Source: Calditrichia bacterium (GTDB lineage Bacteria; Calditrichota; Calditrichia; JAJRVZ01). From it: a stretch of 64,000 nucleotides of DNA. The stretch lies in contig CAVZSQ010000027.1 in NCBI GenBank assembly GCA_963777955.1, positions 22,603 to 86,602 of the forward strand. The letters are read 5' to 3'. Shown piece by piece: positions 1 through 64,000 of this stretch (the first letter of the stretch is position 1; every line of letters starts with the position of its first letter). The position numbers and the translations under genes were made by a program. The notes beneath the pieces are model-generated. The model was given only the letters and a program-made list of their open reading frames with translations. It searched no databases and had not been told where the DNA came from.

Positions 1-377
1 CGGGCGCCTTTGTAATCGGTATTATCGCTCTGATTGTAGCCGGTATCGGTATTATGAATATTATGCTGGTTTCGGTTACGGAACGAACCCGGGAAATCGG
101 CATACGAAAATCATTGGGAGCCAGGAATAAAAATATATTAGCACATTTTCTGCTGGAAGCAATAATCTTATGCAATATAGGAGGGGTGATCGGGGTCAGT
201 ATCGGTTTCGGTCTGGGCAATCTGGTGAGTATCTTTACCGGTTTTGCAGTGCATATTCCCTGGAACTGGTCCGTGATTGGTCTCCTGTTTTGTACAGCCG
301 TAGGCCTGATCTTTGGCTTGTGGCCAGCCTACAAAGCCGCGTTGATGAATCCGGTCCAGGCCTTGCGCTATGAGTAG
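1..377 (+). CDS. ABC transporter permease (FtsX/MacB-like), C-terminal fragment. The gene starts upstream of the window.
   Basis: The frame is open from the window edge to the stop at 377. The translation has the FtsX-family C-terminal TM3/TM4 region and the conserved ...VSVTERTREIGIRKSLGA... motif typical of MacB/LolE permeases. Confidence 0.7.
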   Translation, partial: GAFVIGIIALIVAGIGIMNIMLVSVTERTREIGIRKSLGARNKNILAHFLLEAIILCNIGGVIGVSIGFGLGNLVSIFTGFAVHIPWNWSVIGLLFCTAVGLIFGLWPAYKAALMNPVQALRYE

Positions 378-722
378 GAGCGCAATCCTTGAATATAAGG
401 ATTCTGTTTTGGGATCTGTTCCATGAAGTAATTTGAATCTTAAAAAGATTAGAAAATTCTTGCAAATTTAAGTCCAGACTGTTTAGACTTCCCCTAAATT
501 ACGAAATCGTATTTGTAATTTTATACTCGCACGTTTCAGCGAAACTCCATAAGCCAAGCATGAGCCGGGCATGAAGATGCAGTAAATCATTTTGATGCCC
601 TCGATTCTGGTAAACCTCAAGCGAACGGGGCAGGGGTTACGATGAACCGTTTATAAATTTCAATTTGAGTATAAACAGGATGAATCTGTATATTAATTCA
701 TCCCACGGTTTACAGGAGGAAT

Positions 723-1967
723 ATGCACCGTATGAAAGCAGGAATCATGAAGCAATTGGTCGATTCAGCGCAGAAAGAACTTCAGGAAGATATTATTCCC
801 TTCTGGTTGAAATACTCACCGGATGATGTCAATGGGGGATTCTTCGGAAGGATTCGCAATAACCTGCAAATCGAGACTACTGCCGATAAAGGGCTGGTTC
901 TGAATGCCCGGATTTTATGGACCTTCTCGGCGATTCAGTCCGTGAGTCCTGATGTCAAATACCTGGGCATGGCAGACCGGGCTTACCGCTATTTACTGGA
1001 TAAATTCTGGGATAAAAAATATGGCGGTGTACACTGGCTGCTTGATTACAAAGGCGAACCGCTGGACAGCAGCAAAAAATTATATGGCCAGGCCTTTACT
1101 ATATATGCTCTGGCTGAATATTATCACGCCACGCACCAGGCCGAAGCTCTGGATTATGCCAAAAAAATTTATGCTCTCATCGAAGCCCATGATTACGACA
1201 GCATAAACCGGGGCTATTTGCAACCGGCCAACTCCGATTGGAGCCTGATTAAGGATGTTGCCCCGGGTTCGTCGGACATCGATGAAAAAAAATCCATGAA
1301 TTGTCATTTACATCTGATGGAAGCCTATGCCACGCTGTACCGTGTCTGGCCGGATGCTGTACTGAAAAAAAGACTGAAAGAACTCATCGATCTCCATTTA
1401 GAAATAATTGTCAATAAGCAAACTCACCATTTAATTATGTATTTTGACGAATCATGGCAAGCGAAATCCAGGGTCGTCTCTTATGGCCATGATATTGAAG
1501 GCAGCTGGTTACTCTGCGAAGCGGCGGAAATTCTGGGCGAGAAGGCTGTCCGGGAGCGGGCACAGGCCATGGCTGTCAAAATGGTCGAGGCGGTTATCGC
1601 CGAGGGACTCAGTAAAAAGTTTTTTATCTTTCATGAACGGGATGAAAATGGAGTTTTGCATGAACAGACCGACTGGTGGCAGCAGGCAGAATCGGTGGTG
1701 GGCTTGATCAATGCCTGGCAACTGACCAAAAAAGACCGTTATCTGGACCTGGCTTTTAAAATGTGGCATGTCATCGAACAGGTCTTCGTCGACCATAAAA
1801 ACGGAGAATGGTTTTATACCGTCAAAACCGATGGCCAGCCTGATCTGAATCAATTTAAAGTATCAGAGTGGAAATGTCCCTACCATAATGTCAGGGCCTG
1901 TCTGGAAATCATGCGGCGGTTAAGGATAATGATAATTTGTTTAACGTATAAGAACAAATTCATGTAA
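723..1967 (+). CDS. N-acylglucosamine 2-epimerase (AGE) family enzyme, probably cellobiose/mannobiose 2-epimerase.
   Basis: 414 aa with an SD (aggagg) upstream. AGE-family (alpha/alpha)6-barrel motifs are present (GGFFG..., YGQAFTIYALAEYY, EWKCPYHN near the C-terminus). It is adjacent to GH130 and a symporter, as in the B. fragilis mannan locus. Confidence 0.8.
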   Translation: MHRMKAGIMKQLVDSAQKELQEDIIPFWLKYSPDDVNGGFFGRIRNNLQIETTADKGLVLNARILWTFSAIQSVSPDVKYLGMADRAYRYLLDKFWDKKYGGVHWLLDYKGEPLDSSKKLYGQAFTIYALAEYYHATHQAEALDYAKKIYALIEAHDYDSINRGYLQPANSDWSLIKDVAPGSSDIDEKKSMNCHLHLMEAYATLYRVWPDAVLKKRLKELIDLHLEIIVNKQTHHLIMYFDESWQAKSRVVSYGHDIEGSWLLCEAAEILGEKAVRERAQAMAVKMVEAVIAEGLSKKFFIFHERDENGVLHEQTDWWQQAESVVGLINAWQLTKKDRYLDLAFKMWHVIEQVFVDHKNGEWFYTVKTDGQPDLNQFKVSEWKCPYHNVRACLEIMRRLRIMIICLTYKNKFM

Positions 1968-1994
1968 TACATAGGATTGCTAACAGACTGAAAA

Positions 1995-3207
1995 ATGACG
2001 CAAACCAGTTTTAATAAACGTGTCAATGTCATCTGGCAGGAATACAAGAAGTTGCTCAGCAGAAAAAATAAACCCATCAATTATACTAACGGATTATACC
2101 AGCGCTATAAATATCCTGTTCTTACAGCTGCACATGTTCCTCCATCCTGGCGCTATGATCTTGATTACCGCACTAACCGGTTCTTAATGGAACGCCTGGG
2201 TATCAATGCCGTTTTCAACAGCGGGGCTATTAAGTTGGGGAAGAAGTATTATCTGGTGCCGCGGATCGAGGGGACAGACCGAAAATCATTTTTTGCGGTT
2301 GCCGAAAGCGATAACGGCATTGTCCAATTTTAAATTCCGGGATTATCCGCTGACTCTGCCCCAGACCGCAGATCCGGATACCAATGTCTATGACCTGCGG
2401 GTAGTGCAGCATGAAGACGGCTGGATTTATGGCCTGTTTTGTACCGAACGCAAAGATCCCAATGCTCCCCGCGGGGATTTGTCTTCGGCGGTGGCCCAGT
2501 GCGGCCTGGTCCGGACAAAAGATCTGCAGATTTGGGAACGTCTGCCCGACCTGAAAACACAATCTCCCCAGCAGAGAAATGTCGTGTTGCATCCGGAGTT
2601 TATTTCCGGAAAATATGCATTTTATACACGGCCTCAGGATGGATTTATAGAAGCAGGTTCCGGCGGCGGGATCGGCTGGGGACTGTCTGCCAGTATGGAA
2701 AATGCCAGGATTGAGCAGGAAATAATTGTTGATGACCGCGTGTATCATACCATTAAAGAATCAAAAAACGGCCTGGGTCCGGCGCCGATCAAAACGGCCG
2801 AAGGCTGGCTGCAGTTGGCTCACGGGGTCAGGAATACAGCCGCAGGACTACGTTATGTGTTGTATGCTTTCATGACCAGCCTGGCGGAGCCATGGAAAAT
2901 TATTTACTCGCCGGGCGGTTACCTGATGGCACCACAGGATGATGAACGGGTAGGGGATGTCTCCAATGTATTGTTTTCCAACGGCTGGATAGCAGATGAT
3001 GACGGTACCATCTACATCTATTATGCCTCTTCAGACACCCGTTTGCATGTGGCCACCACCAGCATTGAAAAGATGACCGACTATGTAAAAAATACGCCGC
3101 CGGACGGCATGCAATCGGCAGAGTGTGTGCAGCAACGCCGGCAGTTAATTCAACGGAATATGAATATTATACGAGCAAAATCGTATACGAAAAAAATTAA
3201 GCACTGA
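1995..3207 (+). CDS. GH130 4-O-beta-D-mannosyl-D-glucose phosphorylase (MGP), interrupted by a +1 frameshift near 2323-2326.
   Basis: Two ORFs (1995..2333 and 2206..3207) together align end to end with Bacteroides MGP ([11 protein letters not shown]..., AVAESDNGI | [12 protein letters not shown]..., [31 protein letters not shown]). Removing one C from gtCcaa restores N-G-I-V-N-F-K-F. Confidence 0.85.
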
Positions 3208-3364
3208 ATTAGGTGAAGTGTTATATTCCGAAAATTAAACTGATTAATCGTTTATTAAAATAATAGATTCTTCCTCGTCAGAATGACGCTTATGGAAAGA
3301 CTGACATTATCATTTAAATCAAAAAGAAATCTTTGGCGCTGACTATTTACGGAAAGGATTTAAT

Positions 3365-5131
3365 ATGACGACATTGTACACAATCGACTGGATTATCGTT
3401 GCCGGTTACTTCGCGATAATTCTTGGTCTGGGTTGGTGGGTAATGAAAAAACAGCAGGACACCTCTACCGATTATTTTCTGGCCGGACGTCATCTGGGTT
3501 GGATGATCGTGGGTGCTTCTATTTTTGCTTCTAATATCGGTTCCGAACACCTGGTCGGTCTGGCCGGTTCCGGGGCCACTGACGGTGTAGCGATGGCGCA
3601 CTATGAATTACATGCCTGGTGTTTGCTGGTGTTAGGTTGGGTGATGGTGCCATTTTATATCCGTTCCAAGGTATTTACCATGCCGGAATTTCTGGAAAGA
3701 CGTTTTTCTCCCACGGCCCGGACATTCCTTTCGGCAATTTCACTGGTAGCCTATATTCTGACTAAAATCGCAGTCGGGATTTTTGCCGGTGGGATTGTTT
3801 ACAGCGTCCTTCTGCCAGATGTGAATATCCTGGGACTGGACGGTTTCTGGATCGGTTCGATCCTGGTGGTGGTATTAACCGGGTTATATACCATTATGGG
3901 CGGAATGCGGGCAGTTGCTTATACCGAAGCTTTACAAACTTTCATCCTGATTCTGGGTTCTGTATTATTGACTATTTTCGGATTGCATGCTTTGGGGGGC
4001 TGGAGCGTACTGCGTGACATAGCCGGTTCGGAAATGTTTAACCTGTGGAAACCTCTTGTTCCAGCCGGGATTGAAGGGACCTGGGCACCGGTCAAGGAAG
4101 CCGGCAAGATGGCCTGGTATTTCAATGATAATTATCCCTGGCTGGGAATGTTGTTCTGTGCACCGATCATCGGTCTGTGGTACTGGACTACCGATCAATA
4201 TATCGTACAGAGAGTCCTGGGTGCTCCAAATGAAACTGAAGCCAGACGGGGATCTATCGCTGCTTCTTTTCTGAAACTGCTTCCGGTATTTATTTTCATT
4301 ATTCCCGGTATCATCTTCTTTGCCCTGGCTAAAAGCGGAAATGTACCTGCTCTGCAGCAACAACTGTTCGGTCCTGATGGAACTCTGTTGCGTGATAACG
4401 CTCAGAAAGCTTTCCCGCTGCTGGTGGCCACTATTCTGCCGGTCGGAATGCGTGGTCTGGTGGTGGCCGGATTGTTAGCCGCCCTGATGAGTTCACTGGC
4501 CGGTGCTTTCAATGCATCTTCCACGTTGTTTACCATAGATTTTTATGCACGCCTGCGACCCAATGTGAGCCAGCACCAGTTAGTCTGGATGGGCAGGGTG
4601 GCCACGACCGTTATGGTGCTGATTGCCATATTATGGATTCCGATCATCCGGGGTGGCAAAGGTTTGTATGACTATTTACAGGGTGTACAATCTTATCTGG
4701 CACCGCCGATCTTCGTGGTGTTTTTCCTGGGTGTGTTTAATAAACGGATGAATGCCAAGGGTTGCCTGGCTGCACTCATAACCGGTTTTGGTCTGGGTTT
4801 GCTCCGTCTGGCCATTGACACCCCGGTTAAATTAATCGACGGTTTTGCCTACACAGAGGGTTCGTTTTTGTGGGTAATGAATAATTTATATTTCCAATAT
4901 TACAGTGTGGTCATAACTATTGTTTGCATATTGGTAATGATCATTGTGAGTTATGCTACCCAGGCTCCTGATTATGCCAAGATCAGCGGTCTTACCTTCG
5001 GTACTGTTACCGATGAGCATCGCAAAGAAAGCAGGGCCAGCTGGAGCAAAGGGGATGTTATTGCTTCGGTGATTGTGGTGATACTGATTATCTCTATGTT
5101 ATCTTTACTTTACAGGTTAAGAGAAAACTAA
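3365..5131 (+). CDS. Sodium:solute symporter (SSS family, TC 2.A.21) sugar transporter.
   Basis: 588 aa with about 13-14 TM segments. The N-terminus is typical of SSS members (DYFLAGR..., GSEHLVGLAGSGA). It lies between the GH130 gene and araB. Confidence 0.85.
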   Translation: MTTLYTIDWIIVAGYFAIILGLGWWVMKKQQDTSTDYFLAGRHLGWMIVGASIFASNIGSEHLVGLAGSGATDGVAMAHYELHAWCLLVLGWVMVPFYIRSKVFTMPEFLERRFSPTARTFLSAISLVAYILTKIAVGIFAGGIVYSVLLPDVNILGLDGFWIGSILVVVLTGLYTIMGGMRAVAYTEALQTFILILGSVLLTIFGLHALGGWSVLRDIAGSEMFNLWKPLVPAGIEGTWAPVKEAGKMAWYFNDNYPWLGMLFCAPIIGLWYWTTDQYIVQRVLGAPNETEARRGSIAASFLKLLPVFIFIIPGIIFFALAKSGNVPALQQQLFGPDGTLLRDNAQKAFPLLVATILPVGMRGLVVAGLLAALMSSLAGAFNASSTLFTIDFYARLRPNVSQHQLVWMGRVATTVMVLIAILWIPIIRGGKGLYDYLQGVQSYLAPPIFVVFFLGVFNKRMNAKGCLAALITGFGLGLLRLAIDTPVKLIDGFAYTEGSFLWVMNNLYFQYYSVVITIVCILVMIIVSYATQAPDYAKISGLTFGTVTDEHRKESRASWSKGDVIASVIVVILIISMLSLLYRLREN

Positions 5132-5157
5132 ATATAAAGTGACTTGAAGATCAAAGT

Positions 5158-6860
5158 ATGAGCCGTTATACGATAGGATTGGATTTTGGGACAAACTCCT
5201 GCCGGGCGCTGGTCGTAGATATCACCACTGGTGAAGAACTGGCCAGCGCTGTGTACTCCTATCCATCCGGAGACGCCGGGGTGATCATGGACCATTCCGA
5301 TCCAAACCTGGCCCGGCAAAATCCGGCCGACTACCTGCTGGGAATTGAAGAATCGATCAAGACAGCGATTGCCACAGCGAAAAAAAACTATCCTGTTTTT
5401 ACCAAAGACGCGGTTATCGGTATAGGCGTGGATACAACCGGCAGCAGTCCCATGCCGGTTGACGCCGCAGGTGTACCTCTGTGCTTTGCTGAGCGCTTCA
5501 GGAATAATCCGGCGGCCATGGTCTGGTTATGGAAAGATCACACCGGTTTTGACGAAGCACGGCAGATAACCGAAACAGCAGCAGCAATTGCGTCCCCACT
5601 ATCTGGCCAAGATCGGGGGTACTTATTCATCTGAATGGTTCTGGAGTAAAATATGGCATTGCCAGAAAGTCGCTCCGGAGGTATTCAAAGCAGCCCACAG
5701 TTTTGTCGAGATCTGCGACTGGATTCCGGCAGTACTGGTCGGGCAGACCAGACCCGCAGACCTGAGGCGCAGTATTTGTGCTGCCGGACATAAAGCCATG
5801 TTCAATTCACAATGGGGCGGATTGCCGGATGAGACATTTCTGGCAGCCCTTGCCCCGGAACTGGCTTCTTTACGCCGGAATCTTTATACCGAGGCTTTTC
5901 CGGCTGAACAAAAAACCGGTAACTTATCGGCGGAATGGGCTGGAAAACTTGGACTGTCGACAAAGGTCGCCGTGGCCGTCGGCGCATTTGATGCACATAT
6001 GGGAGCAGTTGGTGCCGGTATTCGAACCCGGAACACTGGTGAAAATTATCGGAACCAGTACCTGCGATATCATGGTCTGGCCTAATACCGGAAAATTAAA
6101 TGATATTCCGGGAGTCTGCGGGATTGTGGATGGATCGGTCAGGCAGGGTTTCTTCGGCATCGAAGCCGGGCAATCGGCGGTCGGTGATATATTCTTATGG
6201 TTTGTGAATAATCTTGTTCCTGATAGTTATGGCCGGACGGTTGATGAAAAATTTAAAAAACTGGAAGAGTTGAACTCAAAAATAAAACCGGGCGAAACCG
6301 GTCTGTTAGCCCTGGATTGGAATAATGGCAACCGTACCATCCTGGTCGATGTGCGTTTGTGCGGATTATTAATCGGGCAGACCCTGCACACCAAACCTCA
6401 GGAGATTTACCGTGCTCTGGTTGAATCAACTGCTTTCGGTGCTCTGGCCATTATTGATCGTATTGAAGAATATGGTGTGGCAATCAAGGATATCGTTAAC
6501 TGCGGCGGACTGGCTGCCAAGAATCCTATGCTGCTGCAGATCTATGCCGATATTACCGGCCGGCCGATGAAAATATCGCGCAGCGACCAGACCCCGGCTC
6601 TGGGGGCGGCGCTATTTGCTGCCGTGGCTGCCGGAAAAGATCACGGTGGTTATAGTGATGTGGCAGAAGCTCAGCAGGTTATGACCGGTATCGCCGGCAT
6701 CTGCCAACCGATTTCCCGCCATCATGAGATTTATAAACAACTCTATGCCCTGTACCGGCAACTGCATGACGGATTCGGTACAGCGCAATGGCAGGGCAGT
6801 ATGTATAATGTGATGAAAGATTTACTTGATCTGCGTGACCGGGTGCGGCGGGAGTCATAA
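5158..6860 (+). CDS. araB: L-ribulokinase (FGGY family), interrupted by two +1 frameshifts (about 5590-5600 and about 6020-6030).
   Basis: Three consecutive ORFs (5158..5634, 5588..6085, 5778..6860) are collinear with E. coli AraB. Shared blocks include IGLDFGT..., YLAKIGGTYSSEWFW, GAFDAHMGAVGAGI | EPGTLVKIIGTSTCDI, and QSAVGDIF. Each frame switch can be repaired by removing a single C. Confidence 0.8.
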
Positions 6861-7552
6861 TGCTGGAAAATCTGAAACAACAAGTATTAAAAGCAAACCT
6901 GGCACTGGTTCAATATGGTCTGGTAACACTGACCTGGGGAAATGTGAGCGGTATCGATCGCCAGCAAAAACTGGTGGTGATCAAACCAAGCGGCGTCGAG
7001 TATGATCAATTGCGGGTTAAACAGATGGTCGTGGTTGATCTGGAGGGCAATATTATTGAAGGGGACCTGCGGCCATCTTCCGATACGCCCACGCATCTTG
7101 AACTGTACAAAGTTTTTCCTGAGGTCAACGGGATTGCCCATACCCATAGTGAATACGCCACGGTTTTTGCCCAGGCCGGTGTGGAAATCCCCTGTCTGGG
7201 TACCACCCATGCCGATCATTTTCACGGTACCATTCCGCTGACCCGCACCATGACGGAACAGGAAGTAACTGGTGAGTATGAGAAAAATACCGGTAAAGTT
7301 ATCATCGAAAGGATGGGGCAACTCGATCCGTTGAAAATGCCGGGAATCCTGGTCGCGGGTCATGGGCCATTTACCTGGGGGAGTGATGCGCTGGCTGCGG
7401 TACGGCACAGTCTGATCCTGGAGCGCGTAGCTGCCTTAACCTATAAAACCTATATGTTGAATCCTGATGCGGATAATTTGCCCGCCTATTTGCTGAACAA
7501 GCACTTCTCACGAAAATCCGGCCCTGCTGCTTATTATGGACAAGAGGATTGA
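6860..7552 (+). CDS. araD: L-ribulose-5-phosphate 4-epimerase.
   Basis: 230 aa in the class II aldolase/AraD family (TWGNVSG, HTHSEYATVF, metal-binding His). Its start overlaps the araB stop (ATAATG). Confidence 0.85.
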   Translation: MLENLKQQVLKANLALVQYGLVTLTWGNVSGIDRQQKLVVIKPSGVEYDQLRVKQMVVVDLEGNIIEGDLRPSSDTPTHLELYKVFPEVNGIAHTHSEYATVFAQAGVEIPCLGTTHADHFHGTIPLTRTMTEQEVTGEYEKNTGKVIIERMGQLDPLKMPGILVAGHGPFTWGSDALAAVRHSLILERVAALTYKTYMLNPDADNLPAYLLNKHFSRKSGPAAYYGQED

Positions 7553-8135
7553 TCGCCTGGTGATCGCCGAGCATATTAAAGGATTGATTTTTGATTGTGA
7601 CGGAACACTGGTCGATTCAATGCCCTTGCATATGCAGGCCTGGCAGGCAGCATTTGACAGATGCCAGGCTGTATACGATGCTGATTTTTTAGGTTCATTA
7701 TGCGGTATGCGGGAAACTGATGTGATTGATCAGTATAACCTGACTTACGGCACGAAACTGGACAGCAACTTAATGGTTCGCTATAAGCATGAATTCTTTC
7801 GCCGGCATATTGCGGATATCAGACCCGTAGAACCTGTAGTTAAAATTGTCAGAGAGTTTTACGGTAAGAAACCGCTGGCGGTGGTTTCCGGAAGCGTCCG
7901 CAATCATGTTCATGCCCAGCTTAAAGTTATCGGCCTTTTTGAGTTATTCGATTTTATCCTGACCGCTGATGATCCCTTTAAGCCCAAACCTGCTCCCGAC
8001 CTGTTCATTGAAGCAGCCCGGCGGATGAAACTTGCACCTGCAGCATGTCTGGTTTTTGAAGATGGTGAAGCCGGATTCACGGCCGCACGAAATGCCGGAA
8101 TGCAATTTGTGGATATAAAGGATCTAATCGAATAA
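7536..8135 (+). CDS. HAD-superfamily hydrolase (subfamily IA, sugar-phosphatase/beta-phosphoglucomutase-like).
   Basis: HAD motif I DxDGTLVDS (LIFDCDGTLVDS) and the C-terminal DG/E motif region are present. It overlaps the 3' end of araD. Confidence 0.7.
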   Translation: MDKRIDRLVIAEHIKGLIFDCDGTLVDSMPLHMQAWQAAFDRCQAVYDADFLGSLCGMRETDVIDQYNLTYGTKLDSNLMVRYKHEFFRRHIADIRPVEPVVKIVREFYGKKPLAVVSGSVRNHVHAQLKVIGLFELFDFILTADDPFKPKPAPDLFIEAARRMKLAPAACLVFEDGEAGFTAARNAGMQFVDIKDLIE

Positions 8136-8139
8136 GATT

Positions 8140-9318
8140 CTATTTGATCAGGAACAGTTTTTCCTGTCTGGGAGATAAAAACTCACACCCCTGTTGGGTT
8201 ACCACCACAATTTCTTCGATGGTAGCAATCCCGTAACCGGGAATAGTCAGACGAGGTTCCAGAGTATAAACCTGATTTTGCTCGACGGCCAGATCCGGCA
8301 GTGTTCCATATCGTTCCCATTTAGGAGCTAATAATCCACCGCCATCGTGGGCGAACCGGCCGATCTGATGGCCGAGAGCATGGGGATATTCTTCATACCC
8401 ATTTTTAGTTATGAATGTACGGGCCACCTGATCGATCTCATAACCGCTGACACCGGGTTTGAGAGCAGCCGCTGCTTTGGTAATACTATCGACAATAGTC
8501 TGAAAGCCCTGGCGCACTTCAACGGGCGCTTCTTTTTCACCCCGCCGCAGGATATACCAGGTACGCTGCAGATCGGAACAATACCCGTCTGCCTTGACCC
8601 CGAAGTCGATGTTTAAAACATGCCCCGCCTGAACCAGGCGTGCGGTAGGTCCGGCATGGGCCCCGGCTGTATCCGGTCCGCTGAAAACCGCCGGGCAGTG
8701 TTCGGCTTCCCAGGCTAACTGCAGATCCGATTCATAAGTACGGCGGGTAAGGAAGTCGCCTATTTCCTTTTCACTCCGTCCGGTACGGATAAATTTACCC
8801 GCTTCTTCAAAAAGTTGAATGGTGATATTTATTGCTTTCTTGATCCGTTCGATTTCGCCGGCTGATTTTCTTCCGCGCAGTTTATTAATAATATTTTCTG
8901 ATGATTTCAGCCTGGCAGCATAGGGAGTGCCTTGCAGATATTGCAGCAATTGCAGGTACATACCATGGGTCAGACCATCAGCGGCAGGGGAATTCAGGGA
9001 AAAATTTATAGCGATTGCTTGGGGATTGATCTGTTTCAATGTGTTCAACAAGTCCTGCTCGATTGATTTTACATAACCGGTGATCTGCCGGTAATTGCCG
9101 TGTGTTTCCTGATTGGCCTTGTCCAGACTGCCGACGATGGCGCAGGTATCTCCGGCTGCTGTGATTATAAATGCCGAATGCCAGGTTACTCCGCTGCCGA
9201 CAGTCAGATCCATAATTGAATCGGGGGTAGTGCTGCTCTCGCGTACGAAGGTCAGCCAGCAATCTATTTTTTCTTCTTTTAATATCTCTATGGCCTGGGC
9301 AATCTTTTCACGGATCAT
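8140..9318 (-). CDS. M24 family Xaa-Pro aminopeptidase/dipeptidase (creatinase-like N-domain plus pita-bread domain).
   Basis: 392 aa. Conserved M24 metal-ligand blocks are present (DFGVKADGYCSDLQRT, HALGHQIGRFAHD, YTLEPRL, EEIVVVT). Confidence 0.75.
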   Translation of the reverse strand: MIREKIAQAIEILKEEKIDCWLTFVRESSTTPDSIMDLTVGSGVTWHSAFIITAAGDTCAIVGSLDKANQETHGNYRQITGYVKSIEQDLLNTLKQINPQAIAINFSLNSPAADGLTHGMYLQLLQYLQGTPYAARLKSSENIINKLRGRKSAGEIERIKKAINITIQLFEEAGKFIRTGRSEKEIGDFLTRRTYESDLQLAWEAEHCPAVFSGPDTAGAHAGPTARLVQAGHVLNIDFGVKADGYCSDLQRTWYILRRGEKEAPVEVRQGFQTIVDSITKAAAALKPGVSGYEIDQVARTFITKNGYEEYPHALGHQIGRFAHDGGGLLAPKWERYGTLPDLAVEQNQVYTLEPRLTIPGYGIATIEEIVVVTQQGCEFLSPRQEKLFLIK

Positions 9319-9514
9319 ATATTTTCTCCCTGCAGGTTTAGCTGAATTTAACAGGCGATTATTTCAGAATCAAACCTTATCCGTTTCAGCCGGATTGGCA
9401 GCACCTGAACAATCTTTTATTGATTTTCAATTTAAATAATGGTAATATTTCAGCAGACGATTAGGCTTTTAGTATCATTATTATTTGACTTCAACATATC
9501 AGAAGGAGGTTATC

Positions 9515-11665
9515 ATGAGATTCAGATCACTTCTTTTGTGGGTAGTGTTTATTTTATTTATTCAGCAAAATTATAGTTTTGCCTATAATTATCTGGTGGT
9601 GCAGGATCCCCGCCGATCCTGGTACTCTTATGATGGAACAATTGAGGAAGCTGTAGTATCGGTACACCCTTCGGGTGTATATATGGAAATCGGCTTGTAT
9701 CTGACTTTTTCAGCCAGGGGTACTTCGTTTGGCAGCAGCGATACCCTGGAAATCCAATTTTATTTTGATCTGCCCGAGCAGGCGATTGTGCATGATTTAT
9801 GGTTATGGGTCGGTGACGATATCATGCGGGCGGTAATAATGGATAAGTGGAAAGCATCATCCATTTATGAAAATATTGTCAAAAGGAGAAGAGATCCTGC
9901 CATATTATTTAAGGATTATGAAAATCAATATCAATTGAGAATTTATCCCATGCCCGGCAATCAGCAGCGAAAAATCAAATTGACTTATCTGGTGCCGGCC
10001 CAATGGTTTTCCAATTCGGTCAGTATTCCCTTACCGGTTAATATGTTGACAGTCTCTTATTCTCCACTGGATTACCTGAAGATACTTTTTTGGCCCGATC
10101 AGGAATGGCTGAATCCGGAGATCGTTGAAGCGCCGGAACAGTCATTCACCGTGAACGAAGATAGTCTGTCCAATACATATTATTCGCTTAGATTACCTTT
10201 CGGGTATAGTATCTCGTCGTTGAATCTAGCGGTGGACTCGCCCTTAAAGGATGGAATCTATCTAAGTTGCCGGGCTGGAGACGAAGAAAATTATTATCAA
10301 TTGGTGCTCATTCCTGCCCAGGTGCTGGATATATCATCCCAGCGAAAGTTTACATTATTATTTGATTATGAGATCAATAATTCATCCCTCTCGACCCAGG
10401 AAATTATCTCCACGGTCAGACATTTACTGCATCAACAACTGGTACCAACGGATTCTTTCAATCTCTTTTTTTCCGGTTTACCGGTCAGGAGTGCAGGAGA
10501 AAACTGGTTTAGCGGTGATTCCAGCAGTATTGAAGCCGCCTTTTCAAATGTTGGCAGCGATCCATTTTCAAGTTATAGTAATTTACCCGCATTATTAACC
10601 AGCGCTATACAATTTATACAATCTCACGGAGGTGCAGGGAGTATGCTGCTGGTCGCCGCTTCTGATCAGCTGGGGGATTATCAGGCGGCAAATCCCTTTA
10701 TTAAAGATCTGCTCGATTTGATGCAGCCGGTTATACCCGTTCATGTCATGGATATTCAGGATCAGAATTATTCATATTATTATATCGGCAGCCGCTACTT
10801 CTATGGTAATGAATATTTTTATGAAAATATCACCAAGCAAACCGGCGGTAATTATAACCGTTTGTCGTGGGAAACATCATTCAGCAGCATATTCAGTAAG
10901 GCGTTGAACGGCTTGAGCGGATCAGTCACTTCGCTTGATCTGTATACAACAATGCAAAATGGTTTTTGCTATGGCAGATTCAATTTATGGCCGCTCAATA
11001 AACCTGTCTACCTGGATCAACCGCTGGTCCAGTTGGGTAAGTATGTCGGAGATTTCCCGTTTGAAATTAAGACCTCCGGAATGTACAAATCCGAACCGTT
11101 TACCTCCGCTGTTCAATTATCGCCAGAGCAGGCTTCGGCAGGGGATAGTCTGGTAATTGAAACCTGGACAGGTACCTATATTCAGTATCTGGAATCACAG
11201 GAACAGTCAAACGAACTTATAACCGAGATAATCGATTATAGCATCAAAGAGAGAATTTTATCATTGTACACTGCCTTCCTGGCCCTGGAACCAAGCGATA
11301 CGACAAAACCCTGCCTGGATTGCTATGATGAATCGGAAATGACTGCTGTGGAAAATACCGCTGTAGCAGTTGCCCGGGCAGACACATTATTAAAGGCATA
11401 TCCAAATCCTTTTAATTCGACAGTTTCAATAAAAGTGCGCTTAGCCAGAGCATATAAATCGAATGAGGTCAGTTTTAAAATATATGACATTATGGGTAAG
11501 GTGGTAAAAGAGTTTGAAATCCCGGCTTATTCTGCTGCAAATGATCTGACCATAGAATGGAATGGATTAAACGGGCAGGGCGGTATGGTGGCCAGCGGTA
11601 CATACTTTTTCGTGATGACCACGCCGGTTAAAAGATCTTCGATGAAATTATTATTACTAAAATAG
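9515..11665 (+). CDS. Large secreted protein with a VIT-like N-terminal region and a type IX secretion (Por) C-terminal sorting domain.
   Basis: A strong SD (aaggagg) precedes the ATG at 9515. There is a signal peptide (MRFRSLLLWVVFILF...). The C-terminal roughly 90 aa are a canonical T9SS C-terminal domain (YPNPFNSTVSIKV...IYDIMGKVV...SGTYFFVMT). Confidence 0.7.
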   Translation: MRFRSLLLWVVFILFIQQNYSFAYNYLVVQDPRRSWYSYDGTIEEAVVSVHPSGVYMEIGLYLTFSARGTSFGSSDTLEIQFYFDLPEQAIVHDLWLWVGDDIMRAVIMDKWKASSIYENIVKRRRDPAILFKDYENQYQLRIYPMPGNQQRKIKLTYLVPAQWFSNSVSIPLPVNMLTVSYSPLDYLKILFWPDQEWLNPEIVEAPEQSFTVNEDSLSNTYYSLRLPFGYSISSLNLAVDSPLKDGIYLSCRAGDEENYYQLVLIPAQVLDISSQRKFTLLFDYEINNSSLSTQEIISTVRHLLHQQLVPTDSFNLFFSGLPVRSAGENWFSGDSSSIEAAFSNVGSDPFSSYSNLPALLTSAIQFIQSHGGAGSMLLVAASDQLGDYQAANPFIKDLLDLMQPVIPVHVMDIQDQNYSYYYIGSRYFYGNEYFYENITKQTGGNYNRLSWETSFSSIFSKALNGLSGSVTSLDLYTTMQNGFCYGRFNLWPLNKPVYLDQPLVQLGKYVGDFPFEIKTSGMYKSEPFTSAVQLSPEQASAGDSLVIETWTGTYIQYLESQEQSNELITEIIDYSIKERILSLYTAFLALEPSDTTKPCLDCYDESEMTAVENTAVAVARADTLLKAYPNPFNSTVSIKVRLARAYKSNEVSFKIYDIMGKVVKEFEIPAYSAANDLTIEWNGLNGQGGMVASGTYFFVMTTPVKRSSMKLLLLK

Positions 11666-11769
11666 GGAGAAAGAGAATAAAAAATATAAGCGAAGTTAAT
11701 TTCTCACTCTATCGTCAACAGGCCATCGGGATTTATCAGGCTGCTCTGGCTGCTGTTGATTCATATCAG

Positions 11770-12936
11770 TTGATCCATAACCGCATCCAGCGCCGGGTTG
11801 AACATCTAATTCTTCCCGGCAACCTTATCCTGGTTTTAAAATCGTTTGAGCATGTACATATTTTAGGGATGGGCAAGGGTTGTGCGGCAATGGCCCGGGC
11901 CCTGGAAGAAATACTCGGTGATTTTCTGAGCGGCGGACAGATCATTGTGAAATATGGGCACACCGACCGGCTGACCAGGATAGTTCAATTTCAGGCCGGA
12001 CATCCGCTGCCGGATGCAAACTCGTTAAAGGCAACTCAACAATTACTGGATTATACAACCCAATTTTCTCCACGTGATCTCGTCTTCGTGCTGATCAGCG
12101 GCGGCGGATCTGCCTTACTGGAGTCCCTGCCGGAGGGTATAAGCCTGAATGATCTGATCGATCTTAACCGTCAACTGCTGCAATCTGCCGCTACCATTCA
12201 TGAAATAAACTGCATACGCAAACATATTTCCAAGGTGAAAGGGGGACAATTGCTGCGGCATATCGTCCCCGCCCGCTGTGTTGCCCTGATCCTGTCCGAT
12301 GTGGTTGGTGATGATATTTCGGTTATTGCTTCTGGTCCAACCGTACCCGACCCCTCCAGTTATACCGATACTGTTCACGTTCTGCAAAAGTACAATATTC
12401 TGACTGAAATACCTGTTTCAATCAGGTCGTATCTGGAACGGGGGGATGCTGCGCAGATTGCGGAAACACCAAAACCGGGGGATAAGATTTTCGCCCGGGT
12501 GCAGAACATCCTGATCGGTAATAACAAGTTGGCTCTGGCTGCAGCCGGACAGAAAGCAAAGGAACTGGGTTTCAATACATCAATTCTATCTTCTGAAATT
12601 CAGGAACCGCTGGAACAGGTGGCAGTAAAGATCGCCCGGATCATCAGCGAAATACAGGAAACCGATAAACCTGTACCAAGACCAGCTTGCCTGTTGCTGG
12701 GCGGTGAACCGCTGGTCAGGGTAAAGGGCCAGGGGAAAGGGGGCCGGAATCAGCATCTGGCGCTGCTGGTCGCCGATCTGCTGCGGGAAAATAAAAAACC
12801 ATTCCTGTTCCTGAGTTGCGGAACAGACGGAACGGATGGTCCGACCGATGCCGCCGGTGCCATGGTGACTTCACAGACTTTGATTGCAGGCCGGGAAATG
12901 GGATTAAATGCCCGGAGCATTTTTGGAGAATTATGA
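11770..12936 (+). CDS. Glycerate 2-kinase (MOFRL family, GckA/TtuD-like). The true start is probably upstream of the TTG chosen by the ORF track.
   Basis: MOFRL motifs are present (LISGGGSALLE, IRKHISKVKGG, SDVVGDD, LSCGTDGTDGPTDAAG). The frame is open back to 11632 and encodes N-terminal-like sequence (AIGIYQAALAAVDSY), but no ATG is present. Confidence 0.75.
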   Translation: MIHNRIQRRVEHLILPGNLILVLKSFEHVHILGMGKGCAAMARALEEILGDFLSGGQIIVKYGHTDRLTRIVQFQAGHPLPDANSLKATQQLLDYTTQFSPRDLVFVLISGGGSALLESLPEGISLNDLIDLNRQLLQSAATIHEINCIRKHISKVKGGQLLRHIVPARCVALILSDVVGDDISVIASGPTVPDPSSYTDTVHVLQKYNILTEIPVSIRSYLERGDAAQIAETPKPGDKIFARVQNILIGNNKLALAAAGQKAKELGFNTSILSSEIQEPLEQVAVKIARIISEIQETDKPVPRPACLLLGGEPLVRVKGQGKGGRNQHLALLVADLLRENKKPFLFLSCGTDGTDGPTDAAGAMVTSQTLIAGREMGLNARSIFGEL

Positions 12937-13263
12937 TGCGTACAATTTTTTTGATCCATTAAATTTGTTGATCAAGACTGGACCTACCCTTACTAATGTG
13001 ATGGACCTGATGATAGTTATGGTGCCGTAAATGAGGCAAAAAGGCCAAAGGCGAAAGGTTAAAGGGTAAAGGGTTGTAGGAGGCGCTTCCCAGCGCCGAT
13101 TGTTTGGTAGCTGCAAGCCTTTGGATTGCGGCACATTACTATTTGCCTGTTGATAAACGTGATAGGGATCAGACATCAGAAATTTTTTTTATCCCGTTTA
13201 AGTTAAATAGTTACGCAAAGAAGTGTAACGCAGGAATGATTAAACAAAACATGTATCTTTTAA

Positions 13264-13878
13264 ATGAATAACTCATCTATATCAAATAGGGCCGGTAACA
13301 CGGACGAATCAATAATTGTCCGCAAAGCCAAACAAGGAGATCAACAGGCCCTGGCAGAGCTGGTCACCCTCTATAGTGAACGAATCTATAATCTGGCCCT
13401 GCGCATTCTGCGCAACAAAGAAGATGCCGAAGATGTTCTGCAGGAAACGTTTATGACAGTTCTTGAAAAGATAGCGACTTTTGATGAGCGTTCCGCTTTT
13501 TTTACCTGGATTTACCGGATTGCCACCAATGCCAGCCTGATGAAATTGCGCCGGAAAAAAATCGCCTCTACCGAATACCTGGATCATCCGGATTTTGAAC
13601 AAGGCCGGGAAAATAAAATCCTGCAGGATTGGAGTCGGAATCCGGCGCTTACGCTCGATGACCAGGAAGTAAAAAAAGTACTGGATCAGGCCATCAATGA
13701 TTTAGCCGAAATTTACCGCACGGTTTTTGTGCTGCGGGATATTGAAGATCTGTCGATCCGGGATACTGCCAAAATTCTGGATATTTCCGAAGAGAATGTC
13801 AAAATCAGGCTCAGGCGGGCCCGCATATTTTTGCGTGACAGGTTATCTGAATATTTTAGCGAAAGGGTACAGATATGA
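13264..13878 (+). CDS. ECF-type RNA polymerase sigma factor.
   Basis: Sigma-70 region 2 (EDAEDVLQETFMTVL, FFTWIYRIATNASL) and region 4 (IRDTAKILDISEENVKIRLRRAR) are present. Its stop overlaps the start of a small ZAS-type anti-sigma gene. Confidence 0.85.
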   Translation: MNNSSISNRAGNTDESIIVRKAKQGDQQALAELVTLYSERIYNLALRILRNKEDAEDVLQETFMTVLEKIATFDERSAFFTWIYRIATNASLMKLRRKKIASTEYLDHPDFEQGRENKILQDWSRNPALTLDDQEVKKVLDQAINDLAEIYRTVFVLRDIEDLSIRDTAKILDISEENVKIRLRRARIFLRDRLSEYFSERVQI

Positions 13879-14117
13879 GTCATCACCACCCTGAAGAGGT
13901 TATTAAAAAGGTCTGCGAGCAGATGGGAGAGGATTTGGAGGCGCCGTTCTGCAAGGAAGTAACCGATCACCTGAAAGAATGCCCAACCTGCAAAATCTAT
14001 TTTGATACAGTCAAAAAAACCGTTGTTTTATGCCGGGAAATGGACGAACAACAGCATCTGCCGGCAGAAGTGCACCAGAGATTGATGAAAGTATTGCGGC
14101 TGGACAGAAAAGCGTGA
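13875..14117 (+). CDS. Zinc-binding (ZAS-type, RsrA/ChrR-like) anti-sigma factor.
   Basis: 80 aa, translationally coupled to the ECF sigma gene (ATGA overlap). A conserved H-x3-C-x2-C motif (HLKECPTC) and additional Cys residues are present. Confidence 0.65.
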   Translation: MSHHHPEEVIKKVCEQMGEDLEAPFCKEVTDHLKECPTCKIYFDTVKKTVVLCREMDEQQHLPAEVHQRLMKVLRLDRKA

Positions 14118-14186
14118 TTCTATTTTGTATCTTTTTGGCGCGGCCCGCATCAAATAGTTTAGTTAAATAGAAGGAGGTCTTGGACC

Positions 14187-14513
14187 ATGAAACCTGTACA
14201 TATAACCGATGCTACCTTTGAAAACGAAGTAATAAAATCCGATATCCCGGTATTAGTGGATTTCTGGGCTCCCTGGTGCGGACCCTGTCAGATGATCGCT
14301 CCGGTTATCGATGAACTGGCAACAGAATTTGAAGGTAAAGTTAAAATCACCAAAATGAATACCGATGAAAATTCTACCGCTTCACGCTTCGGGATCAGGG
14401 GTATACCCACCTTGCTGATCTTCAAACAAGGGCAGGTGGTTGACCATATTGTTGGCGCTGTTCCCAAGAGTACGATTTCAGAGAAATTGAAGTACTATAC
14501 TCAGGCTGCCTGA
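14187..14513 (+). CDS. trxA: Thioredoxin.
   Basis: 108 aa with a WCGPCQ active site. A strong SD (aaggagg) is present. Confidence 0.9.
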
Positions 14514-14601
14514 AAAAATTTTAATGTTTTTTTGTAAATTTGTGATGGTATCGATGGCTTGTATAAATTAGATTACATTACTTTTGATTCAGGAGCAGAT
14601 A

Positions 14602-15168
14602 ATGTCGAGAAAGTCAATTTACCTCTACACATTAATCGGGCTGATAGTGGTTTTATTCGGTTATTTCTACTTTAGTGGAAATAATGCTAATACCAGTACA
14701 GCGATTGCTGCCGGTTATGAAACTATGAATCCGGCGGTAAACCAGCAGGAAAAAACCTATCCAGCGGCACCGGATTTTAATTTAAAGGACCTGGATGGCA
14801 AATTTGTACGTCTGAGTGACCAGAAGGGCAAGGTTGTACTTATCGATTTCTGGGCAACCTGGTGTCCGCCCTGCCGCAAGGGTATTCCGGAATTGATCGA
14901 AATGCAGCAGGAATATGGCTCCGACAAATTTATTGTTCTGGGCATCAATCTTGATCAGGAAGAAGCCAAAGTGGTTATGGATTTTGCTAAAAATTATCAG
15001 ATCAACTATCCGGTATTATTCTATACTCCCGATGTGGTTGCCGCCTATGGCGGTATTGAAGCTATTCCTACATCTTTCGTTGTGGATAAAGAAGGCAAGG
15101 TCCGGACCTGGGTTCAGGGTTACCGGCCCAAGATATTCTTTACCAGGCTTATCGATTCCCTATTATAA
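14602..15168 (+). CDS. TlpA/ResA-like periplasmic thiol:disulfide oxidoreductase (membrane anchored).
   Basis: An N-terminal TM anchor is followed by a thioredoxin fold with a WCPPC active site. The start at 14602 has an SD (aggag). Confidence 0.8.
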   Translation: MSRKSIYLYTLIGLIVVLFGYFYFSGNNANTSTAIAAGYETMNPAVNQQEKTYPAAPDFNLKDLDGKFVRLSDQKGKVVLIDFWATWCPPCRKGIPELIEMQQEYGSDKFIVLGINLDQEEAKVVMDFAKNYQINYPVLFYTPDVVAAYGGIEAIPTSFVVDKEGKVRTWVQGYRPKIFFTRLIDSLL

Positions 15169-15190
15169 TCAAGATAGGCAGGTATTCTAA

Positions 15191-15226
15191 AAGGGTGTCA
15201 GGATTTCCTGACGCCCTTTTTTTTTA
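15191..15226 (+). terminator. Rho-independent terminator (GC hairpin plus T9).
   Basis: The hairpin is GGGTGTCAGGA-tt-TCCTGACGCCC followed by TTTTTTTTT, immediately after the tlpA-like stop. Confidence 0.65.
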
Positions 15227-15229
15227 CTT

Positions 15230-15260
15230 CACCTCCGAGGTTCTTCAAACCTCGGAGGTG
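15230..15260. repeat. Palindromic hairpin element CACCTCCGAGG-n9-CCTCGGAGGTG (REP-like). The second copy is at 33255-33279.
   Basis: An 11-bp perfect inverted repeat. The same core CTCCGAGGTG...CACCTCGGAG recurs between convergent genes at 33.2 kb. Confidence 0.5.
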
Positions 15261-15322
15261 GATGATGTGGAAATTAGGTCTAAATTTCCCTACATTTCAC
15301 TATACATTCAGGAGGGAGAATT

Positions 15323-15814
15323 ATGTTCAATATAGAAAATTATCAAAAAGTGAACCTGATACTCTGGATAGCCATCCTGAGCGGTGTAATAGTTTTAACT
15401 GTAATTGCACTGGTTATAAATAAATTACAGCCGTTCGAACAGGATCTTAATCTTCCGGTATTGAGTGAAATCCTGTTTGGACTGGCAATAGTTATTGCCA
15501 TCGCTATTCTGGTTTTAAAAAGATCACTCTTCCGTCTGGACAGGATCATAGAACAAGGTTCCGGGCTGCCTCAGCCCGAAGCAAAGGTAAATTATGTTCT
15601 GACGCAACTGCGCCGCAATTACATAATTATCTGGGCTCTGGCTGAAGCTATCGGCACAATCGGTTTCGTTTACTACATAATCACATCCAATCTGCAAAAT
15701 TATCTCTTATTTGCCCTGGTGAGCATTTTTTCTCTGGCCTCCAATTTTCCCGGTAAAGATACAATCAAAAATTGCCTGGCAAATCTGGGTTATTACGGAC
15801 CAACGCATGAATGA
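15323..15814 (+). CDS. Hypothetical membrane protein (about 4 TM).
   Basis: 163 aa hydrophobic ORF with an SD (aggaggga). No recognisable family. Confidence 0.4.
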   Translation: MFNIENYQKVNLILWIAILSGVIVLTVIALVINKLQPFEQDLNLPVLSEILFGLAIVIAIAILVLKRSLFRLDRIIEQGSGLPQPEAKVNYVLTQLRRNYIIIWALAEAIGTIGFVYYIITSNLQNYLLFALVSIFSLASNFPGKDTIKNCLANLGYYGPTHE

Positions 15815-16791
15815 TCTGTTCCAGATTATCGATAAGGCAATCTATATACCAGCCGCCGATCTTTACCTGGACGCGGGCAAACAAAAGCCGTGGGGATTCA
15901 TCTCCCATGCCCACAGTGACCACCTGGCCCGGCACCGGACTATAATCTGCACTCCCGAAACCGCACAACTGCTGAAAATACGGCTGAAAGATACAAAATA
16001 TATATCTTTGCCGTATTCACAGCCATATGTGTTAAATCAAGCGACTATAACCCTGCTTCCTGCCGGTCATATTCTGGGCTCGGCACAGATCTTCATCGAA
16101 ACAGCCAAAGGTACCATACTTTATACCGGTGATTTTCGCCTGAAACATTCACGGACTGCACAAAAGATAGACTTTGCAGCAGGCCGATGTCCTGATCATG
16201 GAGTCCACTTTTGGTTTGCCGCACTACCGTTTTCCTTCCCGTCAGAGTGTAGAAGAAGAATTATTGCAGTTACTGCAAAAAAATCTGGCCAGCGGGATTA
16301 CTCCCGTGATTTTTGCCTATTCGCTGGGCAAGAGTCAGGAAGCATTACATCTGTTGGGGAATTCTGGCCTGCCGGTTGCTGTACACGATATTATTCTCAA
16401 TTACGCCAGGGTATATGAGAAGAATGGGATCGATTTTGGCAAATTTGAAAAATTCAAAAGAAGCGATTGGCATGGAAAAATATTACTGATGCCTACCCAG
16501 GCACGTTATGAAAGATATTTTACTGAGATGGAAAATAAATTTACTATTTATCTATCCGGCTGGGGTATAGATCTTCAGGCCGCCAGCCGGTTCAAAGTGG
16601 ACCGGGTGCTGCCCTATAGCGATCACGCCGATTTCGATGAATTGATTGAATTTGCCCGGCAGGTAAATCCGCAGGTGGTCTTCTGTACCCATGGATTCGA
16701 ACAATTCATTTCGACTCTGCGTGAAAACGGATTTGATGCCAGACCTTTACAACCTGCCGCCCAGATGGCTTTATTTGAGAGTGGAAAATAA
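15807..16791 (+). CDS. Metallo-beta-lactamase-fold (beta-CASP/ligase-associated exonuclease-like) hydrolase, interrupted by a +1 frameshift near 16173-16180.
   Basis: ORFs 15807..16418 and 16174..16791 together give MBL motifs (ISHAHSDH, TGDFRL | ADVLIMESTFG, HGF...) in separate frames. It lies immediately upstream of radA. Confidence 0.6.
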
Positions 16792-18132
16792 ATGACCGCT
16801 AAACAAAAAAGTGTTTTTGTTTGCCAGAATTGCGGCTATGAGTCGGCCAAGTGGCTGGGCAAGTGTCCTGAATGCGGTAACTGGAGCAGTTTTGAGCAGG
16901 AAGTCCGTAAAACCGAAGTCAGGAAACCTGCGGGGCTGAAGAAATCTGACAAGCTGGTAAAATTGCTGCAAACTCCGGCTGAATCTCTGCAGCGGTTTTC
17001 AACCGGTATTGATGAACTGGACCGCACCCTGGGCGGGGGTATTGTACCGGGATCGGTGATCATGATCGGCGGTGATCCCGGGATCGGTAAATCCACGCTG
17101 ATGCTGCAGATGCTCAATGAAATCAAATCGCTCAGCACTTCTCTGTACATATCCGGAGAAGAATCTGATTCGCAGATCAATTTGCGGGCACGCAGGTTGA
17201 ACATTAAGAATGATCACATTATGTTCAGCAGTGAAACCAACTTACAGAATATGCTGCAGGATTTCGATAGCGTCAAACCCCAATTAATAATCATCGATTC
17301 AATCCAGACTATTTATCATGAACAGATTGATTCCATCCCCGGCAACATCAGTCAGTTGCGAACCTGCACATCCGAATTGCTGCGTTATGCCAAGAGCAAT
17401 AATGTGCCGATTGTGCTGATCGGTCATGTCACCAAGGAAGGCAGTATTGCCGGCCCCAAGGTACTGGAGCATATGGTTGACACGGTACTTTACTTTGAGG
17501 GTGATAATCATTACGATTACCGCATCCTGCGCAGTGTGAAAAACCGTTTTGGACCGGTCAATGAGATCGGTTTGTTTCGGATGAGCGAGGAAGGGCTGCT
17601 TGGCGTAAAAAATCCTTCTGAAATTTTTCTCTCGGCCAATTATCCTCCCCAGTCCGGAAATGCCATCGTGGCGGTGATGGAAGGAAACCGCTCATTCCTG
17701 GTTCAGGTACAGGCTCTGGTCACTAAAACGCAATTTGGATTGCCGCAGCGGACGGCTACCGGTATTGATCACCGGCGGATGAATCTGCTGCTGGCGGTGC
17801 TGGAAAAACGCTGTGCCAAGCCGTTTGGATTTTACGACGTGTTTGTCAAGGTGGCCGGGGGTCTGCGGGTCGATGAGCCGGCCGCCGATCTCGGGATTTG
17901 CATGGCATTGCTTTCCAGTTTTGATGATCGGATTTTGCCGGTGGGCACGGCTTATATAGGCGAAGTCGGCCTGGGTGGAGAAATCCGTAATGTCCGGCGG
18001 TTGACTGACCGGATTATGGAAGCACAAAAACTGGGATTTCAGACAATTGTTGTGCCCCGTCTGACCAAATCATTGGGCAAACTGGAAAAGGCAAAAATAA
18101 AAGAAGTGGAACACCTTTCGGAATTAATATAG
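16792..18132 (+). CDS. radA: DNA repair protein RadA/Sms.
   Basis: An N-terminal C4 zinc finger (CQNCGYESAKWLGKCPECGNW), Walker A GGDPGIGKST, the KNRFG motif, and a Lon-protease-like C-terminal domain are present. Confidence 0.9.
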   Translation: MTAKQKSVFVCQNCGYESAKWLGKCPECGNWSSFEQEVRKTEVRKPAGLKKSDKLVKLLQTPAESLQRFSTGIDELDRTLGGGIVPGSVIMIGGDPGIGKSTLMLQMLNEIKSLSTSLYISGEESDSQINLRARRLNIKNDHIMFSSETNLQNMLQDFDSVKPQLIIIDSIQTIYHEQIDSIPGNISQLRTCTSELLRYAKSNNVPIVLIGHVTKEGSIAGPKVLEHMVDTVLYFEGDNHYDYRILRSVKNRFGPVNEIGLFRMSEEGLLGVKNPSEIFLSANYPPQSGNAIVAVMEGNRSFLVQVQALVTKTQFGLPQRTATGIDHRRMNLLLAVLEKRCAKPFGFYDVFVKVAGGLRVDEPAADLGICMALLSSFDDRILPVGTAYIGEVGLGGEIRNVRRLTDRIMEAQKLGFQTIVVPRLTKSLGKLEKAKIKEVEHLSELI

Positions 18133-18319
18133 ATTTAATTTAATCAATACCGATTTGTGTATGTCATCCCGGCGAAAGCCGGGATCTCTCTGAATCAAAA
18201 TAGTAATAGCTCTCAGATCAAACCTGGGATGATACTCTTGACATTCCTTAATCTCCGTTTGATCAATTGCCTTGGCATATTAATTTTTATAAATTAAACA
18301 TCAACTTATAAATTAACCT

Positions 18320-19614
18320 ATGTCAACAGCAAGCATACAAACCCTGGGTTGCCGGTTGAATCAGGCCGAAAGCGCCATCATTGCCAAATCGCTTAAAAAT
18401 GCCGGTTATGAAATTGTAACTGATGATCAACCCGCTGATTTAACCGTTATAAACACCTGTACGGTCACCGAACAGGCAGATGCCAAATGCCGGCAGGCGG
18501 TGCGCAAAGCCTTACGCCTGCAACCGGATGCCTATGTGGCCGTGGTGGGCTGTTATGCTCAATTGTCCGTGGAAACAATTCGCAGCATTAAGGGTGTGGA
18601 CCTGATCATCGGCAATGAGCATAAATTAAAACTGGCGGATTATCTCAACGGATTACAAAAAGCAACGCGGCCGCAGGTGGTTCATTCTGCGAAAATCAGC
18701 CGTGCCGAATTTACCATCGAAAGTACCGGACTATATGCTAATGAAACCCGCGCAAATCTTAAGATCCAGGATGGCTGTAACTTTGTCTGCAATTTTTGTA
18801 TTATTCCCGCAGCCCGCGGACCTGCCCGCAGCAGAAAAATAAATGATATCGTGCGTGAAGCAGCCCAACTGGTCGAAGCCGGGCATCAGGAACTGGTACT
18901 CACCGGTGTGAATATCGGTACTTATCGTTCTGAAGATCACGATATCCTGACTGTAATCCGGGCGCTGGAAAAAATTGAAAATTTAAAACGTATCCGCATA
19001 AGTTCGATCGAACCTACCACCATCTCTGAGGATCTGCTCCGCTGCATGGCCGATTCGGAAAAACTTTGCCGGCATTTGCATCTTCCACTGCAGAGCGGCG
19101 ATGATCAGGTTCTGCAATCCATGCGCCGCAAGTACACTGCCGCCGAATTTGCCGATTTTATAATGATGGCTTATCAAACAGTTCCCGATATAGGCATCGG
19201 CACCGATGTTTTGGTCGGTTATCCCGGTGAAGGAGAACGTGAATTCATCAATACCAAGAAATTGCTGGCCGATCTGCCGGTTTCATATTATCATGTTTTT
19301 TCCTATTCCGACCGTAAGGGCACCGGCTCGTACAAATTGCAGCCCAAGGTTCCTGCATCAGGCTTAAGAAACTGCGTACCCGGATTATGATCGAACAGGG
19401 TCAGCGCCGAAGGTATACATTCTGTGAGAGTCACCTGGGTACCAACGCTATGGTTTTATTTGAGCAGCAACATGTTGACGGGAACTGGACGGGTTACACA
19501 GCAAATTATATGAATGTGGAAGTTAATAGTTCTGAAAACCTGCATAATAAACTACTGCCGGTAACATTTATAGGAATAACTGAACGAAGTATTGTCGGGA
19601 AATTAAAGGAGTAA
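18320..19614 (+). CDS. mtaB: Radical-SAM methylthiotransferase, MtaB-like (tRNA t6A37 methylthiotransferase), interrupted by a -1 frameshift near 19358-19362.
   Basis: MTTase N-domain (TLGCRLNQAES), radical SAM CNFVCNFCIIP (CxxxCxxC), and a TRAM domain are present. ORF 19387..19614 carries the TRAM end in another frame. KKLRTRIMIEQGQRR continues the upstream protein after a one-base deletion. Confidence 0.75.
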
Positions 19615-19638
19615 ATTTAAAAAATAAGGGAGGAAATT

Positions 19639-19884
19639 ATGGAACACCTGATCTGGTTTTTAATTATTGGTGCGATAGCCGGATGGCTGGCCGGTACAGT
19701 AATGAAAGGGAGAGGATTTGGCCTGGTCGGCAACATTATTATCGGCTGCTGCGGTGCCGTGTTGGGTGGATTTGTATTCAGCCTGTTCGGGATCCTGTCC
19801 AGAGGTCTGCTGGGTTCCCTGGTAACATCTTTTATCGGTGCGCTGATTCTACTGGCTGTTTTCGGCTGGCTTAAAAAGAAATAA
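19639..19884 (+). CDS. GlsB/YeaQ/YmgE family transglycosylase-associated small membrane protein.
   Basis: 81 aa with typical PF04226 sequence (IIGAIAGWLAG...GFGLVGNIIIG). Confidence 0.85.
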   Translation: MEHLIWFLIIGAIAGWLAGTVMKGRGFGLVGNIIIGCCGAVLGGFVFSLFGILSRGLLGSLVTSFIGALILLAVFGWLKKK

Positions 19885-19903
19885 GATAATTGGTAAATAG
19901 TAA

Positions 19904-21242
19904 TTGGTAATAAAATTGAATACACCGGCCATAAATAACTCCACTGTTTTTATCGAAACTTACGGTTGTCAGATGAATGAATATGACACGGAAATCGTTA
20001 AGACTATTCTGAAAAATAGTGATTTTATTCTGACAGATAAACCGGAAGAGGCCGGAGTAATATTTCTGAATACCTGTTCGGTTCGCGAGAACGCGCATGA
20101 TACAATATACCGGCGTCTGCATGTACTTAAAAAACTTCGCCGGAAAAATAAGAATCTGGTAGTGGGCATTCTGGGTTGCATGGCCCAGAATCTGCGCAAA
20201 GAATTACTGGAAGCTGAAGATAGGCGTTGATCTTATTGCCGGTCCGGATAGTTATAAAAAACTGCCCGGAATAATCAGGAAAGTGCAGGAGACGGGGGAA
20301 AAGGATTTTGCCCTGACCCTCTCGGAATTTGAAACATACAGCGATATATTTCCGGTTCCTGATTGCGGCGTGAACGCCTGGCTGGCGGTGATGCGCGGTT
20401 GCGATAATTTCTGCACCTTCTGTGTAGTACCCTATACCCGCGGCCGTGAGCGCAGCCGCGATCCGCATAACGTCGTGGCAGAAGTGAAAAATCTCGCCGG
20501 CCGGGGATATGTACAGGTCACCTTGTTGGGTCAGAATGTAAATTCATACCGTTATGAAAATTATGAATTTGCCGATCTGATCGAAATGGTCAGTAAAGTT
20601 GACGGGATCCGCCGCATCCGCTTCATGTCGCCCCATCCCAAGGATTTCCCCGAACGGCTGATTGAAGTGGTCGCCGGGAATGAAAAGGCCTGTAAACATA
20701 TTCATCTGCCTGCGCAATCCGGTAATGACCGTATCCTGGAATTGATGAACCGCACCTATACCCGGCAGGATTATCTGGAGTTATGTGCCAAACTGCGGGA
20801 AAAAATACCCGGTCTGGTATTGACCACCGATATCATTGTAGGTTTTCCTACGGAGACCGATCAGGAATTTCAGGATACGCTGCAATTGCTGAAAACGATC
20901 GAATTTGATGCGGCATTCACTTTCAAATATTCGGAACGAAAAAACACCATTGCCGAACGTAAATATCCCGATGATGTAACTGAAGAAATAAAGACTGACC
21001 GCATTACAAAATTAGTCGCGTTGCAGCGCAAGATCAGTTACAAAAAGAATCAGCAGGAATTGGGCCGGGTCTATGAGGTGCTGGTGGAAGGGGCGGGTAA
21101 AAAACCAGGTCAGCTGCTCGGCCGGAATGATGGTAATAAGAAAGTTGTGTTTACAGGACAGGGGCAAAAGACAGGAGATTTTGTTCAGGTTAAAATAGAA
21201 GAGGTGACACCCAATACTTTAATAGGGTTTATAGCGAATTAA
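19904..21242 (+). CDS. miaB: tRNA-2-methylthio-N6-dimethylallyladenosine synthase MiaB, interrupted by a +1 frameshift near 20218-20225.
   Basis: ORFs 19904..20230 and 20283..21242 are collinear with MiaB ([33 protein letters not shown] in the shifted frame, radical-SAM [15 protein letters not shown] end). Confidence 0.85.
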
Positions 21243-21565
21243 GAATTTTGGTTTACTATTAGAAGTAATATTATGATTATTAAAACCATTTTATTTAAAG
21301 TAATATCCGGGTAAGCAACATGAGTTACGAAAGTAAAATGCTAAAAGATTTAAAAATGCCGACTCGGAAAGAAGTTGAGCAGGCATTATTAAAATCTCTT
21401 CTTAATCATAATGGAGTAATTAAGGAATTCGGATCTGGAGAAAAAATTCTCAATTAAAGAAGTCGAAATGGTATGGAATGAAGCATCAGAAATAATAAAT
21501 TGACAAAAATAATTGTTATAAAAAAATTACTAATTACTAATTACCAATTACTAATAATATACTCT

Positions 21566-23824
21566 TTAAAAATTATACCCCGCCGTGAAATAAATCCTGC
21601 TCACGAATTTATCCCACTGCCCGACGCTCTTCGAGCCCTGGCTGAAGATCAACTCGAAGGGGCCGATGATCGAAAGAAATTTTACACCCAGGCCAAATCC
21701 GTACAGATTTTGATCTATCTGCTCAATATCCATATACTTTTCGATCCGGTAGGAACCAGCGTTAAGGATCAGTTTAGGAAAAATATCCTTGCGGTATTGA
21801 TAGGTATAGTCTAAGCGAATGTAGGAGAAATTATTGCACTGCAACTGGTTGATCTCCAGTCCGACAAAAGAATTGCTGCCGCCTTTGAAGGGGTATTTGA
21901 ACATAGGCAGATCCTGGCGGGAATCGGTGTAATAGCCGTTCAGTCTCAGGGTATGCCTGCGGCCAAAGGTCTGGTAGAAATCAGCCGCGACCTGTAACTG
22001 ATAAAAGTTCCACTCCCAACCCTGGTTTTTTAAACTGGCGTTGAATTCGGCATCGATTTTAAATCCGCTCTTCGGGTACAATGGATCGTCAATCCGGTCC
22101 AAGACCAGCTCCGAGCGGATCAATCTTATATCATCGTTCCAGGTTGGGAAATAGGCGGGATTAAGTCCTTCAATGCTCGGATAAATATTTACATTTTCAT
22201 AATTGTATTCAAATTTAAGCAGTCCGATCCTGCCGATACTAAAAGCAAATCCGGCGGCAGCGATCCTGGAAATATCATCATACTGGGCAATCCGTCTGGC
22301 CGTTTCCAGACTGTAAATATTGGCCGGTATGTCTTTGTATCCTATCCGGACATAAGGGAAAACCGGCGTATTTAAACTTCGGGAAGGGTAAAAATAAATC
22401 CAATCGACTTTTAATAAACCTGCAAATTGAATGGTAAACTCTCCGCGCAAACCGGCGAAGGGAATATTGTTTGCCCGCGAACTTATAATACCAACCAGTT
22501 TATAGGCATCATCGTAGCGAAAACCTAACCGTAATTTCCTGAGTGTCACCTCTTTGACGTTAATATGCAGACGTATATAATTCTGTTTTACCGGATCCAG
22601 CGTATAACTGATCTCTTCAAAATAACCAAGACCGTACAAGTACTGAATCCGGTCGTGCAGAACCTGTTTATCAAAATTATCACCGGCTTTCAATCCCAGC
22701 AGATTATTTATAAAACCGAATGGTAAATTGCGGTTGCCGGATATGACAATTCCATAGATGACCGGGTTTCTCTTTTCTGTAACCATTTTATTTGCAATGG
22801 CCGGCTTTAAACCTGAAACAGAATCCGCTAAGAAATTTCCATTCCCGGCAGAAAAACAGGCGTTTTTAAGATCAATTAAGTCCTGTTTATGTTTTTGAGC
22901 AGCCTGCTCTCCCAACCGGATTATATTCTCCACTCTTTCACTTTCGAAGTCGGAAATGGAATAATCCCCCAGTTCCGGTTTGATCAGCACATCGCACAAT
23001 TCACTATTCAGCAACTGCCGTGAATAATCGGTGATGACCATGGTTTGACCCAGTACGCCGATGATGGATCGTAGATCTTTTTTCTTACGCAATGAGGTAC
23101 CGACATTGACTCCGATGATAATATCCGCACCCATCATTTTCGCTATATCAGCGGGAAGGTTATTGAGTAATCCACCGTCAATCAGCAGTGAATCTCCCCA
23201 TTCAACCGGGGTAAACACGGTCGGGATCGTCATAGTTGCCCGCATGGCCCTGGCCAGTGAACCGCTGCGCAGGATGACTTCCTTGCCGGTGATCAGATCA
23301 ACGGTAATACAGCGATAGGGGATGGGCAAACGGTCGAAATCGGTTATCGACTCAGCCGCTGAAGTTAAATCGGAAAATTTCAGAATAATATTTTGACCGT
23401 GGATCATCCCGCCGGGAATAACGGGAGTAATTCCGTCCAATCCCAGTTCCAGCTGGAATTTCCCGTCGTCTTTTTTCTCCAGGTAGGGTATTTTTTCCCG
23501 TACAGGCTTGTCGGAAAATAATTCCGGCCAGTTTAATTCCAGGGCAATCTTCTCGATCTCGTTTCCGCTGTACCCGCAGGCATATAATCCACCTACAATC
23601 CCACCCATGCTGGTCCCGACAATAAAATCGACCGGAATCTGCAGTGAATCGAGCATTTTCAGGATACCGATATGGGCCAGGCCGCGCGCTCCACCACCTG
23701 AAAGTACCAATCCGATTTTGGGAAGTGCATTTTGTGCCGAAATCGTTCCGCTGAGGCCAGGGATACAACTGCAGACGCAGATGCAAATGCAAAGCGTCAG
23801 GGTGATCCGGGTTTGACTCGCCAT
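21566..23824 (-). CDS. Patatin-like phospholipase fused to a POTRA/Omp85-type C-terminal beta-barrel (PlpD-like, type Vd secretion architecture).
   Basis: 752 aa. After the signal peptide come patatin motifs GGGARG (oxyanion), GTSMGG (GxSxG) and DGG (catalytic Asp). The C-terminal roughly 350 aa are strand-like and end in ...YFTAGYNF (beta-signal). Confidence 0.8.
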   Translation of the reverse strand: MASQTRITLTLCICICVCSCIPGLSGTISAQNALPKIGLVLSGGGARGLAHIGILKMLDSLQIPVDFIVGTSMGGIVGGLYACGYSGNEIEKIALELNWPELFSDKPVREKIPYLEKKDDGKFQLELGLDGITPVIPGGMIHGQNIILKFSDLTSAAESITDFDRLPIPYRCITVDLITGKEVILRSGSLARAMRATMTIPTVFTPVEWGDSLLIDGGLLNNLPADIAKMMGADIIIGVNVGTSLRKKKDLRSIIGVLGQTMVITDYSRQLLNSELCDVLIKPELGDYSISDFESERVENIIRLGEQAAQKHKQDLIDLKNACFSAGNGNFLADSVSGLKPAIANKMVTEKRNPVIYGIVISGNRNLPFGFINNLLGLKAGDNFDKQVLHDRIQYLYGLGYFEEISYTLDPVKQNYIRLHINVKEVTLRKLRLGFRYDDAYKLVGIISSRANNIPFAGLRGEFTIQFAGLLKVDWIYFYPSRSLNTPVFPYVRIGYKDIPANIYSLETARRIAQYDDISRIAAAGFAFSIGRIGLLKFEYNYENVNIYPSIEGLNPAYFPTWNDDIRLIRSELVLDRIDDPLYPKSGFKIDAEFNASLKNQGWEWNFYQLQVAADFYQTFGRRHTLRLNGYYTDSRQDLPMFKYPFKGGSNSFVGLEINQLQCNNFSYIRLDYTYQYRKDIFPKLILNAGSYRIEKYMDIEQIDQNLYGFGLGVKFLSIIGPFELIFSQGSKSVGQWDKFVSRIYFTAGYNF

Positions 23825-23985
23825 ATTTTTCCTGTTTTTACGGGTTTTTAAACTAAATGGTTATTAAAAACTTACAATAGTTTTAAATGATTATCAATCG
23901 ATGTTGATTTATTACCATTATTCAATTTAAATTAAAAGCTTTTAAAAAAGAACCGATTATAGTTGCTGATATTTATTAAACAGAG

Positions 23986-24357
23986 TTGTATTTAAAACAG
24001 AGGAATGGAATAGAGTATGCCTATTATTGTACAAACTGTTATCCTGCTGACCTTATCAAATGTGTTCATGACTTTTGCCTGGTACTCCCATCTGCGCAAT
24101 CTGAACAGCAAGGCCTGGTACATTGCGGCGCTGGCCAGTTGGGGTATTGCCTTACGGAGTACTTATTCCAGGTTCCGGCCAATCGTATCGGCTATACTCA
24201 ATTGAGTTTACCACAATTGAAAGTGTTGCAGGAAGTAATCACTCTGTCCGTGTTTGTACCGTTTGCTGTTTTCTATATGCGGGAACAGGTAAAAATGGAT
24301 TATATATATGCCGGTTTCTGTCTGATGGGTGCGGTTTATTTTATATTCAGAACCTGA
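23986..24357 (+). CDS. DUF486/DMT-superfamily small membrane protein, interrupted by a -1 frameshift near 24150-24160.
   Basis: ORF 24017..24205 (MPIIVQTVILLTLSNVFMTFAWYSHL...WGIA) and the frame of 23986..24357 (...EYLFQVPANRIGY...QLKVLQEVITL...) together reconstruct a roughly 115-aa DUF486 protein. Confidence 0.6.
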   Translation: MYLKQRNGIEYAYYCTNCYPADLIKCVHDFCLVLPSAQSEQQGLVHCGAGQLGYCLTEYLFQVPANRIGYTQLSLPQLKVLQEVITLSVFVPFAVFYMREQVKMDYIYAGFCLMGAVYFIFRT

Positions 24358-24372
24358 CCAACGAGAAAAATA

Positions 24373-24997
24373 TTATCGGGATTTTTTTGGATAATACTCG
24401 GGATAGAATTTTTCCAGGCAATCTCCGCATAAACCGTGTGAAAACTCGGCGGAGGAATGATCCCGGACATACTACTTCCACTTCGTGCCAGTACCCTCTG
24501 TCATCCCGCATTTTTTTACAGTGTGAACAAATCGGAATCAAACCTTTTAAAGTCTGAACATGAGCGAGGGCCTCGCGTAACCGGATAATCAGTTCTTCCC
24601 GTTCATTTTCCAATTCTTTGCGCGCGGTAATATCCCGCGACAGGCCAAAAGTGCCGATGATCTTGCCGACGGCATTATAAAGCGGAGCCTTGGTCACTGA
24701 AAACCACTTGCTGATTCCATTTACCGTTGTGATCAGTTCTTCCTTGTTCAGCAGGGGTTGACCGGTTTCAATTATTTTTTTTTCATCGACAAAAGCCTGC
24801 TGGGCATGCTCCTGCTTAAAAAAATCAAAATCGGTTTTACCGATTGCTTCTTCTGCTGAAGTCAAATTCAGAAAAAGCGATTGTGATTTATTGATTTTTA
24901 CAAATTTTCCCTGCTGATCTTTGAAATAAATATTGTCGGGAATATTTTCCATCAGGGCTTCAACAAAAAACTGATCGGAAAAGGTGATCTGTTTCAA
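24373..24997 (-). CDS. PAS-domain signalling protein with a C-terminal LIPICSxCKK-type zinc ribbon. A +1 frameshift lies inside the zinc ribbon near 24465-24470; the true stop is probably at 24373.
   Basis: PAS fold (FFVEALMENIPDNIYFKD...). The C-terminus is GLIPICSHCKKMRDDRGYWHEVEV. The alternate frame continues YVRDHSSAEFSHGLCGDCLEKFYPEYY, completing the known conserved motif. Confidence 0.7.
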
Positions 24998-25383
24998 TGC
25001 ATGATCCTGCTGTATTTATCTACAATTTGTTTTAAGCGTTCTTTAATTTTTATGGAATTATACGGTTTGGTGGTTCCGTAAGCCAAAAATTGGACTACAG
25101 CATAAAATTTCTGATTAATGGGCATATCCGATATCCAGATCACGCAGCCGCGCAGACGCAGTTTATTTTCACCGGGAATAGAGATTTCCACATCAAGAAT
25201 TTCACCCGGTGGAATCAATTTTTCGCTCGCAAAGCGCAAACTGCCCCAGGTGAGATCCTCCAGAGGCTCCGGCCCCAGAAACCGGTTGATGACTTTAAGA
25301 TCGTGAACAAAGCGATAAAAGATGGCAGCACCCTTGATTTTCACGCGTTCCAGGGCACGACGCTCTTCCTGTGTATCCACCAT
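24994..25383 (-). CDS. PilZ-domain (putative c-di-GMP binding) protein.
   Basis: 129 aa with an RxxxR motif (EERRALER) and a D-x-S/T-x-x-G motif (DLTWGS). It overlaps the downstream PAS gene by 4 nt (translational coupling). Confidence 0.55.
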   Translation of the reverse strand: MVDTQEERRALERVKIKGAAIFYRFVHDLKVINRFLGPEPLEDLTWGSLRFASEKLIPPGEILDVEISIPGENKLRLRGCVIWISDMPINQKFYAVVQFLAYGTTKPYNSIKIKERLKQIVDKYSRIMH

Positions 25384-25506
25384 ATATCCTCCTTAATAAG
25401 ATATACGACATCACTAGAAGATATCATCGTCCGTATTTCTGCGATCTTTTAAAGATTTGATGAATATTGATCGGTTTTTAATCAGTAAAATCGGATATAT
25501 TTAATA

Positions 25507-27195
25507 CTAATCGTCCCTGAATTTCTTTTCTATTTCGAATACCGGCCGGATATCAACAGGCAGATGTGTCAATTTGGCAGTTAAAAGTGCCAGAGAAACT
25601 GAACTGACGGCATATTTTTCAATCAAGGTTTTAGCCCCCTGATAATCACCACGGGCTTCAATAGTCAGCAATTCGGCAGCCAGATCCCGCAAACCTGCAC
25701 TGATCTTAGCGAACTTTACTGTTACTTTCTGGGTTTGCGGATTGAACTCATACCCCCCTTTTTCCAGCAGGTAATTGTAAATTATAGCAGTACCGGCACC
25801 GTGGGCTTCATTGATGCCAAAACGCACTGAACGGAACACGCCGGCCAGAAAGGTAATATATGTCTGCTGGACTGCAGACGGAGGATAGACCCCTTTTTCG
25901 ACAAGGAATATATTATTGTACATTCCCAGCACATCGGCTTTGCATTCTTCAATCCTGGAATAGGTCTCTTTTAATTCCTTTTTTACTTCGGTTTTTTGCC
26001 CGTTAATTTCGAGCAGGCCCGGTCCAACACCGTGTGATATCTCATGCATTAAAGTGTGATTGAAGAAGGCCTCGAAAGTCACCGCCGCCAGTTGGGAAGA
26101 GTCAAGTACTATCTGCGCGATGGGATATAACAATTTATTGAATTTTGCTTCGTGGATGTTCTTCAGCATTACTTTCTTGGAGCCCTTGGCCTGGCGAACC
26201 CGCTCATCATTAGGCAGGTTAAAGGCCAGGGTCTGTACGCCGGCTTTGGTATCGCCGGCGCAGAAAACCAGTTGGACCACCACCATCGGCGATTCCTGGC
26301 CGCGGCTGGATGATTTGTATTTTTCCGGCAGAGGTAAATTCTGTTCAATTTCCGGCAAATAACTGGTCAATCTTTCCAGTTTGGCACTTTCCAGCGGATC
26401 TTTGATCGTCACAAAACTTTCAAAGGAAGCCTTGTAATTGAAAAGTTCATCTTCATACACCTCGTATGGTCCGATAACGACTTCAATTTTATGATCACGG
26501 AGATCCATCCAGGCCACGTCACTATCATAATAATCGTTGGTAGAAAAAGCTGCAGCTCGTGTTTGCAAATATTTCTGCAGCGAGGGATTATCGCAATATT
26601 CCGCTGCTTCCAGCAGATATCTGGCCAGCAGATCAAGATAGTTTCTGTAAAATTCAGAGTAGGGAATAGCTGTCAACTTATCAGCGGACCGGCGGATCAC
26701 CGTGAATTCAGATGTGAAGCGTTGTTTGTCTTCAGGATGGTGCAATATCCAGTTTTCAAATTCTCCTTTACTCATATCGGCCGGATAAAAATTTGCACCC
26801 GGGGATTTAGAACGAGTGCCGATAAACGGATTATTGTGATCCAGGCGGTCAAAGGGACCGAACATGATCGTAAAATATTCATACAATAATTTTCCCGGTT
26901 CATCCGCCAGTCTTTGTAAACTGTCGCGGATAGCTAAATTTTGATCATAAACCTGATTAAGAAAAATTTCATCGATCACTTTACCGGCCCGGTACAGTTT
27001 TTCAATCACTATTTTTTCCCGGTCATCGAGCAATGATTCATTATAACTGATCGGCGTAGCTGCAAATTGATTTATCTTGTCTTGCATACCATCTCCTGCC
27101 GCAGGGTTCTCTGCTTTGCATCCGTTAAGGCTGATTACAAATATAAACGACAATGCTAAAAAAATAGTTTTATACATACCTGCTCCTGCATTCAC
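25507..27195 (-). CDS. Putative zinc metallopeptidase lipoprotein (M49/DPP-III-like HExxH...EECxAD motifs).
   Basis: Signal peptide with a lipobox-like LNGC. HEISHG and EECKADVLG motifs are spaced as in dipeptidyl-peptidase III-like enzymes. 562 aa. Confidence 0.5.
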   Translation of the reverse strand: MNAGAGMYKTIFLALSFIFVISLNGCKAENPAAGDGMQDKINQFAATPISYNESLLDDREKIVIEKLYRAGKVIDEIFLNQVYDQNLAIRDSLQRLADEPGKLLYEYFTIMFGPFDRLDHNNPFIGTRSKSPGANFYPADMSKGEFENWILHHPEDKQRFTSEFTVIRRSADKLTAIPYSEFYRNYLDLLARYLLEAAEYCDNPSLQKYLQTRAAAFSTNDYYDSDVAWMDLRDHKIEVVIGPYEVYEDELFNYKASFESFVTIKDPLESAKLERLTSYLPEIEQNLPLPEKYKSSSRGQESPMVVVQLVFCAGDTKAGVQTLAFNLPNDERVRQAKGSKKVMLKNIHEAKFNKLLYPIAQIVLDSSQLAAVTFEAFFNHTLMHEISHGVGPGLLEINGQKTEVKKELKETYSRIEECKADVLGMYNNIFLVEKGVYPPSAVQQTYITFLAGVFRSVRFGINEAHGAGTAIIYNYLLEKGGYEFNPQTQKVTVKFAKISAGLRDLAAELLTIEARGDYQGAKTLIEKYAVSSVSLALLTAKLTHLPVDIRPVFEIEKKFRDD

Positions 27196-27776
27196 TTTCT
27201 GAATAAGCCGCTGGTTGAATTCGGTTTTTGTCCATCGACATAACCGGCATAAGAACTGCGTAAATCCATGACTGATATAAAGGCATTGGCATCGAATTCT
27301 TTTACTATCGCCAGGACTTCGTCGGATCGCTTGCGCGGGGTCACCACGTAAATAAAATCCATTTGTCCTTTTTGGCCTTTGGCGGCAAGATTGGTTACCC
27401 CGAATCCCTCCTGGCGCAACAACATGGACAGGGCCTTCAGATTTTCTTCGGTAATTATCTGCACTGCCTGCATGCCAATGGCCAGCCGGTTTTCAATGGA
27501 GATGCCGACATAATTCCCGGCGGCAAAACCGGCACCGTAGGCAATATAGGATATTACATTGTTGAGATGACCGAGAACCTGGGATACGGCAATCAACCAG
27601 ATGATGACTTCGAAAAATCCAAGCAGAGCAGCCATACCGCGCCGGCTGCGGCCAATCATGATAATACGGATGGTGCCGATACTCACATCACAGATGCGGG
27701 CGAAAAAAATAAAGAGAGGTAAAACTAAATAAGAAAAGAGACTTGCGGAGATTTGATAACCTGCTATATCTATCAT
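27192..27776 (-). CDS. UPF0316/DUF2179 family membrane protein.
   Basis: 194 aa with an N-terminal 3-TM region plus the C-terminal DUF2179 fold (VTNLAAKGQKGQ...FISVMD). It overlaps the upstream gene by 4 nt. Confidence 0.6.
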   Translation of the reverse strand: MIDIAGYQISASLFSYLVLPLFIFFARICDVSIGTIRIIMIGRSRRGMAALLGFFEVIIWLIAVSQVLGHLNNVISYIAYGAGFAAGNYVGISIENRLAIGMQAVQIITEENLKALSMLLRQEGFGVTNLAAKGQKGQMDFIYVVTPRKRSDEVLAIVKEFDANAFISVMDLRSSYAGYVDGQKPNSTSGLFRK

Positions 27777-27997
27777 GATCTATTCCTCACTTTCATAATA
27801 AATTATGAAAACCTGAATAAACAGACAATATCCAGAATGGTTTTTTTAACCCGGAATAGAATCAGAACGCCGTCAGTATTGTAACCATTTTAAATTTATT
27901 GCATCTGTTTAATACCATTTAGTATCTTTCGATCATTGTTATTTAATTATTGGTAATTTAAATTTTACTGTTCGCAATATCCGGAAGATGTAAAAAC

Positions 27998-29230
27998 ATG
28001 TTCAGACTTGATTTGATTCAGACTTTAGCCTTGTCCGGTTTGCTGATTTTTAGCGGTTATGGACTGCGCCACATTATTAAACCGTTTGATCGTTTCAATA
28101 TTCCCGCTCCGGTTATCGGGGGATTACTGTTAGCACTGATCATGCTGATCGCCCAGCAAAATGGCCTGGAACTTTTTGTTTTTGACACAACGCTGCAGGA
28201 TCCGCTGATGATCGCTTTTTTTACCACTATCGGATTCGGGGCCAGCCTGTCTCTTTTAAAAACTGCCGGTCCGCGGGTGGTCAGTTTTTTTATTATCGCC
28301 ACAATTTTTGCTGTATTGCAGAATTTGTTAGGCGTTATCTTAAGTTATCCTCTGGGGGTGCATCCTTTGTTTGGAGTCATGACTGGTTCGGTTACCCTTA
28401 CCGGCGGACCGGCTACGGGTCTGGCTTTTGCACCATTATTCGAAGAGGCCGGTGTACCGGCTGCTGCTTCGCTGGCAATTGCAGCAGCCCTGATCGGTAT
28501 CACCAGCGGTGGTCTGCTGGGCGGACCCATCGGTACTTATCTGATCGACAAGTATAAATTAAAGCCAGTTAAACAAAAAACAGGTCTGACCACTGCAGCG
28601 GCACAACCAGGCAATTCTGAAACTCAGGATCAGGGTCAGGTTGTTGACGATCCGGCCGCCGAAAGCAAGGGATACCTTCGGCTGCTTAAAAGTTGCGTGG
28701 TAATCCTGGGGGCCATGTGGGTGGGTTCATGGTTAAGCCGTTGTTTCCTGAATCTGGGCATAACACTGCCGGCCTATATCGGAGCCATGCTTGTGGCTGC
28801 GGTTTTCCGTAATATTGATGATAGCAGACACATGTTGAAACTCTCACAGCGCACTCTCGATGATATCGGCAACGTTGCGCTATCACTGTTTATTGCCATG
28901 GCCTTGATGACCCTGAAGTTATGGAAACTGGCCGATTTGGCCCTGCCGCTGCTGGTAATTCTTTTCTTTCAGATTGTACTTATCACGGTCAGTTGCCTGT
29001 GGTTTATCTATCATTGGACCGGCCGCGATTATGATGCTGCCGTGATCAGCAGCGGTTTCTGTGGGTTTATGCTGGGAACCACCGCCAATGCCATGGCTAA
29101 TATGGGAGCACTGGCGGAAAAATATGGACCGGCGCCGCGGGCCTTTATGGTAGTGCCGCTGGTAGGTGCGTTCTTCATCGATTTTACTAATGCTTTGATC
29201 ATCACCCTCTTCCTGAATTTTTGGAGATAA
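27998..29230 (+). CDS. gltS: Sodium/glutamate symporter GltS.
   Basis: 410 aa. The N-terminus (MFRLDLIQTLALSG...IPAPVIGGLL...DPLMIAFFTTIGFGASL) is collinear with E. coli GltS. Confidence 0.85.
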   Translation: MFRLDLIQTLALSGLLIFSGYGLRHIIKPFDRFNIPAPVIGGLLLALIMLIAQQNGLELFVFDTTLQDPLMIAFFTTIGFGASLSLLKTAGPRVVSFFIIATIFAVLQNLLGVILSYPLGVHPLFGVMTGSVTLTGGPATGLAFAPLFEEAGVPAAASLAIAAALIGITSGGLLGGPIGTYLIDKYKLKPVKQKTGLTTAAAQPGNSETQDQGQVVDDPAAESKGYLRLLKSCVVILGAMWVGSWLSRCFLNLGITLPAYIGAMLVAAVFRNIDDSRHMLKLSQRTLDDIGNVALSLFIAMALMTLKLWKLADLALPLLVILFFQIVLITVSCLWFIYHWTGRDYDAAVISSGFCGFMLGTTANAMANMGALAEKYGPAPRAFMVVPLVGAFFIDFTNALIITLFLNFWR

Positions 29231-29300
29231 AAAATTACACAGAGTTCCACGAAGTCCTCAGGCACGGAGTTCCACGGAGAATAAATAACCTGGTTGGGAC

Positions 29301-29338
29301 TTGGAATTTGGAATTTGGTCATTGGAATTTGGAATTTG
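29301..29338. repeat. Tandem heptanucleotide repeat (TTGGAAT/TTGGAATT)n, family member 1.
   Basis: The sequence is ttggaatttggaatttggtcattggaatttggaattt, located between the gltS stop and the DUF799-like gene's 3' end. Confidence 0.7.
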
Positions 29339-29351
29339 CTGCTGTTTTATC

Positions 29352-29991
29352 TCAGGGCAGTGTTTCAAGAGAGTTTTTGATAATTTCAAGCATCTCATCT
29401 TTTAATTCATGCTCGGTCAACCACATCTTAAGAGCTTTTTCACCTGTTTGTCTGCCAAAATCTTCTATCGATTCTTTGGCCGCTTTAGCCGGATCAACCA
29501 GCGTGCCTAATATTGTATCAAAAGTTGATTTACCTTTATCCACTTCCCGCTCATCTTCCCAGATCAGCTGATGGTTAGCGGTATACAATTTAAAATTCAC
29601 TTTTACGATTCTGGTCGAGCTGATACCAATGGTAGAAAACTCACATTCCAGCAGGTTGAGGTAGAGCAGACCATCGGCGGCTAGAATTTGCTCGCATGAC
29701 CGAATCCGGTATAGTAATCAACTGCCCGCCATCGGTGATACCCTCGAGATTTAGCAGTGAGTCGATCAGATCAGGATGTACCAGTTGAAAATCGTCTTCA
29801 TCTTCCAGTTCTTCGTATAATAGATGACGAATGACAATACCACCTTTTACGTCAGTTGTATGATTAATGGTAGGTAAAATCGCTACCCGGCCTGGTTTGA
29901 TATAATCAGGGGCTAAGAATTTAGCCTGTGGCTGACAGGCCCAACTGCAGAACAACCAGAAAGATATTATTAAGCCAGGTTTCATACACAT
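29352..29991 (-). CDS. DUF799-like lipoprotein (partner of CsgG-like proteins), interrupted by at least one frameshift near 29640-29720.
   Basis: ORF 29641..29991 has a signal peptide and lipobox (FCSWAC) followed by KPGRVAILPTINHT... ORF 29352..29600 in another frame continues (LAADGLLYLNLLECEF...KVNFKLYTANHQLIWEDERE...), matching the DUF799 pattern (...LVD.rTGe.LWe...). Confidence 0.55.
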
Positions 29992-30009
29992 ACTATTAAT
30001 TGATCGGTT

Positions 30010-30920
30010 CTATTTGGTCAGGCGGCAAATTAAGGGAAGTTGAAATGTATCCAGATGAACTGCCTGCAACATAGCACCGCGCTCACCAACAAATTCAGAA
30101 ACCACCCCTGCGTCCAGATATTTTTCACGATAACCGATTGGTTGTCCGGTCAAATTAGTAATCAATTCACCTTTTTGGAAAATTTGCAGAGTATCCTGTA
30201 GTTTAAGATTACTTTCCCGTCCGGCATCGATGAATAATTCTCTGCCGTTAACTTTAACCACGTCACAAAGCCAGGGGCGCTTATCCATGAACCGGATAAT
30301 GCGGTTGGTCAGATCAATGACCGCTACGCGGAAGGCATCCATTTCCAGGGATTCATCATACCCACCTTCCTGGCCCATCCCCATAACTTTCTTGAATTCG
30401 CGCTGGGCTGTACCACGGCCGGTTTCAGATAAAATAACTTCACCGCTGCGTAGATCAATGATACGCAGATCAGCCGCCACTTCGGCGTTCTGGACTTTCT
30501 TCTGTGAAAACAGGTCGCTGGAACCGGTTGTGGTCACGGCATAATGGGTAACGGTCCCTGTAATGATATAATCGGCATCCAGAAGTTCCAGTTGTTGTAA
30601 AGTTCCTTCAGTTAGTCCGCTCTGGGACAGCGCTACCTGTTCCACAATCTCATCTATCCGGCTTCGTTCCATCAGAATGAAACGGTTTGTTTGGGATAAT
30701 TCAGTAGATAACACGTCGGTAAGGTGATCGCCCAGGCGCCGCTGACCAAAACGGGTAGCATTCTCGAAGTTAGTGCTACAGCTAGTTTTTTCTTTGCACC
30801 AATATAACCGCTGATCTGATAATTACGTACTACCTGCTGCTGCGGAGTTTTTACCTCCTGATGGGTAGTTGTACAGGCGATCCCCATGATGCAAAATATA
30901 CAAAGCACCACCCTGCTCAT
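30010..30920 (-). CDS. CsgG-family (curli-secretion-channel-like) lipoprotein, interrupted by a frameshift near 30690-30715.
   Basis: ORF 30672..30920 gives a signal peptide and lipobox (GIAC) plus KKKLAVA... ORF 30010..30714 gives the CsgG core (LSTELSQTNRFILMERSRIDEIVEQVALSQSGL...LLDADYIITGTVTHY...). Confidence 0.65.
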
Positions 30921-31133
30921 AAATGCACTCCTTATTATGCCGGAAATTCCGGGAGATACTCCTGCAATCCCCCCGATTATTGCCTATGATCTATAATACA
31001 ATTGAACTAAGGAACTAATGCGATCATGACGCAACTTATTCAGCAATGAAATATTGCTATGCTTAAATCTAATAAAAAATGATCGAGGAGGCGCATATTT
31101 TTTTTATAAATTTCGTCTTATTTTATAAGAGCC

Positions 31134-31724
31134 ATGGTTATATTTGTTGATATGGAATCAGACCTTATAAGCAGATTAAAAGCAGGAGATACGCGTTCAT
31201 TTACCGAACTGGTTGAAGCATATCAGGAACGGGTTATTAATATTTGTTATGCTTTTACTCATAACCGGCAGGATGCGGAGGATGTGGCCCAGGAAGTTTT
31301 TATCGAGATTTTTCAATCAATTCATGATTTCCGCGGCGAGGCTAAATTGGGTACCTGGATAAACCGGATCGCCATTAACCGGTCCTTAGATCTGCTGCGT
31401 AAGAAAAAACGCAAAAAACGGACAGCGCAGTTGCGCAGTCTCTTCGCTCTGGCCGGGTCTGCCGAGGAACCGCCGGCCGAAGCAAATAGTCTGCCCGATT
31501 ACAATGTCGAACAAAAAGAACGGGCACAGATTTTACATAACGCCGTGAAATCGTTGCCGGAAAACCAGGGGATCGCTATCACCTTGAGCAAGTACCAGGG
31601 CTATGATAATTCCGAGATCGCCGAAATCATGAGTATAACACTTTCCGCCGTGGTATCCCTGTTGCACCGGGCCAGAAAAAATCTATATCGCCAATTATAC
31701 CAGTACTATAAAAAAAATATATAG
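31134..31724 (+). CDS. ECF-type RNA polymerase sigma factor.
   Basis: Region 2 (DAEDVAQEVFIEIF, TWINRIAINRSLD) and region 4 (DNSEIAEIMSITLSAVVSLLHRARKNL) are present. The likely start is at 31152 (MESDL...). Confidence 0.8.
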   Translation: MVIFVDMESDLISRLKAGDTRSFTELVEAYQERVINICYAFTHNRQDAEDVAQEVFIEIFQSIHDFRGEAKLGTWINRIAINRSLDLLRKKKRKKRTAQLRSLFALAGSAEEPPAEANSLPDYNVEQKERAQILHNAVKSLPENQGIAITLSKYQGYDNSEIAEIMSITLSAVVSLLHRARKNLYRQLYQYYKKNI

Positions 31725-31782
31725 AGGTGCGCAATTCTTGTTGTACAATTTCGTCTAATAGTAAGTAAATAAGGATGTCGCC

Positions 31783-32121
31783 ATGAACAAAAAAGAAATT
31801 ATCAATCAGGAGGTACAGAAGACACTGGACTGTTTTAAGCAACTGCCAAAACTGCCTGCCGCTCCGTACTTTTATACCCGCCTGCAGGCGAAAATGGATA
31901 GCCGGCACAAGGAAGAAGAAAACCATGGGACTATATTCAGTTCGCGCCTGTGGCGTCCGGCATTAATCGGAATTATAATTGTGTTAAATCTTAGCACGGC
32001 CGTACTGGTTTATTTAAGCAACGGTCAGGGTAAGGATTTTACTGACGATACGCTGACGGTATTAGCCACGGAGTATAACCTGAATCAGGACGACCGTGAC
32101 TTATTTACCGGTAGCAAGTGA
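31783..32121 (+). CDS. Putative membrane-anchored anti-sigma factor (hypothetical, single TM).
   Basis: 112 aa immediately downstream of the ECF sigma gene, with one central TM (ALIGIIIVLNLSTAVLVYL). The assignment rests on position only. Confidence 0.35.
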   Translation: MNKKEIINQEVQKTLDCFKQLPKLPAAPYFYTRLQAKMDSRHKEEENHGTIFSSRLWRPALIGIIIVLNLSTAVLVYLSNGQGKDFTDDTLTVLATEYNLNQDDRDLFTGSK

Positions 32122-32130
32122 GGGAGAGAG

Positions 32131-32698
32131 ATGGATTATTTCAGCAAAAATAAAATTTCGCTGTGGATTATCGTGATCCTGGTATTATTGAATCTGTTCA
32201 CTTTGTCGACGATCTGGTATAACCAATTTCACATTCCGGTCCGGCATCCGCGGGAGGATGTCAGGAACCGGCGCCATGGTGCAAAAGTACTGGAACAGAA
32301 TCTTAACCTGACTGCCGAACAAAGTAAAATATTCGAGGACATCCGCCAGCGGCATTTTACCAGGATGAAGCCATTGCACAGGGAAATATTTTCTATCCGG
32401 CAGGAGTTAATGGACGAAGTGGCTAAAACAGAGCCCGATACGGCACGGATCAGGGAACTGACCAGGCTCATCGGTGAAAAAGAAACCGAACGTGAACGGA
32501 AGTATTGTTGAGCACTTCAGGGAATTGCGATCTGCCTGTACGCCAGAACAGAGAGAAAAATTTGAAATTCTGCTCAGGAAACTGATGGGGCCAGCCCCGG
32601 AAATGTCCGGTCCCCGTCCGGAAAAGCAAGATTTCGGACCCCGTCACGAACCGGGAAATGCTCCCGCTGCGGATGACACTGAGTTTTTCTTCCGGTAA
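32131..32698 (+). CDS. Periplasmic LTXXQ-motif protein (Spy/CpxP-like, PF13801-like), interrupted by a +1 frameshift near 32490-32510.
   Basis: N-terminal TM/signal anchor, then an LTAEQ motif. ORF 32474..32698 continues the family pattern (HFRELRSACTPEQREKFEILLRKLMG) in the next frame. Confidence 0.6.
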
Positions 32699-32771
32699 GA
32701 GATATAAATGAGAAATACTAATCAAGGTCTGATCAGATCGAAATGTAACAAACAAAAATAAAGGAGAAGCT

Positions 32772-33243
32772 ATGAAGCAAACAATCATTTCAACCATTTT
32801 AATCGTGTTCCTGCTGGCAACATTTTGCTGGGCCCAACCGCCGAAACATGAAATGGGCAAAATGGGACCAGGAGTTGATTGATCGACGGCCCTGCTGCGG
32901 CATGGGGTCCCATCAGCAAGGGATGAAGTGTGGAAAGGATATCCCGGATTTAACCGATGAACAGAAGGCACAAATGGAGAAACTGCAGGTTGAACATATG
33001 AAAAGCATGCAACCTTTGCAGAATGAACTGGCTGAAAAACAGGCCCAGTTGCATACGCTGACTACTGCTGCCGAAGTCAGTATGTCACGGATAAATAGTC
33101 TTATCGAAGAAATCGGAAAACTTAAAACCGAAATGATGAAGATACGTGAAAAACATCATCAAGACGTGCGCAAAATACTGAATGAGAAACAACGTCTCTT
33201 TTTCGATAACCAGTCCGGGCCACGACACGGGATGGATGATTAA
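32772..33243 (+). CDS. Second periplasmic LTXXQ-motif (Spy/CpxP-like) protein. Its signal peptide lies in a different frame from the body (+1 frameshift near 32850-32879).
   Basis: A short ORF from 32772 (MKQTIISTILIVFLLATFCWA..., not in the track because it is under 60 aa) encodes a signal peptide. The 32848..33243 body has LTDEQKAQMEKLQVEHMKSMQPLQNELAEKQAQL. Confidence 0.55.
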
Positions 33244-33245
33244 AA

Positions 33246-34952
33246 TTATATCGCCTCCGAGGTGCTTTGCACCTCGGAGATTATATTTATTACCGGCCAG
33301 TAAATTTCAAAGGTCGAACCCTGCCGGGGAGTACTCTCAACCGTAATAAATCCGTTATTCTGCTTCACAATCCCATAAACCATGGATAAACCCAGCCCGG
33401 TCCCTTTTTCTTTAGTAGTAAAAAACGGTTCAAAAATATTATTGAGAATACTTTTGTCGATACCGATACCGGTATCATGGACGGTGAGTAAAATATAACT
33501 GCCTTTTTTGATTTCCGCATAGTTGCCCTGGTACGATTCGTCGACTGTCAGCGGATTGGTTGACATGATTATTAGTTTGGTGGCACTGGGCTCAATATGG
33601 CGTTTGACGGCATCTTTGGCGTTGACAATCAGATTAAGGATGATTTGTTCGAGTTGATTGGGATCAGCTTTTATTTTGGGCAACTCCGGATGCAATTGCA
33701 TTTCCAGAGTGATGTCGGCATCCAGTAAGCGGTACAACATCGTATCTAAATTCGTGATCAGTTGATTGAGATCGACAATTCTGGGTTCAATGATCTGCTT
33801 GCGGCTGAAAGCCAGAATTTGTTGGGTCAGTTTGGTCGCCCTTGTTCCGGCCGCCTGGATGGCCGTCAGGTCTTTTTTTATCTCGGGATCATTTGTCTTA
33901 AGCTTCAGCGAAGCTATTTCACAATGCCCGTTAATTACTGTAAGCAGATTATTGAAATCATGGGCAATGCCGCCGGCCAGTTGCCCCAGCGATTCCATTT
34001 TTTGCGCCTGGATCAGTTGCTCCGTCAGCAGTTTCTTTTCGGTCACATCTCTCATCGAGCCGAATATTTTCAGGGGGATTCCATCGTCGGCCTGTACCAG
34101 AGTTGCATTAATGGACATATAATGTATATCACCCTTTTTATCCAGCATGGGTAGTTCATAATTGCTGATATGGTTATGCTGCAATAATTGGTTCATGAAA
34201 ATTGTATGTTGCTCCGGATTTTGATATAAAGAGATCACTGATCTGTAGATCAATTCGTTCCTGGAATATAACAGTATTTTTTCCAGGGAATAACCGATCT
34301 CTAAAAGGGTGCCATCCGGATTGATTTCAAAATAAATGTCCTGAATATTTTCGAAAATATTCCGGTATTTAATTTCACTCTCTTTGATCCGCCCGATAGT
34401 TTCAAGCATGTTTTCCGTAAGCAGACGAACCATGGTTGCGGTTATCACCACGATCAGGACCCAGATTATAAATTCAGATAATGGATCATCGCCGTAAAAT
34501 TGTATGTAGCCTTTTCTCAGGCGGAAATACTCCACATTGCCTATGGCCACAATGGTGAGAGCAATGAAAAGCAAATAACTTTTTCTGGCCAGCAGCAGAC
34601 TGGCTAAAATAATCATAACCGGAATGGTCAGCGCACTGACGTCATGTATGCCATCTCCTTTATAGACAGAAATGGATATCGCGCACAGTAAACAGATCAG
34701 CGTAATAATACTGGCTAATTGTATTCGGCCCCGGTAGGTCAGGAAGAGCGAAATCAGCACTATCAGGGCAGTGCCGGAAAGGATGTAAAAAGAAATGTAC
34801 CAACTGTTAAGCAGGCAGACGATGATCATTAAAACGCAGGTTATGACCATGAGCACCAGGAAGGTATGCAGTATTAACGCGATGCGATTTTGTTCTTCGT
34901 CAAGTAGATCGGGTCTGGTCAGTATAAATTTTGTCAGCTTGCTAAAATTCAT
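33246..34952 (-). CDS. Membrane-bound PAS sensor histidine kinase.
   Basis: About 5 N-terminal TM segments, a PAS domain, HisKA (HDFNNLLTVINGH), and an HATPase (DTGIGID...GTGLGLSMVYGIV) are present. Confidence 0.85.
   Translation of the reverse strand: MNFSKLTKFILTRPDLLDEEQNRIALILHTFLVLMVITCVLMIIVCLLNSWYISFYILSGTALIVLISLFLTYRGRIQLASIITLICLLCAISISVYKGDGIHDVSALTIPVMIILASLLLARKSYLLFIALTIVAIGNVEYFRLRKGYIQFYGDDPLSEFIIWVLIVVITATMVRLLTENMLETIGRIKESEIKYRNIFENIQDIYFEINPDGTLLEIGYSLEKILLYSRNELIYRSVISLYQNPEQHTIFMNQLLQHNHISNYELPMLDKKGDIHYMSINATLVQADDGIPLKIFGSMRDVTEKKLLTEQLIQAQKMESLGQLAGGIAHDFNNLLTVINGHCEIASLKLKTNDPEIKKDLTAIQAAGTRATKLTQQILAFSRKQIIEPRIVDLNQLITNLDTMLYRLLDADITLEMQLHPELPKIKADPNQLEQIILNLIVNAKDAVKRHIEPSATKLIIMSTNPLTVDESYQGNYAEIKKGSYILLTVHDTGIGIDKSILNNIFEPFFTTKEKGTGLGLSMVYGIVKQNNGFITVESTPRQGSTFEIYWPVINIISEVQSTSEAI
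33250..33285. repeat. Palindromic hairpin element (CTCCGAGGTG-ctttg-CACCTCGGAG), second copy of the REP-like element at 15230-15260. It probably serves as a bidirectional terminator.
   Basis: A 10-bp perfect stem between convergent genes (LTXXQ gene ends 33243, histidine kinase ends 33246). Confidence 0.5.
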
Positions 34953-35035
34953 GCAAATGAACGGTCTTACACTAGGTTTTTCTTTAGACGATTATGTCAA
35001 TATAATCGGCTGATTGAACAACAAAGTTAATTGTT

Positions 35036-36718
35036 TTAACTCTGCGTAGCGCGCTCCAGACGCTTCATAATCGAAAAAATGAACGCGGCCGATAGCAAAC
35101 AACAAATCACAAAAATTGACCATAATACCCATAAAGAGACGGTCCCCCATAAATACCCGCCTAGCAGCAGCAGGTAATTACCTACGCCGGTAGCAGCAAA
35201 CCAACCTCCCTGCATTCTGCCCTTATATTTTGGCGGTGCTACCTTTGCTACAAAAGAAATGCCCATAGGACTGAGAAACAGTTCAGCAATGGTCAGAATA
35301 AAATATGTGGAAATCAACCAGTAAGGAGAAACCAGCATATCGGCAGGAGCTACCTGTCCTGCTAATTCAGCAGGGCTGGCTAATCCTTGCGAACCGATTG
35401 CCAATAAACAAAATGCCCCGCCGGCTGTCAACATTCCCATACCGATTTTACGGGGAGCTGACGGCTCAATCCCTTTCCGATTCAGATAACCAAACAAGGC
35501 CACAACTAATGGGGTCAGGGCCACGATGAAGAAAGGATTAAAATGTTGAAATTTCTGTGGTGTAAACGGATTGACCTCCCCATATGTATTAAAACGCAGA
35601 TAGGTCAGTAAAGCAAAAACCACGGCGAAAATTGCCCCGGCAAAACGCACCGTGGTCGTACTTTTTCTTCTGATTACAAAATAGATTCCAACCAGGGTCA
35701 AGAGAATAGGCAGTAAAGCGAACAGATCAAACCAGATGTTGGTCAACTTTCCGACGCTTGGTTGCGTGTAATCACGGGCAAAATAGGTCATGGTTAATCC
35801 GCTCTGGTGAAAAGACATCCAGAAGAAAATAACCACGAAAAAGACCAGACCAAGCGCGAGGACTCGCTGTTTGATTTGTTCAGCGGTCAGTTCTTCGACT
35901 ATTATAGTAGTGTTTTTTTGCTGGTCTTGCTGATGAGCCATAAAATCCGCATGCTGGTAATATTTCCGGAATCCCCAGAAAATGAGCATCGAAATGATCA
36001 AACTGATGCAGGCCACGCCAAAGCCGTAATGATATGATTTACTCAGCACATTAATATAATTCTCCGAAAATGAAGCCAGGGTTGCCAGGGTCAGCGAGGA
36101 ATCCTGAGCCTGAGCAATGGACAGGTAAGTACTGGTATCGGACAAATTATTTTTCAGGAACTGGTTTGCCAGGGCAGGAATCCGGTTATCATAGAAATAA
36201 TGTGCCTTGGCAAGAATCCAGTTATTTATTACTTCAGCGGCGGTCGGCGCGAACATGGCGCCAATATTAATGCCCATATAAAAAATGCTGAAAGCACGAT
36301 CCCGGTTGGGGCTGTATTGCGGATCATCGTACATCTTACCGACCAGTGCCTGCAGATTTCCTTTAAATAGTCCGGTTCCCAATGCTATCACACCCAGAGC
36401 CGTAAAAACCAGCAGTAGCCCGGAATTCATAGCTGTCGGAGTGGCCAATAACAGATAACCAAGAAACATCACAACCAGACCAATTTTAATAGTCCGGCCA
36501 TAACCAAGAAAGCGATCGGCAATATATCCGCCAAGCAAGGGTAAAAAATAGACGCAGCCCATAAAAATACCGTACACCCAGCCAACGGTTGCTGCAGTCA
36601 TACCATATTTAGTCTGCATAAACAGCACAAAAATGGCAATCATAGTGTAAAATCCGAAACGTTCGCCCATATTCGCAAAGAAAGCAACAAACAATCCCCT
36701 GGGATGATCCTTGAACAT
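35036..36718 (-). CDS. Proton-dependent oligopeptide transporter (POT/PTR2 family, DtpT-like).
   Basis: 560 aa with 12-14 TM. The PTR2 signature region is present (GERFGFYTM...FMGCVYFLPLLGGYIADRFLG). Confidence 0.85.
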   Translation of the reverse strand: MFKDHPRGLFVAFFANMGERFGFYTMIAIFVLFMQTKYGMTAATVGWVYGIFMGCVYFLPLLGGYIADRFLGYGRTIKIGLVVMFLGYLLLATPTAMNSGLLLVFTALGVIALGTGLFKGNLQALVGKMYDDPQYSPNRDRAFSIFYMGINIGAMFAPTAAEVINNWILAKAHYFYDNRIPALANQFLKNNLSDTSTYLSIAQAQDSSLTLATLASFSENYINVLSKSYHYGFGVACISLIISMLIFWGFRKYYQHADFMAHQQDQQKNTTIIVEELTAEQIKQRVLALGLVFFVVIFFWMSFHQSGLTMTYFARDYTQPSVGKLTNIWFDLFALLPILLTLVGIYFVIRRKSTTTVRFAGAIFAVVFALLTYLRFNTYGEVNPFTPQKFQHFNPFFIVALTPLVVALFGYLNRKGIEPSAPRKIGMGMLTAGGAFCLLAIGSQGLASPAELAGQVAPADMLVSPYWLISTYFILTIAELFLSPMGISFVAKVAPPKYKGRMQGGWFAATGVGNYLLLLGGYLWGTVSLWVLWSIFVICCLLSAAFIFSIMKRLERATQS

Positions 36719-36734
36719 GGCAAAACCTCCTGTA

Positions 36735-37454
36735 TTAATTTACTATACTTACCCTGGCACCTTCCACCAGATTATTCTGGCCTCCGACTACAATCGTATC
36801 CCCGCGACTGATACCGTTCAGTACTTCAAGAAATTCACTTGATTGCCGGCCGATAATCACGATGCGCAGATTGGCGACCCCTTTTTTGATCCGGAATACC
36901 CTGGCATGTTTGATGGTGCCCAGCAGAGCAGACCGGGGAACTGTCAGGGCCTCGTCGGGGGTATATGAATTAAAATATACCTGAACGGACTTTCCCTGTT
37001 CAAGCGGGTATTCAGCCTTGTAAGGCACGGCAATCTCTACCGGGTAGGTTCGGGCGACCCTGGCCCTGGGTGCGATTTTGGTTATGCGTCCGGTGAAAAT
37101 ATAGCCTGGATATATCTCGGTAGTTATTTTTACCTCGTCTCCAGGTTTCAGCCTGAACGCTTCCCGTTCAGTGACATTTATCTTGACCTGCACCGTGGAA
37201 TTATCAGCAGGTATAAGTCCTGTTGTTTCGCCTTGCTTTAAGGCATTGATATTGCCCTGGCCTGAACTGACAATTCCACTGAGAGAAAAAATCGTGACGA
37301 GTTTCTGTCTCCGGGCAATAGTGACAGATACGGGTATATCCGTATTGACAGTAGTAAGACGAGTTTTATGCTGGTAATACTGCTGCACAAACCAATAAAT
37401 AAGTATCAGTGTAATAATGCCGGCAATAAAAATCATCAGCCGCTTAAATTTCAT
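36735..37454 (-). CDS. HlyD-like periplasmic adaptor (barrel-sandwich/biotin-lipoyl-like) protein, short form.
   Basis: N-terminal TM anchor, then beta-rich region with weak resemblance to the membrane-fusion-protein family. No adjacent pump. Confidence 0.4.
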   Translation of the reverse strand: MKFKRLMIFIAGIITLILIYWFVQQYYQHKTRLTTVNTDIPVSVTIARRQKLVTIFSLSGIVSSGQGNINALKQGETTGLIPADNSTVQVKINVTEREAFRLKPGDEVKITTEIYPGYIFTGRITKIAPRARVARTYPVEIAVPYKAEYPLEQGKSVQVYFNSYTPDEALTVPRSALLGTIKHARVFRIKKGVANLRIVIIGRQSSEFLEVLNGISRGDTIVVGGQNNLVEGARVSIVN

Positions 37455-37732
37455 GCGAATGTCCCTGCAGAATCTGTTCCTGGTCCAAGCATATCAAAAA
37501 ATTATCAGTAAAAATGTTAAAAGCCAAATGAATTTAATCAGATACACAATTTAAATTGATATCTATTTTTAAAAATTGGTTCCGGGCTTTTTAATACAGC
37601 ATGGGCGGGATCGATTCTTAGTAATCTTCTGCTTAAAACAATTCGGTCCAGACGCCAGCCAGGTCAGTATTCTATTGACATTCAAATTGATTTTTAATAA
37701 ATATATTAATCATACCAACATAGGGGGCTACT

Positions 37733-38800
37733 ATGACCAAACTTACCTTTTTGTTCAGTTTCGCTTTAGTCTTTTTTCCAGCACTCCTTCTGGCTCAAGA
37801 GCAGGCAGCCAAGCCGCTGACCGCCATCAATGTGCATATCCTGGGTCCGCAAAAACTGGGAAATCTTCCGGCAGTGAATGTCCCGCCGGATAACCCGCAA
37901 ACAGCACTGAAAATCCTGCTGGGCAAACAACTGTATTTTGATACCCGTTTATCACAGGACAACACCATCAGTTGTGCCACCTGTCATGATCCCGCCAAAG
38001 GTTGGTCTGATGAAGGACCGACCAGCAAGGGTATCGCCGGACAACTTGGAGGACGCAGATCTCCGCCTGTTTCAAACTCCGCTTACAATCCGCTGCAATT
38101 CTGGGACGGACGGGCACCGAGTCTGGAAGAACAGGCTAAGGGTCCAATCGCCAATCCGATTGAAATGGGTAATACCCATGATGTCATGCTCAAAACCGTT
38201 GATAATATTTCCGGTTATGTAGATGAATTCAAGCATGTCTTTGGAACAGAAAAAGTTACGATTGATCACGTTGCCCAGGCGATTGCCGCTTATGAACGAA
38301 CCGTAGTGACCACCGATTCTCCCTTTGACCGATATGTACGGGGGGATGAGAATGCTTTGACCGCACAGGAAAAAAAGGGCTTAGAAATATTTAATGGCAA
38401 AGGGCATTGTACCGCTTGTCACTGGGGACCAAATTTCAGCGATGGCCGCTTTCATAATCTGGCTGTCACAGAATATGATCCCGCCAAACCGGATGATGGG
38501 CGATATGTGATTACCAAAGATCCGCGCGATAAAGGCGCTTTTAAAACACCGACCGTCCGCGATGCTGCCTTACGGGCACCTTATATGCACAGTGGCACAG
38601 AAAAAACCCTGCGCGATGTCGTGGAATTATATAATGTAGGCGGGCGTACCGCTGATCCAAATCTGGATCCGCTGATTGTTCCACTCGGACTGACTGAAGC
38701 CGAGATAGAGGCACTGGTGGCTTTTATGACCCGGGCCATGACCAGTACCAATCCGGAAGTTGCCAATGTAAAACCGGTTCCGGCAGCAGAATTACCTTAA
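37733..38800 (+). CDS. Di-heme cytochrome c peroxidase (CCP/MauG family).
   Basis: Signal peptide, then two CxxCH motifs (CATCHD and CTACHW) with typical CCP spacing and conserved blocks (FDTRLSQDNTISCATCH, PYMHSG). Confidence 0.9.
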   Translation: MTKLTFLFSFALVFFPALLLAQEQAAKPLTAINVHILGPQKLGNLPAVNVPPDNPQTALKILLGKQLYFDTRLSQDNTISCATCHDPAKGWSDEGPTSKGIAGQLGGRRSPPVSNSAYNPLQFWDGRAPSLEEQAKGPIANPIEMGNTHDVMLKTVDNISGYVDEFKHVFGTEKVTIDHVAQAIAAYERTVVTTDSPFDRYVRGDENALTAQEKKGLEIFNGKGHCTACHWGPNFSDGRFHNLAVTEYDPAKPDDGRYVITKDPRDKGAFKTPTVRDAALRAPYMHSGTEKTLRDVVELYNVGGRTADPNLDPLIVPLGLTEAEIEALVAFMTRAMTSTNPEVANVKPVPAAELP

Positions 38801-38814
38801 TGGAGGACCAGAGT

Positions 38815-40072
38815 ATGAAAAAGTTAACGATCATTATAACCGGCCTGGCTTTTATTCTGCTCTCACTGCCCGGCAGCAGTAATGCTATTCCTGCCTTTGC
38901 CCGGAAATATGGTTTCAATTGCAACATGTGCCATACTGCCTATACTAAATTAAATGATTTTGGACAACGCTACCGGGATAATGGTTATCAAATTCCGGGA
39001 CAGGAAGGAAAAGAGAAAAATGTCTTCGACCTTTCGACGCCGATTGCCATGCGGCTGACTTTAGGATATGATTTCTATGATGCAGATCGTAGAGGTAAAT
39101 CATCGAGTTTCAATCTGTATGGTTTTGATTTTTTGGCTGCCGGGGTACTGCATAAAAACATCTCGTTTCTGCTGATATATACGCCACGGATAGACGAACC
39201 GGCTGCTGACTACAGCGGATCTGATGACGGGGCCAATCCCGCGCAATTGGCCGGATTGGAGTCTGTCAGTTTGATCTTCAGTAATATCGTTCAGGATGCC
39301 CTGAACTTAAGAGTAGGCCGTTTTGAACCTTCCTATCATGCTTTCAGTTCGAAACGTTCATATTATCTGTTTCAACCCTATGAGATCTACACCCTCACCA
39401 CGCCGGCCAATAATTATGTATTTGATGATAACCAGATCGGACTGGAAGCCACCGGCCATTTTCGCAATGGTTTTAAATACGGATTGGGAATTGTCAATGG
39501 CAACGGGGCTAACGCCGACAATAATACCAATAAGGATGTTTACTGTAATTTATCAAAAACATTCGGGGGAGGTGACGGGCAGAGTGCCGGCCAAAGGATC
39601 GGTGCCTTTGGTTATTACGGCTGGGCAGATACAACGATGGGTATGCCTACTCCGACAGGTGCCTTCGATGGCCACGGATCTAAACCGTTCTACCGCTATG
39701 GCCTCAATGGCAGTTTTAATTACTCATCCTGGAATATCCAGTTGTTATACATGCAAGGGTTGGATGATAAAGCCTTCAATCGTATTGATCCTGATAAAAA
39801 CTATGAGTACAGCGGCGGCCTGGTCGAACTTGATTATGCCGGAGCACTTGATAACCGTTTGGTTGCTTCAGTATTATATAATTGGACCAGCTCACCCTCC
39901 GCATATCCGGAGAACCAGATAAATGCCTATTCAGCGCTGGCCAGGTATTACCTGGGCGACTGGACAGCTGTCAATGTCAGCTTTACATGCAGAATTCACT
40001 CACCGGCAGGTAGGGAAAACAGACAAGTTAAAAGAAAATATATTTCTGCTTGCTCTGGATTTTGCTTTCTAG
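38815..40072 (+). CDS. Fused mono-heme cytochrome c / outer-membrane beta-barrel protein (Cyc2-like candidate), with a +1 frameshift near 39985-39995. The corrected C-terminus is ...IFLLALDFAF.
   Basis: Signal peptide (MKKLTIIITGLAFILLSLPGSSNA), then CNMCH (CxxCH) in the first 25 residues of the mature protein, then about 390 aa of alternating amphipathic strands. The ORF-track frame reads through a terminator. The +1 frame ends ...ENIFLLALDFAF* at 40072, just before the terminator. Confidence 0.5.
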
Positions 40073-40073
40073 T

Positions 40074-40112
40074 AAAAAAAAGGGGCACGGTTGTGCCCCT
40101 TTTTCTTATTTT
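40074..40112. terminator. Bidirectional rho-independent terminator (A8-AGGGGCAC-ggtt-GTGCCCCT-T-rich).
   Basis: An 8-bp GC-rich stem flanked by an A-run and a T-run. It sits between the convergent Cyc2-like gene (+) and the KE-rich gene (-). Confidence 0.7.
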
Positions 40113-40784
40113 TCGAGTTCCACTTTCTCTTTGGCCACGGTTTCCCTTCCGCGTCTGATCCGTTCTTCCATGGCTTTAATTTTTTCCTGGGCTGTCCTTA
40201 TCTTAGCTCTTTTTTGCTCAATTTCAGTCTTGTCTTTAATCTCACCTGACTTTTCCTGTTTGTCCAATTTGGCCCTGACCGAATCGAGTTTCACCTTAGA
40301 AACCTGAATCGATTTTTCAGTCTGTTCGATACTTTTTTCAGCATCTTCGATCTTTTGCTTTTTGGATCTGGCATCCATAGAGCGTTGCTGACCAAATTCG
40401 CGACCGGATAAATCCCCTTTATGTTTACCATAAGCATGACCCTGACCCGTGTTCCCCGTCCCTGGTCGAATCCATTGCTTTTCTTTTATCATCCTTTTTC
40501 AGTTCCTGGTCGGCATGTTTCTTTTTAGCATTTTCCTTCATCTTCTCTTCGAACTCTGCTTTTTTTCTTTTTTGTTCTTTATCTTCCTTTATCCTTTCCT
40601 GGTCTTTAACCTTTTTCATCTTGGCTTCTTTGGTTTTGTCCTGATCCACTTTTTCCGGTTTGGATTTATCCTGTTTTTCGCTTTGCGGTTTGGTTTTGTC
40701 TGGTTGCTGAGCAAAAAGTGATCCGGAACCGGCTAAGAAAATTGCCAGGACGATGACCAGCATAATTTGCATTAATTGTTTCAT
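40106..40784 (-). CDS. Secreted Lys/Glu-rich low-complexity (coiled-coil) protein, probably one gene split by a frameshift near 40425-40492.
   Basis: ORF 40425..40784 has a signal peptide plus a KE-rich region. ORF 40106..40492 continues the KE-rich sequence in another frame and ends at the bidirectional terminator. Confidence 0.4.
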
Positions 40785-40828
40785 GACATACCTCTTGGTT
40801 ACGAATATATATGGATTAATTGGAGTAA

Positions 40829-41056
40829 TTATTTCAGTAAATCATCAACTTCTTTCTGGAGATCTTCGGCCTCATTTTTAAGCTCGTCCGTATTTTTCTG
40901 CAACTCGGACACGACTGAATCAACCAGGGCTGAATCAACTTGCACAGTCAGTGTAGTGGTAGTGCTTTCCTGCTGTGTCCCGCCTGTATCGGATTTTTTA
41001 CAGGAACAAAGCATTGACGCAAAAATAAATATGACGATAACAATTATACTTTTCAT
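40829..41056 (-). CDS. Small lipoprotein (coiled-coil), hypothetical.
   Basis: Signal peptide with lipobox LCSC, then an acidic helical region (ELQKNTDELKNEAEDLQKEVDDLLK). Confidence 0.4.
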   Translation of the reverse strand: MKSIIVIVIFIFASMLCSCKKSDTGGTQQESTTTTLTVQVDSALVDSVVSELQKNTDELKNEAEDLQKEVDDLLK

Positions 41057-41298
41057 ACGTTTTCCTCTCATTATATTAGGATAGATTATTCAAGTAATAA
41101 TATTGATATAGTATAAAACTTTCAACCAAAATTTTAAATAAAATTATATATAAATAAATATATTTCTTGCATAGTATCATAATATTGATTACAATTTACG
41201 ACTTTCCGGGATGTTCCGAAACCGGTCTTTGGCCGGGATTAAGAATAGCCAGGAAGAATTAATTGTTCAAGTTTCAAATAATTTGGAGAAGTTTCATT

Positions 41299-41511
41299 AT
41301 GTCACAACGTGAAGTCGGCACCATTAAGTGGTTTGATGCCAAAAAAGGTTATGGATTCATTAACCGCCAAAATGGCGAAGATGTTTTCGTCCACTTTAGT
41401 GCCATTCAGGGCACTGGCTACCGTACCCTGAAAGACGGTCAAAAAGTTGAATTTGAAGTTGTTCAGGGACAAAAGGGTCCACAGGCGACCAATTTGTCTT
41501 TAGCTGAATAA
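41299..41511 (+). CDS. cspA: Cold-shock protein (CspA family).
   Basis: 70 aa from the ATG at 41299 ([21 protein letters not shown]...), with RNP motifs KGYGFI and VFVHF. It is preceded by a roughly 200-nt AT-rich leader. Confidence 0.9.
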
Positions 41512-41538
41512 ACAAATTTACTTTTACTTGCAAGCCGG

Positions 41539-41567
41539 CGCCGCGTCTAACCACGCGGCGTTTTTTA
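41539..41567 (+). terminator. Rho-independent terminator downstream of csp.
   Basis: CGCCGCGT-ctaacc-ACGCGGCG followed by TTTTTT. Confidence 0.65.
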
Positions 41568-41651
41568 TTTATATAGAATGGGAATTTACCCCCGGGCCGG
41601 GTCGTTAAATTATATATTGATAAAATAAAAAAAATTAACGAGGACGGCATT

Positions 41652-42110
41652 ATGTCAGTTACCCGGCGGGAATTTTTACAGACAAGCTTAAGATCGCTCG
41701 GAACTATTTCTGTAACTGGCGCCCTGGTTTCGTATGTTCAAAGTTGTGCCAAATCCAGTCCGACCGGCCCGGACAATACCGGTCAACCGGCTTCATTTAC
41801 ACTCGATCTCAGCCAGACTGCTAACCAGGCCCTGTTGAATGTGGGAGGTACCCTGGCTCTTGGTGCCAATGCTGTAGATAGCCTGGGAATTTTATTGTTC
41901 CGCGCCAGTGCCGCTGAAGTTAAGGCTTACAGCCGCAGGTGTACTCATCAGGGTTGTACTATAGGTGCTTTTAGCAATGGCACGTCCACCTGCCCCTGCC
42001 ACGGCAGTCAATTTAATACCAGCGGTGGGGTAGTCAATGGACCGGCTACTGCATCGCTGAAACAATATATAGCCCAGTTAGATAACACTTTACTCACCAT
42101 TACAGCTTAA
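41652..42110 (+). CDS. TAT-exported Rieske [2Fe-2S] protein (small, probably a lipoprotein).
   Basis: Twin-arginine motif (TRREFLQ), lipobox-like SC, Rieske box I CTHQGC and box II CPCHGS. 152 aa. Confidence 0.85.
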   Translation: MSVTRREFLQTSLRSLGTISVTGALVSYVQSCAKSSPTGPDNTGQPASFTLDLSQTANQALLNVGGTLALGANAVDSLGILLFRASAAEVKAYSRRCTHQGCTIGAFSNGTSTCPCHGSQFNTSGGVVNGPATASLKQYIAQLDNTLLTITA

Positions 42111-42237
42111 ACAACAGTTCTGTCATAAATACAATTAAATTAGATCAGGCGGGTACTTTCAGTTCAAATTACTGCAGCGCTGGTGTTATTGATCGTCATT
42201 ACTTAAATGTACCCGGAATAAAAAAGAAAAGATAATA

Positions 42238-43812
42238 ATGCAGACAAAATTCAAAAAAAAACAGGTGGACTCCACGCGCGATTCTGATTCGGTGATTTTA
42301 AATCAGAACCTGTTTCATTCCGTCCTGGATAGCCTGCTCGAAGGGGTGATTGTAGCCGATAACGAAGGGAAATTCCTTTATTTCAATCCGGTGGCTAAAA
42401 AAATTCTCGGTATTGGTTTGAAAGATGTGCGTCCCGAAGAATGGACTGCTGCATACGGCTGCTACCTTCCCGACCAGATTACCCCTTATCCGCCTGGTGA
42501 TCTGCCGCTGGCCCGTGCTATCCGCGGGCAGGAGGTAACCGATGAAGTCATGTTTATTAAAAATGAACGACGGCCGCAGGGGATTTTTATCAGCATCACT
42601 GGCGGTCCGCTGAAGAGTGTAAATCCGGATATCGAGGGCGGGATTGTGATCATCCGCGATATCAGCGGACTTATTGAATCGGAACAGACACTGCGCCGGA
42701 CAGAAACAACTTTAAGAAAACTGGTCAGTGCCGTGGAACAGACAGCAGATGGTGTAATCATCACCGATACGCAGGGGATTATTGAATATGTTAATCCGGC
42801 CTTTGAAAATTTAACCGGCTATTTCCGGGCAGAGGTATACGGCCAGACGCCCAGGATACTCCGATCCGGTTTACAGGATGAGGCATTTTACGATAATTTG
42901 TGGGATATAATCCTGAGTGGTACACCTTTTAAAGATACCATTGTCAACAAAAAGAAGAATGGGGAACTTATCTGGTGCCAGCAGACCATTACACCAATGA
43001 AAGATCAGGATGGGCAGGTCACAAATTTTGTTTCGGTAATCAAGGATATCACCGAACTGAAAAAGAAGCACGAACAGGATCTGCAATTGCGGCTGGCCCG
43101 TGAATTACAGCAGCGGTTTTATCAGCAGAAAATATCCGCAGCCGGTTTTGATATTGCCGGAGCAGCCTTTCCGGCCGTGGAAACCGGCGGTGATTATTTC
43201 GATTTTATCAAAACCCATGATGGTTACATCTGGCTGGTGGTTGCCGATGTCTGCGGGCATGGCATCGGTTCGGCCCTGATCATGGCTGGAGTGCGGGCTT
43301 ATTTGCATGCCTTTGCCAGGGTCGAATCGGATCCGGGTATTGTACTGGGATGGCTAAACCATGAATTAAAGTCGCATCTGAATGACCGGCAGTATGTGAC
43401 TATGATGCTGGTTCGCCTGCATCCCGGGAGAAAAACAATTGAATTTGCCGGGGCCGGTCATGTACCTGCTTACCTGCTGAATCATGCTGCCGAGATAAGT
43501 TGTATCCTGTACAGCAAGGGTATCCCCCTGGGAATTGATACCCGCGAGATTTATGTTAAGAGTGAGCCTATTCCTCTGCAAGGACAAGATAATCTGATTT
43601 TGATCAGCGACGGGATTGTGGAAGCTCATGCTCTGGACAAATCAGAATTCGGTTATACCCGGGTTCTGGAGATCGTGCGATCGCTGCAACAGGAGAGTGC
43701 CAGAGAAACTCTGGAAGGGCTTTATCAGGCGGTCCGCACCTTCAGGCAGAACCAGCCGCAGGAGGATGATATCACAGCAATTATTTGCAAAGTGAACAGT
43801 CAGGATAGATAA
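42238..43812 (+). CDS. PAS-domain-containing PP2C/SpoIIE-family serine phosphatase.
   Basis: Two to three PAS repeats, then a PP2C domain (GGDYFDF...WLVVADVCGHGIGSALIMAG...LILISDGIVEA). Confidence 0.85.
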   Translation: MQTKFKKKQVDSTRDSDSVILNQNLFHSVLDSLLEGVIVADNEGKFLYFNPVAKKILGIGLKDVRPEEWTAAYGCYLPDQITPYPPGDLPLARAIRGQEVTDEVMFIKNERRPQGIFISITGGPLKSVNPDIEGGIVIIRDISGLIESEQTLRRTETTLRKLVSAVEQTADGVIITDTQGIIEYVNPAFENLTGYFRAEVYGQTPRILRSGLQDEAFYDNLWDIILSGTPFKDTIVNKKKNGELIWCQQTITPMKDQDGQVTNFVSVIKDITELKKKHEQDLQLRLARELQQRFYQQKISAAGFDIAGAAFPAVETGGDYFDFIKTHDGYIWLVVADVCGHGIGSALIMAGVRAYLHAFARVESDPGIVLGWLNHELKSHLNDRQYVTMMLVRLHPGRKTIEFAGAGHVPAYLLNHAAEISCILYSKGIPLGIDTREIYVKSEPIPLQGQDNLILISDGIVEAHALDKSEFGYTRVLEIVRSLQQESARETLEGLYQAVRTFRQNQPQEDDITAIICKVNSQDR

Positions 43813-43978
43813 TAGGCACAAAGGCACTAAGGTACTAAGGAACTCAGGTACTATGAATTCCTGACTATTGGTATGAGACCATTTATGTGTTTTATTCTTC
43901 CTGCATATCTGTTATATTTCATAAAAATCTTTATATGACTTCTGCAGGGCAGGGCCGTTGAAATTATTCAGAGGAAAA

Positions 43979-44200
43979 AATATGAAAATTCAAGTTTTGG
44001 CCGACGATGATACAGTTTTGGAAACCATTACTGATGTTCATGTCAGTTTAAAATCCCAGAATGGCATGGGTGACCTGCTGGATAAATTGCTCTCTATTTA
44101 TAGACAAAAATATATGACTTATATGTGGGAAAAATATAACCGGGATCGCCGCAGCGGAGAAGACCGAAGACAAGACACGGAAGAAGAAAGACGTGAATAA
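43979..44200 (+). CDS. Hypothetical small protein with an Arg/Asp/Glu-rich tail.
   Basis: ORF only. The likely start is at 43979 (MKIQVLADDD...). Confidence 0.3.
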   Translation, partial: NMKIQVLADDDTVLETITDVHVSLKSQNGMGDLLDKLLSIYRQKYMTYMWEKYNRDRRSGEDRRQDTEEERRE

Positions 44201-44259
44201 CAATTATCGGCGGTCATCAAATCCTCGCATCTATTCTTGAATCAACAAAAGGGGGTAAT

Positions 44260-45474
44260 ATGAGAGGAATTAACATTACTTATCTTTCCTTATTTTTATT
44301 GTCGATCCTGGCCCTGCCTGTTCCTGCTCAACAGATTCCCGATTTACCGATCCCGCTGGGTGCAGGTACGGCGGTGGTCTGGAATAATCAGATTTTTCAT
44401 TTTGGCGGTTCTAATAACTGGTCCGGCAGCATTTGTTATCCGCGCGTTTATAAATATGATGGTATCACCTGGAGTCACCATGATAGTATCCCGGATAATA
44501 ATATGTGGGATCCCAAATCAATTCTGCTGGGCAATGATGTTTACCTGATCGGCGGTTGGCCCGCTGCTGCCAACTATACCCGCAGATATAACCTGATCAG
44601 CGGTGAATGGACCTACCTGGCAACGAGTCCGAATACTCAGACCTGGGGAATTACCTCATCATATTATAACGGCATTATTTATTTGTTTGACTCGAATGGA
44701 AATACCTATTCCTATAATATCGGGTTGAACGGCTGGGAAACGAAAACCAACAACGGAACCACAGCACTCTGGGACCTGAGTTCAGTTCTGTATAAGAATG
44801 ATCTCTATATTATTGGCTATACCGATACCGCCTTTTATAAATATACGCCGGCAAATGATCAGTGGACACGCCTGGCTAATTCTCCCTATCCGGTCGGCGG
44901 TTGTGCTATGGGCGTGATCAATGATTCAATTTACTGTGTGGGCGGTAACGTCAGCGGTAATACCGGTGCCAGTTATCGCAGTGCGGTGGTGTACGATGTA
45001 CTCAGTAATGCCTGGACGCTCTCCAATACCCGGCTCAGCAGCAAACGACACTGGATGGCGACTGTGGCCTATGCTGGCGGTCTGTATGTTATAGGTGGCC
45101 TGGATTCTGCGTCCTATGCAGTAAATACGGTTGAAGAGATCGTACCGCAGGGTACAGCAGTCAGTCTGGCTCGCCAGCAGAACGTCCCGCCGACATATTT
45201 TCTGAAACAGAATTATCCTAATCCGTTCAATCCGCTAACAACTATAGAATATACGATCGCTGCAGTCACTCCTCAGCCAGTAACATTAAAACTATTCAAT
45301 CTGAGCGGGCAATTAATTAAAGTTCTGGTTGATGAGATTAAAAGTGCCGGTACCTATGCGGTCAAGTGGAACGGCCTTAACCAGTCGGGAATACCGGTTA
45401 ACAGCGGTGTTTATCTGTACCTGCTCAGGGCAGGTGATTTTACCGCTACTAATAAGATGATCTTATTAAAATAA
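44260..45474 (+). CDS. Secreted Kelch/beta-propeller repeat protein with a T9SS C-terminal sorting domain.
   Basis: Signal peptide, repeated blocks (YLIGG, YIIGY, IYCVGG, LYVIGG), and a C-terminal roughly 85-aa Por secretion tail (NYPNPFNPLTTIEYTI...FNLSGQLIKVL...SGVYLYLLRAG). Confidence 0.7.
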   Translation: MRGINITYLSLFLLSILALPVPAQQIPDLPIPLGAGTAVVWNNQIFHFGGSNNWSGSICYPRVYKYDGITWSHHDSIPDNNMWDPKSILLGNDVYLIGGWPAAANYTRRYNLISGEWTYLATSPNTQTWGITSSYYNGIIYLFDSNGNTYSYNIGLNGWETKTNNGTTALWDLSSVLYKNDLYIIGYTDTAFYKYTPANDQWTRLANSPYPVGGCAMGVINDSIYCVGGNVSGNTGASYRSAVVYDVLSNAWTLSNTRLSSKRHWMATVAYAGGLYVIGGLDSASYAVNTVEEIVPQGTAVSLARQQNVPPTYFLKQNYPNPFNPLTTIEYTIAAVTPQPVTLKLFNLSGQLIKVLVDEIKSAGTYAVKWNGLNQSGIPVNSGVYLYLLRAGDFTATNKMILLK

Positions 45475-45567
45475 TTTATATTTCGTATCGCAGTTCATAG
45501 TAGAGATATTCGCGGTTCAAGGATTTAATTAAGCAGGTTGAAACCGTTATTTTGCTGAGGAGAGAAG

Positions 45568-47260
45568 ATGAGAAAGTTTTTCGTTTTAGCCCTGTCAAGT
45601 TTGTTATACATTTTTATTTTTTCCTCGTGTACAGTTAATCAGTCCTATACGCTTTCGGAGGATGGATTGCAAAAATTTATTTTTGACTATGAATCCAGGG
45701 TAGAACCTTTAACCACCCTGCGCAGCCAGGCTGAATGGAATGCTTATACTACAGGTAAGGATGAATACTTTGCTGAATTGACCCGGATGAGTCTGCTGCT
45801 TGATTCATTACACCAGAACCAGGAACATTTCCGTTACCTGCAAAAATTGCAGCAGCAGGATGTGGTGAAGACGCCTCTGCTGAAACGGCAACTGGATCTG
45901 TTATATAAAGAATATCTGAGCCGGCAGATCGATCCGCTGCTGAATAAACAGGAGACCGAACTTTCCACTAAACTTGAAAATACCTATGCCAATTACCGCA
46001 CGGCCTGGGAGGGTGGTACTGCTTATTCCGATAATCAGGTCGCCCAGGTTCTGAAAAGTGAAAAGGATTCTGCGGTCCGGGAAAAAATATGGCGGGCGCA
46101 GAAAAATATAGGAGGGCAGGTAGCCGGAGATCTGGTCGAAGTGGCCGGTCTGCGTAATCGCCTTGCCAACGAACTGGGTTATAAAAACTATTTTTATATG
46201 AAGATGGATCTGACTGAAATGGATGCGGAGCAGGTGGAAAAAATATTTAATGAATTGTACACTTTAACTGCAGAACCATACCGGCAGGTACATGACCAGA
46301 TCGAAGAAGTATTCAGCAAACGCTATGGGATCAGGCGGGAGCAACTGCGTCCCTGGCATTATGAAGATCTGTTCGCCCAGGAAGCCCCGGCGATTTACCA
46401 GATTAATCTTGACAAGTATTATAGTAAAGCCGATATCCCGGCTCTGGCTCAGAAGTATTTCGGTTCATTAAATATGCCGGTCGAAGATATTTTACAGCGC
46501 AGTGATCTGTTTGAGCGTGCGGGAAAAAATCAACACGCTTTTTCCTTTAATATCGACCGTAAGCAGGATATCCGTATTCTGTGTAATATTGTACCGGATA
46601 TGCGCTGGATGGAGACGGTATTGCATGAATTGGGACATGCGAATTATGACAAGTATATCGATCAGACTTTACCGTTCCTGCTGCGGGAACCAGCCCATTC
46701 TTTTACGACCGAGGGAATTGCCAATTTGTTTGGAGGATTTTGCCTCCGATGCCGCCTGGATGGCGCAGGCCTTGAATATTTCACCTGCGCAAGTTGAAAA
46801 AATCCGGGAAACCACGCAGGCCAGCGCCCGTTTGTCCAAACTGATTTTCGCCCGCTGGAGTATGGTGATCTTCAATTTTGAGAAATCCCTTTATACCGAT
46901 CCCGGACAGAATCTTGACAGTCTGTGGTGGAATCTGGTGGAGAAATACCAGTTGGTCAGGCGTCCCGATAATCCGCAGGGGAATGAGTGGGCTGCCAAGA
47001 TCCACATTGCCACCTATCCGGTCTATTACCACAATTATCAGTTGGGTGAAATATTTGCGGCGCAGGTGCTGAATACGATCAAGGAAAAATACGGGGTTCA
47101 GGATTTCTGGAATCAACCGGAGGTTGGCACTTATTTAAAGACGCAGGTATTTGCTGCGGGTAAAAAATTGCCCTGGCCGGAGTTTGTGGAACAGGCCTGC
47201 GGCGGCGAGCCGCTGACGGCGAAATACTTTGTGCAGAGGTACGTACAGGACAATGAGTAA
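45568..47260 (+). CDS. M2-family (ACE-like peptidyl-dipeptidase) zinc metallopeptidase lipoprotein, interrupted by a +1 frameshift near 46760-46770.
   Basis: Signal peptide with lipobox (FSSC), then HELGH zinc motif (HELGHANYD). ORF 46502..47260 continues the M2 C-terminal domain (...HIATYPVYYHNYQLGEIFAAQ...) in the next frame. Confidence 0.7.
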
Positions 47261-47283
47261 AATTCCAAATTCCAAATTCCAAA
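47261..47283. repeat. Tandem heptanucleotide repeat (AATTCCA)n, family member 2.
   Basis: The sequence is aattccaaattccaaattccaaa, starting 1 nt after the M2 peptidase stop. Confidence 0.7.
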
Positions 47284-47290
47284 AAAAGAT

Positions 47291-47320
47291 ATGCTATAGC
47301 ACGTGTACCCAGGAATACCT
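47291..47320. repeat. ATGCTATAGCACG...ACCCAGG motif (palindromic core TGCTATAGCA), copy 1.
   Basis: A 10-bp perfect palindrome with conserved flank. Copies 2 and 3 are at 47702-47731 (same orientation) and 48110-48140 (inverted). Confidence 0.55.
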
Positions 47321-47329
47321 GCAACCGGA

Positions 47330-47610
47330 TTACTTTTTGACAGTCACGGTCATCGGTTGAACGGAAATTATTCCCGTGAACACTCCTATCACCAGGTCGA
47401 CAAATTCGAACGACGTGGTGACTTCATAATCCTTCGCGTCACCCGCCATTTGTTTTGAGTCTACATTGTTCAGCGGAACAAGCCCAAACAGTATTTACCA
47501 CTGTCTTTCCGAGGTTGTGGTGCTACCCTGGGCCCCATTTCCAACCGTATGTTTCATCGCATAGCAACCCGCCATCAAATTAATCCTGGTAGATTTCAGA
47601 TTGAATCAAC
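47330..47610 (-). pseudogene. Degenerate inverted copy of the Bor-like lipoprotein gene (about 95% nucleotide identity over about 240 bp to 47860-48097).
   Basis: The reverse complement of 47333-47575 aligns base for base with 47860-48097. This copy has an in-frame TAA (CAGTGGTAAATAC versus CAGTGGTATATAT), a 13-nt deletion in the signal-peptide region, and no ATG. Confidence 0.55.
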
Positions 47611-47701
47611 AGAAATTTATCAATATCTGATCCTCTCAGAAAAAATGGTCATTTTCAAATTAATTTTTTCGCCACCTAATCAAAATATTTTTCAACTAGA
47701 C

Positions 47702-47731
47702 TATGCTATAGCACGATCAGGATACCCAGGG
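47702..47731. repeat. ATGCTATAGCACG...ACCCAGG motif, copy 2, in the divergent region between the two Bor-like copies.
   Basis: tatgctatagcacgatcaggatacccagggatt, compared with copy 1 atgctatagcacgtgtacccaggaatacc. Confidence 0.55.
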
Positions 47732-47803
47732 ATTATCAGAGGGCTCGAATCGTCTATTGGTTCTATAAAATTTTCAAATTGATGATGGAAGGGAGGTGAG
47801 ACT

Positions 47804-48097
47804 ATGAGTAGAAAGATTACCAGTATCTTTTTAATTTGTTCTTTTCTCTTAATGGCGGGTTGTTATGCCATGAAACATACGGTTGGAAATGGGGCCCAGG
47901 GCAGCACCACAACCTCGGAAAGACAGTGGTATATATTGTTCGGGCTTGTTCCGCTGAACAATGTAGACTCAAAGCAAATGGCGGGTGACGCGAAGGATTA
48001 TGAAGTCACCACGTCGTTCGAATTTGTCGACCTGGTGATAGGGGTGTTCACTGGAATAATTTCCGTTCAACCGATGACCGTCACTGTCAAAAAGTAA
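47804..48097 (+). CDS. Bor/Iss-family-like small outer-membrane lipoprotein.
   Basis: 97 aa with an SD (gggaggtgag) and lipobox LMAGC. The C-terminal pattern (...FGLVP...VDSKQMAGDAKDYEVTTSFEFVDLVIGVFTGIIS...) resembles the lambda Bor lipoprotein family. Confidence 0.55.
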   Translation: MSRKITSIFLICSFLLMAGCYAMKHTVGNGAQGSTTTSERQWYILFGLVPLNNVDSKQMAGDAKDYEVTTSFEFVDLVIGVFTGIISVQPMTVTVKK

Positions 48098-48109
48098 TTG
48101 AATTGCGGG

Positions 48110-48140
48110 TGATTCCCGGGATATACCCGTGCTATAGCAT
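48110..48140. repeat. ATGCTATAGCACG motif, copy 3 (inverted orientation), downstream of the intact Bor-like gene.
   Basis: cccgggatatacccgtgctatagcat is the reverse complement of atgctatagcacgggtatatcccggg. Confidence 0.5.
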
Positions 48141-48308
48141 ATCTGTCTTGTATAAATTTTAAAATTATTTCGTATCGATATTGATTTTGTTGTAATCCGT
48201 CATTCGTGCTCCAGGCGACTTGCGGGTCACGTTCAACCCGATTCTCTACTGGTGGCCGTTTTTATTTTGATAAGGATTAAACTGATATATCAAACTTTGT
48301 GATTTTTT

Positions 48309-48734
48309 ATGGGAGGTGCTATCATGAAATGGTGGTGTTTATTATTGATAACTATTTTATTCATGTCTGTTGGATGTGAACGTAAAATTACAAAGATTGA
48401 AAAGGAGACGTCAATTTCAGGTGCAGATTTTCGAGAATATACTAAAAAAGGATTTCTTTTCACTCCATATTCGTACCCTGGGAAATATGAACCTGTGGGT
48501 TTAGTTATATTTTCTATTAGATCAGGTGCTGAATATAAATCAGCGACTTCAGGAAAGAAATCAAAGGATAATAGTTACCGTCCCCATAGCTCAGAATATT
48601 CTCCTGAATATAAAATCTGGTTTTATGATTATGTCGAGATGTCTCAGGTCATAGAATTTGCTTATAAAAAGGCAATCGAAATGGGTGCTAATGCTCTATG
48701 TGATTTCAAAATTTTTTCAAAACACTGTCTATGA
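48309..48734 (+). CDS. Hypothetical lipoprotein.
   Basis: Signal peptide with lipobox (MSVGC). No recognisable family. Confidence 0.4.
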   Translation: MGGAIMKWWCLLLITILFMSVGCERKITKIEKETSISGADFREYTKKGFLFTPYSYPGKYEPVGLVIFSIRSGAEYKSATSGKKSKDNSYRPHSSEYSPEYKIWFYDYVEMSQVIEFAYKKAIEMGANALCDFKIFSKHCL

Positions 48735-49216
48735 CATTTACAGGAAGGGGCTTACAGCCTCTGGGCGGCAAAATGAAAAGGATAAAGCAGGATTTAAATA
48801 ACGGTCTCCAGCAGGGAATCGAAAACCGCAAATTGCAGTGTATTCCTGGTTTGCTGATTGTCCTTACTCATACAACCGGTAAAAATATTATAACACAAAG
48901 CAGAGTTGAGGATTAATTAAAAATCTGACCACGGTAGAATTTATATCCCATGATGTCTCACTAAAATAAATTATGGATATTCCTGGCTGTTTTAAAAGTA
49001 TAAAATATTGTATTAATTTAAAATAGCGATGCAAATAACCAGGTATAAAATTGAATATACTAAATACAAAAATGATAGCAATAAAAAAATCGACCTGCGT
49101 TAAATTTATTTTTGATTAAATTGAATTAGTCTGATATTATGAATCAAATTATAAATGAACACCGTCAAATTAATTTGATTTTTTGACGTATAAAATTTAA
49201 ATTAAAGTTTTGAAAT

Positions 49217-49288
49217 TCCGGCGTGACTCAATGGTAGAGCGGGTGACTGTTAATCACTAGGTTGTAGGTTCGAGTCCTGCCGCCGGAG
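49217..49288 (+). tRNA. tRNA-Asn (anticodon GTT).
   Basis: Cloverleaf with a 7-bp acceptor stem (TCCGGCG/CGCCGGA), D-arm ...AATGGTAGAG, anticodon loop CT-GTT-AA, T-loop GGTTCGAGTCC, and discriminator G. A hairpin plus T-run terminator follows. Confidence 0.8.
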
Positions 49289-49308
49289 CAAAGTAAAAAT
49301 AGGAACTT

Positions 49309-49336
49309 AGGCCGTCCGGCAGGATGGCCTTTTTTA
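49309..49336 (+). terminator. Rho-independent terminator after tRNA-Asn.
   Basis: AGGCCGTCC-ggca-GGATGGCCT followed by TTTTTT. Confidence 0.65.
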
Positions 49337-49427
49337 TTGGAATTAGAGAAAATTGTAGTAAATTGAAATGTTCGGGAAATCATTCGGGAATACGTAAACT
49401 AATTATTAATCAAAAGGAGAAACACAA

Positions 49428-49541
49428 TGGGAGACAAAGGCGGTAAAAAGGATAAGAACAAGAGTCAAAAACAGCACAAAAGCAAACAGGATCAAAAGGA
49501 AAAAATGAAACAGGACAGGCTGCCGAAAAGAACCCAGTAAC
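49428..49541 (+). CDS. Small, highly basic Lys-rich protein (37 aa), hypothetical.
   Basis: Read directly from the sequence; it is below the ORF-track length cutoff. A strong SD (aaaaggaga) lies 7 nt upstream of the ATG. The translation is MGDKGGKKDKNKSQKQHKSKQDQKEKMKQDRLPKRTQ. Confidence 0.35.
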
Positions 49542-49617
49542 AGCAATCTGACTTAAATATGTTTACTTGTATGAGCCCGACCCGGACTCGGTAAAATCGA
49601 GTAAATATTATCTATTT

Positions 49618-49836
49618 TTATTTTTTAAGTAATTCACGCATCTGTCTGAGAATAAGCGCTATTACAAAAATTAACAGAATGGCTGCGAATTCCAGAAGTC
49701 TTCCTGCTTCATAGGGCAGCTGAGAGAGTTGCCAGCCAAATAGACCTAAAATTTTGTCCAAAAATGCCAGAAATAATAGTAAAAAAGCACATACAAAAAA
49801 AATACGGGAAACAACACTGCTGAGTTTATCAAACAT
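49618..49836 (-). CDS. Small membrane protein (2 TM), hypothetical.
   Basis: 72 aa hydrophobic ORF. Confidence 0.35.
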   Translation of the reverse strand: MFDKLSSVVSRIFFVCAFLLLFLAFLDKILGLFGWQLSQLPYEAGRLLEFAAILLIFVIALILRQMRELLKK

Positions 49837-49855
49837 ATTTGTTCTCCTTCAGTAA

Positions 49856-50149
49856 TTAATTTCTTGGAATAGCTATCGCGTTTGCAGCGAGATTATAATG
49901 ATGGAAATCAAGACGTACCATTCTAATAGTACCCTGATTATCAAGAAACCATAACTGGGCCCAGCCGGGGTGTGCGCCATTTGCAGTTACTGCGAATAAT
50001 GGACCGTATTCAGATGGTATCCCTTTCAGATCAGTGATTTTAATGTTCTCTAATTGGGTATTTGATGCAGTTTCTCCGGGAATACGCTCGCAGGTGCTGA
50101 TTAAGAAAATGAGTAAAACCAGGAGAGTTATAATAAAAACACGATTCAT
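49856..50149 (-). CDS. Hypothetical lipoprotein.
   Basis: Signal peptide with lipobox (LISTC). The start is probably the Met at 50149. Confidence 0.4.
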   Translation of the reverse strand: MNRVFIITLLVLLIFLISTCERIPGETASNTQLENIKITDLKGIPSEYGPLFAVTANGAHPGWAQLWFLDNQGTIRMVRLDFHHYNLAANAIAIPRN

Positions 50150-50482
50150 TGGCTGGAGTAACACTTTGCACCTCCTTTTTTATGCTTGTGGTAGTTAAGA
50201 ATTCCGGGTTGAATTATTAATTATTTAAAATTATATGTTTTATATAAATAAAATTCGAAATAGCAACCGTGCTAAAAATCGTAAAGATATGTCAGTTATT
50301 AATGGAAAATCTTTTAAAGAATACAATAATTGATAATCTTTAGCAATGAAAAGTAATATTTTATCCAGCACTCCCTGATCTGAATCCGCTGCTTCTTTTC
50401 GAAAATATTTTAATAGTGGTTTAAAAGTTACGATTTTCTGCCGATAATTGGTTTAACTTAGAGAGCCAAAAACGGGGGTTTC

Positions 50483-51055
50483 ATGAAACGAGTTTTTTCA
50501 TTTATTATAATGGGTTTTATTTACAGCCAGGTAGTGTTCGGTCAACAACAGAATGTGGCCGTGATTAATTTTGAAGCGCTGGGATTATCACAGGTCGAAG
50601 GAGCCGCCCTGACCGACCGGTTCCGGTCGGAATTATTTAAAACCGGGAAATTCACGGTGCTGGAACGCGATAAAATGGATGAGATCCTGGTCGAACAGGG
50701 GCTGCAGCAGACAGGCTGTACTTCCAGCGAGTGCCTGGTCGAAATGGGAAAATTGCTCAATGTCCATCAGATCTTCGCCGGTTCAGTATCTCAATTTGGA
50801 AATATATTTTCCGTTACCGTCCGCTTAGTCGATATTCAAACCGGGAAAATTCAGGATTCAAATTCCCAGGACTTCAGTTCCGGAAAAGAAAAATTATTGA
50901 CCGATGGAATGAAGGCGGTTGCCTTATATTTTGCCGGAATAAAAACCGTGATCGCAGCTCCAAGAGTTGAACAAGCGGTGACTACCAGCAGTGATACCAG
51001 TGCCCTTAAACGTGAAATGCTTAACAAGATGTCGGCCAGAAGAAGAACAAAATAG
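50483..51055 (+). CDS. Periplasmic protein with a CsgG/LpoB-like fold (hypothetical).
   Basis: Signal peptide, then the pattern VAVINFEALG...LTDRFRSELFKTGKFTVLERDKMDEILVEQGLQQTG...GKLLNV..IFAGSVSQFG...VTVRLVDIQTGKI, characteristic of CsgG/LpoB/TolB-N-like domains. Confidence 0.4.
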   Translation: MKRVFSFIIMGFIYSQVVFGQQQNVAVINFEALGLSQVEGAALTDRFRSELFKTGKFTVLERDKMDEILVEQGLQQTGCTSSECLVEMGKLLNVHQIFAGSVSQFGNIFSVTVRLVDIQTGKIQDSNSQDFSSGKEKLLTDGMKAVALYFAGIKTVIAAPRVEQAVTTSSDTSALKREMLNKMSARRRTK

Positions 51056-51060
51056 ATTAT

Positions 51061-51120
51061 CAAATTCCAAAATCCAAATTCCAAAATCTAAAAGCTGAAT
51101 ATATTAAGGCCAATTCCAAT
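51061..51120. repeat. Tandem heptanucleotide repeat (AAATTCC/AAAATCC)n, family member 3.
   Basis: caaattccaaaatccaaattccaaaatc ... ccaattccaat, starting 5 nt after the stop at 51055. Confidence 0.7.
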
Positions 51121-51223
51121 TATTTTTTAATAATTTTGAAATTAATAACCCCGTTATATTCGTTCAATATAAATAAATGTGTGATTTTTCTGATAATGAC
51201 AATATAATTTTAAGGAATGGATC

Positions 51224-51490
51224 ATGCCAAAATTCCATATAGAAGTTCCGCATGAGGCGGATGAAACCCTCTGCAAGCAGGCCATCAAAATATTCCTGCA
51301 GAGTGGTTCGCATTTCCTGACCCATGCTGAATGGGGTTGCCTGGATGGTGATCATAATGCCTGGATCATCGCCGAAGTGGATTCGAAGGAAGAAGCCCGG
51401 GGAATTCTTCCTCCGGCTTACCGGCACCAGGCTAAAATAGTCCAGATTACCAGGTTTACTGCAGCAGATATTGCTGAACAGCACCAGTAA
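51224..51490 (+). CDS. Hypothetical small protein.
   Basis: 88 aa ORF with an SD (aaggaatgg). No recognisable family. Confidence 0.35.
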   Translation: MPKFHIEVPHEADETLCKQAIKIFLQSGSHFLTHAEWGCLDGDHNAWIIAEVDSKEEARGILPPAYRHQAKIVQITRFTAADIAEQHQ

Positions 51491-51494
51491 AGTA

Positions 51495-51632
51495 AAATCC
51501 AAATTCCAATGACCAAATTCCAAATTCCAAGAATCAAATTCCAAACAAAAAATTCCAGATTCCAAAATCCAAATTCCAAACAAATTGAGAAATTTGGTAA
51601 TTTGGAATTTGGTAATTGGTATTTGGCATTTT
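51495..51632. repeat. Long heptanucleotide repeat array. Forward units (AAATTCC) are followed by inverted units (TTTGGAA/TTTGGTA), giving an imperfect long hairpin. Family member 4.
   Basis: aaatccaaattccaatgaccaaattccaaattccaagaatcaaattccaaac...attccagattccaaaatccaaattccaaac...aatttggtaatttggaatttggtaattggtatttgg. Confidence 0.75.
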
Positions 51633-51750
51633 CCCTCTTGCATCCGCATCAAAAAGTAAATAACTTCAAAACTTTATTTGTCTTAACGGCAAGACCAAGA
51701 CGGACAATTTAAAATCCTGGCAATACATACATAAGGGTAAGAGTGGTACA

Positions 51751-52791
51751 ATGAAAAAAATACCTGTAGGAATTCTGGGTGCTACCGGCAGCGTGGGACA
51801 AAAGTTCATTCAACTGCTGGCCGATCATCCTTATTTTGAAGTTAGCGAAGTCGCCGCCTCGGACCGCTCGGCGGGTAAAAATTACGCCCAGACCGTGAAC
51901 TGGTTTCTGGAAACACCCATACCGGAAAATGTTGCTGAACTGGAAATTAAACCGTGCCAGGCAGATCTGAAATGTAAAACTGTTTTTTCTGGTCTGGATT
52001 CCAGCGTGGCCGGCGAGATCGAAACGCAATTTGCCCGGGCCGGTTATACGGTAATTTCGAATTCAAAAAATCACCGTATGGATGACGAAGTACCGCTGCT
52101 GATCCCGGAAGTAAACGCCGCTCATCTGGCCCTGCTCAGCGGTAAGCGTCCCTACCCCGGTCAGATCGTGACCAACCCGAACTGCTCGGTGATCGGCCTG
52201 GTGCTGGCCCTGAAACCGCTGCACGATGCCTTCGGCTTGGAACAGGTGAACGTGATCACCATGCAGGCCTTGTCGGGCGCCGGTTTTCCGGGAGTGGCCA
52301 GCCTGTCCATAACCGAAAATGTGATCCCTTATATCGCTGGGGAAGAAGAAAAAATGGAAAAAGAACCTCTGAAGATATTGGGAAAACTGGAAAAGAACAG
52401 TGTGCACTTTGCTGATTTCATCATCAGCGCCCAGTGCAACCGCGTAGCGGTGCTGGACGGTCACCTGGAAACCGTGCAGGTAAAACTAAAACACCAGGCC
52501 CGGGAGCAGGACATCATCGATTGCTGGAATAAATTTAAGGCTGAACCGCAGGAACTGAATTTGCCGATGGCTCCGCTGCAACCCATACGTTACTTTGAGC
52601 GGGTCGATTATCCCCAGCCGCGCCTGCATCGCAATATCGATAAGGGCATGGCCGTTTCGGTGGGACGACTGCGGCCCTGCAATATCTTTGATTATAAATT
52701 TGTCATGCTGTCGCATAATACCATCCGCGGCGCTGCCGGAGGAACAATCCTCTGCGCCGAACTGATGAAAGCCAAAGGTCTGTTAACCTGA
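51751..52791 (+). CDS. asd: Aspartate-semialdehyde dehydrogenase.
   Basis: NAD(P)-binding GATGSVGQ, active-site Cys block (NPNCSVIGL), and overall collinearity with ASD. Confidence 0.9.
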   Translation: MKKIPVGILGATGSVGQKFIQLLADHPYFEVSEVAASDRSAGKNYAQTVNWFLETPIPENVAELEIKPCQADLKCKTVFSGLDSSVAGEIETQFARAGYTVISNSKNHRMDDEVPLLIPEVNAAHLALLSGKRPYPGQIVTNPNCSVIGLVLALKPLHDAFGLEQVNVITMQALSGAGFPGVASLSITENVIPYIAGEEEKMEKEPLKILGKLEKNSVHFADFIISAQCNRVAVLDGHLETVQVKLKHQAREQDIIDCWNKFKAEPQELNLPMAPLQPIRYFERVDYPQPRLHRNIDKGMAVSVGRLRPCNIFDYKFVMLSHNTIRGAAGGTILCAELMKAKGLLT

Positions 52792-53761
52792 TGCCGGTCG
52801 AGTTAAAGTATAAAAAAATACGCATACGCGTCTTTGCTCCGGCCACGGTAGCTAATGTGGGCAGCGGCTTTGATATTTTCGGTTTTGCCCTGAATACACC
52901 GGGGGACGAATTGCGCTTACAGGTTACCTCTCGACCGGGAGTCAGGATTTCCCGCATCACCGGTGAAGACGGACAGTTGCCGCTGGCGGCGGAAAAAAAT
53001 ACCGCCGGGGGATCAATCCTGGCCATGCTGCAAGACTTACGTGCCGGTTTTGGCGTCCGGATGGAATTATACAAAAAAATGCCCATCGGCAGTGGGCTTG
53101 GTTCCAGCGCCGCCAGCGCCGTGGCCAGCGTTTTTGCCCTGAATTCCCTCCTGAAAAAGCCACTTCGGCCAGGGCAGAATTACTGACCTTCGCCATCGAA
53201 GGAGAAAAAATCGCCTCAGGCGCCAGCGTACATCTGGATAATATTGCCGCCTGCCTGTACGGCGGTTTTATCCTGGTGCGCAGCAGGAAACCCCCTGATA
53301 TCGTTTCCATCCCCACTCCGCAGGATCTGTATTGCACGGTCATCCATCCGCGCATTGAAATAAAGACATCCATGTCGCGCCAGATGCTGCGGAACCAAAT
53401 CCCGCTGGAAACAGCTATAACCCAGTGGGGCAATGTAGGGGGCATGATCACTGCACTGTTCAAAAAAGATTACCAGCTGCTGAGCCGCTCACTGAAGGAT
53501 GTGGTGGCCGAACCGGTCCGTTCCATGCTGATTCCCCATTTTCAGGAATTAAATGATCTGGCTATTCGCAGCGGAGCCCTGGGCTGCAGCATCGCCGGAT
53601 CCGGTCCATCAGTATTTGCCCTCAGTGCCGGAAAAAATACAGCCAAAAAAGTCGGCGCGGCGCTGCAAAAATTTTTATCCGGACGGGAGATTGAGCATGA
53701 TCTCTATATATCTGCGATTAACCGGGCAGGCCCTAAAATTATTAAACTTGAAAAAAAATAG
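52791..53761 (+). CDS. thrB: Homoserine kinase, interrupted by a -1 frameshift near 53160-53170.
   Basis: GHMP kinase motif PIGSGLGSSAASAVAS in ORF 52791..53186. ...ELLTFAIEGEKIASGASVHLDNIAACLYGGF... continues in the frame of 53276..53761. Inserting one T in CTTCGG restores KPLSARAELLTF. Confidence 0.85.
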
Positions 53762-53772
53762 ATTTCACTGCC

Positions 53773-55098
53773 ATGATATTTTACAGTACAAAAAGCAAAA
53801 AAAACAAGGTCTCTTTCCGTGAGGCAGTCGTAAAGGGGATTGCCGCAGATGGCGGATTGTATGTGCCTGCGGAATATCCAAAACTTTCTCCGGCATTTAT
53901 TTCCTCTCTTGCTGATTCCAGCATGGCTGAAATCGGTTTCACGGTAATCCGGCAATTCTGTGATGATATAGCGGATCAGGATTTACGTGCAATCCTGAAG
54001 AAAACATTAATCTTTGACTTTCCGCTGGTGCCTCTCTCCGATAATATTTCCATTCTGGAATTATTTCATGGACCAACCCTGGCCTTTAAGGATCTGGGGG
54101 CCAGGTTCCTGGCCAATCTGCTGTCGTATTATCTAAGACAAAGGGATAAAGAAATCCTGGTGCTGGTGGCAACCTCGGGTGATACAGGGAGCGCGGTGGC
54201 CCACGGCTTTTATGACCTGGCCGGAATCAAAATCGGTTTGCTTTATCCCAGCAAAAAAGTCAGCCAGATCCAGGAGCAGCAATTGACCACCCTGGATAAG
54301 AATATTTATGCCCTGGAAATTGACGGGACTTTCGACGACTGTCAGGCTCTGGTAAAAAAAGCCTTTCAGGACCGCGAGTTGCAGAAGAAATTTTACCTTA
54401 CCTCCGCCAATTCCATTAATATAGCCAGACTGCTGCCGCAGTCCTTTTATTATTTTTATGCCTTCGGCCAATTGATCCGCCGCGGTTTAAGGTCGGCCGA
54501 AGTCATATTTTCGGTTCCCTGCGGTAATTTCGGGAATCTGACTGCCGGTTTGCTGGCCGCCAAAATGGGTTTGCCGGTGAAAAGATTTATTGCTGCCGTA
54601 AACAGTAATACCGTTTTTCCTGATTATTTAACCAGCGGAGAGTTTAAATCCCGCCCGGCCATTAAAACCCTGTCCAATGCCATGGATGTGGGCGATCCCA
54701 GTAATGTACAGCGTATACTGTCTCTTTATGGAAATAATCTGGCTGCAATGAAGGAGAAGATCTATAGTTGCAGTATCTCTGATCCTGAGACAATTACCGG
54801 GATCAGGGAAGTATATGATAAATATCATTATGTCATCGATCCGCACGGCGCGGTGGGATATCAGGCTTTAAACAGATTTCAACAGCAGTATACAGATAAA
54901 ATGAAAGTTCAACCGGATCATTTCATAACTCTGGAGACAGCACACCCGGCCAAATTTGTAGATATAGTTGCCCAGGCGATAAATGTTGAAATTGAAATTC
55001 CGGCGCGTCTGGCAGAAGTAATGTATAAACAAAAAAAATCTATATTCCTGCCCAATGATTTTATTGAATTAAAAGAAAGATTACTGACGTTGGCCTGA
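53773..55098 (+). CDS. thrC: Threonine synthase.
   Basis: PLP-lysine block (GPTLAFKDLGARF), Gly-rich PLP phosphate loop (SGDTGSA), and the correct length (441 aa). Confidence 0.9.
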   Translation: MIFYSTKSKKNKVSFREAVVKGIAADGGLYVPAEYPKLSPAFISSLADSSMAEIGFTVIRQFCDDIADQDLRAILKKTLIFDFPLVPLSDNISILELFHGPTLAFKDLGARFLANLLSYYLRQRDKEILVLVATSGDTGSAVAHGFYDLAGIKIGLLYPSKKVSQIQEQQLTTLDKNIYALEIDGTFDDCQALVKKAFQDRELQKKFYLTSANSINIARLLPQSFYYFYAFGQLIRRGLRSAEVIFSVPCGNFGNLTAGLLAAKMGLPVKRFIAAVNSNTVFPDYLTSGEFKSRPAIKTLSNAMDVGDPSNVQRILSLYGNNLAAMKEKIYSCSISDPETITGIREVYDKYHYVIDPHGAVGYQALNRFQQQYTDKMKVQPDHFITLETAHPAKFVDIVAQAINVEIEIPARLAEVMYKQKKSIFLPNDFIELKERLLTLA

Positions 55099-55269
55099 TT
55101 CCTTCCTTTAATAAAGGTAAAAAGGGGAAAAGGCTAAAAGGTTATAATGTATAAATATGAGAAAATATGCATATTTATCTAATTTATTATTGCATTTTAT
55201 AATTTTTTTACTATATTTATCCAGCAAGTAGAAATTTATATACTGGAAAAAATGTATCGTTTCATGCAA

Positions 55270-55440
55270 AACATATTGTTAGCGATATTCTTCCTACGAC
55301 CTACCACGCCCGCGGTATCGTTCAGAGTGGTACCGCGATCTCCGGGTAGACGATCATGATGATGCGTCTTTCCAACTAAGATCGTCGACTCTCTTTTCAT
55401 AATATTTCACCAGATATTTAATAATAACCAAGTTTAAAAT
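55270..55440 (+). promoter_or_regulatory. Structured leader region upstream of the GNAT-argG-argC operon (several nested hairpins). A possible attenuator or regulatory RNA.
   Basis: CGCGGTA-n13-TACCGCG, AGACG-n12-CGTCT and GACGATC...GATCGTCGAC inverted repeats, within 170 nt upstream of the first gene of the arginine block. Confidence 0.3.
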
Positions 55441-55458
55441 CATATAGGGGAAACAGTA

Positions 55459-56076
55459 ATGAAAGAAGGCAAACAACAAAAACACACATTTCAAATCTAT
55501 GTGGCTACAACGGAACACATCCGGTTTGCTGAAAAAATATCGCAGCTGATCGAACACGCCGCCATTGCCAGGGGGACGGGTATTGCCAAACGTTCTCCGG
55601 AATATATCGCACAAAAGATAACGGAGGGCAAGGGGATAATTGCCTTTGCCGGTGATATTCTGGCCGGATTTTGTTACATTGAAACCTGGGGCCATGGAAA
55701 ATACGTGGCTAATTCCGGTCTGATTGTGGCTGAACAATTCCGCGGTCTCGGACTGTCCAAGCAGATAAAAAAAGGGGCATTTAATCTCTCGCGCAAGAAA
55801 TATCCTCAGGCGAAATTGTTTGGAATCACCACCAGTCCCGCAGTCCTGAAGATAAACTCGCAACTGGGTTACCGGCCGGTTGGATTTGCCGAGCTGACCA
55901 CGGATGAAGAGTTCTGGCGCGGTTGCCAGAGTTGCGCCAATTATGACATCCTGCAGCGCACCAATAGAAAATTATGCCTCTGTACCGGCATGCTGTACGA
56001 TCCGGCGGAAAAATTAGAACCGATAATCGTGGAAAAAGTAGAAGATGAAAAAGCAAAAAGTAGTGTTAGCATATAG
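55459..56076 (+). CDS. GNAT-family N-acetyltransferase, a candidate glutamate N-acyltransferase of the Bacteroidetes-type arginine pathway.
   Basis: GNAT fold with an acetyl-CoA binding loop (AEQFRGLGLSKQ). It sits immediately upstream of and overlapping argG, as in Bacteroidetes arginine clusters. Confidence 0.65.
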   Translation: MKEGKQQKHTFQIYVATTEHIRFAEKISQLIEHAAIARGTGIAKRSPEYIAQKITEGKGIIAFAGDILAGFCYIETWGHGKYVANSGLIVAEQFRGLGLSKQIKKGAFNLSRKKYPQAKLFGITTSPAVLKINSQLGYRPVGFAELTTDEEFWRGCQSCANYDILQRTNRKLCLCTGMLYDPAEKLEPIIVEKVEDEKAKSSVSI

Positions 56077-57250
56077 CGGGGGATTGGATACATCCTATTG
56101 TATCAAATATCTCTCGTTAATAAAAAAACTCGAAGTTCATTCTGTACTGATCGATACCGGCGGTTTCTCTGCTCAGCAATTGGTACAATTGCCAAAACAC
56201 GCCCGGCAACTGGGTGTAACGGTACATAAAACCATCGATGTAACCGGCACCTATTATCAGAACTGTATCCGCTTCCTGGTTTATGGTAATATTTTAAGAA
56301 ACCATACCTATCCGCTTTCGGTGAGTGCTGAACGGGCCTTCCAGGCTATCGCCGTGGCCCGTTATGCCCTGAAAATTAAAGCGGATTATCTGGCCCACGG
56401 CAGCACCGGCGCCGGTAATGACCAGGTCCGTTTTGATGTCATATTTAATATCCTGGCTCCGGGCCTACCTGTGCTGACCCCCATCCGGGATCAGAAATTG
56501 TCGCGTGAAGAGGAAATACGCTTCCTGCAAACGCACAACGTGAACCAGGACTGGCAGAAGTCCCGCTACTCGATCAACCAGGGACTATGGGGTACTTCCA
56601 TCGGCGGAAAGGAAACCCTGACTTCCAGCGAGGCTTTGCCTGAAGAAGCCTATCCAACCAGAGCTTCAAAAACGAAAACGATCCGCCTGGAACTGCATTT
56701 TCAAAAAGGTGAATTCGTCGGTTTTAATTCCGAGCGCTGCCGGAATCCGGTTGAAGCGATTAAAAAATTAAATAACCTGGCGGCACCTTACGGTATCGGA
56801 CGGGATATTCATACCGGCGATACGATTATCGGCATCAAGGGACGGGTGGGTTTCGAAGCCGCTGCGCCGATGTTAATCCTTAAAGCTCACGAAGCGCTGG
56901 AAAAGCACGTTCTGACCAAGTGGCAGATCCACTGGAAAGAGCAACTGGCCAACTGGTATGGTATGCTTATCCACGAAGGTCAATACCTTGATCCGGTCAT
57001 GCGTAATATCGAAAAGTTTATGCAGGATACTCAAAAATTCGTTAATGGTACTGTCTACGTCGAACTGGCTCCCTATCGATTTAAAATTCTGGGCATCAAA
57101 AGTCCGCACGACCTGATGTCCTCTAAATTCGGCCGTTATGGTGAAATGAACCTGGCCTGGAATGGCCAGGACGTGCGGGGTTTTTCAAAAATATTGTCCA
57201 ACCAGAGCATGATTTTCCATGCCCTGAATAAACGGGGGCGCGATGATTAA
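56045..57250 (+). CDS. argG: Argininosuccinate synthase.
   Basis: N-terminal PP-loop AYSGGLDTS and overall collinearity with ArgG. Confidence 0.9.
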   Translation: MKKQKVVLAYSGGLDTSYCIKYLSLIKKLEVHSVLIDTGGFSAQQLVQLPKHARQLGVTVHKTIDVTGTYYQNCIRFLVYGNILRNHTYPLSVSAERAFQAIAVARYALKIKADYLAHGSTGAGNDQVRFDVIFNILAPGLPVLTPIRDQKLSREEEIRFLQTHNVNQDWQKSRYSINQGLWGTSIGGKETLTSSEALPEEAYPTRASKTKTIRLELHFQKGEFVGFNSERCRNPVEAIKKLNNLAAPYGIGRDIHTGDTIIGIKGRVGFEAAAPMLILKAHEALEKHVLTKWQIHWKEQLANWYGMLIHEGQYLDPVMRNIEKFMQDTQKFVNGTVYVELAPYRFKILGIKSPHDLMSSKFGRYGEMNLAWNGQDVRGFSKILSNQSMIFHALNKRGRDD

Positions 57251-58211
57251 GGCCGGAATCATAGGGGGTGCGGGATTCACCGGTGGTGAACTGATCCGTA
57301 TCCTGCTGGGTCATCCCCAGGTCAGGTTATGCTTTGTGCAAAGCCGCAGCCAGCAGGGTAAACACATTCATGAGCTTCATCCTGATCTGCTGGGTGAAAC
57401 TAAATTGACCTTCGGCGCGGAGATCGATAAGGGGGTGGATATTGTTTTTCTTTGTACCGAGCACGGCAAATCTGCCAGAATTCTGGAAGAGAGCGGGTTA
57501 GCGGACACAGTAAAAATTATTGACCTGAGCCAGGACTTCCGTCTGGGGGGTAAAGGCAAATATCATTTTATCTATGGTCTGCCTGAAGTAAACCGTGAAA
57601 AGATCAAAAAGGCCGGTTATATTGCCAATCCGGGATGTTTTGCTACGGCCATTCAGTTGGCCCTGTTGCCGCTGGCCACACATAATCTGCTGCGCAGCGA
57701 AGTACATGTGTCGGCGCTGACCGGTTCAACAGGTGCCGGAGTTCTGGCCGATATCACCACTCACTTTAGCTGGCGCAGTTCCAATGTATCGGTTTATAAA
57801 CCGTTCCGTCACCAGCACCTGGCGGAAATATACAAAACACTGCGGGAGCTTCAGACTGATTGGAACCAGCCGATCCGTTTTTTACCTTTCCGGGGAAATT
57901 TTACCCGCGGTATTTTTGCGGCGCTGTATATGCAAACGGAAAAAGAGCTCTCTGAATTTTTGAAAATATACAGCCGGTATTATGCGACGCATCCTTTCGT
58001 CGTAATCAGCGATAATAATCCGGCCCTGAAGCAGGTGGTCAATACCAATAAGTGCATGTTGTACCTGGAGAAACAGGACGATCTGTTGCTGATCATCAGT
58101 ATTATCGATAATCTGATCAAAGGGGCGGCCGGACAGGCGGTACAGAATATGAATCTGATGTTCGGCCTGGATGAGACCTGCGGGTTGCGTTTCAAAGCGC
58201 AGGCCTTTTAA
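57243..58211 (+). CDS. argC: N-acetyl-gamma-glutamyl-phosphate reductase.
   Basis: GGAGFTGGELIR NAD-binding motif and an active-site Cys block (ANPGCFATA). Confidence 0.9.
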   Translation: MIKAGIIGGAGFTGGELIRILLGHPQVRLCFVQSRSQQGKHIHELHPDLLGETKLTFGAEIDKGVDIVFLCTEHGKSARILEESGLADTVKIIDLSQDFRLGGKGKYHFIYGLPEVNREKIKKAGYIANPGCFATAIQLALLPLATHNLLRSEVHVSALTGSTGAGVLADITTHFSWRSSNVSVYKPFRHQHLAEIYKTLRELQTDWNQPIRFLPFRGNFTRGIFAALYMQTEKELSEFLKIYSRYYATHPFVVISDNNPALKQVVNTNKCMLYLEKQDDLLLIISIIDNLIKGAAGQAVQNMNLMFGLDETCGLRFKAQAF

Positions 58212-58297
58212 AGTACCGCTGACATGATAATTACTAATTACTGATTACAAATAATATTGAAATTGATTAATGACTTTTTAACAGGTTTTATTTTTCT

Positions 58298-60785
58298 ATG
58301 AAAGTATTAAAATTTGGCGGCACCTCCGTCGGAAATCCTGAAAGAGTTTCCGGCGTGCTGAAGATCCTGGCGAACAGAATCAGAACGGAAAAGCGAATGA
58401 GCGTTGTCTTCTCGGCCTATGCCGGGATAACCGACCAGTTGATCCGGCTGGGAACATCAGCCGCACAAAGTAATGCTGCGTACTCACAAGTTTTCAAAGA
58501 TCTTGAACAGCGGCATCTGGAAATGGTCAAAGCCTTAATTTCAGTCAAAAATCAAAGCGGTGTGCTGGCCGCCGTCAAAATCAGTTTGAATGAGTTGGAA
58601 GAAATTCTGCAGGGTGTTTACCTGGTCAAAGAACTGACTGCTAAAACTTTGGATTATATCATGAGTTTTGGCGAAAGGCTTTCAGCTTTCACCATCAGTG
58701 AAGCGCTTAAGGATCAGGGCCTGGCCAATACCTATATTGACAGCCGCAATATCATCAAAACGGATAATAATTTCGGCAGAGCCAGGGTTCATTTTAAAGA
58801 AACGCAGGACTGTATAAATAAATATATCAGTAAAAGGCAGACCTCAACGGCCGGGGCCACCGCAGGTCTCTTTGTGATAACCGGTTTTATCGGTTCGACG
58901 AGCAATAATGAAACCACTACCCTGGGTCGCGGAGGCTCCGATTACAGCGCGTCAGTTATCGGTGCTGCTTTGAATGCTGAAGAAATTGAGATCTGGACGG
59001 ATGTGGATGGTGTATTAACCGCCGATCCGGGGAAAGTAAAAAATGCTTTTCCTATCGACTATCTGACTTATGAAGAAGCGATGGAAATGTCGCATTTCGG
59101 AGCCAAGGTAATTTATCCCCCGACCATGCAGCCGGCTTTGAACAAAAATATTCCGCTGCGCGTAAAGAATACACTCAATCCCGATTTTAACGGCAGTGTG
59201 ATCAGTAAACAGAAAAAAGCCAGTTCCTATTTAATCAAGGGTATTTCTTCCATCGATGAGATTGCCCTGGTACAGATTCAGGGCAGCGGTCTGATCGGTA
59301 TCGCCGGTATTGCGGGACGGGTCTTCAGCGCCCTGGCCAGGGAAAAAATAAATGTAATCCTGATCTCGCAGGCCTCCTCGGAACATTCCATTTGCCTGGC
59401 CATCAGACCCGAACATCAACAGCTGGCCCGCAAAGCCCTGGAAGAAGAATTCAGGTATGAATTGAAAGCAAACGAGGTCAGCGCGATAACCATTGAAAAC
59501 GATCTGACCATCCTGGCCGTGGTCGGCGAAAACATGCGGCATACCAGGGGAATAGCCGGAAAAGTTTTTAAGTCTCTGGGCAATAACAATATTAATATCT
59601 CCGCAATTGCCCAGGGTTCATCGGAATTGAATATTTCCATGGTGATCGCCAGAAAGGATGAGGTCAAGGCCCTGAATGTGTTGCACGAGGCTTTCTTTTC
59701 GTCCGGCCGCAGGATTTTAAATCTTTTTCTGGTTGGAACCGGACTGATCGGTAAGACGCTCCTGTCCCAGTTGAATAAGCAGCAGAAGACACTGGCTAAG
59801 GATTACCGCCTGGTGGTAAGTCTGATCGGTCTGGCCGATATTGAGCAGATGGTCTTCGACAAGCAGGGGATTGCTCTCAGCGGCTGGGAGGAGATCTTAC
59901 GACACCGGCAGTCCGGGCGTAAAACCGACCTGAATAAGTTCGTGGCGGAAATGAAAAGTTATAATTTACCCAATAGCGTATTCATCGACTGCACCATGGC
60001 CGATGCCGGTGGTGGATAAATATCCGGAAATTCTGGAATCTTCAATTTCCATCGTTACTCCGAACAAGAAAGCCAATGCCCGCAAGTATCCCTACTATAA
60101 AAAATTGCGGGAGTATTGCGCAAAATATGATACACACTTTTTTTATGAAACGAATGTAGGAGCCGCTTTACCCATAATTACTACAATGAAGGATCTGCTG
60201 GCCAGTGGTGACCGGGTGGTTAAAATAGAAGGTATTCTTTCGGGGACGCTGAGTTACATCTTCAATACTTTCAGCGGGCGCCAGCCCTTCAGCACTGTGC
60301 TAAGGCAGGCCAACGAGCAGGGGTATACCGAACCGGATCCGCGGGAAGATCTCAGCGGCCAGGATGTGGGGCGTAAACTTTTAATTCTGGCACGCGAAGC
60401 CGGGTATACACTGGAGCTGTCCGATATTAAAATTGAAAATTTGATTCCAAAACAACTGCGCCAGCTCAAGACAGTCGATGAGTTTTTTAGAAAATTACCG
60501 CAATATGATGCTTTCTTTGAAGCCAGGAGAGTTGCCGCGAGCAAGCAGGGCATGGTTTTACGGTATGTGGCCCGCTTTGAAAATAGCAGAGCAGAGATTG
60601 GCTTGACCGCAGTGGATAGCAGTCATCCTTTTTACAACCTGAGCGGCAGTGATAACATCATTGTCATTTATACAAATTATTATACGGTCAGTCCATTGAT
60701 TATACGCGGGCCGGGCGCCGGTGCTGAGGTCACCGCCGCAGGTGTATTGGCGGATATTTTAAAAGTTGCCAACTTCGTAAGTTGA
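58298..60785 (+). CDS. thrA: Bifunctional aspartokinase / homoserine dehydrogenase, interrupted by a +1 frameshift near 60000-60015.
   Basis: Aspartokinase (KFGGTSVG...) plus ACT domains in ORF 58298..60019. Homoserine dehydrogenase (VTPNKKA, NVGAALPII, GILSGTLSYIFN) in ORF 60003..60785. The junction FIDCTMAD | VVDKYPEILESSISIVTPNKKA is collinear with E. coli ThrA. Confidence 0.85.
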
Positions 60786-60795
60786 AAGTAAAGAT

Positions 60796-61593
60796 GTGAA
60801 CCGTTTAACCATCGTAAAAATCGGGGGGGAGGTTTTAGATAATCCCCAGCGGTTAAGCCGGAGTTTGCAAACATTCGCCGCCATCGCGGGTGATAAGATA
60901 TTGGTTCATGGCGGCGGCAGGACCGCTTCTGAAATGTGTGTAAAACTGGGCTTGACTCCCAGGTTTGTCCAGGGCCGCCGGATTACCGATGCTGCTACAC
61001 TCACGGTCGTGCAGATGGTATATGCGGGATTGCTGAATAAAAATATTGTGGGTGAACTGCAGATGTCGGGTTGTAATGCCCTGGGTCTGTCCGGTGCTGA
61101 TGCCAACATGATTCTGGCCGTCAGGCGTACTGCTGCTGAAATTGATTATGGATTCGCCGGAGATATCAAAGAGATAAACAGTACCATGCTTGGTAAGATT
61201 TTAAAATTAGGACTTTGTCCGGTCTTTTGTCCGTTGACCCATGATGGCCATAATCAGTTTCTGAACACCAATGCCGACACTATTGCTGCCCGGCTGGGCT
61301 CTGCTTTGGCAGATTCTTTTAACGTAGAAATAATATTCTGTTTTGCAAAAAAAGGTGTTCTGGAAAATGAACTTGATGAAAATACACTTATCCCCAGAAT
61401 AACCGAAGAATCATTCCGGCAGTTGCTGCAACGGGGTGTAATTAAGGATGGTATGATTCCTAAACTTGAGAATGCTTTCAGGGCACTGTCGGACGGGGTT
61501 AAAAAGATTTATATTATCCACGCGGAGGCCCTGGCTCAGGTAACATCAGGGGTGGCGGCTGAACCTGCAGGAACCGTAATTACACTGAAATAG
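60796..61593 (+). CDS. argB: N-acetylglutamate kinase.
   Basis: Amino-acid kinase family with a GTG start (VKIGGEV..., HGGG, GLSGADA). Confidence 0.85.
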   Translation: MNRLTIVKIGGEVLDNPQRLSRSLQTFAAIAGDKILVHGGGRTASEMCVKLGLTPRFVQGRRITDAATLTVVQMVYAGLLNKNIVGELQMSGCNALGLSGADANMILAVRRTAAEIDYGFAGDIKEINSTMLGKILKLGLCPVFCPLTHDGHNQFLNTNADTIAARLGSALADSFNVEIIFCFAKKGVLENELDENTLIPRITEESFRQLLQRGVIKDGMIPKLENAFRALSDGVKKIYIIHAEALAQVTSGVAAEPAGTVITLK

Positions 61594-61623
61594 TTACTCC
61601 TGCACCCAAACCGGTAATAACTA

Positions 61624-62691
61624 ATGGAAACCAGGTATTTAAAAGAACAGGCCTTGAATTTATTACAGCAACTGGTTGCTACGCCCTCGTTGAGCAGGGA
61701 AGAAGCAGGAACCGCCGCGCTTATGGAAAAATTTATTACCGGACAGGGGCTCACACCGCAGCGAAAGTTCAATAATCTGTGGCTGCGCAATAATTATTAT
61801 TCTGAGCAGAAACCTACATTATTGCTGAACTCTCACCATGACACAGTGAAGCCCAATAACGGCTGGACCATTGATCCTTTTCAGCCGGTTGTTAAAGACG
61901 GCAAATTGTTCGGCCTGGGCTGCAATGATGCCGGGGCTTCGCTGGTTTCGCTGCTGGTAACTTTTATATATTTTCATGACCGCCAGGATCTGAAATACAA
62001 TATTGTTTTCAGCGCCACTGCTGAAGAGGAGAGTTCCGGTAAGAATGGGATTCGCTCCATTCTGGATGATATCGGCAAAATTGATTTTGCCCTGGTAGGC
62101 GAACCGACGGGAATGCAGTTGTCGGTTGCTGAAAAGGGCCTGCTGGTGCTCCGCTGCAAGGCCAACGGAATTTCAGGACATGCTGCCCGGGATGTAGGCC
62201 GCAATGCTATCCTGGCTGCCTTTAAGGATATTCAATGGTTCAGTACCTTCCAGTTTCCCATTATTTCCGAAATGCTGGGACCGGTGAAAATGACCGTGAC
62301 CATGATCGAAGGGGGTATCCAGCATAACGTAATTCCCGACAGTTGTCAGTTTACTGTTGATATCCGTACCACCGATTGTTATTCCAGTGATGAGATCCTG
62401 GATATTATCAGGAAAAATATTTCCTCGGAAATCGTGACCTGCTCCTTGAATCTCAGGGCTTCCTATGCTCCCGGGGATCATGCATTTGTCAACTGTGCCC
62501 GTCAGTTGGGAATTTCTACTTTCGGTTCACCAACCTTGTCTGACCGTACATTTATCGAAGCCCCTTCGGTCAAGATCGGGCCCGGCCGCTCGGAAAGATC
62601 CCATACTGCTGATGAGTATGTTTTTCTGGCCGAGGTCGAGCAGGGCATCGATACCTACATTCGCCTGATCGATAAATTTGTATCAGCGTAA
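61624..62691 (+). CDS. argE: M20-family deacylase (acetylornithine deacetylase ArgE-like / DapE-like).
   Basis: M20 metal-binding blocks (SHHDTV, GCNDAGAS, EEESSG, GEPTG). It sits between argB and argH. Confidence 0.7.
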   Translation: METRYLKEQALNLLQQLVATPSLSREEAGTAALMEKFITGQGLTPQRKFNNLWLRNNYYSEQKPTLLLNSHHDTVKPNNGWTIDPFQPVVKDGKLFGLGCNDAGASLVSLLVTFIYFHDRQDLKYNIVFSATAEEESSGKNGIRSILDDIGKIDFALVGEPTGMQLSVAEKGLLVLRCKANGISGHAARDVGRNAILAAFKDIQWFSTFQFPIISEMLGPVKMTVTMIEGGIQHNVIPDSCQFTVDIRTTDCYSSDEILDIIRKNISSEIVTCSLNLRASYAPGDHAFVNCARQLGISTFGSPTLSDRTFIEAPSVKIGPGRSERSHTADEYVFLAEVEQGIDTYIRLIDKFVSA

Positions 62692-62761
62692 AATTGCAAA
62701 TTTTAAATAAAAAGTGGAAATTAAAGTAAAATATAAATTTGATGATAAAGAGCAAGCGGAT

Positions 62762-64000
62762 GCACAAAAGTAAACAAAGCACTAAACTCTGGGATCTGGG
62801 CCGCCAGGTCTCCGGCAGGATCGAAAAATTTACTGCCGGCAGCGACCGGCACCTGGATGTTCAACTGGCCGAATTCGATATTCTCGGTACACTGGCCCAT
62901 GTCGTTATGCTGCATTCGGTAAACTTACTGTCGAAGCAGGAATTGGGCCGGTTAAAAAGTGAATTAAAAAAATTATACCGGCTGGCCAGACAGGATCGGA
63001 TCAAAATTGATGAACATGTGGAAGATATCCATACCCAGATAGAAATAATTCTAACCCGCCGCCTGGGTGAAACCGGGAAGAAAATACATCAGGGCCGCTC
63101 GCGGAACGATCAGGTACTGGTCGATATTAAAATGTATGTCCGTGAGCAGATAAAAGAACTGGTCACGCAGGTCAAACTGGTTTTCGATTTATTGTTGTCT
63201 TTAAGTGAAAAATACCGGCAGGTACTGCTGCCCGGATATACTCATCTCCAGGCGGCCATGCCCTCGTCATTTGGACTGTGGTTTGCTGCCTATGCCGAGA
63301 GTCTGGTCGATGATCTGATTATGCTGCAGGCAGCTTACCGGATAGTCAATAAGAATCCGCTGGGCTCAGCCGCAGGTTACGGATCATCCTTCCCGATAGA
63401 TCGCAAGCTTACCGGCAGGCTGCTCGGTTTTGCCGATCTGAATTATAATTCAGTATATGCACAGATGTCCCGGGGAAAAACGGAGCGGATTGTCAGCCAG
63501 GCCCTGGCTTCGCTGGCTGCAACGATTGCCAAACTGAGCATGGATATTACCCTGTACTTATCGCAGAATTTTGCTTTTATTTCTTTTCCTGATCAGCTGC
63601 TGACCGGTTCCAGTATTATGCCGCACAAAAAAAATCCGGATGTTTTCGAATTGATCCGGGCCAGGTGCAACCGCATCCAGGCCTTACCTTTTGAAATCAG
63701 CCTGATCACCGGTAATTTGCCCTCCGGTTATCACCGCGATCTGCAAATGCTCAAGGAGCGTTTCCTGCCGTCATTCGCTGAAATGATTGAAAACCTGCAG
63801 ATGCTGTGTTACATGCTGGAACATATCGAAGTAAATAAAGATATATTAAAGGATGATCGCTATAAATATATCTACAGCGTCGAAGCAGTGCTCCAGGAAG
63901 TAGTAAAAGGAATGGCTTTCCGTGACGCATACAGCAGTGTAAGCCGGCAGATCAAACAGGGTAAATTCAAAGCACCTGAACAGGTATCTTACACCCATGT
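62762..64000 (+). CDS. argH: Argininosuccinate lyase (3' end beyond the window).
   Basis: Read directly from the sequence; it is not in the ORF track because no stop falls within the window. Fumarate-lyase signature GSSIMPHKKNPD and GRSRNDQV are present. The frame is open from the ATG at 62762 to the window end. Confidence 0.85.

Follow-up and report, generated by a model that had tools for sequence, protein, structure and literature searches.

An intact PlpD-family patatin–Omp85 gene from a Calditrichota-like genome, with a probable housekeeping role at the outer membrane

PlpD of Pseudomonas aeruginosa, the prototype of its family (crystal structures of its lipase domain, 5fqu and 5fya), consists of a signal peptide, a patatin-like (PL) domain, a linker, one POTRA domain, and a 16-strand Omp85 barrel, the same arrangement as in the protein described here. 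In the work of Hanson et al. [quoted passage not shown] Deletion of plpD raised phospholipid levels, and the authors make the case that PlpD helps to keep outer-membrane lipids in balance, drawing an analogy to OMPLA (PldA) of E. coli, a dimeric outer-membrane phospholipase that serves lipid homeostasis (PMC11116518). Besides Hanson et al. 2024, our search of the PL-Omp85 literature after 2023 found nothing. In contrast to the protein described here, OMPLA is of an unrelated fold in which a 12-strand barrel is the enzyme itself, and it acts on outer-leaflet lipids; no sequence or structural match between the two was obtained. FplA of Fusobacterium nucleatum, a type Vd phospholipase A1, shares with our protein, going by its published description, the architecture, the Ser/Asp dyad, and the triple-Gly oxyanion hole (PMC5724010). 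It differs in coming from a host-associated organism, in being cleaved in some strains, and in binding host phosphoinositides.

The gene under study lies in the window, the whole 64,000-nucleotide stretch of DNA that was analyzed, which belongs to an environmental, Calditrichota-like genome. The coding sequence occupies positions 21566..23824 of the minus strand, stop codon included (the features given below lie on the same strand), exactly as the initial annotation had it. It starts with ATG, and its 2,259 nt are read without interruption. Its completeness follows from the ORF list and from end-to-end alignment with homologues, and a protein deposited in NCBI/ENA (P0001) is identical to the 752-aa product. 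The protein is made up of a signal peptide, then a patatin-like domain, then one POTRA domain (residues 355-425), and lastly an Omp85 barrel whose 16 strands lie within residues 429-749. Pfam matched, above its curated cut-offs, Patatin at residues 39-228 (4.5e-31), POTRA at 356-425 (1e-07), and Omp85 at 510-752 (28.8 bits, cut-off 24). The AF2 model of the 752-aa chain has a mean pLDDT of 84.9 and a pTM of 0.77. Pfam, the phmmer match to PlpD, the AF2 model, Foldseek, and the family profile fully bear out the original assignment as a PlpD-like protein combining a patatin domain, a POTRA domain, and a 16-strand Omp85 barrel.

The gene is an intact but ordinary member of this widespread and already known family. 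More than 6,600 homologues were retrieved, the nearest of them from Calditrichota, KSB1, and Bacteroidota metagenome genomes. Patatin is present in every one of the best 120 of these homologues, POTRA and Omp85 are present in nearly all of them, and one bears the NCBI name "patatin-like phospholipase PlpD." Thousands of members of the family have been sequenced, its lipase domain has been solved, and its prototype has been characterized; the locus contributes one more case, from the Calditrichota lineage. It matters little alone, and its use lies in caution and in comparative material.

The neighboring MtaB, MiaB, and DMT_6 genes are each frameshifted, split across two frames, which could be taken to mean that the PL-Omp85 gene is itself decaying or mis-assembled and lacks a current function. 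We regard this as barely credible. The 2,259-nt ORF is unbroken, it is colinear with its homologues from the start to the terminal Phe, it keeps all the invariant family residues, and the model predicted from it is confident. The flanking frameshifts are more readily taken for assembly indels, given that a relative at 87% identity has intact copies of these genes.

The patatin-like phospholipase domain spans residues 33-309 (22898..23728), as delimited by phmmer and supported by the family profile, Foldseek, and Pfam. The patatin motifs claimed from the sequence were all located: the block I oxyanion-hole motif GGGARG at residues 43-48 (23681..23698; GGARG at 44-48), the block II nucleophile elbow GTSMG at residues 70-74 (23603..23617), which contains the catalytic Ser72 and aligns with the GTSMG of PlpD, and the block IV DGG at residues 216-218 (23171..23179), which contains the catalytic Asp216. 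A further block, ATMTIP at residues 196-201, was also found, which brings the set to four of four; PlpD, compared on the lipase domain, likewise has four patatin blocks and a Ser/Asp dyad. In the alignment of 56 homologous sequences G43 to G45, G48, S72, G74, D216, G217, and G218 are invariant. Judged by its motifs, the gene is a catalytically intact member of the PlpD family. The invariant Ser72/Asp216 dyad and the presence of the barrel (see below) are the two features on which the initial annotation had made its assignment depend.

The lipase domain is related specifically to PlpD and not to other patatins. The PlpD crystal chain 5fqu matched residues 33-309 with an E value of 4.7e-73 in a single-sequence phmmer search and of 1.4e-102 with the family profile, whereas the next-best patatins in the phmmer search (CapV-like, ExoU, and VipD) scored 4e-4 or worse. 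Foldseek superimposed the modeled domain on PlpD 5fya with a TM score of 0.92, an rmsd of 2.1, and 39% identity. The soluble patatins RssA, CBASS CapV, ExoU, and VipD have the patatin fold in common with it, as well as the motifs of the oxyanion hole and the nucleophile, but they are either cytoplasmic or injected and lack a signal peptide, a POTRA domain, and a barrel. An identity as RssA was rejected on the NCBIfam score (98 against a cut-off of 272) and on the differing architecture. A CBASS or other anti-phage patatin effector was likewise rejected: CBASS_lipase scored 34.4 against 200 and DS2_1 27.6 against 400, a signal peptide and a barrel are present, and the neighbors are tRNA-modification and membrane genes.

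Within the lipase domain, the segment KFQLELGLDGITPV at residues 122-135 (23420..23461) is the counterpart of the PlpD lid, aligned with the PlpD stretch ...FLVKQKISF..., and is predicted by AF2 to form strands at 125-130 and 133-135. It is strongly conserved among homologues as K-[YF]-Q-[LIV]-E-[LF]-G-[LI]-x-G-x-T-P-V. The literal Ile-Ser-Phe of the PlpD lid does not occur in the window protein, in which the aligned stretch reads L-G-L followed by D-G-I. Beyond this replacement and the roughly 39% identity of the lipase domains, the window protein differs from PlpD in its Cys-rich signal peptide, in the two POTRA domains carried by its nearest relatives, and in its host, which is environmental and Calditrichota-like rather than a proteobacterial pathogen.

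A poorly conserved linker at residues 327-351 (22772..22846), with pLDDT values below 50 in the AF2 model, leads from the lipase domain to the single POTRA domain at residues 355-425 (22550..22762). The latter is identified by Pfam (1e-07, residues 356-425) and by the AF2 model, in which it is predicted to adopt the β-α-α-β-β POTRA fold, with strands at 355-362, 402-413, and 416-425 and helices at 369-376 and 386-398. The Omp85-type β-barrel follows at residues 429-752 (21569..22540), as indicated by AF2, Foldseek, the profile, and Pfam, and the model contains exactly 16 strands between residues 429 and 749. For the C-terminal half of the model, Foldseek matched TamA (4c00) with an E value of 1.1e-19 over 420 columns (rmsd 3.3) as well as many BamA chains, the E values for TamA and BamA being 1e-19 to 1e-18; BamA also matched the family profile, at about 1e-12 to 7e-15, across both the POTRA domain and the barrel. 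TamA and BamA thus resemble the window protein in combining POTRA domains with a 16-strand barrel fold, but they have three and five POTRA domains, respectively, and no enzyme domain. That the protein is itself a BamA/TamA assembly factor was rejected, given one POTRA domain joined to a patatin domain and a TIGR03303 score of 51.4 bits against a cut-off of 297.15.

In the barrel, the motif GGSNSFVGL at residues 648-656 (21857..21883) conforms to the family consensus GG[PAS]xxF[VI]G, in which G655 never varies and F653 and G648 hardly do. This loop-6-like motif may correspond to the (V/I)RG(F/Y) loop-6 motif of Omp85 proteins such as BamA; GGSNSFVG lacks the Arg of the latter. The C-terminal end YFTAGYNF, noted originally and seen in the sequence, forms a β-signal with terminal Phe at residues 745-752 (21569..21592), the last barrel strand being placed at 740-749 by AF2. 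Across the 56 sequences Y745 and G749 do not vary, and 45 of the sequences end in F.

Taking these data together with the published work on PlpD, we consider that the protein is probably a PlpD-family PL-Omp85 enzyme that faces the periplasm and serves housekeeping lipid homeostasis. As is usual for outer-membrane proteins, the precursor would cross the inner membrane via Sec and would be cut by signal peptidase I after Ala30. By homology to the PlpD experiments, the lipase domain would then not be secreted but would stay on the periplasmic side, docked beneath the POTRA domain and barrel, in what is probably a homodimer. The amphipathic, conserved lid (residues 122-135) would reach the conserved first barrel strand (residues 429-438), and the enzyme would take the sn-1 acyl chain off inner-leaflet phospholipids of the outer membrane; an enzyme with this activity would therefore be one of housekeeping lipid homeostasis and not an exported toxin. 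Consistent with such an arrangement, conservation in the family is strong in the lid as well as in the first strand of the barrel. In addition, the pTM of 0.77, reached despite the disordered linker, suggests that the model holds the lipase in a fixed position relative to the POTRA domain and barrel. The published topology, for its part, comes from one laboratory's work on one distant homologue, the lipase domain of which is about 39% identical, and this weighs against a periplasmic placement here.

The setting of the gene also favors the periplasmic, housekeeping reading. Its neighbors are the housekeeping genes RadA, MtaB, and MiaB, a DMT_6 membrane protein, and a PAS protein, the lineage is environmental, and neither a conserved operon partner nor island features were found around the gene. 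Neighbors are shared only in the very closest relatives, the PAS gene in L003 and MiaB with MtaB in L015, while L001 and L004 have unrelated housekeeping neighbors. The gene neighborhood as a functional clue was dropped, there being no operon logic across L001, L003, L004, and L015. The abundance of the family in free-living, nonpathogenic FCB-group bacteria fits the housekeeping view.

The rival reading is the classical type Vd model of the initial annotation. Once the barrel has been inserted, the patatin passenger would pass through it, or through a hybrid of it with BAM, would be displayed at the surface and possibly cut in the linker, and would attack other cells as a secreted lipase or free fatty acids from environmental lipids. 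The model was proposed for proteins of this very architecture, reviews still count type Vd as a secretion class, and the disordered, poorly conserved linker of about 25 residues (327-351) could be a cleavage site. As far as the summary in PMC11116518 goes, the original PlpD work reported a fragment in the culture supernatant, which counts in favor of secretion. When produced in E. coli, FplA was reported to be exposed at the surface, where proteinase K could reach it, which opposes a periplasmic location, but FplA was not detectable on the surface of Fusobacterium itself (PMC5724010). Furthermore, the topology mapping of PlpD argues against secretion, a folded and dimerizing 31-kDa α/β domain would need to be unfolded without ATP to pass the narrow barrel, and neither PlpD nor FplA showed toxicity in Galleria larvae when given as purified protein (PMC11116518). 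The housekeeping gene setting and the environmental host also speak against export, and we regard a type Vd autotransporter as a doubtful description of the window protein, if one with a real claim to consideration. Surface release as a virulence or competition factor, which the initial annotation treated as established, is contested: the PlpD lipase domain was mapped to the periplasm and the surface data for FplA are heterologous (PMC11116518, PMC5724010). Nothing in the gene setting, with its housekeeping neighbors, environmental genome, and lack of a conserved operon partner, points to virulence or competition. Annotators and first-pass readers still label such proteins as secreted type Vd lipases or virulence factors, whereas the best current evidence is for proteins that face the periplasm and manage outer-membrane lipids.

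The number of POTRA domains differs among close relatives. Where the window protein has one POTRA domain, its sister proteins at 74-77% identity have two; in one of these relatives (P0003), two Pfam POTRA stretches are present, and the AF2 model contains a predicted second β-α-α-β-β unit. Alignment of the window with L003 revealed an in-frame gap of 186 nt, with its junction at about 22772-22783 in the linker, where the relatives carry the further POTRA domain. The window lineage has lost one POTRA domain by a clean 186-nt deletion. In a rough tree, one- and two-POTRA states switch several times. The extra POTRA domain between lipase and barrel in the close relatives is not obviously compatible with a lid that reaches the barrel, an observation that sits uneasily with the periplasmic model. 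A broader reading would be that POTRA number is evolutionarily labile, that the gene represents a recent clean loss of the barrel-distal POTRA domain, and that, if two-POTRA forms hold the lipase one domain further off, the lid-into-barrel contact of PlpD is not universal and the family comprises two mechanistic classes. We think this unlikely as a whole; were it true, the window lineage would provide a natural "before/after" pair for the roles of the POTRA domain and the lid. Sister pairs with one and two POTRA domains could help to probe how the lipase is held beneath the barrel.

The signal peptide, recognized by inspection, comprises residues 1-30 (23735..23824), with an n-region containing Arg6, a long h-region rich in Cys, Ile, and Val, and a probable signal peptidase I site, ISA/Q. 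Residues 7-22 form a hydrophobic stretch; in the AF2 model residues 2-19 are helical, and confidence is low over residues 23-31. The A/Q junction is kept in relatives as TSA/Q, TMA/Q, SFA/Q, and SRA/Q, and the n-region, h-region, and conserved xxA/Q site together uphold the signal peptide originally proposed. Part of the h-region is encoded by an imperfect hexanucleotide tract at 23771..23794, detected in a period-6 scan, the units of which (CTTTGC, ATTTGC, ATCTGC, and GTCTGC) code for L-C-I-C-I-C-V-C. These coordinates fall within the earlier, looser 23768-23800. Our custom scan of the 64 kb returned a single 24-nt stretch that reaches 15 or more of 18 period-6 matches, namely this tract (with 15), where shuffles gave an expectation of 0.02, and the degenerate pattern TGCRTYTGCRTYTGCRTYTGC occurred once, compared with no occurrence in 100 shuffles. 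It consists of four imperfect in-frame units, with only two identical adjacent units, and Tandem Repeats Finder, run on 23500-24000 at its lowest threshold, reported no array at a score of 30 or above. The length of the tract is identical in the window, L015/P0002, and P0006 (87-89% protein identity), which differ by point substitutions, and is 18 nt greater in the window than in L003, the relative at 75%. The Cys-rich repeat is thus an expansion of 18 nt specific to the lineage; its product would be lost when the signal peptide is cut off, and it has no demonstrated role.

The initial annotation was thus right that a repeat is present, indeed the best period-6 tract in the window, but its suggestion of slippage did not hold. 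Because the 6-nt unit keeps the frame, a change in tract length cannot switch the gene off, and because the tract is short, imperfect, in-frame, and of the same length in three lineages, nothing points to slippage. With four imperfect in-frame 6-nt units, no array from Tandem Repeats Finder, and constant length in three lineages, the tract was not classed as a phase-variable simple-sequence contingency locus. A function for the Cys-rich tract, either as a contingency locus tuning export through the length of the signal peptide or as a lipobox (VCSC, with Cys20) that would yield a lipid-anchored PL-Omp85, is in our estimation very improbable. In its favor, the tract is statistically nonrandom and originated by insertion of 18 nt when compared with the 75% relative, VCSC at residues 17-20 fits a relaxed lipobox pattern, P0006 has ICSC in the same place, and lipidated Omp85 proteins occur in Bacteroidetes and Chlorobi (PMC4104836). 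However, P0002 has no candidate lipobox, and the cysteines are missing in all other relatives, while the A/Q site is conserved. A lipoprotein processed by signal peptidase II was rejected because the motif is not conserved in P0002 or in more distant relatives and because the standard PROSITE-style rule [LVI][ASTVI][GAS]C fails. Cleavage by signal peptidase I remains the preferred reading of the N terminus.

Promoter and terminator scans gave nothing above background, the sigma-70 scan returning only weak matches at 23946-23917. Upstream of the gene, the block TTGTAAGTTTTTAAT (23862..23876) is nearly invariant in the window, L015, and L003, while its flanks diverge, and is a low-confidence candidate for a promoter element. 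We take it to resemble the Bacteroidota -7 box, TAnnTTTG.

The PL-Omp85 gene is a single 752-aa ORF with an ATG start on the minus strand (21566 to 23824; ORF finder), and the motifs quoted in the initial annotation are all present in its translation: GGGARG (residues 43–48), GTSMG (70–74), DGG (216–218), and the C-terminal YFTAGYNF. The remaining patatin block, ATMTIP, is also found, at residues 196–201. The start codon is backed by relatives of 87% and 77% identity, which have the same start and align end to end. Pfam places a Patatin domain at residues 39–228 (4.5e-31) and, in the C-terminal half where the initial annotation had expected them, a POTRA domain at 356–425 (1e-07) and an Omp85 domain at 510–752 (28.8 bits; cut-off 24), the first two also above their curated cut-offs. 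Among proteins of solved structure, the PlpD lipase domain from Pseudomonas aeruginosa, for which a crystal structure exists, is by far the closest in sequence (E 4.7e-73, residues 33–309), with other patatins (CapV-like, ExoU, VipD) at 4e-4 or worse. A profile from 56 family members improves the PlpD match to 1.4e-102; it also detects BamA chains, with E-values of about 1e-12 to 7e-15 for alignments spanning POTRA and barrel. Ser72, Asp216, and Gly43–45 are invariant in the 56-sequence alignment. Both the conserved Ser/Asp dyad and the Omp85 match with a predicted barrel, on which the original assignment depended, are in place. All features that define the PL-Omp85 (PlpD, "type Vd") family and can be computed are present in the protein. 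Identification as BamA/TamA or as a CBASS/defense patatin was rejected, as the protein fails both family tests.

An AlphaFold2 model based on the same 56-sequence alignment is confident (mean pLDDT 84.9, pTM 0.77). In it the signal peptide forms an N-terminal helix, followed by a lipase domain of alpha/beta fold, a linker of low confidence (327–351), one canonical beta-alpha-alpha-beta-beta POTRA unit (355–425), and exactly 16 strands from 429 to 749. In Foldseek searches the N-terminal half superimposes on PlpD (5fya) with a TM score of 0.92, an rmsd of 2.1 Å, and 39% identity, while the C-terminal half matches TamA (4c00; E 1.1e-19, 420 columns, rmsd 3.3 Å) and dozens of BamA structures. The barrel carries a loop-6-like motif, GGSNSFVGL (residues 648–656, window 21857–21883; family consensus GG[PAS]xxF[VI]G). 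Unlike the (V/I)RG(F/Y) motif that is a hallmark of BamA, TamA, and FhaC, it lacks the arginine.

More than 6,600 homologues were found at E ≤1e-10 among 8,000 candidates scored; all of the best 120 contain the Patatin domain, and all but a few of these also contain POTRA and Omp85. An identical protein is already present, without a name, in NCBI/ENA. Relatives are named "patatin-like phospholipase family protein" or "BamA/TamA family outer membrane protein," and that of one Calditrichia genome is named "patatin-like phospholipase PlpD." Because the closest genomes are uncultured Calditrichota (75%, 52%), followed by Melioribacteraceae and Bacteroidales, the host is placed by sequence as an environmental FCB-group bacterium, probably of the Calditrichota.

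The gene is solitary, convergent with the downstream MiaB gene and divergent from a small upstream DMT_6 membrane-protein gene. More distant neighbors encode RadA, MtaB, a PAS-domain protein, an M49 peptidase lipoprotein, a DUF2179 protein, and a CsgG-like protein. Neighbors are common only to the closest relatives, MiaB and MtaB in the locus of the 87% relative (L015) and the PAS gene in that of the 75% relative (L003); in two further loci, L001 and L004, the gene adjoins unrelated housekeeping genes. No partner gene emerged from comparison of the window with these four loci, and within the 64-kb window there is no mobile-element signature or compositional anomaly at the gene. This solitary setting fits a self-sufficient single-polypeptide outer-membrane protein rather than a virulence or competition island. 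Nothing in these surroundings, nor in the non-pathogenic host, points to virulence or competition, the role that the initial annotation gave for such proteins in Proteobacteria.

For a specialist the gene holds no surprise, adding one member to an already known family; the useful correction concerns its mechanistic label. The "type Vd" label reportedly originated in a 2010 proposal of surface release of the patatin "passenger." The proposal was repeated in the 2014 Omp85 survey and in the paper on the Fusobacterium nucleatum homologue FplA (PMC5724010). Hanson, Bernstein and colleagues tested passenger release directly for PlpD in 2024 and found the lipase domain exclusively periplasmic and the whole protein an outer-membrane homodimer; the lipase lid (residues 89–126 in PlpD) could be crosslinked to barrel strand 1, both in its own barrel and in the neighboring one (PMC11116518). 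They also reported that many phospholipids are raised in a plpD deletion and that AlphaFold predicts the docked conformation for distant homologues, and argued for a family role in outer-membrane lipid homeostasis (PMC11116518). Surface release can hence no longer be called established, as the initial annotation had it, and even for the prototype there is dispute over passenger translocation, the one feature by which "type Vd" would count as a secretion system.

In the window protein, KFQLELGLDGITPV (residues 122–135), which aligns to the PlpD lid and is predicted to form strands, ranks with the best-conserved segments of the family, and the first barrel strand, RKLRLGFRYD (429–438), is equally conserved. 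With three domains and a disordered linker in the chain, the pTM of 0.77 suggests that, in the model, the lipase is fixed relative to POTRA and barrel. All three features agree with the PlpD periplasmic model, and the housekeeping setting and non-pathogenic host are consistent with it. By analogy with PlpD, the lipase domain would face the periplasm and act in outer-membrane lipid homeostasis, a mechanism that we moderately favor over true secretion. True secretion of the patatin passenger appears rather unlikely, given the PlpD result and the gene's surroundings, but surface detection and proteinase K sensitivity were reported for FplA in E. coli (PMC5724010), and the literal Ile-Ser-Phe motif of the PlpD lid is absent from the aligned segment, which counts against the periplasmic model.

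The family has been described with a single POTRA (2014 Omp85 survey; PMC11116518), and our non-exhaustive search of the PL-Omp85 literature found no two-POTRA form. However, P0003 (77%) and P0004 (74%), the two nearest full-length proteins beyond the immediate sub-clade, exceed the window protein by 57–80 residues, and most homologues of the next tier are longer too. A block of 62 residues between linker and POTRA domain accounts for the extra length; it is called a second POTRA by Pfam and modeled in P0003 as a second beta-alpha-alpha-beta-beta unit at 337–407 (AF2; pLDDT 85.1, pTM 0.76). At the DNA level, the window and L015 show a clean 186-nt in-frame gap relative to L003 (3503–3688), with the window junction at about 22772–22783; the sub-clade protein P0006 also lacks the second POTRA. 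A rough neighbor-joining tree, not bootstrapped, puts P0002 (the L015 protein) and the window protein inside a two-POTRA clade; its other branches change several times between one and two POTRA domains. The canonical one-POTRA architecture is therefore probably secondary, the second POTRA having been lost in this lineage, and the tree suggests repeated changes of POTRA number across the family.

The hexanucleotide repeat in the signal-peptide region lies at 23771–23794, within the looser range first annotated. No other 24-nt site in the 64-kb window reaches its 15 of 18 period-6 matches (0.02 expected), and the pattern TGCRTYTGCRTYTGCRTYTGC is unique there, with 0 matches in shuffles. Because 18 nt are present in the window and the 87% relative and absent from the 75% relative, the tract probably stems from a Cys-Ile/Val codon pair that was duplicated locally. 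The suggestion of a slippage tract did not hold up: the four imperfect in-frame units fall below the TRF threshold, and tract length is equal in three lineages that differ by substitutions only (LTLCICICVCSC in the window, LTLCLRICICIG in P0002, LTLCVCICICSC in P0006). A contingency locus was rejected on the same grounds. A lipoprotein (VCSC, Cys20) was also rejected, since the standard lipobox rule failed and the motif is not conserved; relatives do retain an xxA|Q site for signal peptidase I. Three genes, all less than 4 kb from the PL-Omp85 gene, are split between two frames: MtaB (18320–19611, break about 19354–19360), MiaB (19904–21242, break about 20199–20218), and the DMT_6/DUF486 gene (24017–24357, break about 24150–24205). 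As MiaB and MtaB are unbroken in L015, the frames were probably broken by indel errors during assembly, though the genes could be pseudogenes; such errors suggest caution in single-base conclusions on the repeat tract.

The lowest-GC part of the window, 48000–52000 (0.36–0.39 against about 0.45 window-wide), holds the window's only tRNA, tRNA-Asn (49217–49289, plus strand), together with several small ORFs predicted to encode lipoproteins or membrane proteins, and may be an island or simply intergenic-rich. At 24347–25383 (minus strand), the 216-aa PAS-domain protein overlaps the stop of a 129-aa ORF without a Pfam match; L003 likewise has a PAS-domain ORF (1290–1913) upstream of its PL-Omp85 gene, the sole neighbor shared with that locus, MiaB/MtaB (common to L015) aside. 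About 40–50 nt upstream of the PL-Omp85 ATG, a candidate promoter element, TTGTAAGTTTTTAAT (23862–23876, minus strand), is nearly invariant in the window, L015, and L003, while the intergenic flanks diverge; it resembles the −7 promoter element of Bacteroidota type, TAnnTTTG.

Follow-up and report, generated by a model that had tools for sequence, protein, structure and literature searches.

Heptanucleotide tandem repeats adjoining stop codons in a stretch of Calditrichota-like DNA

The 64-kb stretch of DNA analysed here (hereafter, the window), part of a Calditrichota-like MAG, contains a scattering of short tandem repeats, and the question it raises is what these repeats are and why they should lie so close to the ends of genes. 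A preliminary description had reported dispersed, intergenic period-7 tandem arrays adjoining stop codons. This is borne out by the current analysis, which combined TRF with our own lag-7 scan: nine intergenic loci carry such arrays, one of them with a period of 8, and eight of the nine begin within 16 nt of the facing stop codon. None of the arrays is coding, and their most common unit is AAATTCC. Array positions match those given previously either exactly or to within a few bases; for the array formerly placed at 51061-51120 the start was accurate, whereas the end actually falls at 51093. We consider these arrays to be heptanucleotide simple-sequence repeats of the STRR / LSSR5-11 / TAACTGA class. 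As this class has already been described, they represent a new example rather than a new kind of element. The arrays are as follows.

13040-13074, plus strand: AAAGGNN heptamer array of about 5 units, found by TRF and the lag-7 scan and absent from the preliminary description
19887-19911, plus strand: TAATTGG/TAAATAG array of 3.6 units, 2 nt 3' of the TAA that ends the Transgly_assoc gene 19639-19884
21525-21555, minus strand: AATTACT/AATTACC array of 4.4 units, reading TAATTAG/TAATTGG on the minus strand
29301-29338, minus strand: TTGGAAT array of 5.4 units, one of them broken, reading AAATTCC on the minus strand
43814-43853, plus strand: octamer array AGGCACTA of 5 units, also missing from the preliminary description
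47260-47283, plus strand: (AAATTCC)3.4 in exact copies, following the reading frame of an M3-like peptidase
51061-51093, plus strand: AAATTCC/AAAATCC array of 4.7 units, 5 nt 3' of the TAG that ends the CsgG-like lipoprotein gene 50483-51055
51494-51584, plus strand: forward arm of a composite array, with AAATTCC and its variants AAAATCC, AATGACC and AGATTCC in about 12 units
51591-51631, plus strand: inverted arm of the same composite, about 6 AATTTGG/TAATTGG units, from TRF and the fold
58228-58252, plus strand: TAATTAC array of 3.6 units, 16 nt 3' of the argC-like stop (gene 57243-58211), with the aspartokinase/homoserine dehydrogenase start 46 nt further downstream

One of the key features of these arrays is their placement. 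Taken in order, the nine loci lie 103, 2, 10, 13, 1, -1, 5, 3 and 16 nt from a stop codon, and when the arrays were placed at random in these intergenic regions, eight of nine never came to lie within 16 nt in 200,000 trials (P < 5e-6). The sole array that does not abut a stop is 13040-13074, which is 103 nt 3' of the stop of ORF 11770-12936. At 47260-47283, the first A of the array is itself the last base of the peptidase TAA stop (47258-47260), while the forward arm of the composite begins 3 nt after the TAA of a conserved 88-aa gene (51224-51490) with 848 homologues. The octamer array shows the usual placement at a period of 8, 1 nt 3' of the PAS-SpoIIE phosphatase stop (gene 42238-43812). 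The 10-nt figure at 21525-21555 is measured to the stop of the patatin/Omp85 gene 21566-23824 on the minus strand, in a gap whose left bound is an unverified small ORF (21321-21457). The array at 29301-29338 lies between convergent ORFs, and its 13-nt figure rests on the stop of an 82-aa minus-strand ORF without a Pfam match (29352-29600), the stop of the plus-strand Glt symporter gene (27998-29230) being 70 nt away. Pfam supports the flanking Glt symporter, M3-like peptidase, CsgG-like lipoprotein, asd, patatin/Omp85, argC-like and PAS-SpoIIE genes. The proposed association with gene 3' ends also holds in two independent collections, in which 14% and 20% of arrays begin no more than 5 nt from a stop, compared to 3% and 6% of random placements; across genomes, stop-abutting arrays are 3-5 times more common than random placement predicts. 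The ORFs upstream of them are genuine full-length genes, including those of RecJ, MreB, Era and SepF, and arrays located 0-6 nt past genuine stops are encountered in many phyla.

The explanation we favor, with moderate confidence, is that these are slippage repeats tolerated at gene 3' ends, the hairpin-forming type probably serving in addition as a terminator or insulator. Presumably, arrays arise and are resized in 7-nt steps through replication strand slippage, in which case the period would remain constant while, inside an array, unit sequences diverge and replace one another. They would accumulate immediately after stops, since the DNA there holds no protein code, promoter or ribosome-binding information, and for the same reason an array may reach a stop codon or even share bases with it at no cost. 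The arrays are probably transcribed together with the gene as 3'-untranslated RNA, and the single-direction arrays (47260, 51061, 58228 and others) are probably near-neutral. In the array at 19887-19911, every unit contains TAA and all three frames are therefore closed. Neutral tolerance alone is nevertheless challenged by the sharp peak 0-5 nt past the stop in long intergenic regions, such as the 447-nt gap at 43814 and the 543-nt gap at 47260, where the arrays sit right at the stop; something seeds or favors arrays at the stop itself. Likewise, tolerance of slippage provides no reason for a period of 7.

That period is far beyond chance expectation. At a single score threshold, the window yields three period-7 arrays but nothing at periods 4-6 or 8-12, while 840 kb of (AAATTCC)3-carrying genomes contain 245 period-7 arrays versus 0-24 at other periods and 727 kb of metagenome contigs contain 215 versus 1-22. 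Units are enriched as well: AAATTCCAAATTCC with up to two mismatches has 16 matches in the window against 1.9 expected, a number reached in none of 100 shuffles, with all 16 falling in four previously described loci, and TAATTRS doublets have 13 matches against 0.4 expected. Even so, the family is not strictly heptameric as had been stated, given the period of 8 at 43814-43853, nor is it lineage-specific, as species-representative genomes spanning more than 10 phyla contain (AAATTCC)3 in at least 120 stretches. Approximately 75 different heptamer units occur in genomes carrying (AAATTCC)3, and thus it is the period that is shared rather than the sequence.

Such a broad distribution could also be produced by horizontal spread of a MITE- or REP-like hairpin that inserts at gene 3' ends. 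A Bacteroidales MAG and an Aminicenantes MAG have composite hairpins that share an irregular 25-nt stretch, caagcaccaaattccaaacaaattc, and horizontal transfer has been considered for TAACTGA repeats (PMC4679880). However, the arrays exhibit no conserved internal sequence, target-site duplication or defined ends, their arm lengths change by whole units, and a BLAST comparison of the window with the 120 loci recovered just the arrays themselves. AAATTCC accounts for only 3 of 80 arrays lying >300 nt from the selecting match in carrier genomes, which have 74 other units, and it is rare in viral contigs, with 5 matches versus 12-17 for composition-matched control heptamers. We therefore regard a mobile element as very improbable.

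Comparisons with relatives reveal how the arrays are gained, lost and resized. In the syntenic relative L121, whose asd is 84% identical, no arrays follow the peptidase and argC stops, including the orthologous site of 58228-58252, and upstream of asd the forward arm is missing and only the inverted arm persists as a short GGAATTT array. The array at 51061-51093 has an ortholog of similar extent with substitutions in L270, yet is absent from L268 and L271. Among relatives with an 88-aa protein 86-94% identical, the arms differ by gaps of 7, 14 and ~28 nt, in agreement with the expectation behind the suggested check of copy-number variation. Variation in 7-nt steps would also be expected of contingency tracts, a function proposed in the preliminary description, in which slippage switches a neighboring gene on or off; since 7 is not a multiple of 3, an in-frame array would shift the frame. 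This reading is largely refuted by position: the arrays follow stops, and no array of the window interrupts a reading frame or separates a -35 from a -10 element. Their neighbors have housekeeping roles (asd, argC, peptidase, symporter) as opposed to surface or restriction functions, and the array downstream of the CsgG-like gene is of approximately equal length in two genomes with 88-aa proteins 88% identical. We consider a contingency function highly unlikely.

The same comparisons bear upon the concern that the arrays are collapsed or invented low-complexity sequence. Some caution is justified by indel errors in the window assembly: three biosynthetic genes, those of the M3 peptidase (~46776), thrB (~53165) and aspartokinase/homoserine dehydrogenase (~60004), show frameshifts relative to intact orthologues, the first two having A-runs within a few tens of nucleotides. 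Nonetheless, three independent assemblies from other samples (L268, L269 and L270) have the same arrays at the same sites with identical first units, the same arrays occur in the finished isolate genomes of Flavobacterium sp. LPB0248 and Maribacter halichondriae, and array lengths of 24-140 nt are below a typical sequencing read length. Hence, an artefactual origin of the arrays is refuted and has next to no probability, although unit counts in the window could be off by small indels. Some of the predicted ORFs are indeed spurious, as previously suspected: the minus-strand ORF 51164-51652 is a translated array reading ...WNLEFGHWNLDF...

If the arrays are transcribed, they might also function as RNA. 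Naked RNA behind the ribosome could recruit a single-strand-binding protein with a ~7-nt footprint to control termination or decay, the candidates being cold-shock proteins, S1, a CsrA-like protein, or, for the G-free, C-containing AAAUUCC strand, Rho. To our knowledge, Rho is lacking in Cyanobacteria, which are among the carriers of such arrays, and this counts against Rho as the binder. The location of arrays just past genuine stops in many phyla would suit this scenario, as would the absence of G and of structure in AAAUUCC RNA; the mRNA reads AAAUUCC at all four AAATTCC-type loci of the window (29301, 47260, 51061 and the forward arm at 51494) and by 16:3 among arrays no more than 10 nt away from a stop in species-dereplicated genomes. 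S1, Csp and CsrA have also been listed as candidate heptamer-repeat binders (PMC4679880). Yet the strand preference was not replicated in metagenome contigs (16:16), in which a common class reads GGAAUUU past or overlapping the stop, and other units lack the C-rich bias (7 versus 13). Furthermore, the 75 units in the sample are ill-suited to a single sequence-specific binder, and several arrays are missing in close relatives. A protein-loading role thus seems rather unlikely.

The composite array is the clearest candidate for a function. As had been proposed, the last array is a forward/inverted pair which folds into a long hairpin: 51494-51631 has a folding energy of -39.5 kcal/mol and z = -5.2 (range -5.2 to -5.9), and the two arms can pair in several registers, with 33 nt being 88% complementary. 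After the same gene, a hairpin is found in three of the four relatives fetched, L268 (z -4.8), L271 (z -5.2) and, weakly, L270 (z -1.6). At this site L271 has a different predominant unit, ATTACCA/TAATTGG, which together with the mixture of AATTTGG and TAATTGG units at 51591-51631 upholds the proposed kinship of TTACTAA/TTGGTAA arrays with the main family. The Bacteroidales and Aminicenantes MAGs also exhibit this architecture, and the forward-then-inverted order outnumbers its reverse by 8:2 among the collected loci plus the window, whose own pair is one of the eight. Next to the inverted arm is a further feature:

51638-51666, plus strand: promoter-like site TTGCAT-17 nt-TAACTT, not a repeat, read from the sequences

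The site lies within a conserved block common to the asd upstream regions of the window, L121, L268, L270 and L271 and is a putative asd promoter, the inverted arm ending ~6 nt before its -35-like TTGCAT.

Placed side by side, forward and inverted arrays would allow the transcript or DNA strand to form a 35-45-bp A/U-rich hairpin. At 51494-51631, where it separates the 88-aa gene from the asd promoter, this hairpin is probably a transcript 3'-end structure with a terminator or insulator role. The terminator role suggested previously is therefore plausible for the hairpin type, but not for single-direction arrays, which can form no stem and after which a consensus scan found no canonical terminator. 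Against it, the hairpin is rich in A/U and G·U, has no G+C-rich base as canonical intrinsic terminators do, is weak in L270 and was not called by the same scan. The lone inverted arm beside the L121 asd promoter fits a promoter-upstream role just as well. Such a role would operate in DNA, with arrays as nucleoid-associated-protein sites, structure-forming sites or A/T-rich UP-like elements tuning promoters. AATT cores every 7 bp correspond to three units per two helical turns, and AATT is favored in carrier genomes: of the other units it occurs in 17 of 74, and of the other arrays in 49 of 121, versus 0-4 units for each other palindromic tetramer. The similar positions of the inverted arm and the L121 array near asd would also agree, and in Nostoc the activity of NtcA- and LexA-dependent promoters is reported to be modulated by heptamer repeats (10.1101/2022.06.06.494920). 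Conversely, most window arrays follow stops far from downstream starts (for example, 43814 and 47260). L271 retains the asd promoter block without the array, no binding protein is known, and a 7-bp spacing is out of helical phase for coherent bending. We deem a role at the DNA level improbable and retain tolerated slippage repeats with a probable hairpin terminator or insulator as the preferred reading.

How do these arrays compare with known systems? They are neither CRISPR nor REP/BIME elements, as had been recognized. Like REP/BIME, intergenic hairpin repeats and intrinsic terminators, they follow stops, often between convergent genes, and the composite forms a long hairpin; they differ in that a conserved palindromic unit of 20-40 nt is lacking, the arms consisting of 7-nt units varying by whole units, the stem is A/T-rich without a G+C-rich base and single-direction arrays are unable to pair. 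Another parallel is the short tandemly repeated repetitive (STRR) heptamers that Mazel et al. reportedly described in 1990 from heterocystous cyanobacteria, said to occupy many non-coding sites, often at gene ends, with several unit types per genome and hypervariability between strains. Tandem non-coding heptamers at gene ends, several unit types and variability between relatives are found here as well, whereas the host is Calditrichota-like rather than a cyanobacterium and none of its main units is one of the three canonical STRR units. Some single units in the arrays do match STRR2 (TTGGTCA) exactly or to within one base (CCAATGA at 51509-51515, TTGGTAA in the inverted arm), and relative L125 has a TTGGTCA-type array.

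LSSR5-11 (Mrazek 2007, as summarized in PMC4679880) are statistically over-long tandem iterations of 5-11-bp units, in that summary scattered across phylogeny with heptanucleotides as the most common class, and the arrays share both properties. Slippage is the mechanism Mrazek is cited as proposing, 7 nt being a possible polymerase contact length (PMC4679880). As summarized there, the class is purely statistical and has no positional rule, and the summary does not include stop-codon adjacency. The arrays also resemble the TAACTGA direct repeats of marine Beggiatoaceae, Cyanobacteria and some Bacteroidetes (MacGregor 2015, PMC4679880), which mix heptamer units per intergenic region, show 7-nt indels between strains and are absent in close relatives. 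Both have tandem 7-nt units, mostly in 2-12 copies, at many dispersed intergenic sites in distant phyla, with other heptamers mixed in, presence/absence and 7-nt indels between close relatives, and some sets directly after or overlapping stops or between convergent genes. The window units are instead AAATTCC or TAATTNN, and TAACTGA doublets were not found in the window even at two mismatches. All three frames are closed by TAACTGA, but AAATTCC contains no stop in any of them. In the BOGUAY reference most TAACTGA sets are just upstream of starts, as opposed to eight of nine just past stops in the window, and hairpin-forming forward/inverted pairs, represented among the 170 BOGUAY sets by one indirect repeat (PMC4679880), recur in the present family.

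The window contains nine loci at which short units are repeated in tandem, all nine in non-coding DNA, with 2.7-12.4 copies per array and a TRF period of 7 except at one locus, where the period is 8. The main unit is AAATTCC, which appears as TTGGAAT or GGAATTT on the other strand or in other registers. The individual arrays are the following:

13040-13074: array of AAAGGNN, 103 nt from the facing stop
19887-19911: array of TAATTGG (TRF, period 7), 2 nt from the facing stop
21525-21555: array of AATTACT (TRF, period 7), 10 nt from a stop, the left bound of the gap being an unverified small ORF at 21321-21457
29301-29338: array of TTGGAAT (TRF, period 7), 13 nt from the stop of an 82-aa ORF without a Pfam match
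43814-43853: octamer array, period 8, 1 nt from the facing stop
47260-47283: array of AAATTCC (TRF, period 7), 100% match, -1 nt from the facing stop
51061-51093: array (TRF, period 7), 5 nt from the facing stop
51494-51584: array of AAATTCC, 12.4 copies (TRF, period 7), 3 nt from the facing stop
51591-51631: array of AATTTGG (TRF, period 7)
58228-58252: array of TAATTAC (TRF, period 7), 16 nt from the facing stop

Period-7 arrays had been noted in a preliminary description of the sequence, and both TRF and a lag-p self-match scan recover them, with the local sequence agreeing with that description. The loci it named all stand, but its list was incomplete, as the array at 13040-13074 and the octamer array at 43814-43853 had been overlooked. 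In the self-match scan of the window, for which one score threshold was applied across periods, period 7 alone is populated, with 0 arrays at periods 4-6 and 8-12. AAATTCC doublets (<=2 mismatches) occur 16 times in the window vs 1.9 expected, a number equaled by 0 of 100 shuffles, and TAATTRS doublets occur 13 times vs 0.4 expected. A non-heptameric direct repeat, GAGTTCCACG…GGAGTTCCACGGAG, is found at 29243-29276, between the stop of the Glt symporter gene and the TTGGAAT array. The stretch 48000-52000 is low in G+C (0.375 vs ~0.45 elsewhere) and includes a tRNA-Asn gene at 49217-49288; long ORFs are few between 48734 and 49856.

When examining the locations of the arrays, it is evident that they are closely tied to the ends of genes. 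Eight of the nine are located <=16 nt from the facing stop, a result matched by none of 200,000 random trials in which each array was re-placed inside its own intergenic region. Distances to the next start range from 46 to >400 nt, and the arrays at 21525 and 29301 are found between convergent ORFs. The flanking genes with Pfam support encode a sodium/glutamate symporter, an M3/M32-like peptidase, a CsgG-like lipoprotein, aspartate-semialdehyde dehydrogenase (asd), a patatin/Omp85 protein, an argC-like product, a PAS-SpoIIE phosphatase and a Transgly_assoc protein. The 88-aa ORF at 51224-51490, located between the array at 51061-51093 and the composite array at 51494-51631, has 848 homologues at E<=1e-5. 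These belong to a widespread family of small proteins of ~92 aa without a Pfam domain, and the matches include ones named Thermodesulfobacteriota, Thiotrichales and Bacteroidales.

Arrays of this type are by no means restricted to the window. At least 120 stretches of (AAATTCC)3 are present in a collection of species-representative genomes (hereafter the genome set), and a second scan yielded at least 120 metagenome contigs. Among the matches listed, the carriers belong to more than ten phyla and include Bacteroidota (many of them Flavobacterium), Acidobacteriota, Patescibacteria, Calditrichota, Nostocales, Desulfobacterales, Verrucomicrobiota, Chloroflexia, Planctomycetota, Gammaproteobacteria and others. 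When the window is compared with the genome loci by BLAST, the arrays themselves are the only matches. Period 7 is again dominant, with 245 arrays in the genome loci vs 0-24 at other periods (periods 4-12) and 215 in the metagenome contigs vs 1-22 (periods 5-10). The units themselves are far more variable: there are 75 different units in the genome set, AAATTCC accounts for only 3 of the 80 arrays located >300 nt from the match by which the locus was selected, and units containing AATT are over-represented (17 of 74 units). Therefore, it is the period that is shared, perhaps together with an A/T-rich AATT core, rather than one transferable sequence. A privileged status for AAATTCC itself can be dismissed, given its 3/80 share of unselected arrays and its 5 matches among IMG/VR viral contigs vs 17 and 12 for two composition-matched control heptamers. 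The occurrence of AAATTCC in more than ten phyla, always amid many other units, favors a shared mutational or structural cause over the transfer of one sequence.

Several of the loci outside the window exhibit more elaborate arrangements. A ~120-bp higher-order tandem repeat with at least 8 copies is present at 7000-8000 of locus L040 (Flavobacteriaceae MAG chromosome OY970287.1), and its copies consist of heptamer sub-arrays (TTTGGGA/TTTGGAA xN, GACGAGC x3 and CCAAGAG/CCAAGGG/TCAAGAG). Composite forward/inverted AAATTCC hairpins are found in a Bacteroidales MAG (L038, 1021-1150) and an Aminicenantes MAG (L109, 4491-4660), and the two have in common a 25-nt irregular stretch, caagcaccaaattccaaacaaattc, which could be due to convergence or transfer. 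At least 8 loci, drawn from several phyla, have a CCAAGCA unit adjoining AAATTCC.

An accurate view of array placement in these genomes first requires a correction for ORFs that are generated by the arrays themselves. AAATTCC has no stop in any of the six frames, and ORFs traverse the arrays. The window provides a clear example, as already anticipated in the preliminary description: ORF 51164-51652(-), with the translation ...FDSWNLEFGHWNLDF..., overlaps the genuine 88-aa gene, which is on the opposite strand. Crude ORF-based calls likewise scored 54 of 124 arrays in other genomes as coding, which are mostly artefacts, and only the stops of ORFs >=120 aa were therefore used. Arrays of this kind, which produce KFQIPNS- and GIWNLEF-type spurious peptides, are sites where both gene callers and assemblers err.

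With this restriction, 14% of array starts in the genome set are located <=5 nt from a stop vs 3% for random placement in the non-ORF space of the same loci, and the corresponding values for the metagenome contigs are 20% vs 6%. The upstream ORFs are mostly authentic, since 8 of the 10 tested are known genes at full length, including those for RecJ, a beta-lactamase-family protein, MreB, a subtilase, Era, SepF, an amidohydrolase and a Na/Ca exchanger. The same stop-array junctions, such as TGA-aattccaaattcc and TAA-aaattccaaattcc, are seen repeatedly across unrelated phyla. Outside the window, ~3/4 of the arrays do not adjoin a stop; stop adjacency is thus only partly general across genomes, and the window, with eight of its nine arrays at stops, is an extreme case. 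A 3-5-fold enrichment within 5 nt of stops in two independent collections amounts to a positional rule, which models for the origin of the arrays must account for.

Comparisons with close relatives show individual arrays gained, lost and resized. The closest matches to asd that bear an organism name are Calditrichaceae and Ignavibacteria MAGs, and a public contig of 108 kb encodes an identical protein. In the relative L121, whose asd is 84% identical and which is syntenic across the interval between the peptidase gene and the arg and thr genes, the stops of the peptidase gene and of argC both lack a following array, and the region upstream of asd carries (GGAATTT)3 plus degenerate heptamers. 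Relatives with asd 70-76% identical have no array upstream of asd. Closer relatives could be compared at the stop of the 88-aa gene, the protein being 86-94% identical. In one of these, L268, the sequence after the stop starts as in the window (TAAAGTAAAATCCAAATTCCAATGACCA); thereafter, the forward units are fewer, a loop of ~70 nt is inserted and the inverted arm is longer. The forward arm of L270 is shorter by ~28 nt (four units), and L271 has an ATTACCA/TAATTGG forward-plus-inverted pair in the orthologous place. The gaps in the inverted-arm alignment are 7 and 14 nt, and in the orthologous array as a whole the window differs from L268 or L270 by whole units (7, 14 and ~28 nt), a length polymorphism between relatives that is characteristic of long simple sequence repeats. 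The array at the 3' end of the CsgG-like gene is common to the window and L270, with substitutions but a similar span, and is absent in L268 and L271.

These relatives also speak to the quality of the assembly. In comparison to the intact orthologues in L121, L270 and L271, three genes of the window are split by frameshifts:

45568-47260: M3 peptidase, frameshift at ~46776
52791-53761: thrB, frameshift at ~53165
58298-60785: bifunctional aspartokinase/homoserine dehydrogenase, frameshift at ~60004

Since three biosynthetic genes are frameshifted, the window assembly probably has indel errors, and the frameshifts are probably products of these rather than signs of pseudogenes. The M3 peptidase and thrB frameshifts have A-runs no more than a few tens of nt away. 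The arrays themselves could be suspected of a similar origin, a concern raised in the preliminary description. However, L268, L269 and L270, which are independent assemblies of other samples, carry the same arrays with matching first units, and the same arrays are also present in finished isolate genomes, indicating that they are real. Finished carrier genomes include those of Flavobacterium sp. LPB0248 (NZ_CP058246), Flavobacterium caeni and Maribacter halichondriae (NZ_CP107030).

In the composite array ahead of asd, the forward and inverted units form complementary arms (51494-51526 vs 51599-51631, 88% complementary), with further registers pairing as well. The hairpin that had been proposed for this array is supported by folding of the RNA from 51488-51645, which yields -39.5 kcal/mol vs a shuffle mean of -21.8 (z = -5.2). 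Downstream of the 88-aa gene, the capacity to form a hairpin is retained by L268 (z -4.8) and by L271 (z -5.2); that of L270 is weak (z -1.6). The hairpin of the window differs from an intrinsic terminator, which has a G+C-rich stem-loop and a U tract, in that it is A/U-rich with UUUU within the stem. In a consensus scan, neither canonical terminators nor canonical promoters exceed chance at the arrays, where no intrinsic terminator is called; in the region scanned, the most clearly canonical intrinsic terminator is a hairpin at 49309-49330, after tRNA-Asn. At the gathering score, Rfam 15 identifies only tRNA-Asn in the whole window, with no match for the arrays or the asd leader. Still, the hairpin pair at 51494-51631 is probably a terminator or insulator ahead of the asd promoter. 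If hairpin-type arrays do act as terminators, they would represent a lineage-flexible route to building terminators from simple repeats. A conserved non-coding block is located upstream of asd and directly downstream of the inverted arm (window 51636-51750, L121 9886-10000, and also in L268, L270 and L271). It contains TTGCAT-17 nt-TAACTT, which resembles a promoter and is probably that of asd, followed by a ~80-nt conserved leader (…AACTTCAAAACTTTATTTGTC…). The entire block could be the promoter and regulatory leader of an asd-thrB-thrC operon.

A strand preference of the arrays initially appeared to support a role in RNA. In the genome set, the AAATTCC arrays adjoining stops are sense (AAAUUCC in the mRNA) by 16:3, and among arrays in co-directional gaps, those located <=9 nt from the stop make up 8 of 17 in the sense orientation vs 0 of 18 in antisense. 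Such a sense bias near stops is the prediction of a G-free Rho-loading or RNA-binding site. The metagenome replicate, however, exhibits no bias (16:16), and the other units have no C-rich strand bias. Consequently, the strand rule, lineage-dependent at best, is not relied upon as evidence for action through Rho or at the level of RNA. A frequent class among the metagenome contigs has a frame that ends on TAG from a variant unit, GGAAT-TAG-GAATTT...GGAATGCG. A GGAATTT subtype, in which the TAG or TAA of the frame is formed inside the first units of the array and the array end is GGAATGCG or GGAATTCG, is represented by metagenome loci L321, L325, L329, L341, L352, L353, L369, L372, L382 and L385. 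Judging from the contig names, most of these ten loci would be from soil, and they may belong to a single lineage.

Based upon these features, the arrays are most likely tolerated mutational products of the slippage type in unconstrained 3' DNA. The observation made in the preliminary description is confirmed and its interpretation is supported in part; the arrays belong to a known slippage-type class. Any genuine novelty would reside in the cause of period 7 and in the seeding of arrays at the stop codon itself. An alternative scenario, which we consider improbable, is that stop-anchored period-7 arrays are not neutral slippage debris, but a selected 3'-end signal shared across phyla and coated by a protein with a 7-nt footprint. 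In this scenario, a near-universal single-strand-binding protein would assemble in register on the naked RNA or displaced DNA strand just behind the ribosome as it terminates. It could be a protein with a cold-shock domain or, where the units lack G and contain C, Rho. The coating would then set transcription termination or mRNA decay, and hairpin pairs would be its bidirectional version. A selected signal of this kind would account for the period of 7 as well as for the excess of array starts 0-5 nt after stops.

Since 1990, heptanucleotide tandem repeats have been known as a peculiarity of certain bacterial genomes, and to our knowledge, neither has their preference for period 7 been explained nor a function established. 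Among the described classes, the STRR of cyanobacteria, with the canonical units CCCCAGT, TTGGTCA and CAACAGT, are similarly tandem heptamers at dispersed non-coding sites. The main units of the window are instead AAATTCC and TAATTNN, with TTGGTCA-like units only isolated within arrays, and the STRR hosts are (heterocystous) cyanobacteria, whereas the asd of the window matches Calditrichaceae and Ignavibacteria MAGs. Other repeat types are readily distinguished, and in the case of CRISPR and REP/BIME the preliminary description had correctly set them aside. CRISPR arrays have ~24-48-nt repeats with unique spacers of similar length, whereas the 7-nt units are contiguous without spacers. There is likewise no shared 20-40-nt palindromic unit as in REP/BIME, inverted pairing being found only where opposite arrays are juxtaposed, at one locus. 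Phase-variable contingency loci are also a poor fit, since the arrays follow stops or sit upstream of the -35, with none in frame or in core promoter spacing. MITEs were considered and rejected as well. A closer parallel is provided by the TAACTGA repeats of Beggiatoaceae, Cyanobacteria and Bacteroidetes, which form numerous intergenic sets mixed with other heptamers, differ between strains 'mostly [by] indels in 7 nt increments' and are lacking in some close relatives; some sets are located after or between stop codons, and their function is not established (MacGregor 2015, PMC4679880). As a direct repeat, TAACTGA has 0 matches in the window at <=2 mismatches, and the BOGUAY sets are forward and a few nt upstream of starts, unlike the arrays at stops described here. 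On viral contigs, (TAACTGA)3 is found in 107 stretches, far more than (AAATTCC)3 or the two control heptamers, with several contigs carrying multiple sets, which may bear on the spread of TAACTGA repeats. Heptamer repeats in Nostoc are reported to modulate promoter activity (preprint 10.1101/2022.06.06.494920). As summarized in PMC4679880, Mrazek et al. 2007 found that, of the long simple sequence repeats whose units measure 5-11 nt, heptanucleotides are the most abundant class, and proposed slippage with a 7-nt polymerase contact. Like these LSSR5-11, the window arrays consist of head-to-tail 5-11-bp units, exceed the expectation from composition and differ in length by whole units between relatives. 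An AAATTCC doublet was not found in the literature searched. The arrays of the window are therefore heptanucleotide LSSRs, a known kind with a new dominant unit, AAATTCC, in a new, Calditrichota-like host lineage, and their placement right after stops is unusually consistent.

Follow-up and report, generated by a model that had tools for sequence, protein, structure and literature searches.

A Cyc2-family cytochrome-porin and its constant di-haem CCP_MauG partner form a candidate redox path across the outer membrane

We found that two adjacent genes in a stretch of DNA from a Calditrichia bacterium (the whole 64,000 nucleotides are referred to here as the window) encode a di-haem protein of the CCP_MauG family and a Cyc2-family fused monohaem cytochrome-porin, and that this peroxidase-porin pairing is obligate in the Cyc2 clade concerned, as it held in every locus that could be evaluated. 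The two genes may be a self-contained operon and a candidate redox path across the outer membrane. In our best reading, to which we give a probability of about 0.45, electrons from outside the cell, probably from Fe(II), would cross the outer membrane and reduce H2O2 in the periplasm. The presence of Cyc2 in these lineages was already known; the pairing of a Cyc2 porin with a CCP_MauG enzyme appears to be new, and a search of the literature turned up no paper that described it.

Table 1. Features of the two-gene unit and of its products (window positions)
Feature	Position	Strand	Remarks
Putative leader/promoter region of the module	37668..37732	+	nucleotide similarity to L006 begins at 37668
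Di-haem CCP_MauG gene	37733..38800	+	PF03150, 2e-58
CxxCH 1 of the di-haem protein	37973-37987	+	C81-H85, peroxidatic haem
CxxCH 2 of the di-haem protein	38408-38422	+	C226-H230, second haem
Tyr300 codon	38630-38632	+	site of the Met ligand of canonical peroxidases
RBS GGAGGA for the porin gene	38803..38808	+	6 nt 5' of ATG 38815; read from sequence
Cyc2-family cytochrome-porin gene	38815..40072	+	418 aa once one inserted base is removed
Porin signal peptide, predicted	38815-38886	+	MKKLTIIITGLAFILLSLPGSSNA, cleavable before IPAF
Porin haem motif region	38884-38934	+	AIPAFARKYGFNCNMCH
Porin CNMCH	38920-38934	+	residues 36-40, the single CxxCH
Porin barrel, modelled	~39043-40069	+	16 strands
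1-nt insertion	39978..39979	+	shifts the frame of the porin's final 30 codons
Intrinsic terminator	40077..40104	.	12-bp stem, 6 GC pairs, 5 nt past the corrected stop

Both open reading frames lay where the original prediction had placed them. The same prediction had described the genes as co-directional and without any spacing, with the porin start overlapping the stop of the di-haem gene; the orientation was correct, and the spacer proved to be 14 nt. This overlapping ATG, at 38800, was rejected as the porin start because the RBS and the N termini of the homologues, all of which start with MKK, favoured the ATG at 38815. The closest genome locus, L006 from a Calditrichota MAG, showed 83% nucleotide similarity to the window from 37668 to 40177. 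Since the L006 contig ends at 40177, only the upstream limit of this similarity was informative, and the L006 DNA located 5' of the module did not match the window. No site with a strong sigma-70 consensus was predicted in the putative leader. The terminator has an A-tract before the stem and a T-tract after it, which gives it a bidirectional appearance, and it is common to the two-gene unit and a convergent minus-strand ORF.

The uncorrected porin frame continued to 40158, through the terminator hairpin. When the window was aligned with L006 DNA, one extra base at 39978/39979 was the single gap, and its removal produced a tail that ended in ALHAEFTHRQVGKTDKLKENIFLLALDFAF with the final 30 residues identical to those of P0001, an intact porin homologue (96% identical). 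The proposal that one frame correction brings the end of the protein to a point just before a bidirectional terminator was thus borne out. Unrelated genes in the window, including those for an FGGY kinase (5158-6857) and a peptidase M3 (45568-47257), were split in a similar manner, which points to assembly indels, and the insertion is most likely an assembly error. The window porin was also unique in lacking a near-invariant QP after YYGW, as the result of an in-frame 6-nt gap at 39624/39625. Given the frameshift and the missing QP, the window copy of the porin might be inactive in its own genome.

The published criteria for Cyc2 are the sequence AxPxFAR[K/Q][Y/T]-x3-CxxCH, a minimum length of 365 aa, and a porin fold. 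The AxPxFAR[Q/K][T/Y] motif is reported to be unique to Cyc2 and is used as a screen (Keffer et al. 2021). The window porin reads A-I-P-A-F-A-R-K-Y-GFN-CNMCH at the corresponding positions. As predicted, it has a signal peptide and one CxxCH near the mature N terminus, 12 residues into the mature protein. C36, C39, and H40 were invariant in all 121 aligned relatives, and so was the flanking motif; this excluded the reading in which a CxxCH had arisen by chance in a generic porin, and that reading was rejected. The pattern PxFARx5CxxCH was present in most full-length matches from a search with the porin profile. A PxL sequence about 4 residues past the CxxCH is part of the Cyc2 consensus and is not used for screening; this site was T-K-L in the window and most close relatives, and P-K-L in P0081 and P0121 of the tight family and in most distant members.

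The AF2 model of the porin had 16 strands (pLDDT 78.6, pTM 0.80), in line with the strand count expected of a barrel, and the N-terminal haem segment was modelled with low confidence. A Foldseek search with the model matched 16-strand porins, including OprO (4rjw, E 3e-11). A homologue search yielded 1142 relatives, all unnamed proteins, and in an hhalign comparison with a distant PxFAR-CxxCH set the porin family scored a probability of 100 (E 6e-60, 387 columns), which indicated homology to this wider porin family over the full length. Among the distant relatives, Anaeromyxobacter diazotrophicus was the one named isolate; the others were almost all unnamed MAG proteins. Searches of Pfam and NCBIfam with the porin gave no match, the family profile had no significant match among PDB sequences, tblastn of plasmids gave only weak partial matches (one on a Ralstonia megaplasmid), and a search for the literal motif strings in papers and supplements found nothing relevant. 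By the published motif definition, its length, and its predicted porin fold, the porin is a Cyc2-family fused monohaem cytochrome-porin, as had been proposed. All four features on which that proposal had been made to depend (likeness to Cyc2, a barrel, and a CxxCH and an N-terminal haem segment that are retained in orthologues) were examined and found. FeGenie or similar surveys have reported Cyc2 homologues, placed in cluster 3, in the taxa that carry the pair, namely Ignavibacteriales, Bacteroidetes, Zixibacteria, Aminicenantes, and Krumholzibacteria. These surveys indicate that the Cyc2 assignment is correct and not new, and the original wording, "not described for this lineage," was too strong.

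The upstream gene encodes a 355-aa protein with a Sec signal peptide and a predicted periplasmic location. Among solved relatives it was closest to bacterial CCPs (~1e-61), followed by MbnH (7e-39) and MauG (1e-28). Its top two NCBIfam matches were MauG (TIGR03791, 233.5 bits versus a cut-off of 443.85) and MbnH (TIGR04039, 222.9 bits versus a cut-off of 362.85), and no mau operon context was present, as the neighbours of the gene were the porin gene and unrelated genes. The two haem-binding motifs (C81/C84/H85 and C226/C229/H230) were invariant in the paired orthologues, as were Y300, W124, Q134, P138, and E144 (67/67). Y300 aligned with Pa Met275, Pp Met289, and Ne Met258, and MbnH has Tyr in the same column. 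Tyr was also found in this column in 37/37 linked metagenome loci and in the sister loci L086, L087, and L089. At the position of the distal His (Pa His71), 65 of the 67 paired orthologues have Ile. The alignments show an intact peroxidatic pocket and suggest that the electron-entry haem is His/Tyr- rather than His/Met-ligated. Judged from its sequence, the protein is a CCP_MauG member and a non-canonical peroxidase; the predicted di-haem CCP was therefore right as to the fold and not as to a canonical peroxidase, because Tyr replaces the Met ligand.

The gene linkage was examined in about 80 genomes and 37 metagenome loci, and evaluable loci were counted. Among 85 loci from >10 phyla, a CCP orthologue (65-94% identical) was located directly 5' of the porin gene in all those that extended far enough upstream, and when the CCP was used as the query, the pair was also found in the 37 independent metagenome loci. 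The survey of pair conservation suggested in the original prediction thus revealed a conserved co-directional unit. The porins of this tight family are 54-86% identical across phyla, and the linkage was retained in sister clades at 33-35% porin identity. The genes are separated by about 11-17 nt in the tight family and overlap by 4 nt in L086 and L087, and the pairwise identities of the two proteins were correlated across loci (Pearson 0.73). In more distant Cyc2 clades, the gene beside the porin gene codes for a Cyc1-like c4-type di-haem cytochrome, which is treated in the literature as a Cyc1-like periplasmic partner, or there is no partner. Where related Tyr-type enzymes have no porin beside them, the next gene 3' encodes another conserved secreted protein. 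All carriers that we found were uncultured MAGs, many of them labelled sediment, soil, or subsurface.

Neither a third conserved gene nor a linked oxidase or other respiratory gene was found around the pair in 82 loci. A TAT-exported Rieske protein had been suggested as a further component. The TAT-signal Rieske ORF (41652-42110) is real; it was rejected as part of the unit because it lies beyond the terminator, with minus-strand ORFs and one more plus-strand ORF also in between, and is not conserved with the pair. The gene content of the window as a whole suggests a heterotroph that uses peptides and sugars and belongs to the FCB group, a placement based on a T9SS sorting domain, and no lithotrophy or lithoautotrophy genes were found in the 64 kb.

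Like the Cyc2 proteins of A. ferrooxidans (Cyc2), Mariprofundus (Cyc2PV-1), and Leptospirillum (Cyt572), the window porin has a signal peptide, one N-terminal CxxCH after AxPxFAR[K/Q][Y/T], a length of about 420 aa, and a predicted 16-strand OprO/OprP-like barrel (Keffer et al. 2021, McAllister et al. 2020), and its gene adjoins that of a periplasmic haem protein. It differs in that the partner is an upstream CCP_MauG di-haem enzyme and not a Cyc1-type c4 cytochrome, in that the window has T for the P of the downstream PxL, and in that the barrel is well conserved across phyla, whereas Cyc2 barrels have been described as poorly conserved. Unlike known Cyc2 hosts, the carriers include several lineages that surveys describe as heterotrophs or iron reducers and not as iron oxidisers. 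The enzyme shares with canonical di-haem CCPs (P. aeruginosa, N. europaea, and G. sulfurreducens CcpA), its best overall match, two CxxCH motifs, a Trp located between the haems, and the Gln/Pro/Glu residues of the peroxidatic pocket; it departs from them in having Tyr for the electron-entry Met ligand and Ile where the resting peroxidatic haem would have its distal His, and in that its gene is fixed beside that of an outer-membrane haem porin, whereas canonical CCPs use a soluble cytochrome c or cupredoxin donor. By alignment, the enzyme shares Tyr in the sixth-ligand column and the lack of a distal His with MauG, MbnH, and BthA, which are Tyr/His di-haem enzymes known to form bis-Fe(IV). It also has an MbnH-like YxxGGR segment and, as for MauG and MbnH, a specific partner protein is encoded next to it, but there is no mau or mbn context and no adjacent MbnP, and its partner is a haem-bearing membrane barrel. 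The outer-membrane systems MtrCAB, MtoAB, and PioAB similarly combine a barrel with one or more haem proteins to move electrons across the outer membrane; however, their 26-strand barrel is threaded by a separate decahaem protein, and the window porin has 16 predicted strands and one fused haem.

In the mechanism that we propose, the porin would be an outer-membrane barrel of 16 strands with one covalent haem, held at or in the periplasmic mouth by a short N-terminal segment, and its partner would be a periplasmic di-haem enzyme whose peroxide-reducing pocket is intact and whose second haem is His/Tyr-ligated. H2O2 would attack the resting di-ferric enzyme at its five-coordinate haem, and the two oxidising equivalents would be kept on both haems, like in MauG and BthA. 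We infer that the two proteins interact physically, so that the porin haem could discharge these equivalents by two one-electron transfers. A dissolved reductant that enters the pore would then re-reduce the porin haem; this donor is most plausibly Fe(II), which has been shown to be a substrate of other Cyc2 proteins. The net reaction would be 2 Fe(II) + H2O2 + 2 H+ -> 2 Fe(III) + 2 H2O. Iron would thereby stay out of the periplasm, and the role would be peroxide disposal at oxic-anoxic interfaces rather than energy-yielding iron lithotrophy. The Tyr/His ligation is compatible with peroxide turnover, because BthA has the same ligation and reduces H2O2 catalytically.

A different arrangement, which we consider doubtful, is that a MauG-like enzyme storing two oxidising equivalents as bis-Fe(IV) either installs a protein-derived cofactor or altered haem in the porin or uses the porin haem as a wire for extracellular oxidation; the module would then be a novel type of outer-membrane redox machine driven by peroxide. 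Maturation of the porin, which is unlikely when taken by itself, would have the enzyme act as MauG or MbnH do, with H2O2 taking the enzyme to bis-Fe(IV) and a Trp or Tyr of the porin, or its haem, then being oxidised once over a long range; the product would be a protein-derived cofactor or an altered haem, and the porin would then act alone. The invariant Tyr in the Met-ligand column of all paired, metagenome, and sister-locus enzymes fits this idea. The lost distal His, the YxxGGR segment, and the top two NCBIfam matches, albeit below cut-off, are also in its favour. The partner protein on which MauG acts comes from the MauG gene cluster itself and MbnH acts on the adjacent MbnP, unlinked relatives of the window enzyme are paired with another conserved secreted protein, the Cyc2 homologue Cyt572 has been reported to have an unusual haem group, and the porin is unusually conserved for a Cyc2 barrel. 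However, the enzyme is far nearer to true peroxidases than to MbnH or MauG, BthA combines Tyr/His ligation with catalytic peroxidase activity, and no candidate target residue in the porin was singled out. Two observations speak against peroxide disposal: a Tyr ligand is characteristic of MauG and MbnH, whose role is to modify partner proteins and not to detoxify peroxide, and the porin-less Tyr-type enzymes with their secreted protein fit an "enzyme plus protein substrate" logic. The other use of bis-Fe(IV) chemistry, in which H2O2 serves as the oxidant, as for fungal ligninolytic peroxidases, and the porin haem is a wire to Mn(II), humic or lignin phenolics, or mineral Fe(II), strikes us as a long shot. 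The residue pattern is the one that supports such chemistry, many carrier MAGs bear sediment, soil, or subsurface labels, and Cyc2 genes have been reported from a humic bog, but the proposal is purely inferential and without precedent, and a narrow 16-strand pore is expected to pass only small solutes.

Classical iron lithotrophy, in which Cyc2 oxidises Fe(II) for energy and the di-haem protein is a periplasmic shuttle that substitutes for Cyc1 and feeds electrons into a terminal oxidase or reverse electron flow, is the default reading of such matches in FeGenie surveys. Fe(II) oxidase activity has been shown for Cyc2 proteins from three clusters, and the di-haem gene occupies the slot of the Cyc1-like cytochrome gene of other clades. 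We nevertheless judged it improbable for this pair. The complete peroxidatic pocket is invariant, which argues against a mere shuttle, as a shuttle needs no pocket. The His/Tyr haem of MauG has a low measured potential, and a haem of this type would, in its Fe(III)/Fe(II) couple, be a poor acceptor for electrons from a Cyc2 haem at about +200 mV. The heterotrophs and iron reducers among the carrier lineages, the lack of lithoautotrophy genes in the window, and the lack of a linked oxidase or respiratory gene also argue against lithotrophy. It is very improbable that the locus has no function at all, with the window porin a pseudogene or its CxxCH a coincidence. The 1-nt insertion and the QP that is missing from this copy alone would be consistent with decay; against this, the CxxCH and its flanks are invariant in the aligned relatives, the frame-shifted tail is still codon-for-codon identical to that of an intact homologue, and several unrelated window genes are split likewise.

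Metagenomic studies infer iron-oxidising potential mainly from one genetic marker, Cyc2, and surveys have routinely ascribed "iron oxidation" to Zixibacteria, Ignavibacteriales, Aminicenantes, Krumholzibacteria, and Bacteroidota on the basis of Cyc2 matches. In MAGs of those phyla, the Cyc2 clade represented in the window is fixed to a peroxide-reactive di-haem enzyme at every evaluable locus. If outside electrons are indeed delivered to H2O2, or if the porin is matured by its partner, ecological inferences drawn from Cyc2 would need revision, and if the bis-Fe(IV) reading is true, many "Cyc2 cluster 3" matches in lineages of anaerobic heterotrophs would not be iron-respiration genes. For enzymology, the pair offers a large, well-conserved set of Tyr/His di-haem proteins that have a peroxidase-like scaffold and, in each case, an obvious built-in partner, and this makes it a testable case for bis-Fe(IV) chemistry outside the MauG system. 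The preferred reading, electron flow from outside the cell to H2O2, would give anaerobes a new route to deal with peroxide at oxic-anoxic, iron-rich interfaces; the "iron oxidation genes" of this clade may use electrons from outside the cell to remove H2O2.

The porin matched no Pfam or NCBIfam model, yet it had 1142 homologues, none of which carried a name. Keffer et al. (2021) defined Cyc2 by a single CxxCH, the motif AxPxFAR[Q/K][T/Y], a length of at least 365 aa, and a porin; the motif is located directly upstream of the CxxCH and was stated to be unique to Cyc2. The window porin reads A-I-P-A-F-A-R-K-Y-GFN-CNMCH in this region; its signal peptide ends in ...SSNA, the mature protein begins with IPAF, and CNMCH occupies residues 36-40. 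Where the Cyc2 consensus has PxL downstream, the window porin had TKL and other members had PKL. Among 1.84 billion representatives, 2971 relatives were identified by an exhaustive profile search, and most full-length matches contained PxFARx5CxxCH followed by PKLN(D)FG. Profile-profile comparison aligned the porin with distant members over its whole length (387 columns, probability 100, E 6e-60). The AlphaFold2 model, which was based on a 121-sequence alignment, had a pTM of 0.80, 16 beta-strands in residues 77-417, and low confidence for the N-terminal heme segment. When this model was compared to the PDB via Foldseek, it matched 16-strand general porins, including P. aeruginosa OprO, and the template class reported for Cyc2 includes OprO (Keffer et al. 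2021). By the published criteria, the porin is thus a Cyc2-family fused cytochrome-porin.

Features of the di-heme enzyme-porin module and of other genes in the window
Feature	Position	Strand	Remarks
Di-heme CCP_MauG protein, 355 aa	37733-38800	+	Pfam CCP_MauG 2e-58; two CxxCH; Sec-type signal peptide
Ribosome-binding site of porin gene	38803-38808	+	Sequence GGAGGA
Porin gene	ATG 38815 to corrected stop 40072	+	Signal peptide, one CxxCH, long strand-rich remainder
Terminator	40077-40104		12-bp stem; begins 5 nt after corrected porin stop
ORFs converging on the module terminator	40106-41071	-	Not conserved with module; one Lys/Glu-rich with signal peptide, apparently frameshifted
Small ORF	40829-41071	-	Other of the ORFs converging on the module terminator; possible lipoprotein
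Rieske protein, 152 aa	41652-42110	+	TAT signal; stands alone; preceding ORF reads like cold-shock protein
FlgD_ig-type C-terminal domain protein	9485-11662	+	Also matches T9SS Por_Secre_tail sorting domain
FlgD_ig-type C-terminal domain protein	44260-45471	+	
FGGY kinase	5158-6857		Broken into three overlapping same-strand ORFs
Peptidase M3	45568-47257		Broken into two overlapping same-strand ORFs
Candidate split ORF pair	40106-40784	-	
Candidate split ORF pair	15807-16791		

The spacer between the di-heme stop codon and the porin ATG was 14 nt; another ATG, at 38800 and overlapping the di-heme stop codon, was rejected as the porin start, as no homologue uses it. The uncorrected porin frame ran to 40158, right through the hairpin. 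When the window DNA was aligned with the locus from the closest genome, it had a single surplus base at 39978/39979, and removal of this base gave a tail (...ALHAEFTHRQVGKTDKLKENIFLLALDFAF, then the stop) identical to the tail of an intact, 96%-identical homologue. Because the kinase and peptidase genes in the window were split likewise, the frameshift was most likely an assembly indel, and the window seemed rich in indel errors, as is typical for long-read MAG assembly. Of the two candidate split pairs, both made of overlapping same-strand ORFs, the one at 40106-40784 would encode a Lys/Glu-rich secreted protein, and the one at 15807-16791 ends in an RMMBL-domain ORF. The window porin alone lacked the near-invariant QP after YYGW (at 39624/39625), which was present in 86 of the 88 relatives with a matchable YYGW motif. 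The lack of QP leaves some room for a damaged porin copy in the window. It is an in-frame 6-nt gap, and the 1-nt insertion is the more typical of sequencing errors.

With one genome scanned per species, 80 porin loci were obtained (protein identity of 54-86%), all in MAGs. The closest were in Calditrichota, and the others were in Ignavibacteriota, Bacteroidota, Zixibacteria, Aminicenantes, Eisenbacteria, Krumholzibacteria, Phycisphaerae, Fibrobacteraceae, Terriglobales, and a Desulfobacterota lineage. Wherever the upstream DNA was long enough to judge, a di-heme orthologue (65-94% identical) ended a few bases upstream of the porin gene; three loci with <160 nt of upstream DNA each were left out of this count. 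When metagenomes were scanned reciprocally, with the di-heme protein as the query, 37 more linked pairs were added, and the pairwise identities of the two proteins were correlated across 63 loci (Pearson 0.73). When flanking ORFs were clustered, the pair were the only conserved genes, and the next family was found in 9 of 82 loci. Nucleotide similarity between the window and the closest genome was confined to the module, starting at 37668, and the upstream DNA was unlike. This genome, which has the closest module, is a Calditrichota MAG, and its flanks do not match the window. The FlgD_ig-type domains of two window proteins and the T9SS sorting domain of one of them point to a host in the FCB group. 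The two genes are obligately paired and make up a self-contained module. In an Ignavibacteriaceae MAG (MFD02979.bin.1.207; locus L010, 3479-11233), the entire module was repeated in tandem (3,878-bp direct repeat, 99.3% identity), which was either a true duplication or an assembly artefact.

The original prediction of a Cyc2-like porin paired with a di-heme protein was borne out by the family motif, the 16-strand model, and the di-heme orthologue upstream in every evaluable locus. The Rieske gene, which had been placed in the same electron conduit, was unlinked to the module in other genomes; since only the two module genes were conserved in the flanks, it is unrelated. Nor was there support for the proposal that such a conduit is not described for this lineage. 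FeGenie-based and similar surveys already reported Cyc2, mostly "cluster 3," in Ignavibacteriales, Zixibacteria, Aminicenantes, Krumholzibacteria, and Bacteroidetes, and the tight porin family was found in the same lineages. The Cyc2 call is therefore correct, yet already known for these lineages.

Among more divergent representatives, the di-heme gene was also directly upstream at porin identities of 35%, 35%, and 33%, but not in four representatives at 26-29%. In two of these four, the porin gene was flanked by a CarboxypepD_reg gene on one side and a c4-type di-heme cytochrome gene on the other, which is the classical cyc2-cyc1-like layout; no heme-protein neighbor was found for the other two. 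This three-gene layout of more distant Cyc2-like genes is a recurring one, seen at locus L091 (297-4074) and on the contig of porin homologue P0219, and the c4 gene had two Cytochrome_CBB3 domains.

The closest solved relatives of the di-heme enzyme were true bacterial CCPs (~1e-61), followed by MbnH (7e-39) and MauG (1e-28), and it scored below the NCBIfam cut-offs for MauG and MbnH alike. Although the canonical CCPs were nearest overall, the Met ligand of their electron-entry heme (Met275 in P. aeruginosa, Met289 in Paracoccus, and Met258 in N. europaea) aligned with Tyr300. The more distant MbnH has a Tyr in the same column, in a similar ...YxxGGR segment. Tyr300 was present in 67/67 paired orthologues, and the distal His position (P. 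aeruginosa His71) was Ile in 65/67. The inter-heme Trp (W124) and the peroxidatic Gln/Pro/Glu (Q134, P138, and E144) were invariant. In the metagenome sample, Tyr occupied the ligand column in each of the 37 porin-linked enzymes; the 12 relatives with Leu, Lys, or Phe there were all unlinked, as were 19 Tyr-type relatives. Canonical peroxidases are recognized by Met/His ligation, and MauG and BthA by Tyr/His; despite forming bis-Fe(IV), BthA reduces H2O2 catalytically (Rizzolo et al. 2019). Judged from these residues, the "peroxidase" is non-canonical. Ten relatives (L105, L107, L124, L129, L131, L137, L146, L147, L163, and L164) had Leu at this column (...FLDQGGG), which is neither known sixth ligand, and none was porin linked.

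The established parts were a Cyc2-type heme porin, a periplasmic peroxide-reactive di-heme enzyme whose second heme is predicted to be Tyr/His ligated, and strict operonic linkage across phyla. We propose, with a probability of roughly 0.45, that the pair couples external electrons, likely from Fe(II), via the porin heme to periplasmic H2O2 disposal. The di-heme enzyme would stand where other Cyc2 loci have a Cyc1-type cytochrome and would be the porin heme's redox partner in the periplasm. H2O2 would convert the resting di-ferric enzyme to a two-equivalent oxidized state, two one-electron transfers from the porin heme would return it to rest, and the porin heme would in turn be re-reduced by a small reductant that enters the pore, with Fe(II) the most plausible. 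A Tyr/His enzyme needs no pre-reduction of an electron-entry heme, which would suit an irregular external electron supply. Both half-reactions would occur outside the inner membrane, and the pair would therefore serve peroxide disposal, not energy conservation.

The Tyr signature favors a rival reading in which the di-heme enzyme would mature the porin in the manner of MauG or MbnH. This reading is also favored by gene order, as MauG adjoins its protein substrate and MbnH does likewise. Moreover, nine unlinked Tyr-type relatives preceded a different conserved secreted protein (~330-400 aa, beta-propeller-like) in metagenome loci L167 (3969-5186), L111, L113, L114, L116, L118, L121, L148, and L158; this protein may be another partner or substrate of the Tyr-type clade. 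The overall nearness of the enzyme to true peroxidases and the BthA precedent argued against maturation, which we consider unlikely. Classical iron lithotrophy, in which the enzyme would do no more than shuttle electrons, was improbable given the invariant peroxidatic pocket, and no respiratory gene linked to the pair was found. We also gave little credence to a peroxide-driven extracellular oxidase, a purely inferential reading. A pseudogene or chance motif was very improbable, and invariance excluded the latter.

Peroxide disposal fits published descriptions of several carrier lineages as heterotrophs or iron reducers, as well as the gene content of the window, which included transporters for peptides and sugars, along with peptidases and a T9SS substrate; lithotrophy genes were absent from the 64 kb. 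The one relevant paper noted only that Cyc2 genes often adjoin mono- or di-heme c-type cytochrome genes. Pairing of Cyc2 with a peroxidase, MauG, or di-heme enzyme was not found in the full-text literature covered, which lay largely outside subscription journals. The porin family was known, but the obligate link between this porin and a Tyr-type CCP_MauG enzyme, throughout a deep, widespread clade, appears undescribed, and this coupling bears directly on how "Cyc2" matches in heterotrophic lineages are read.
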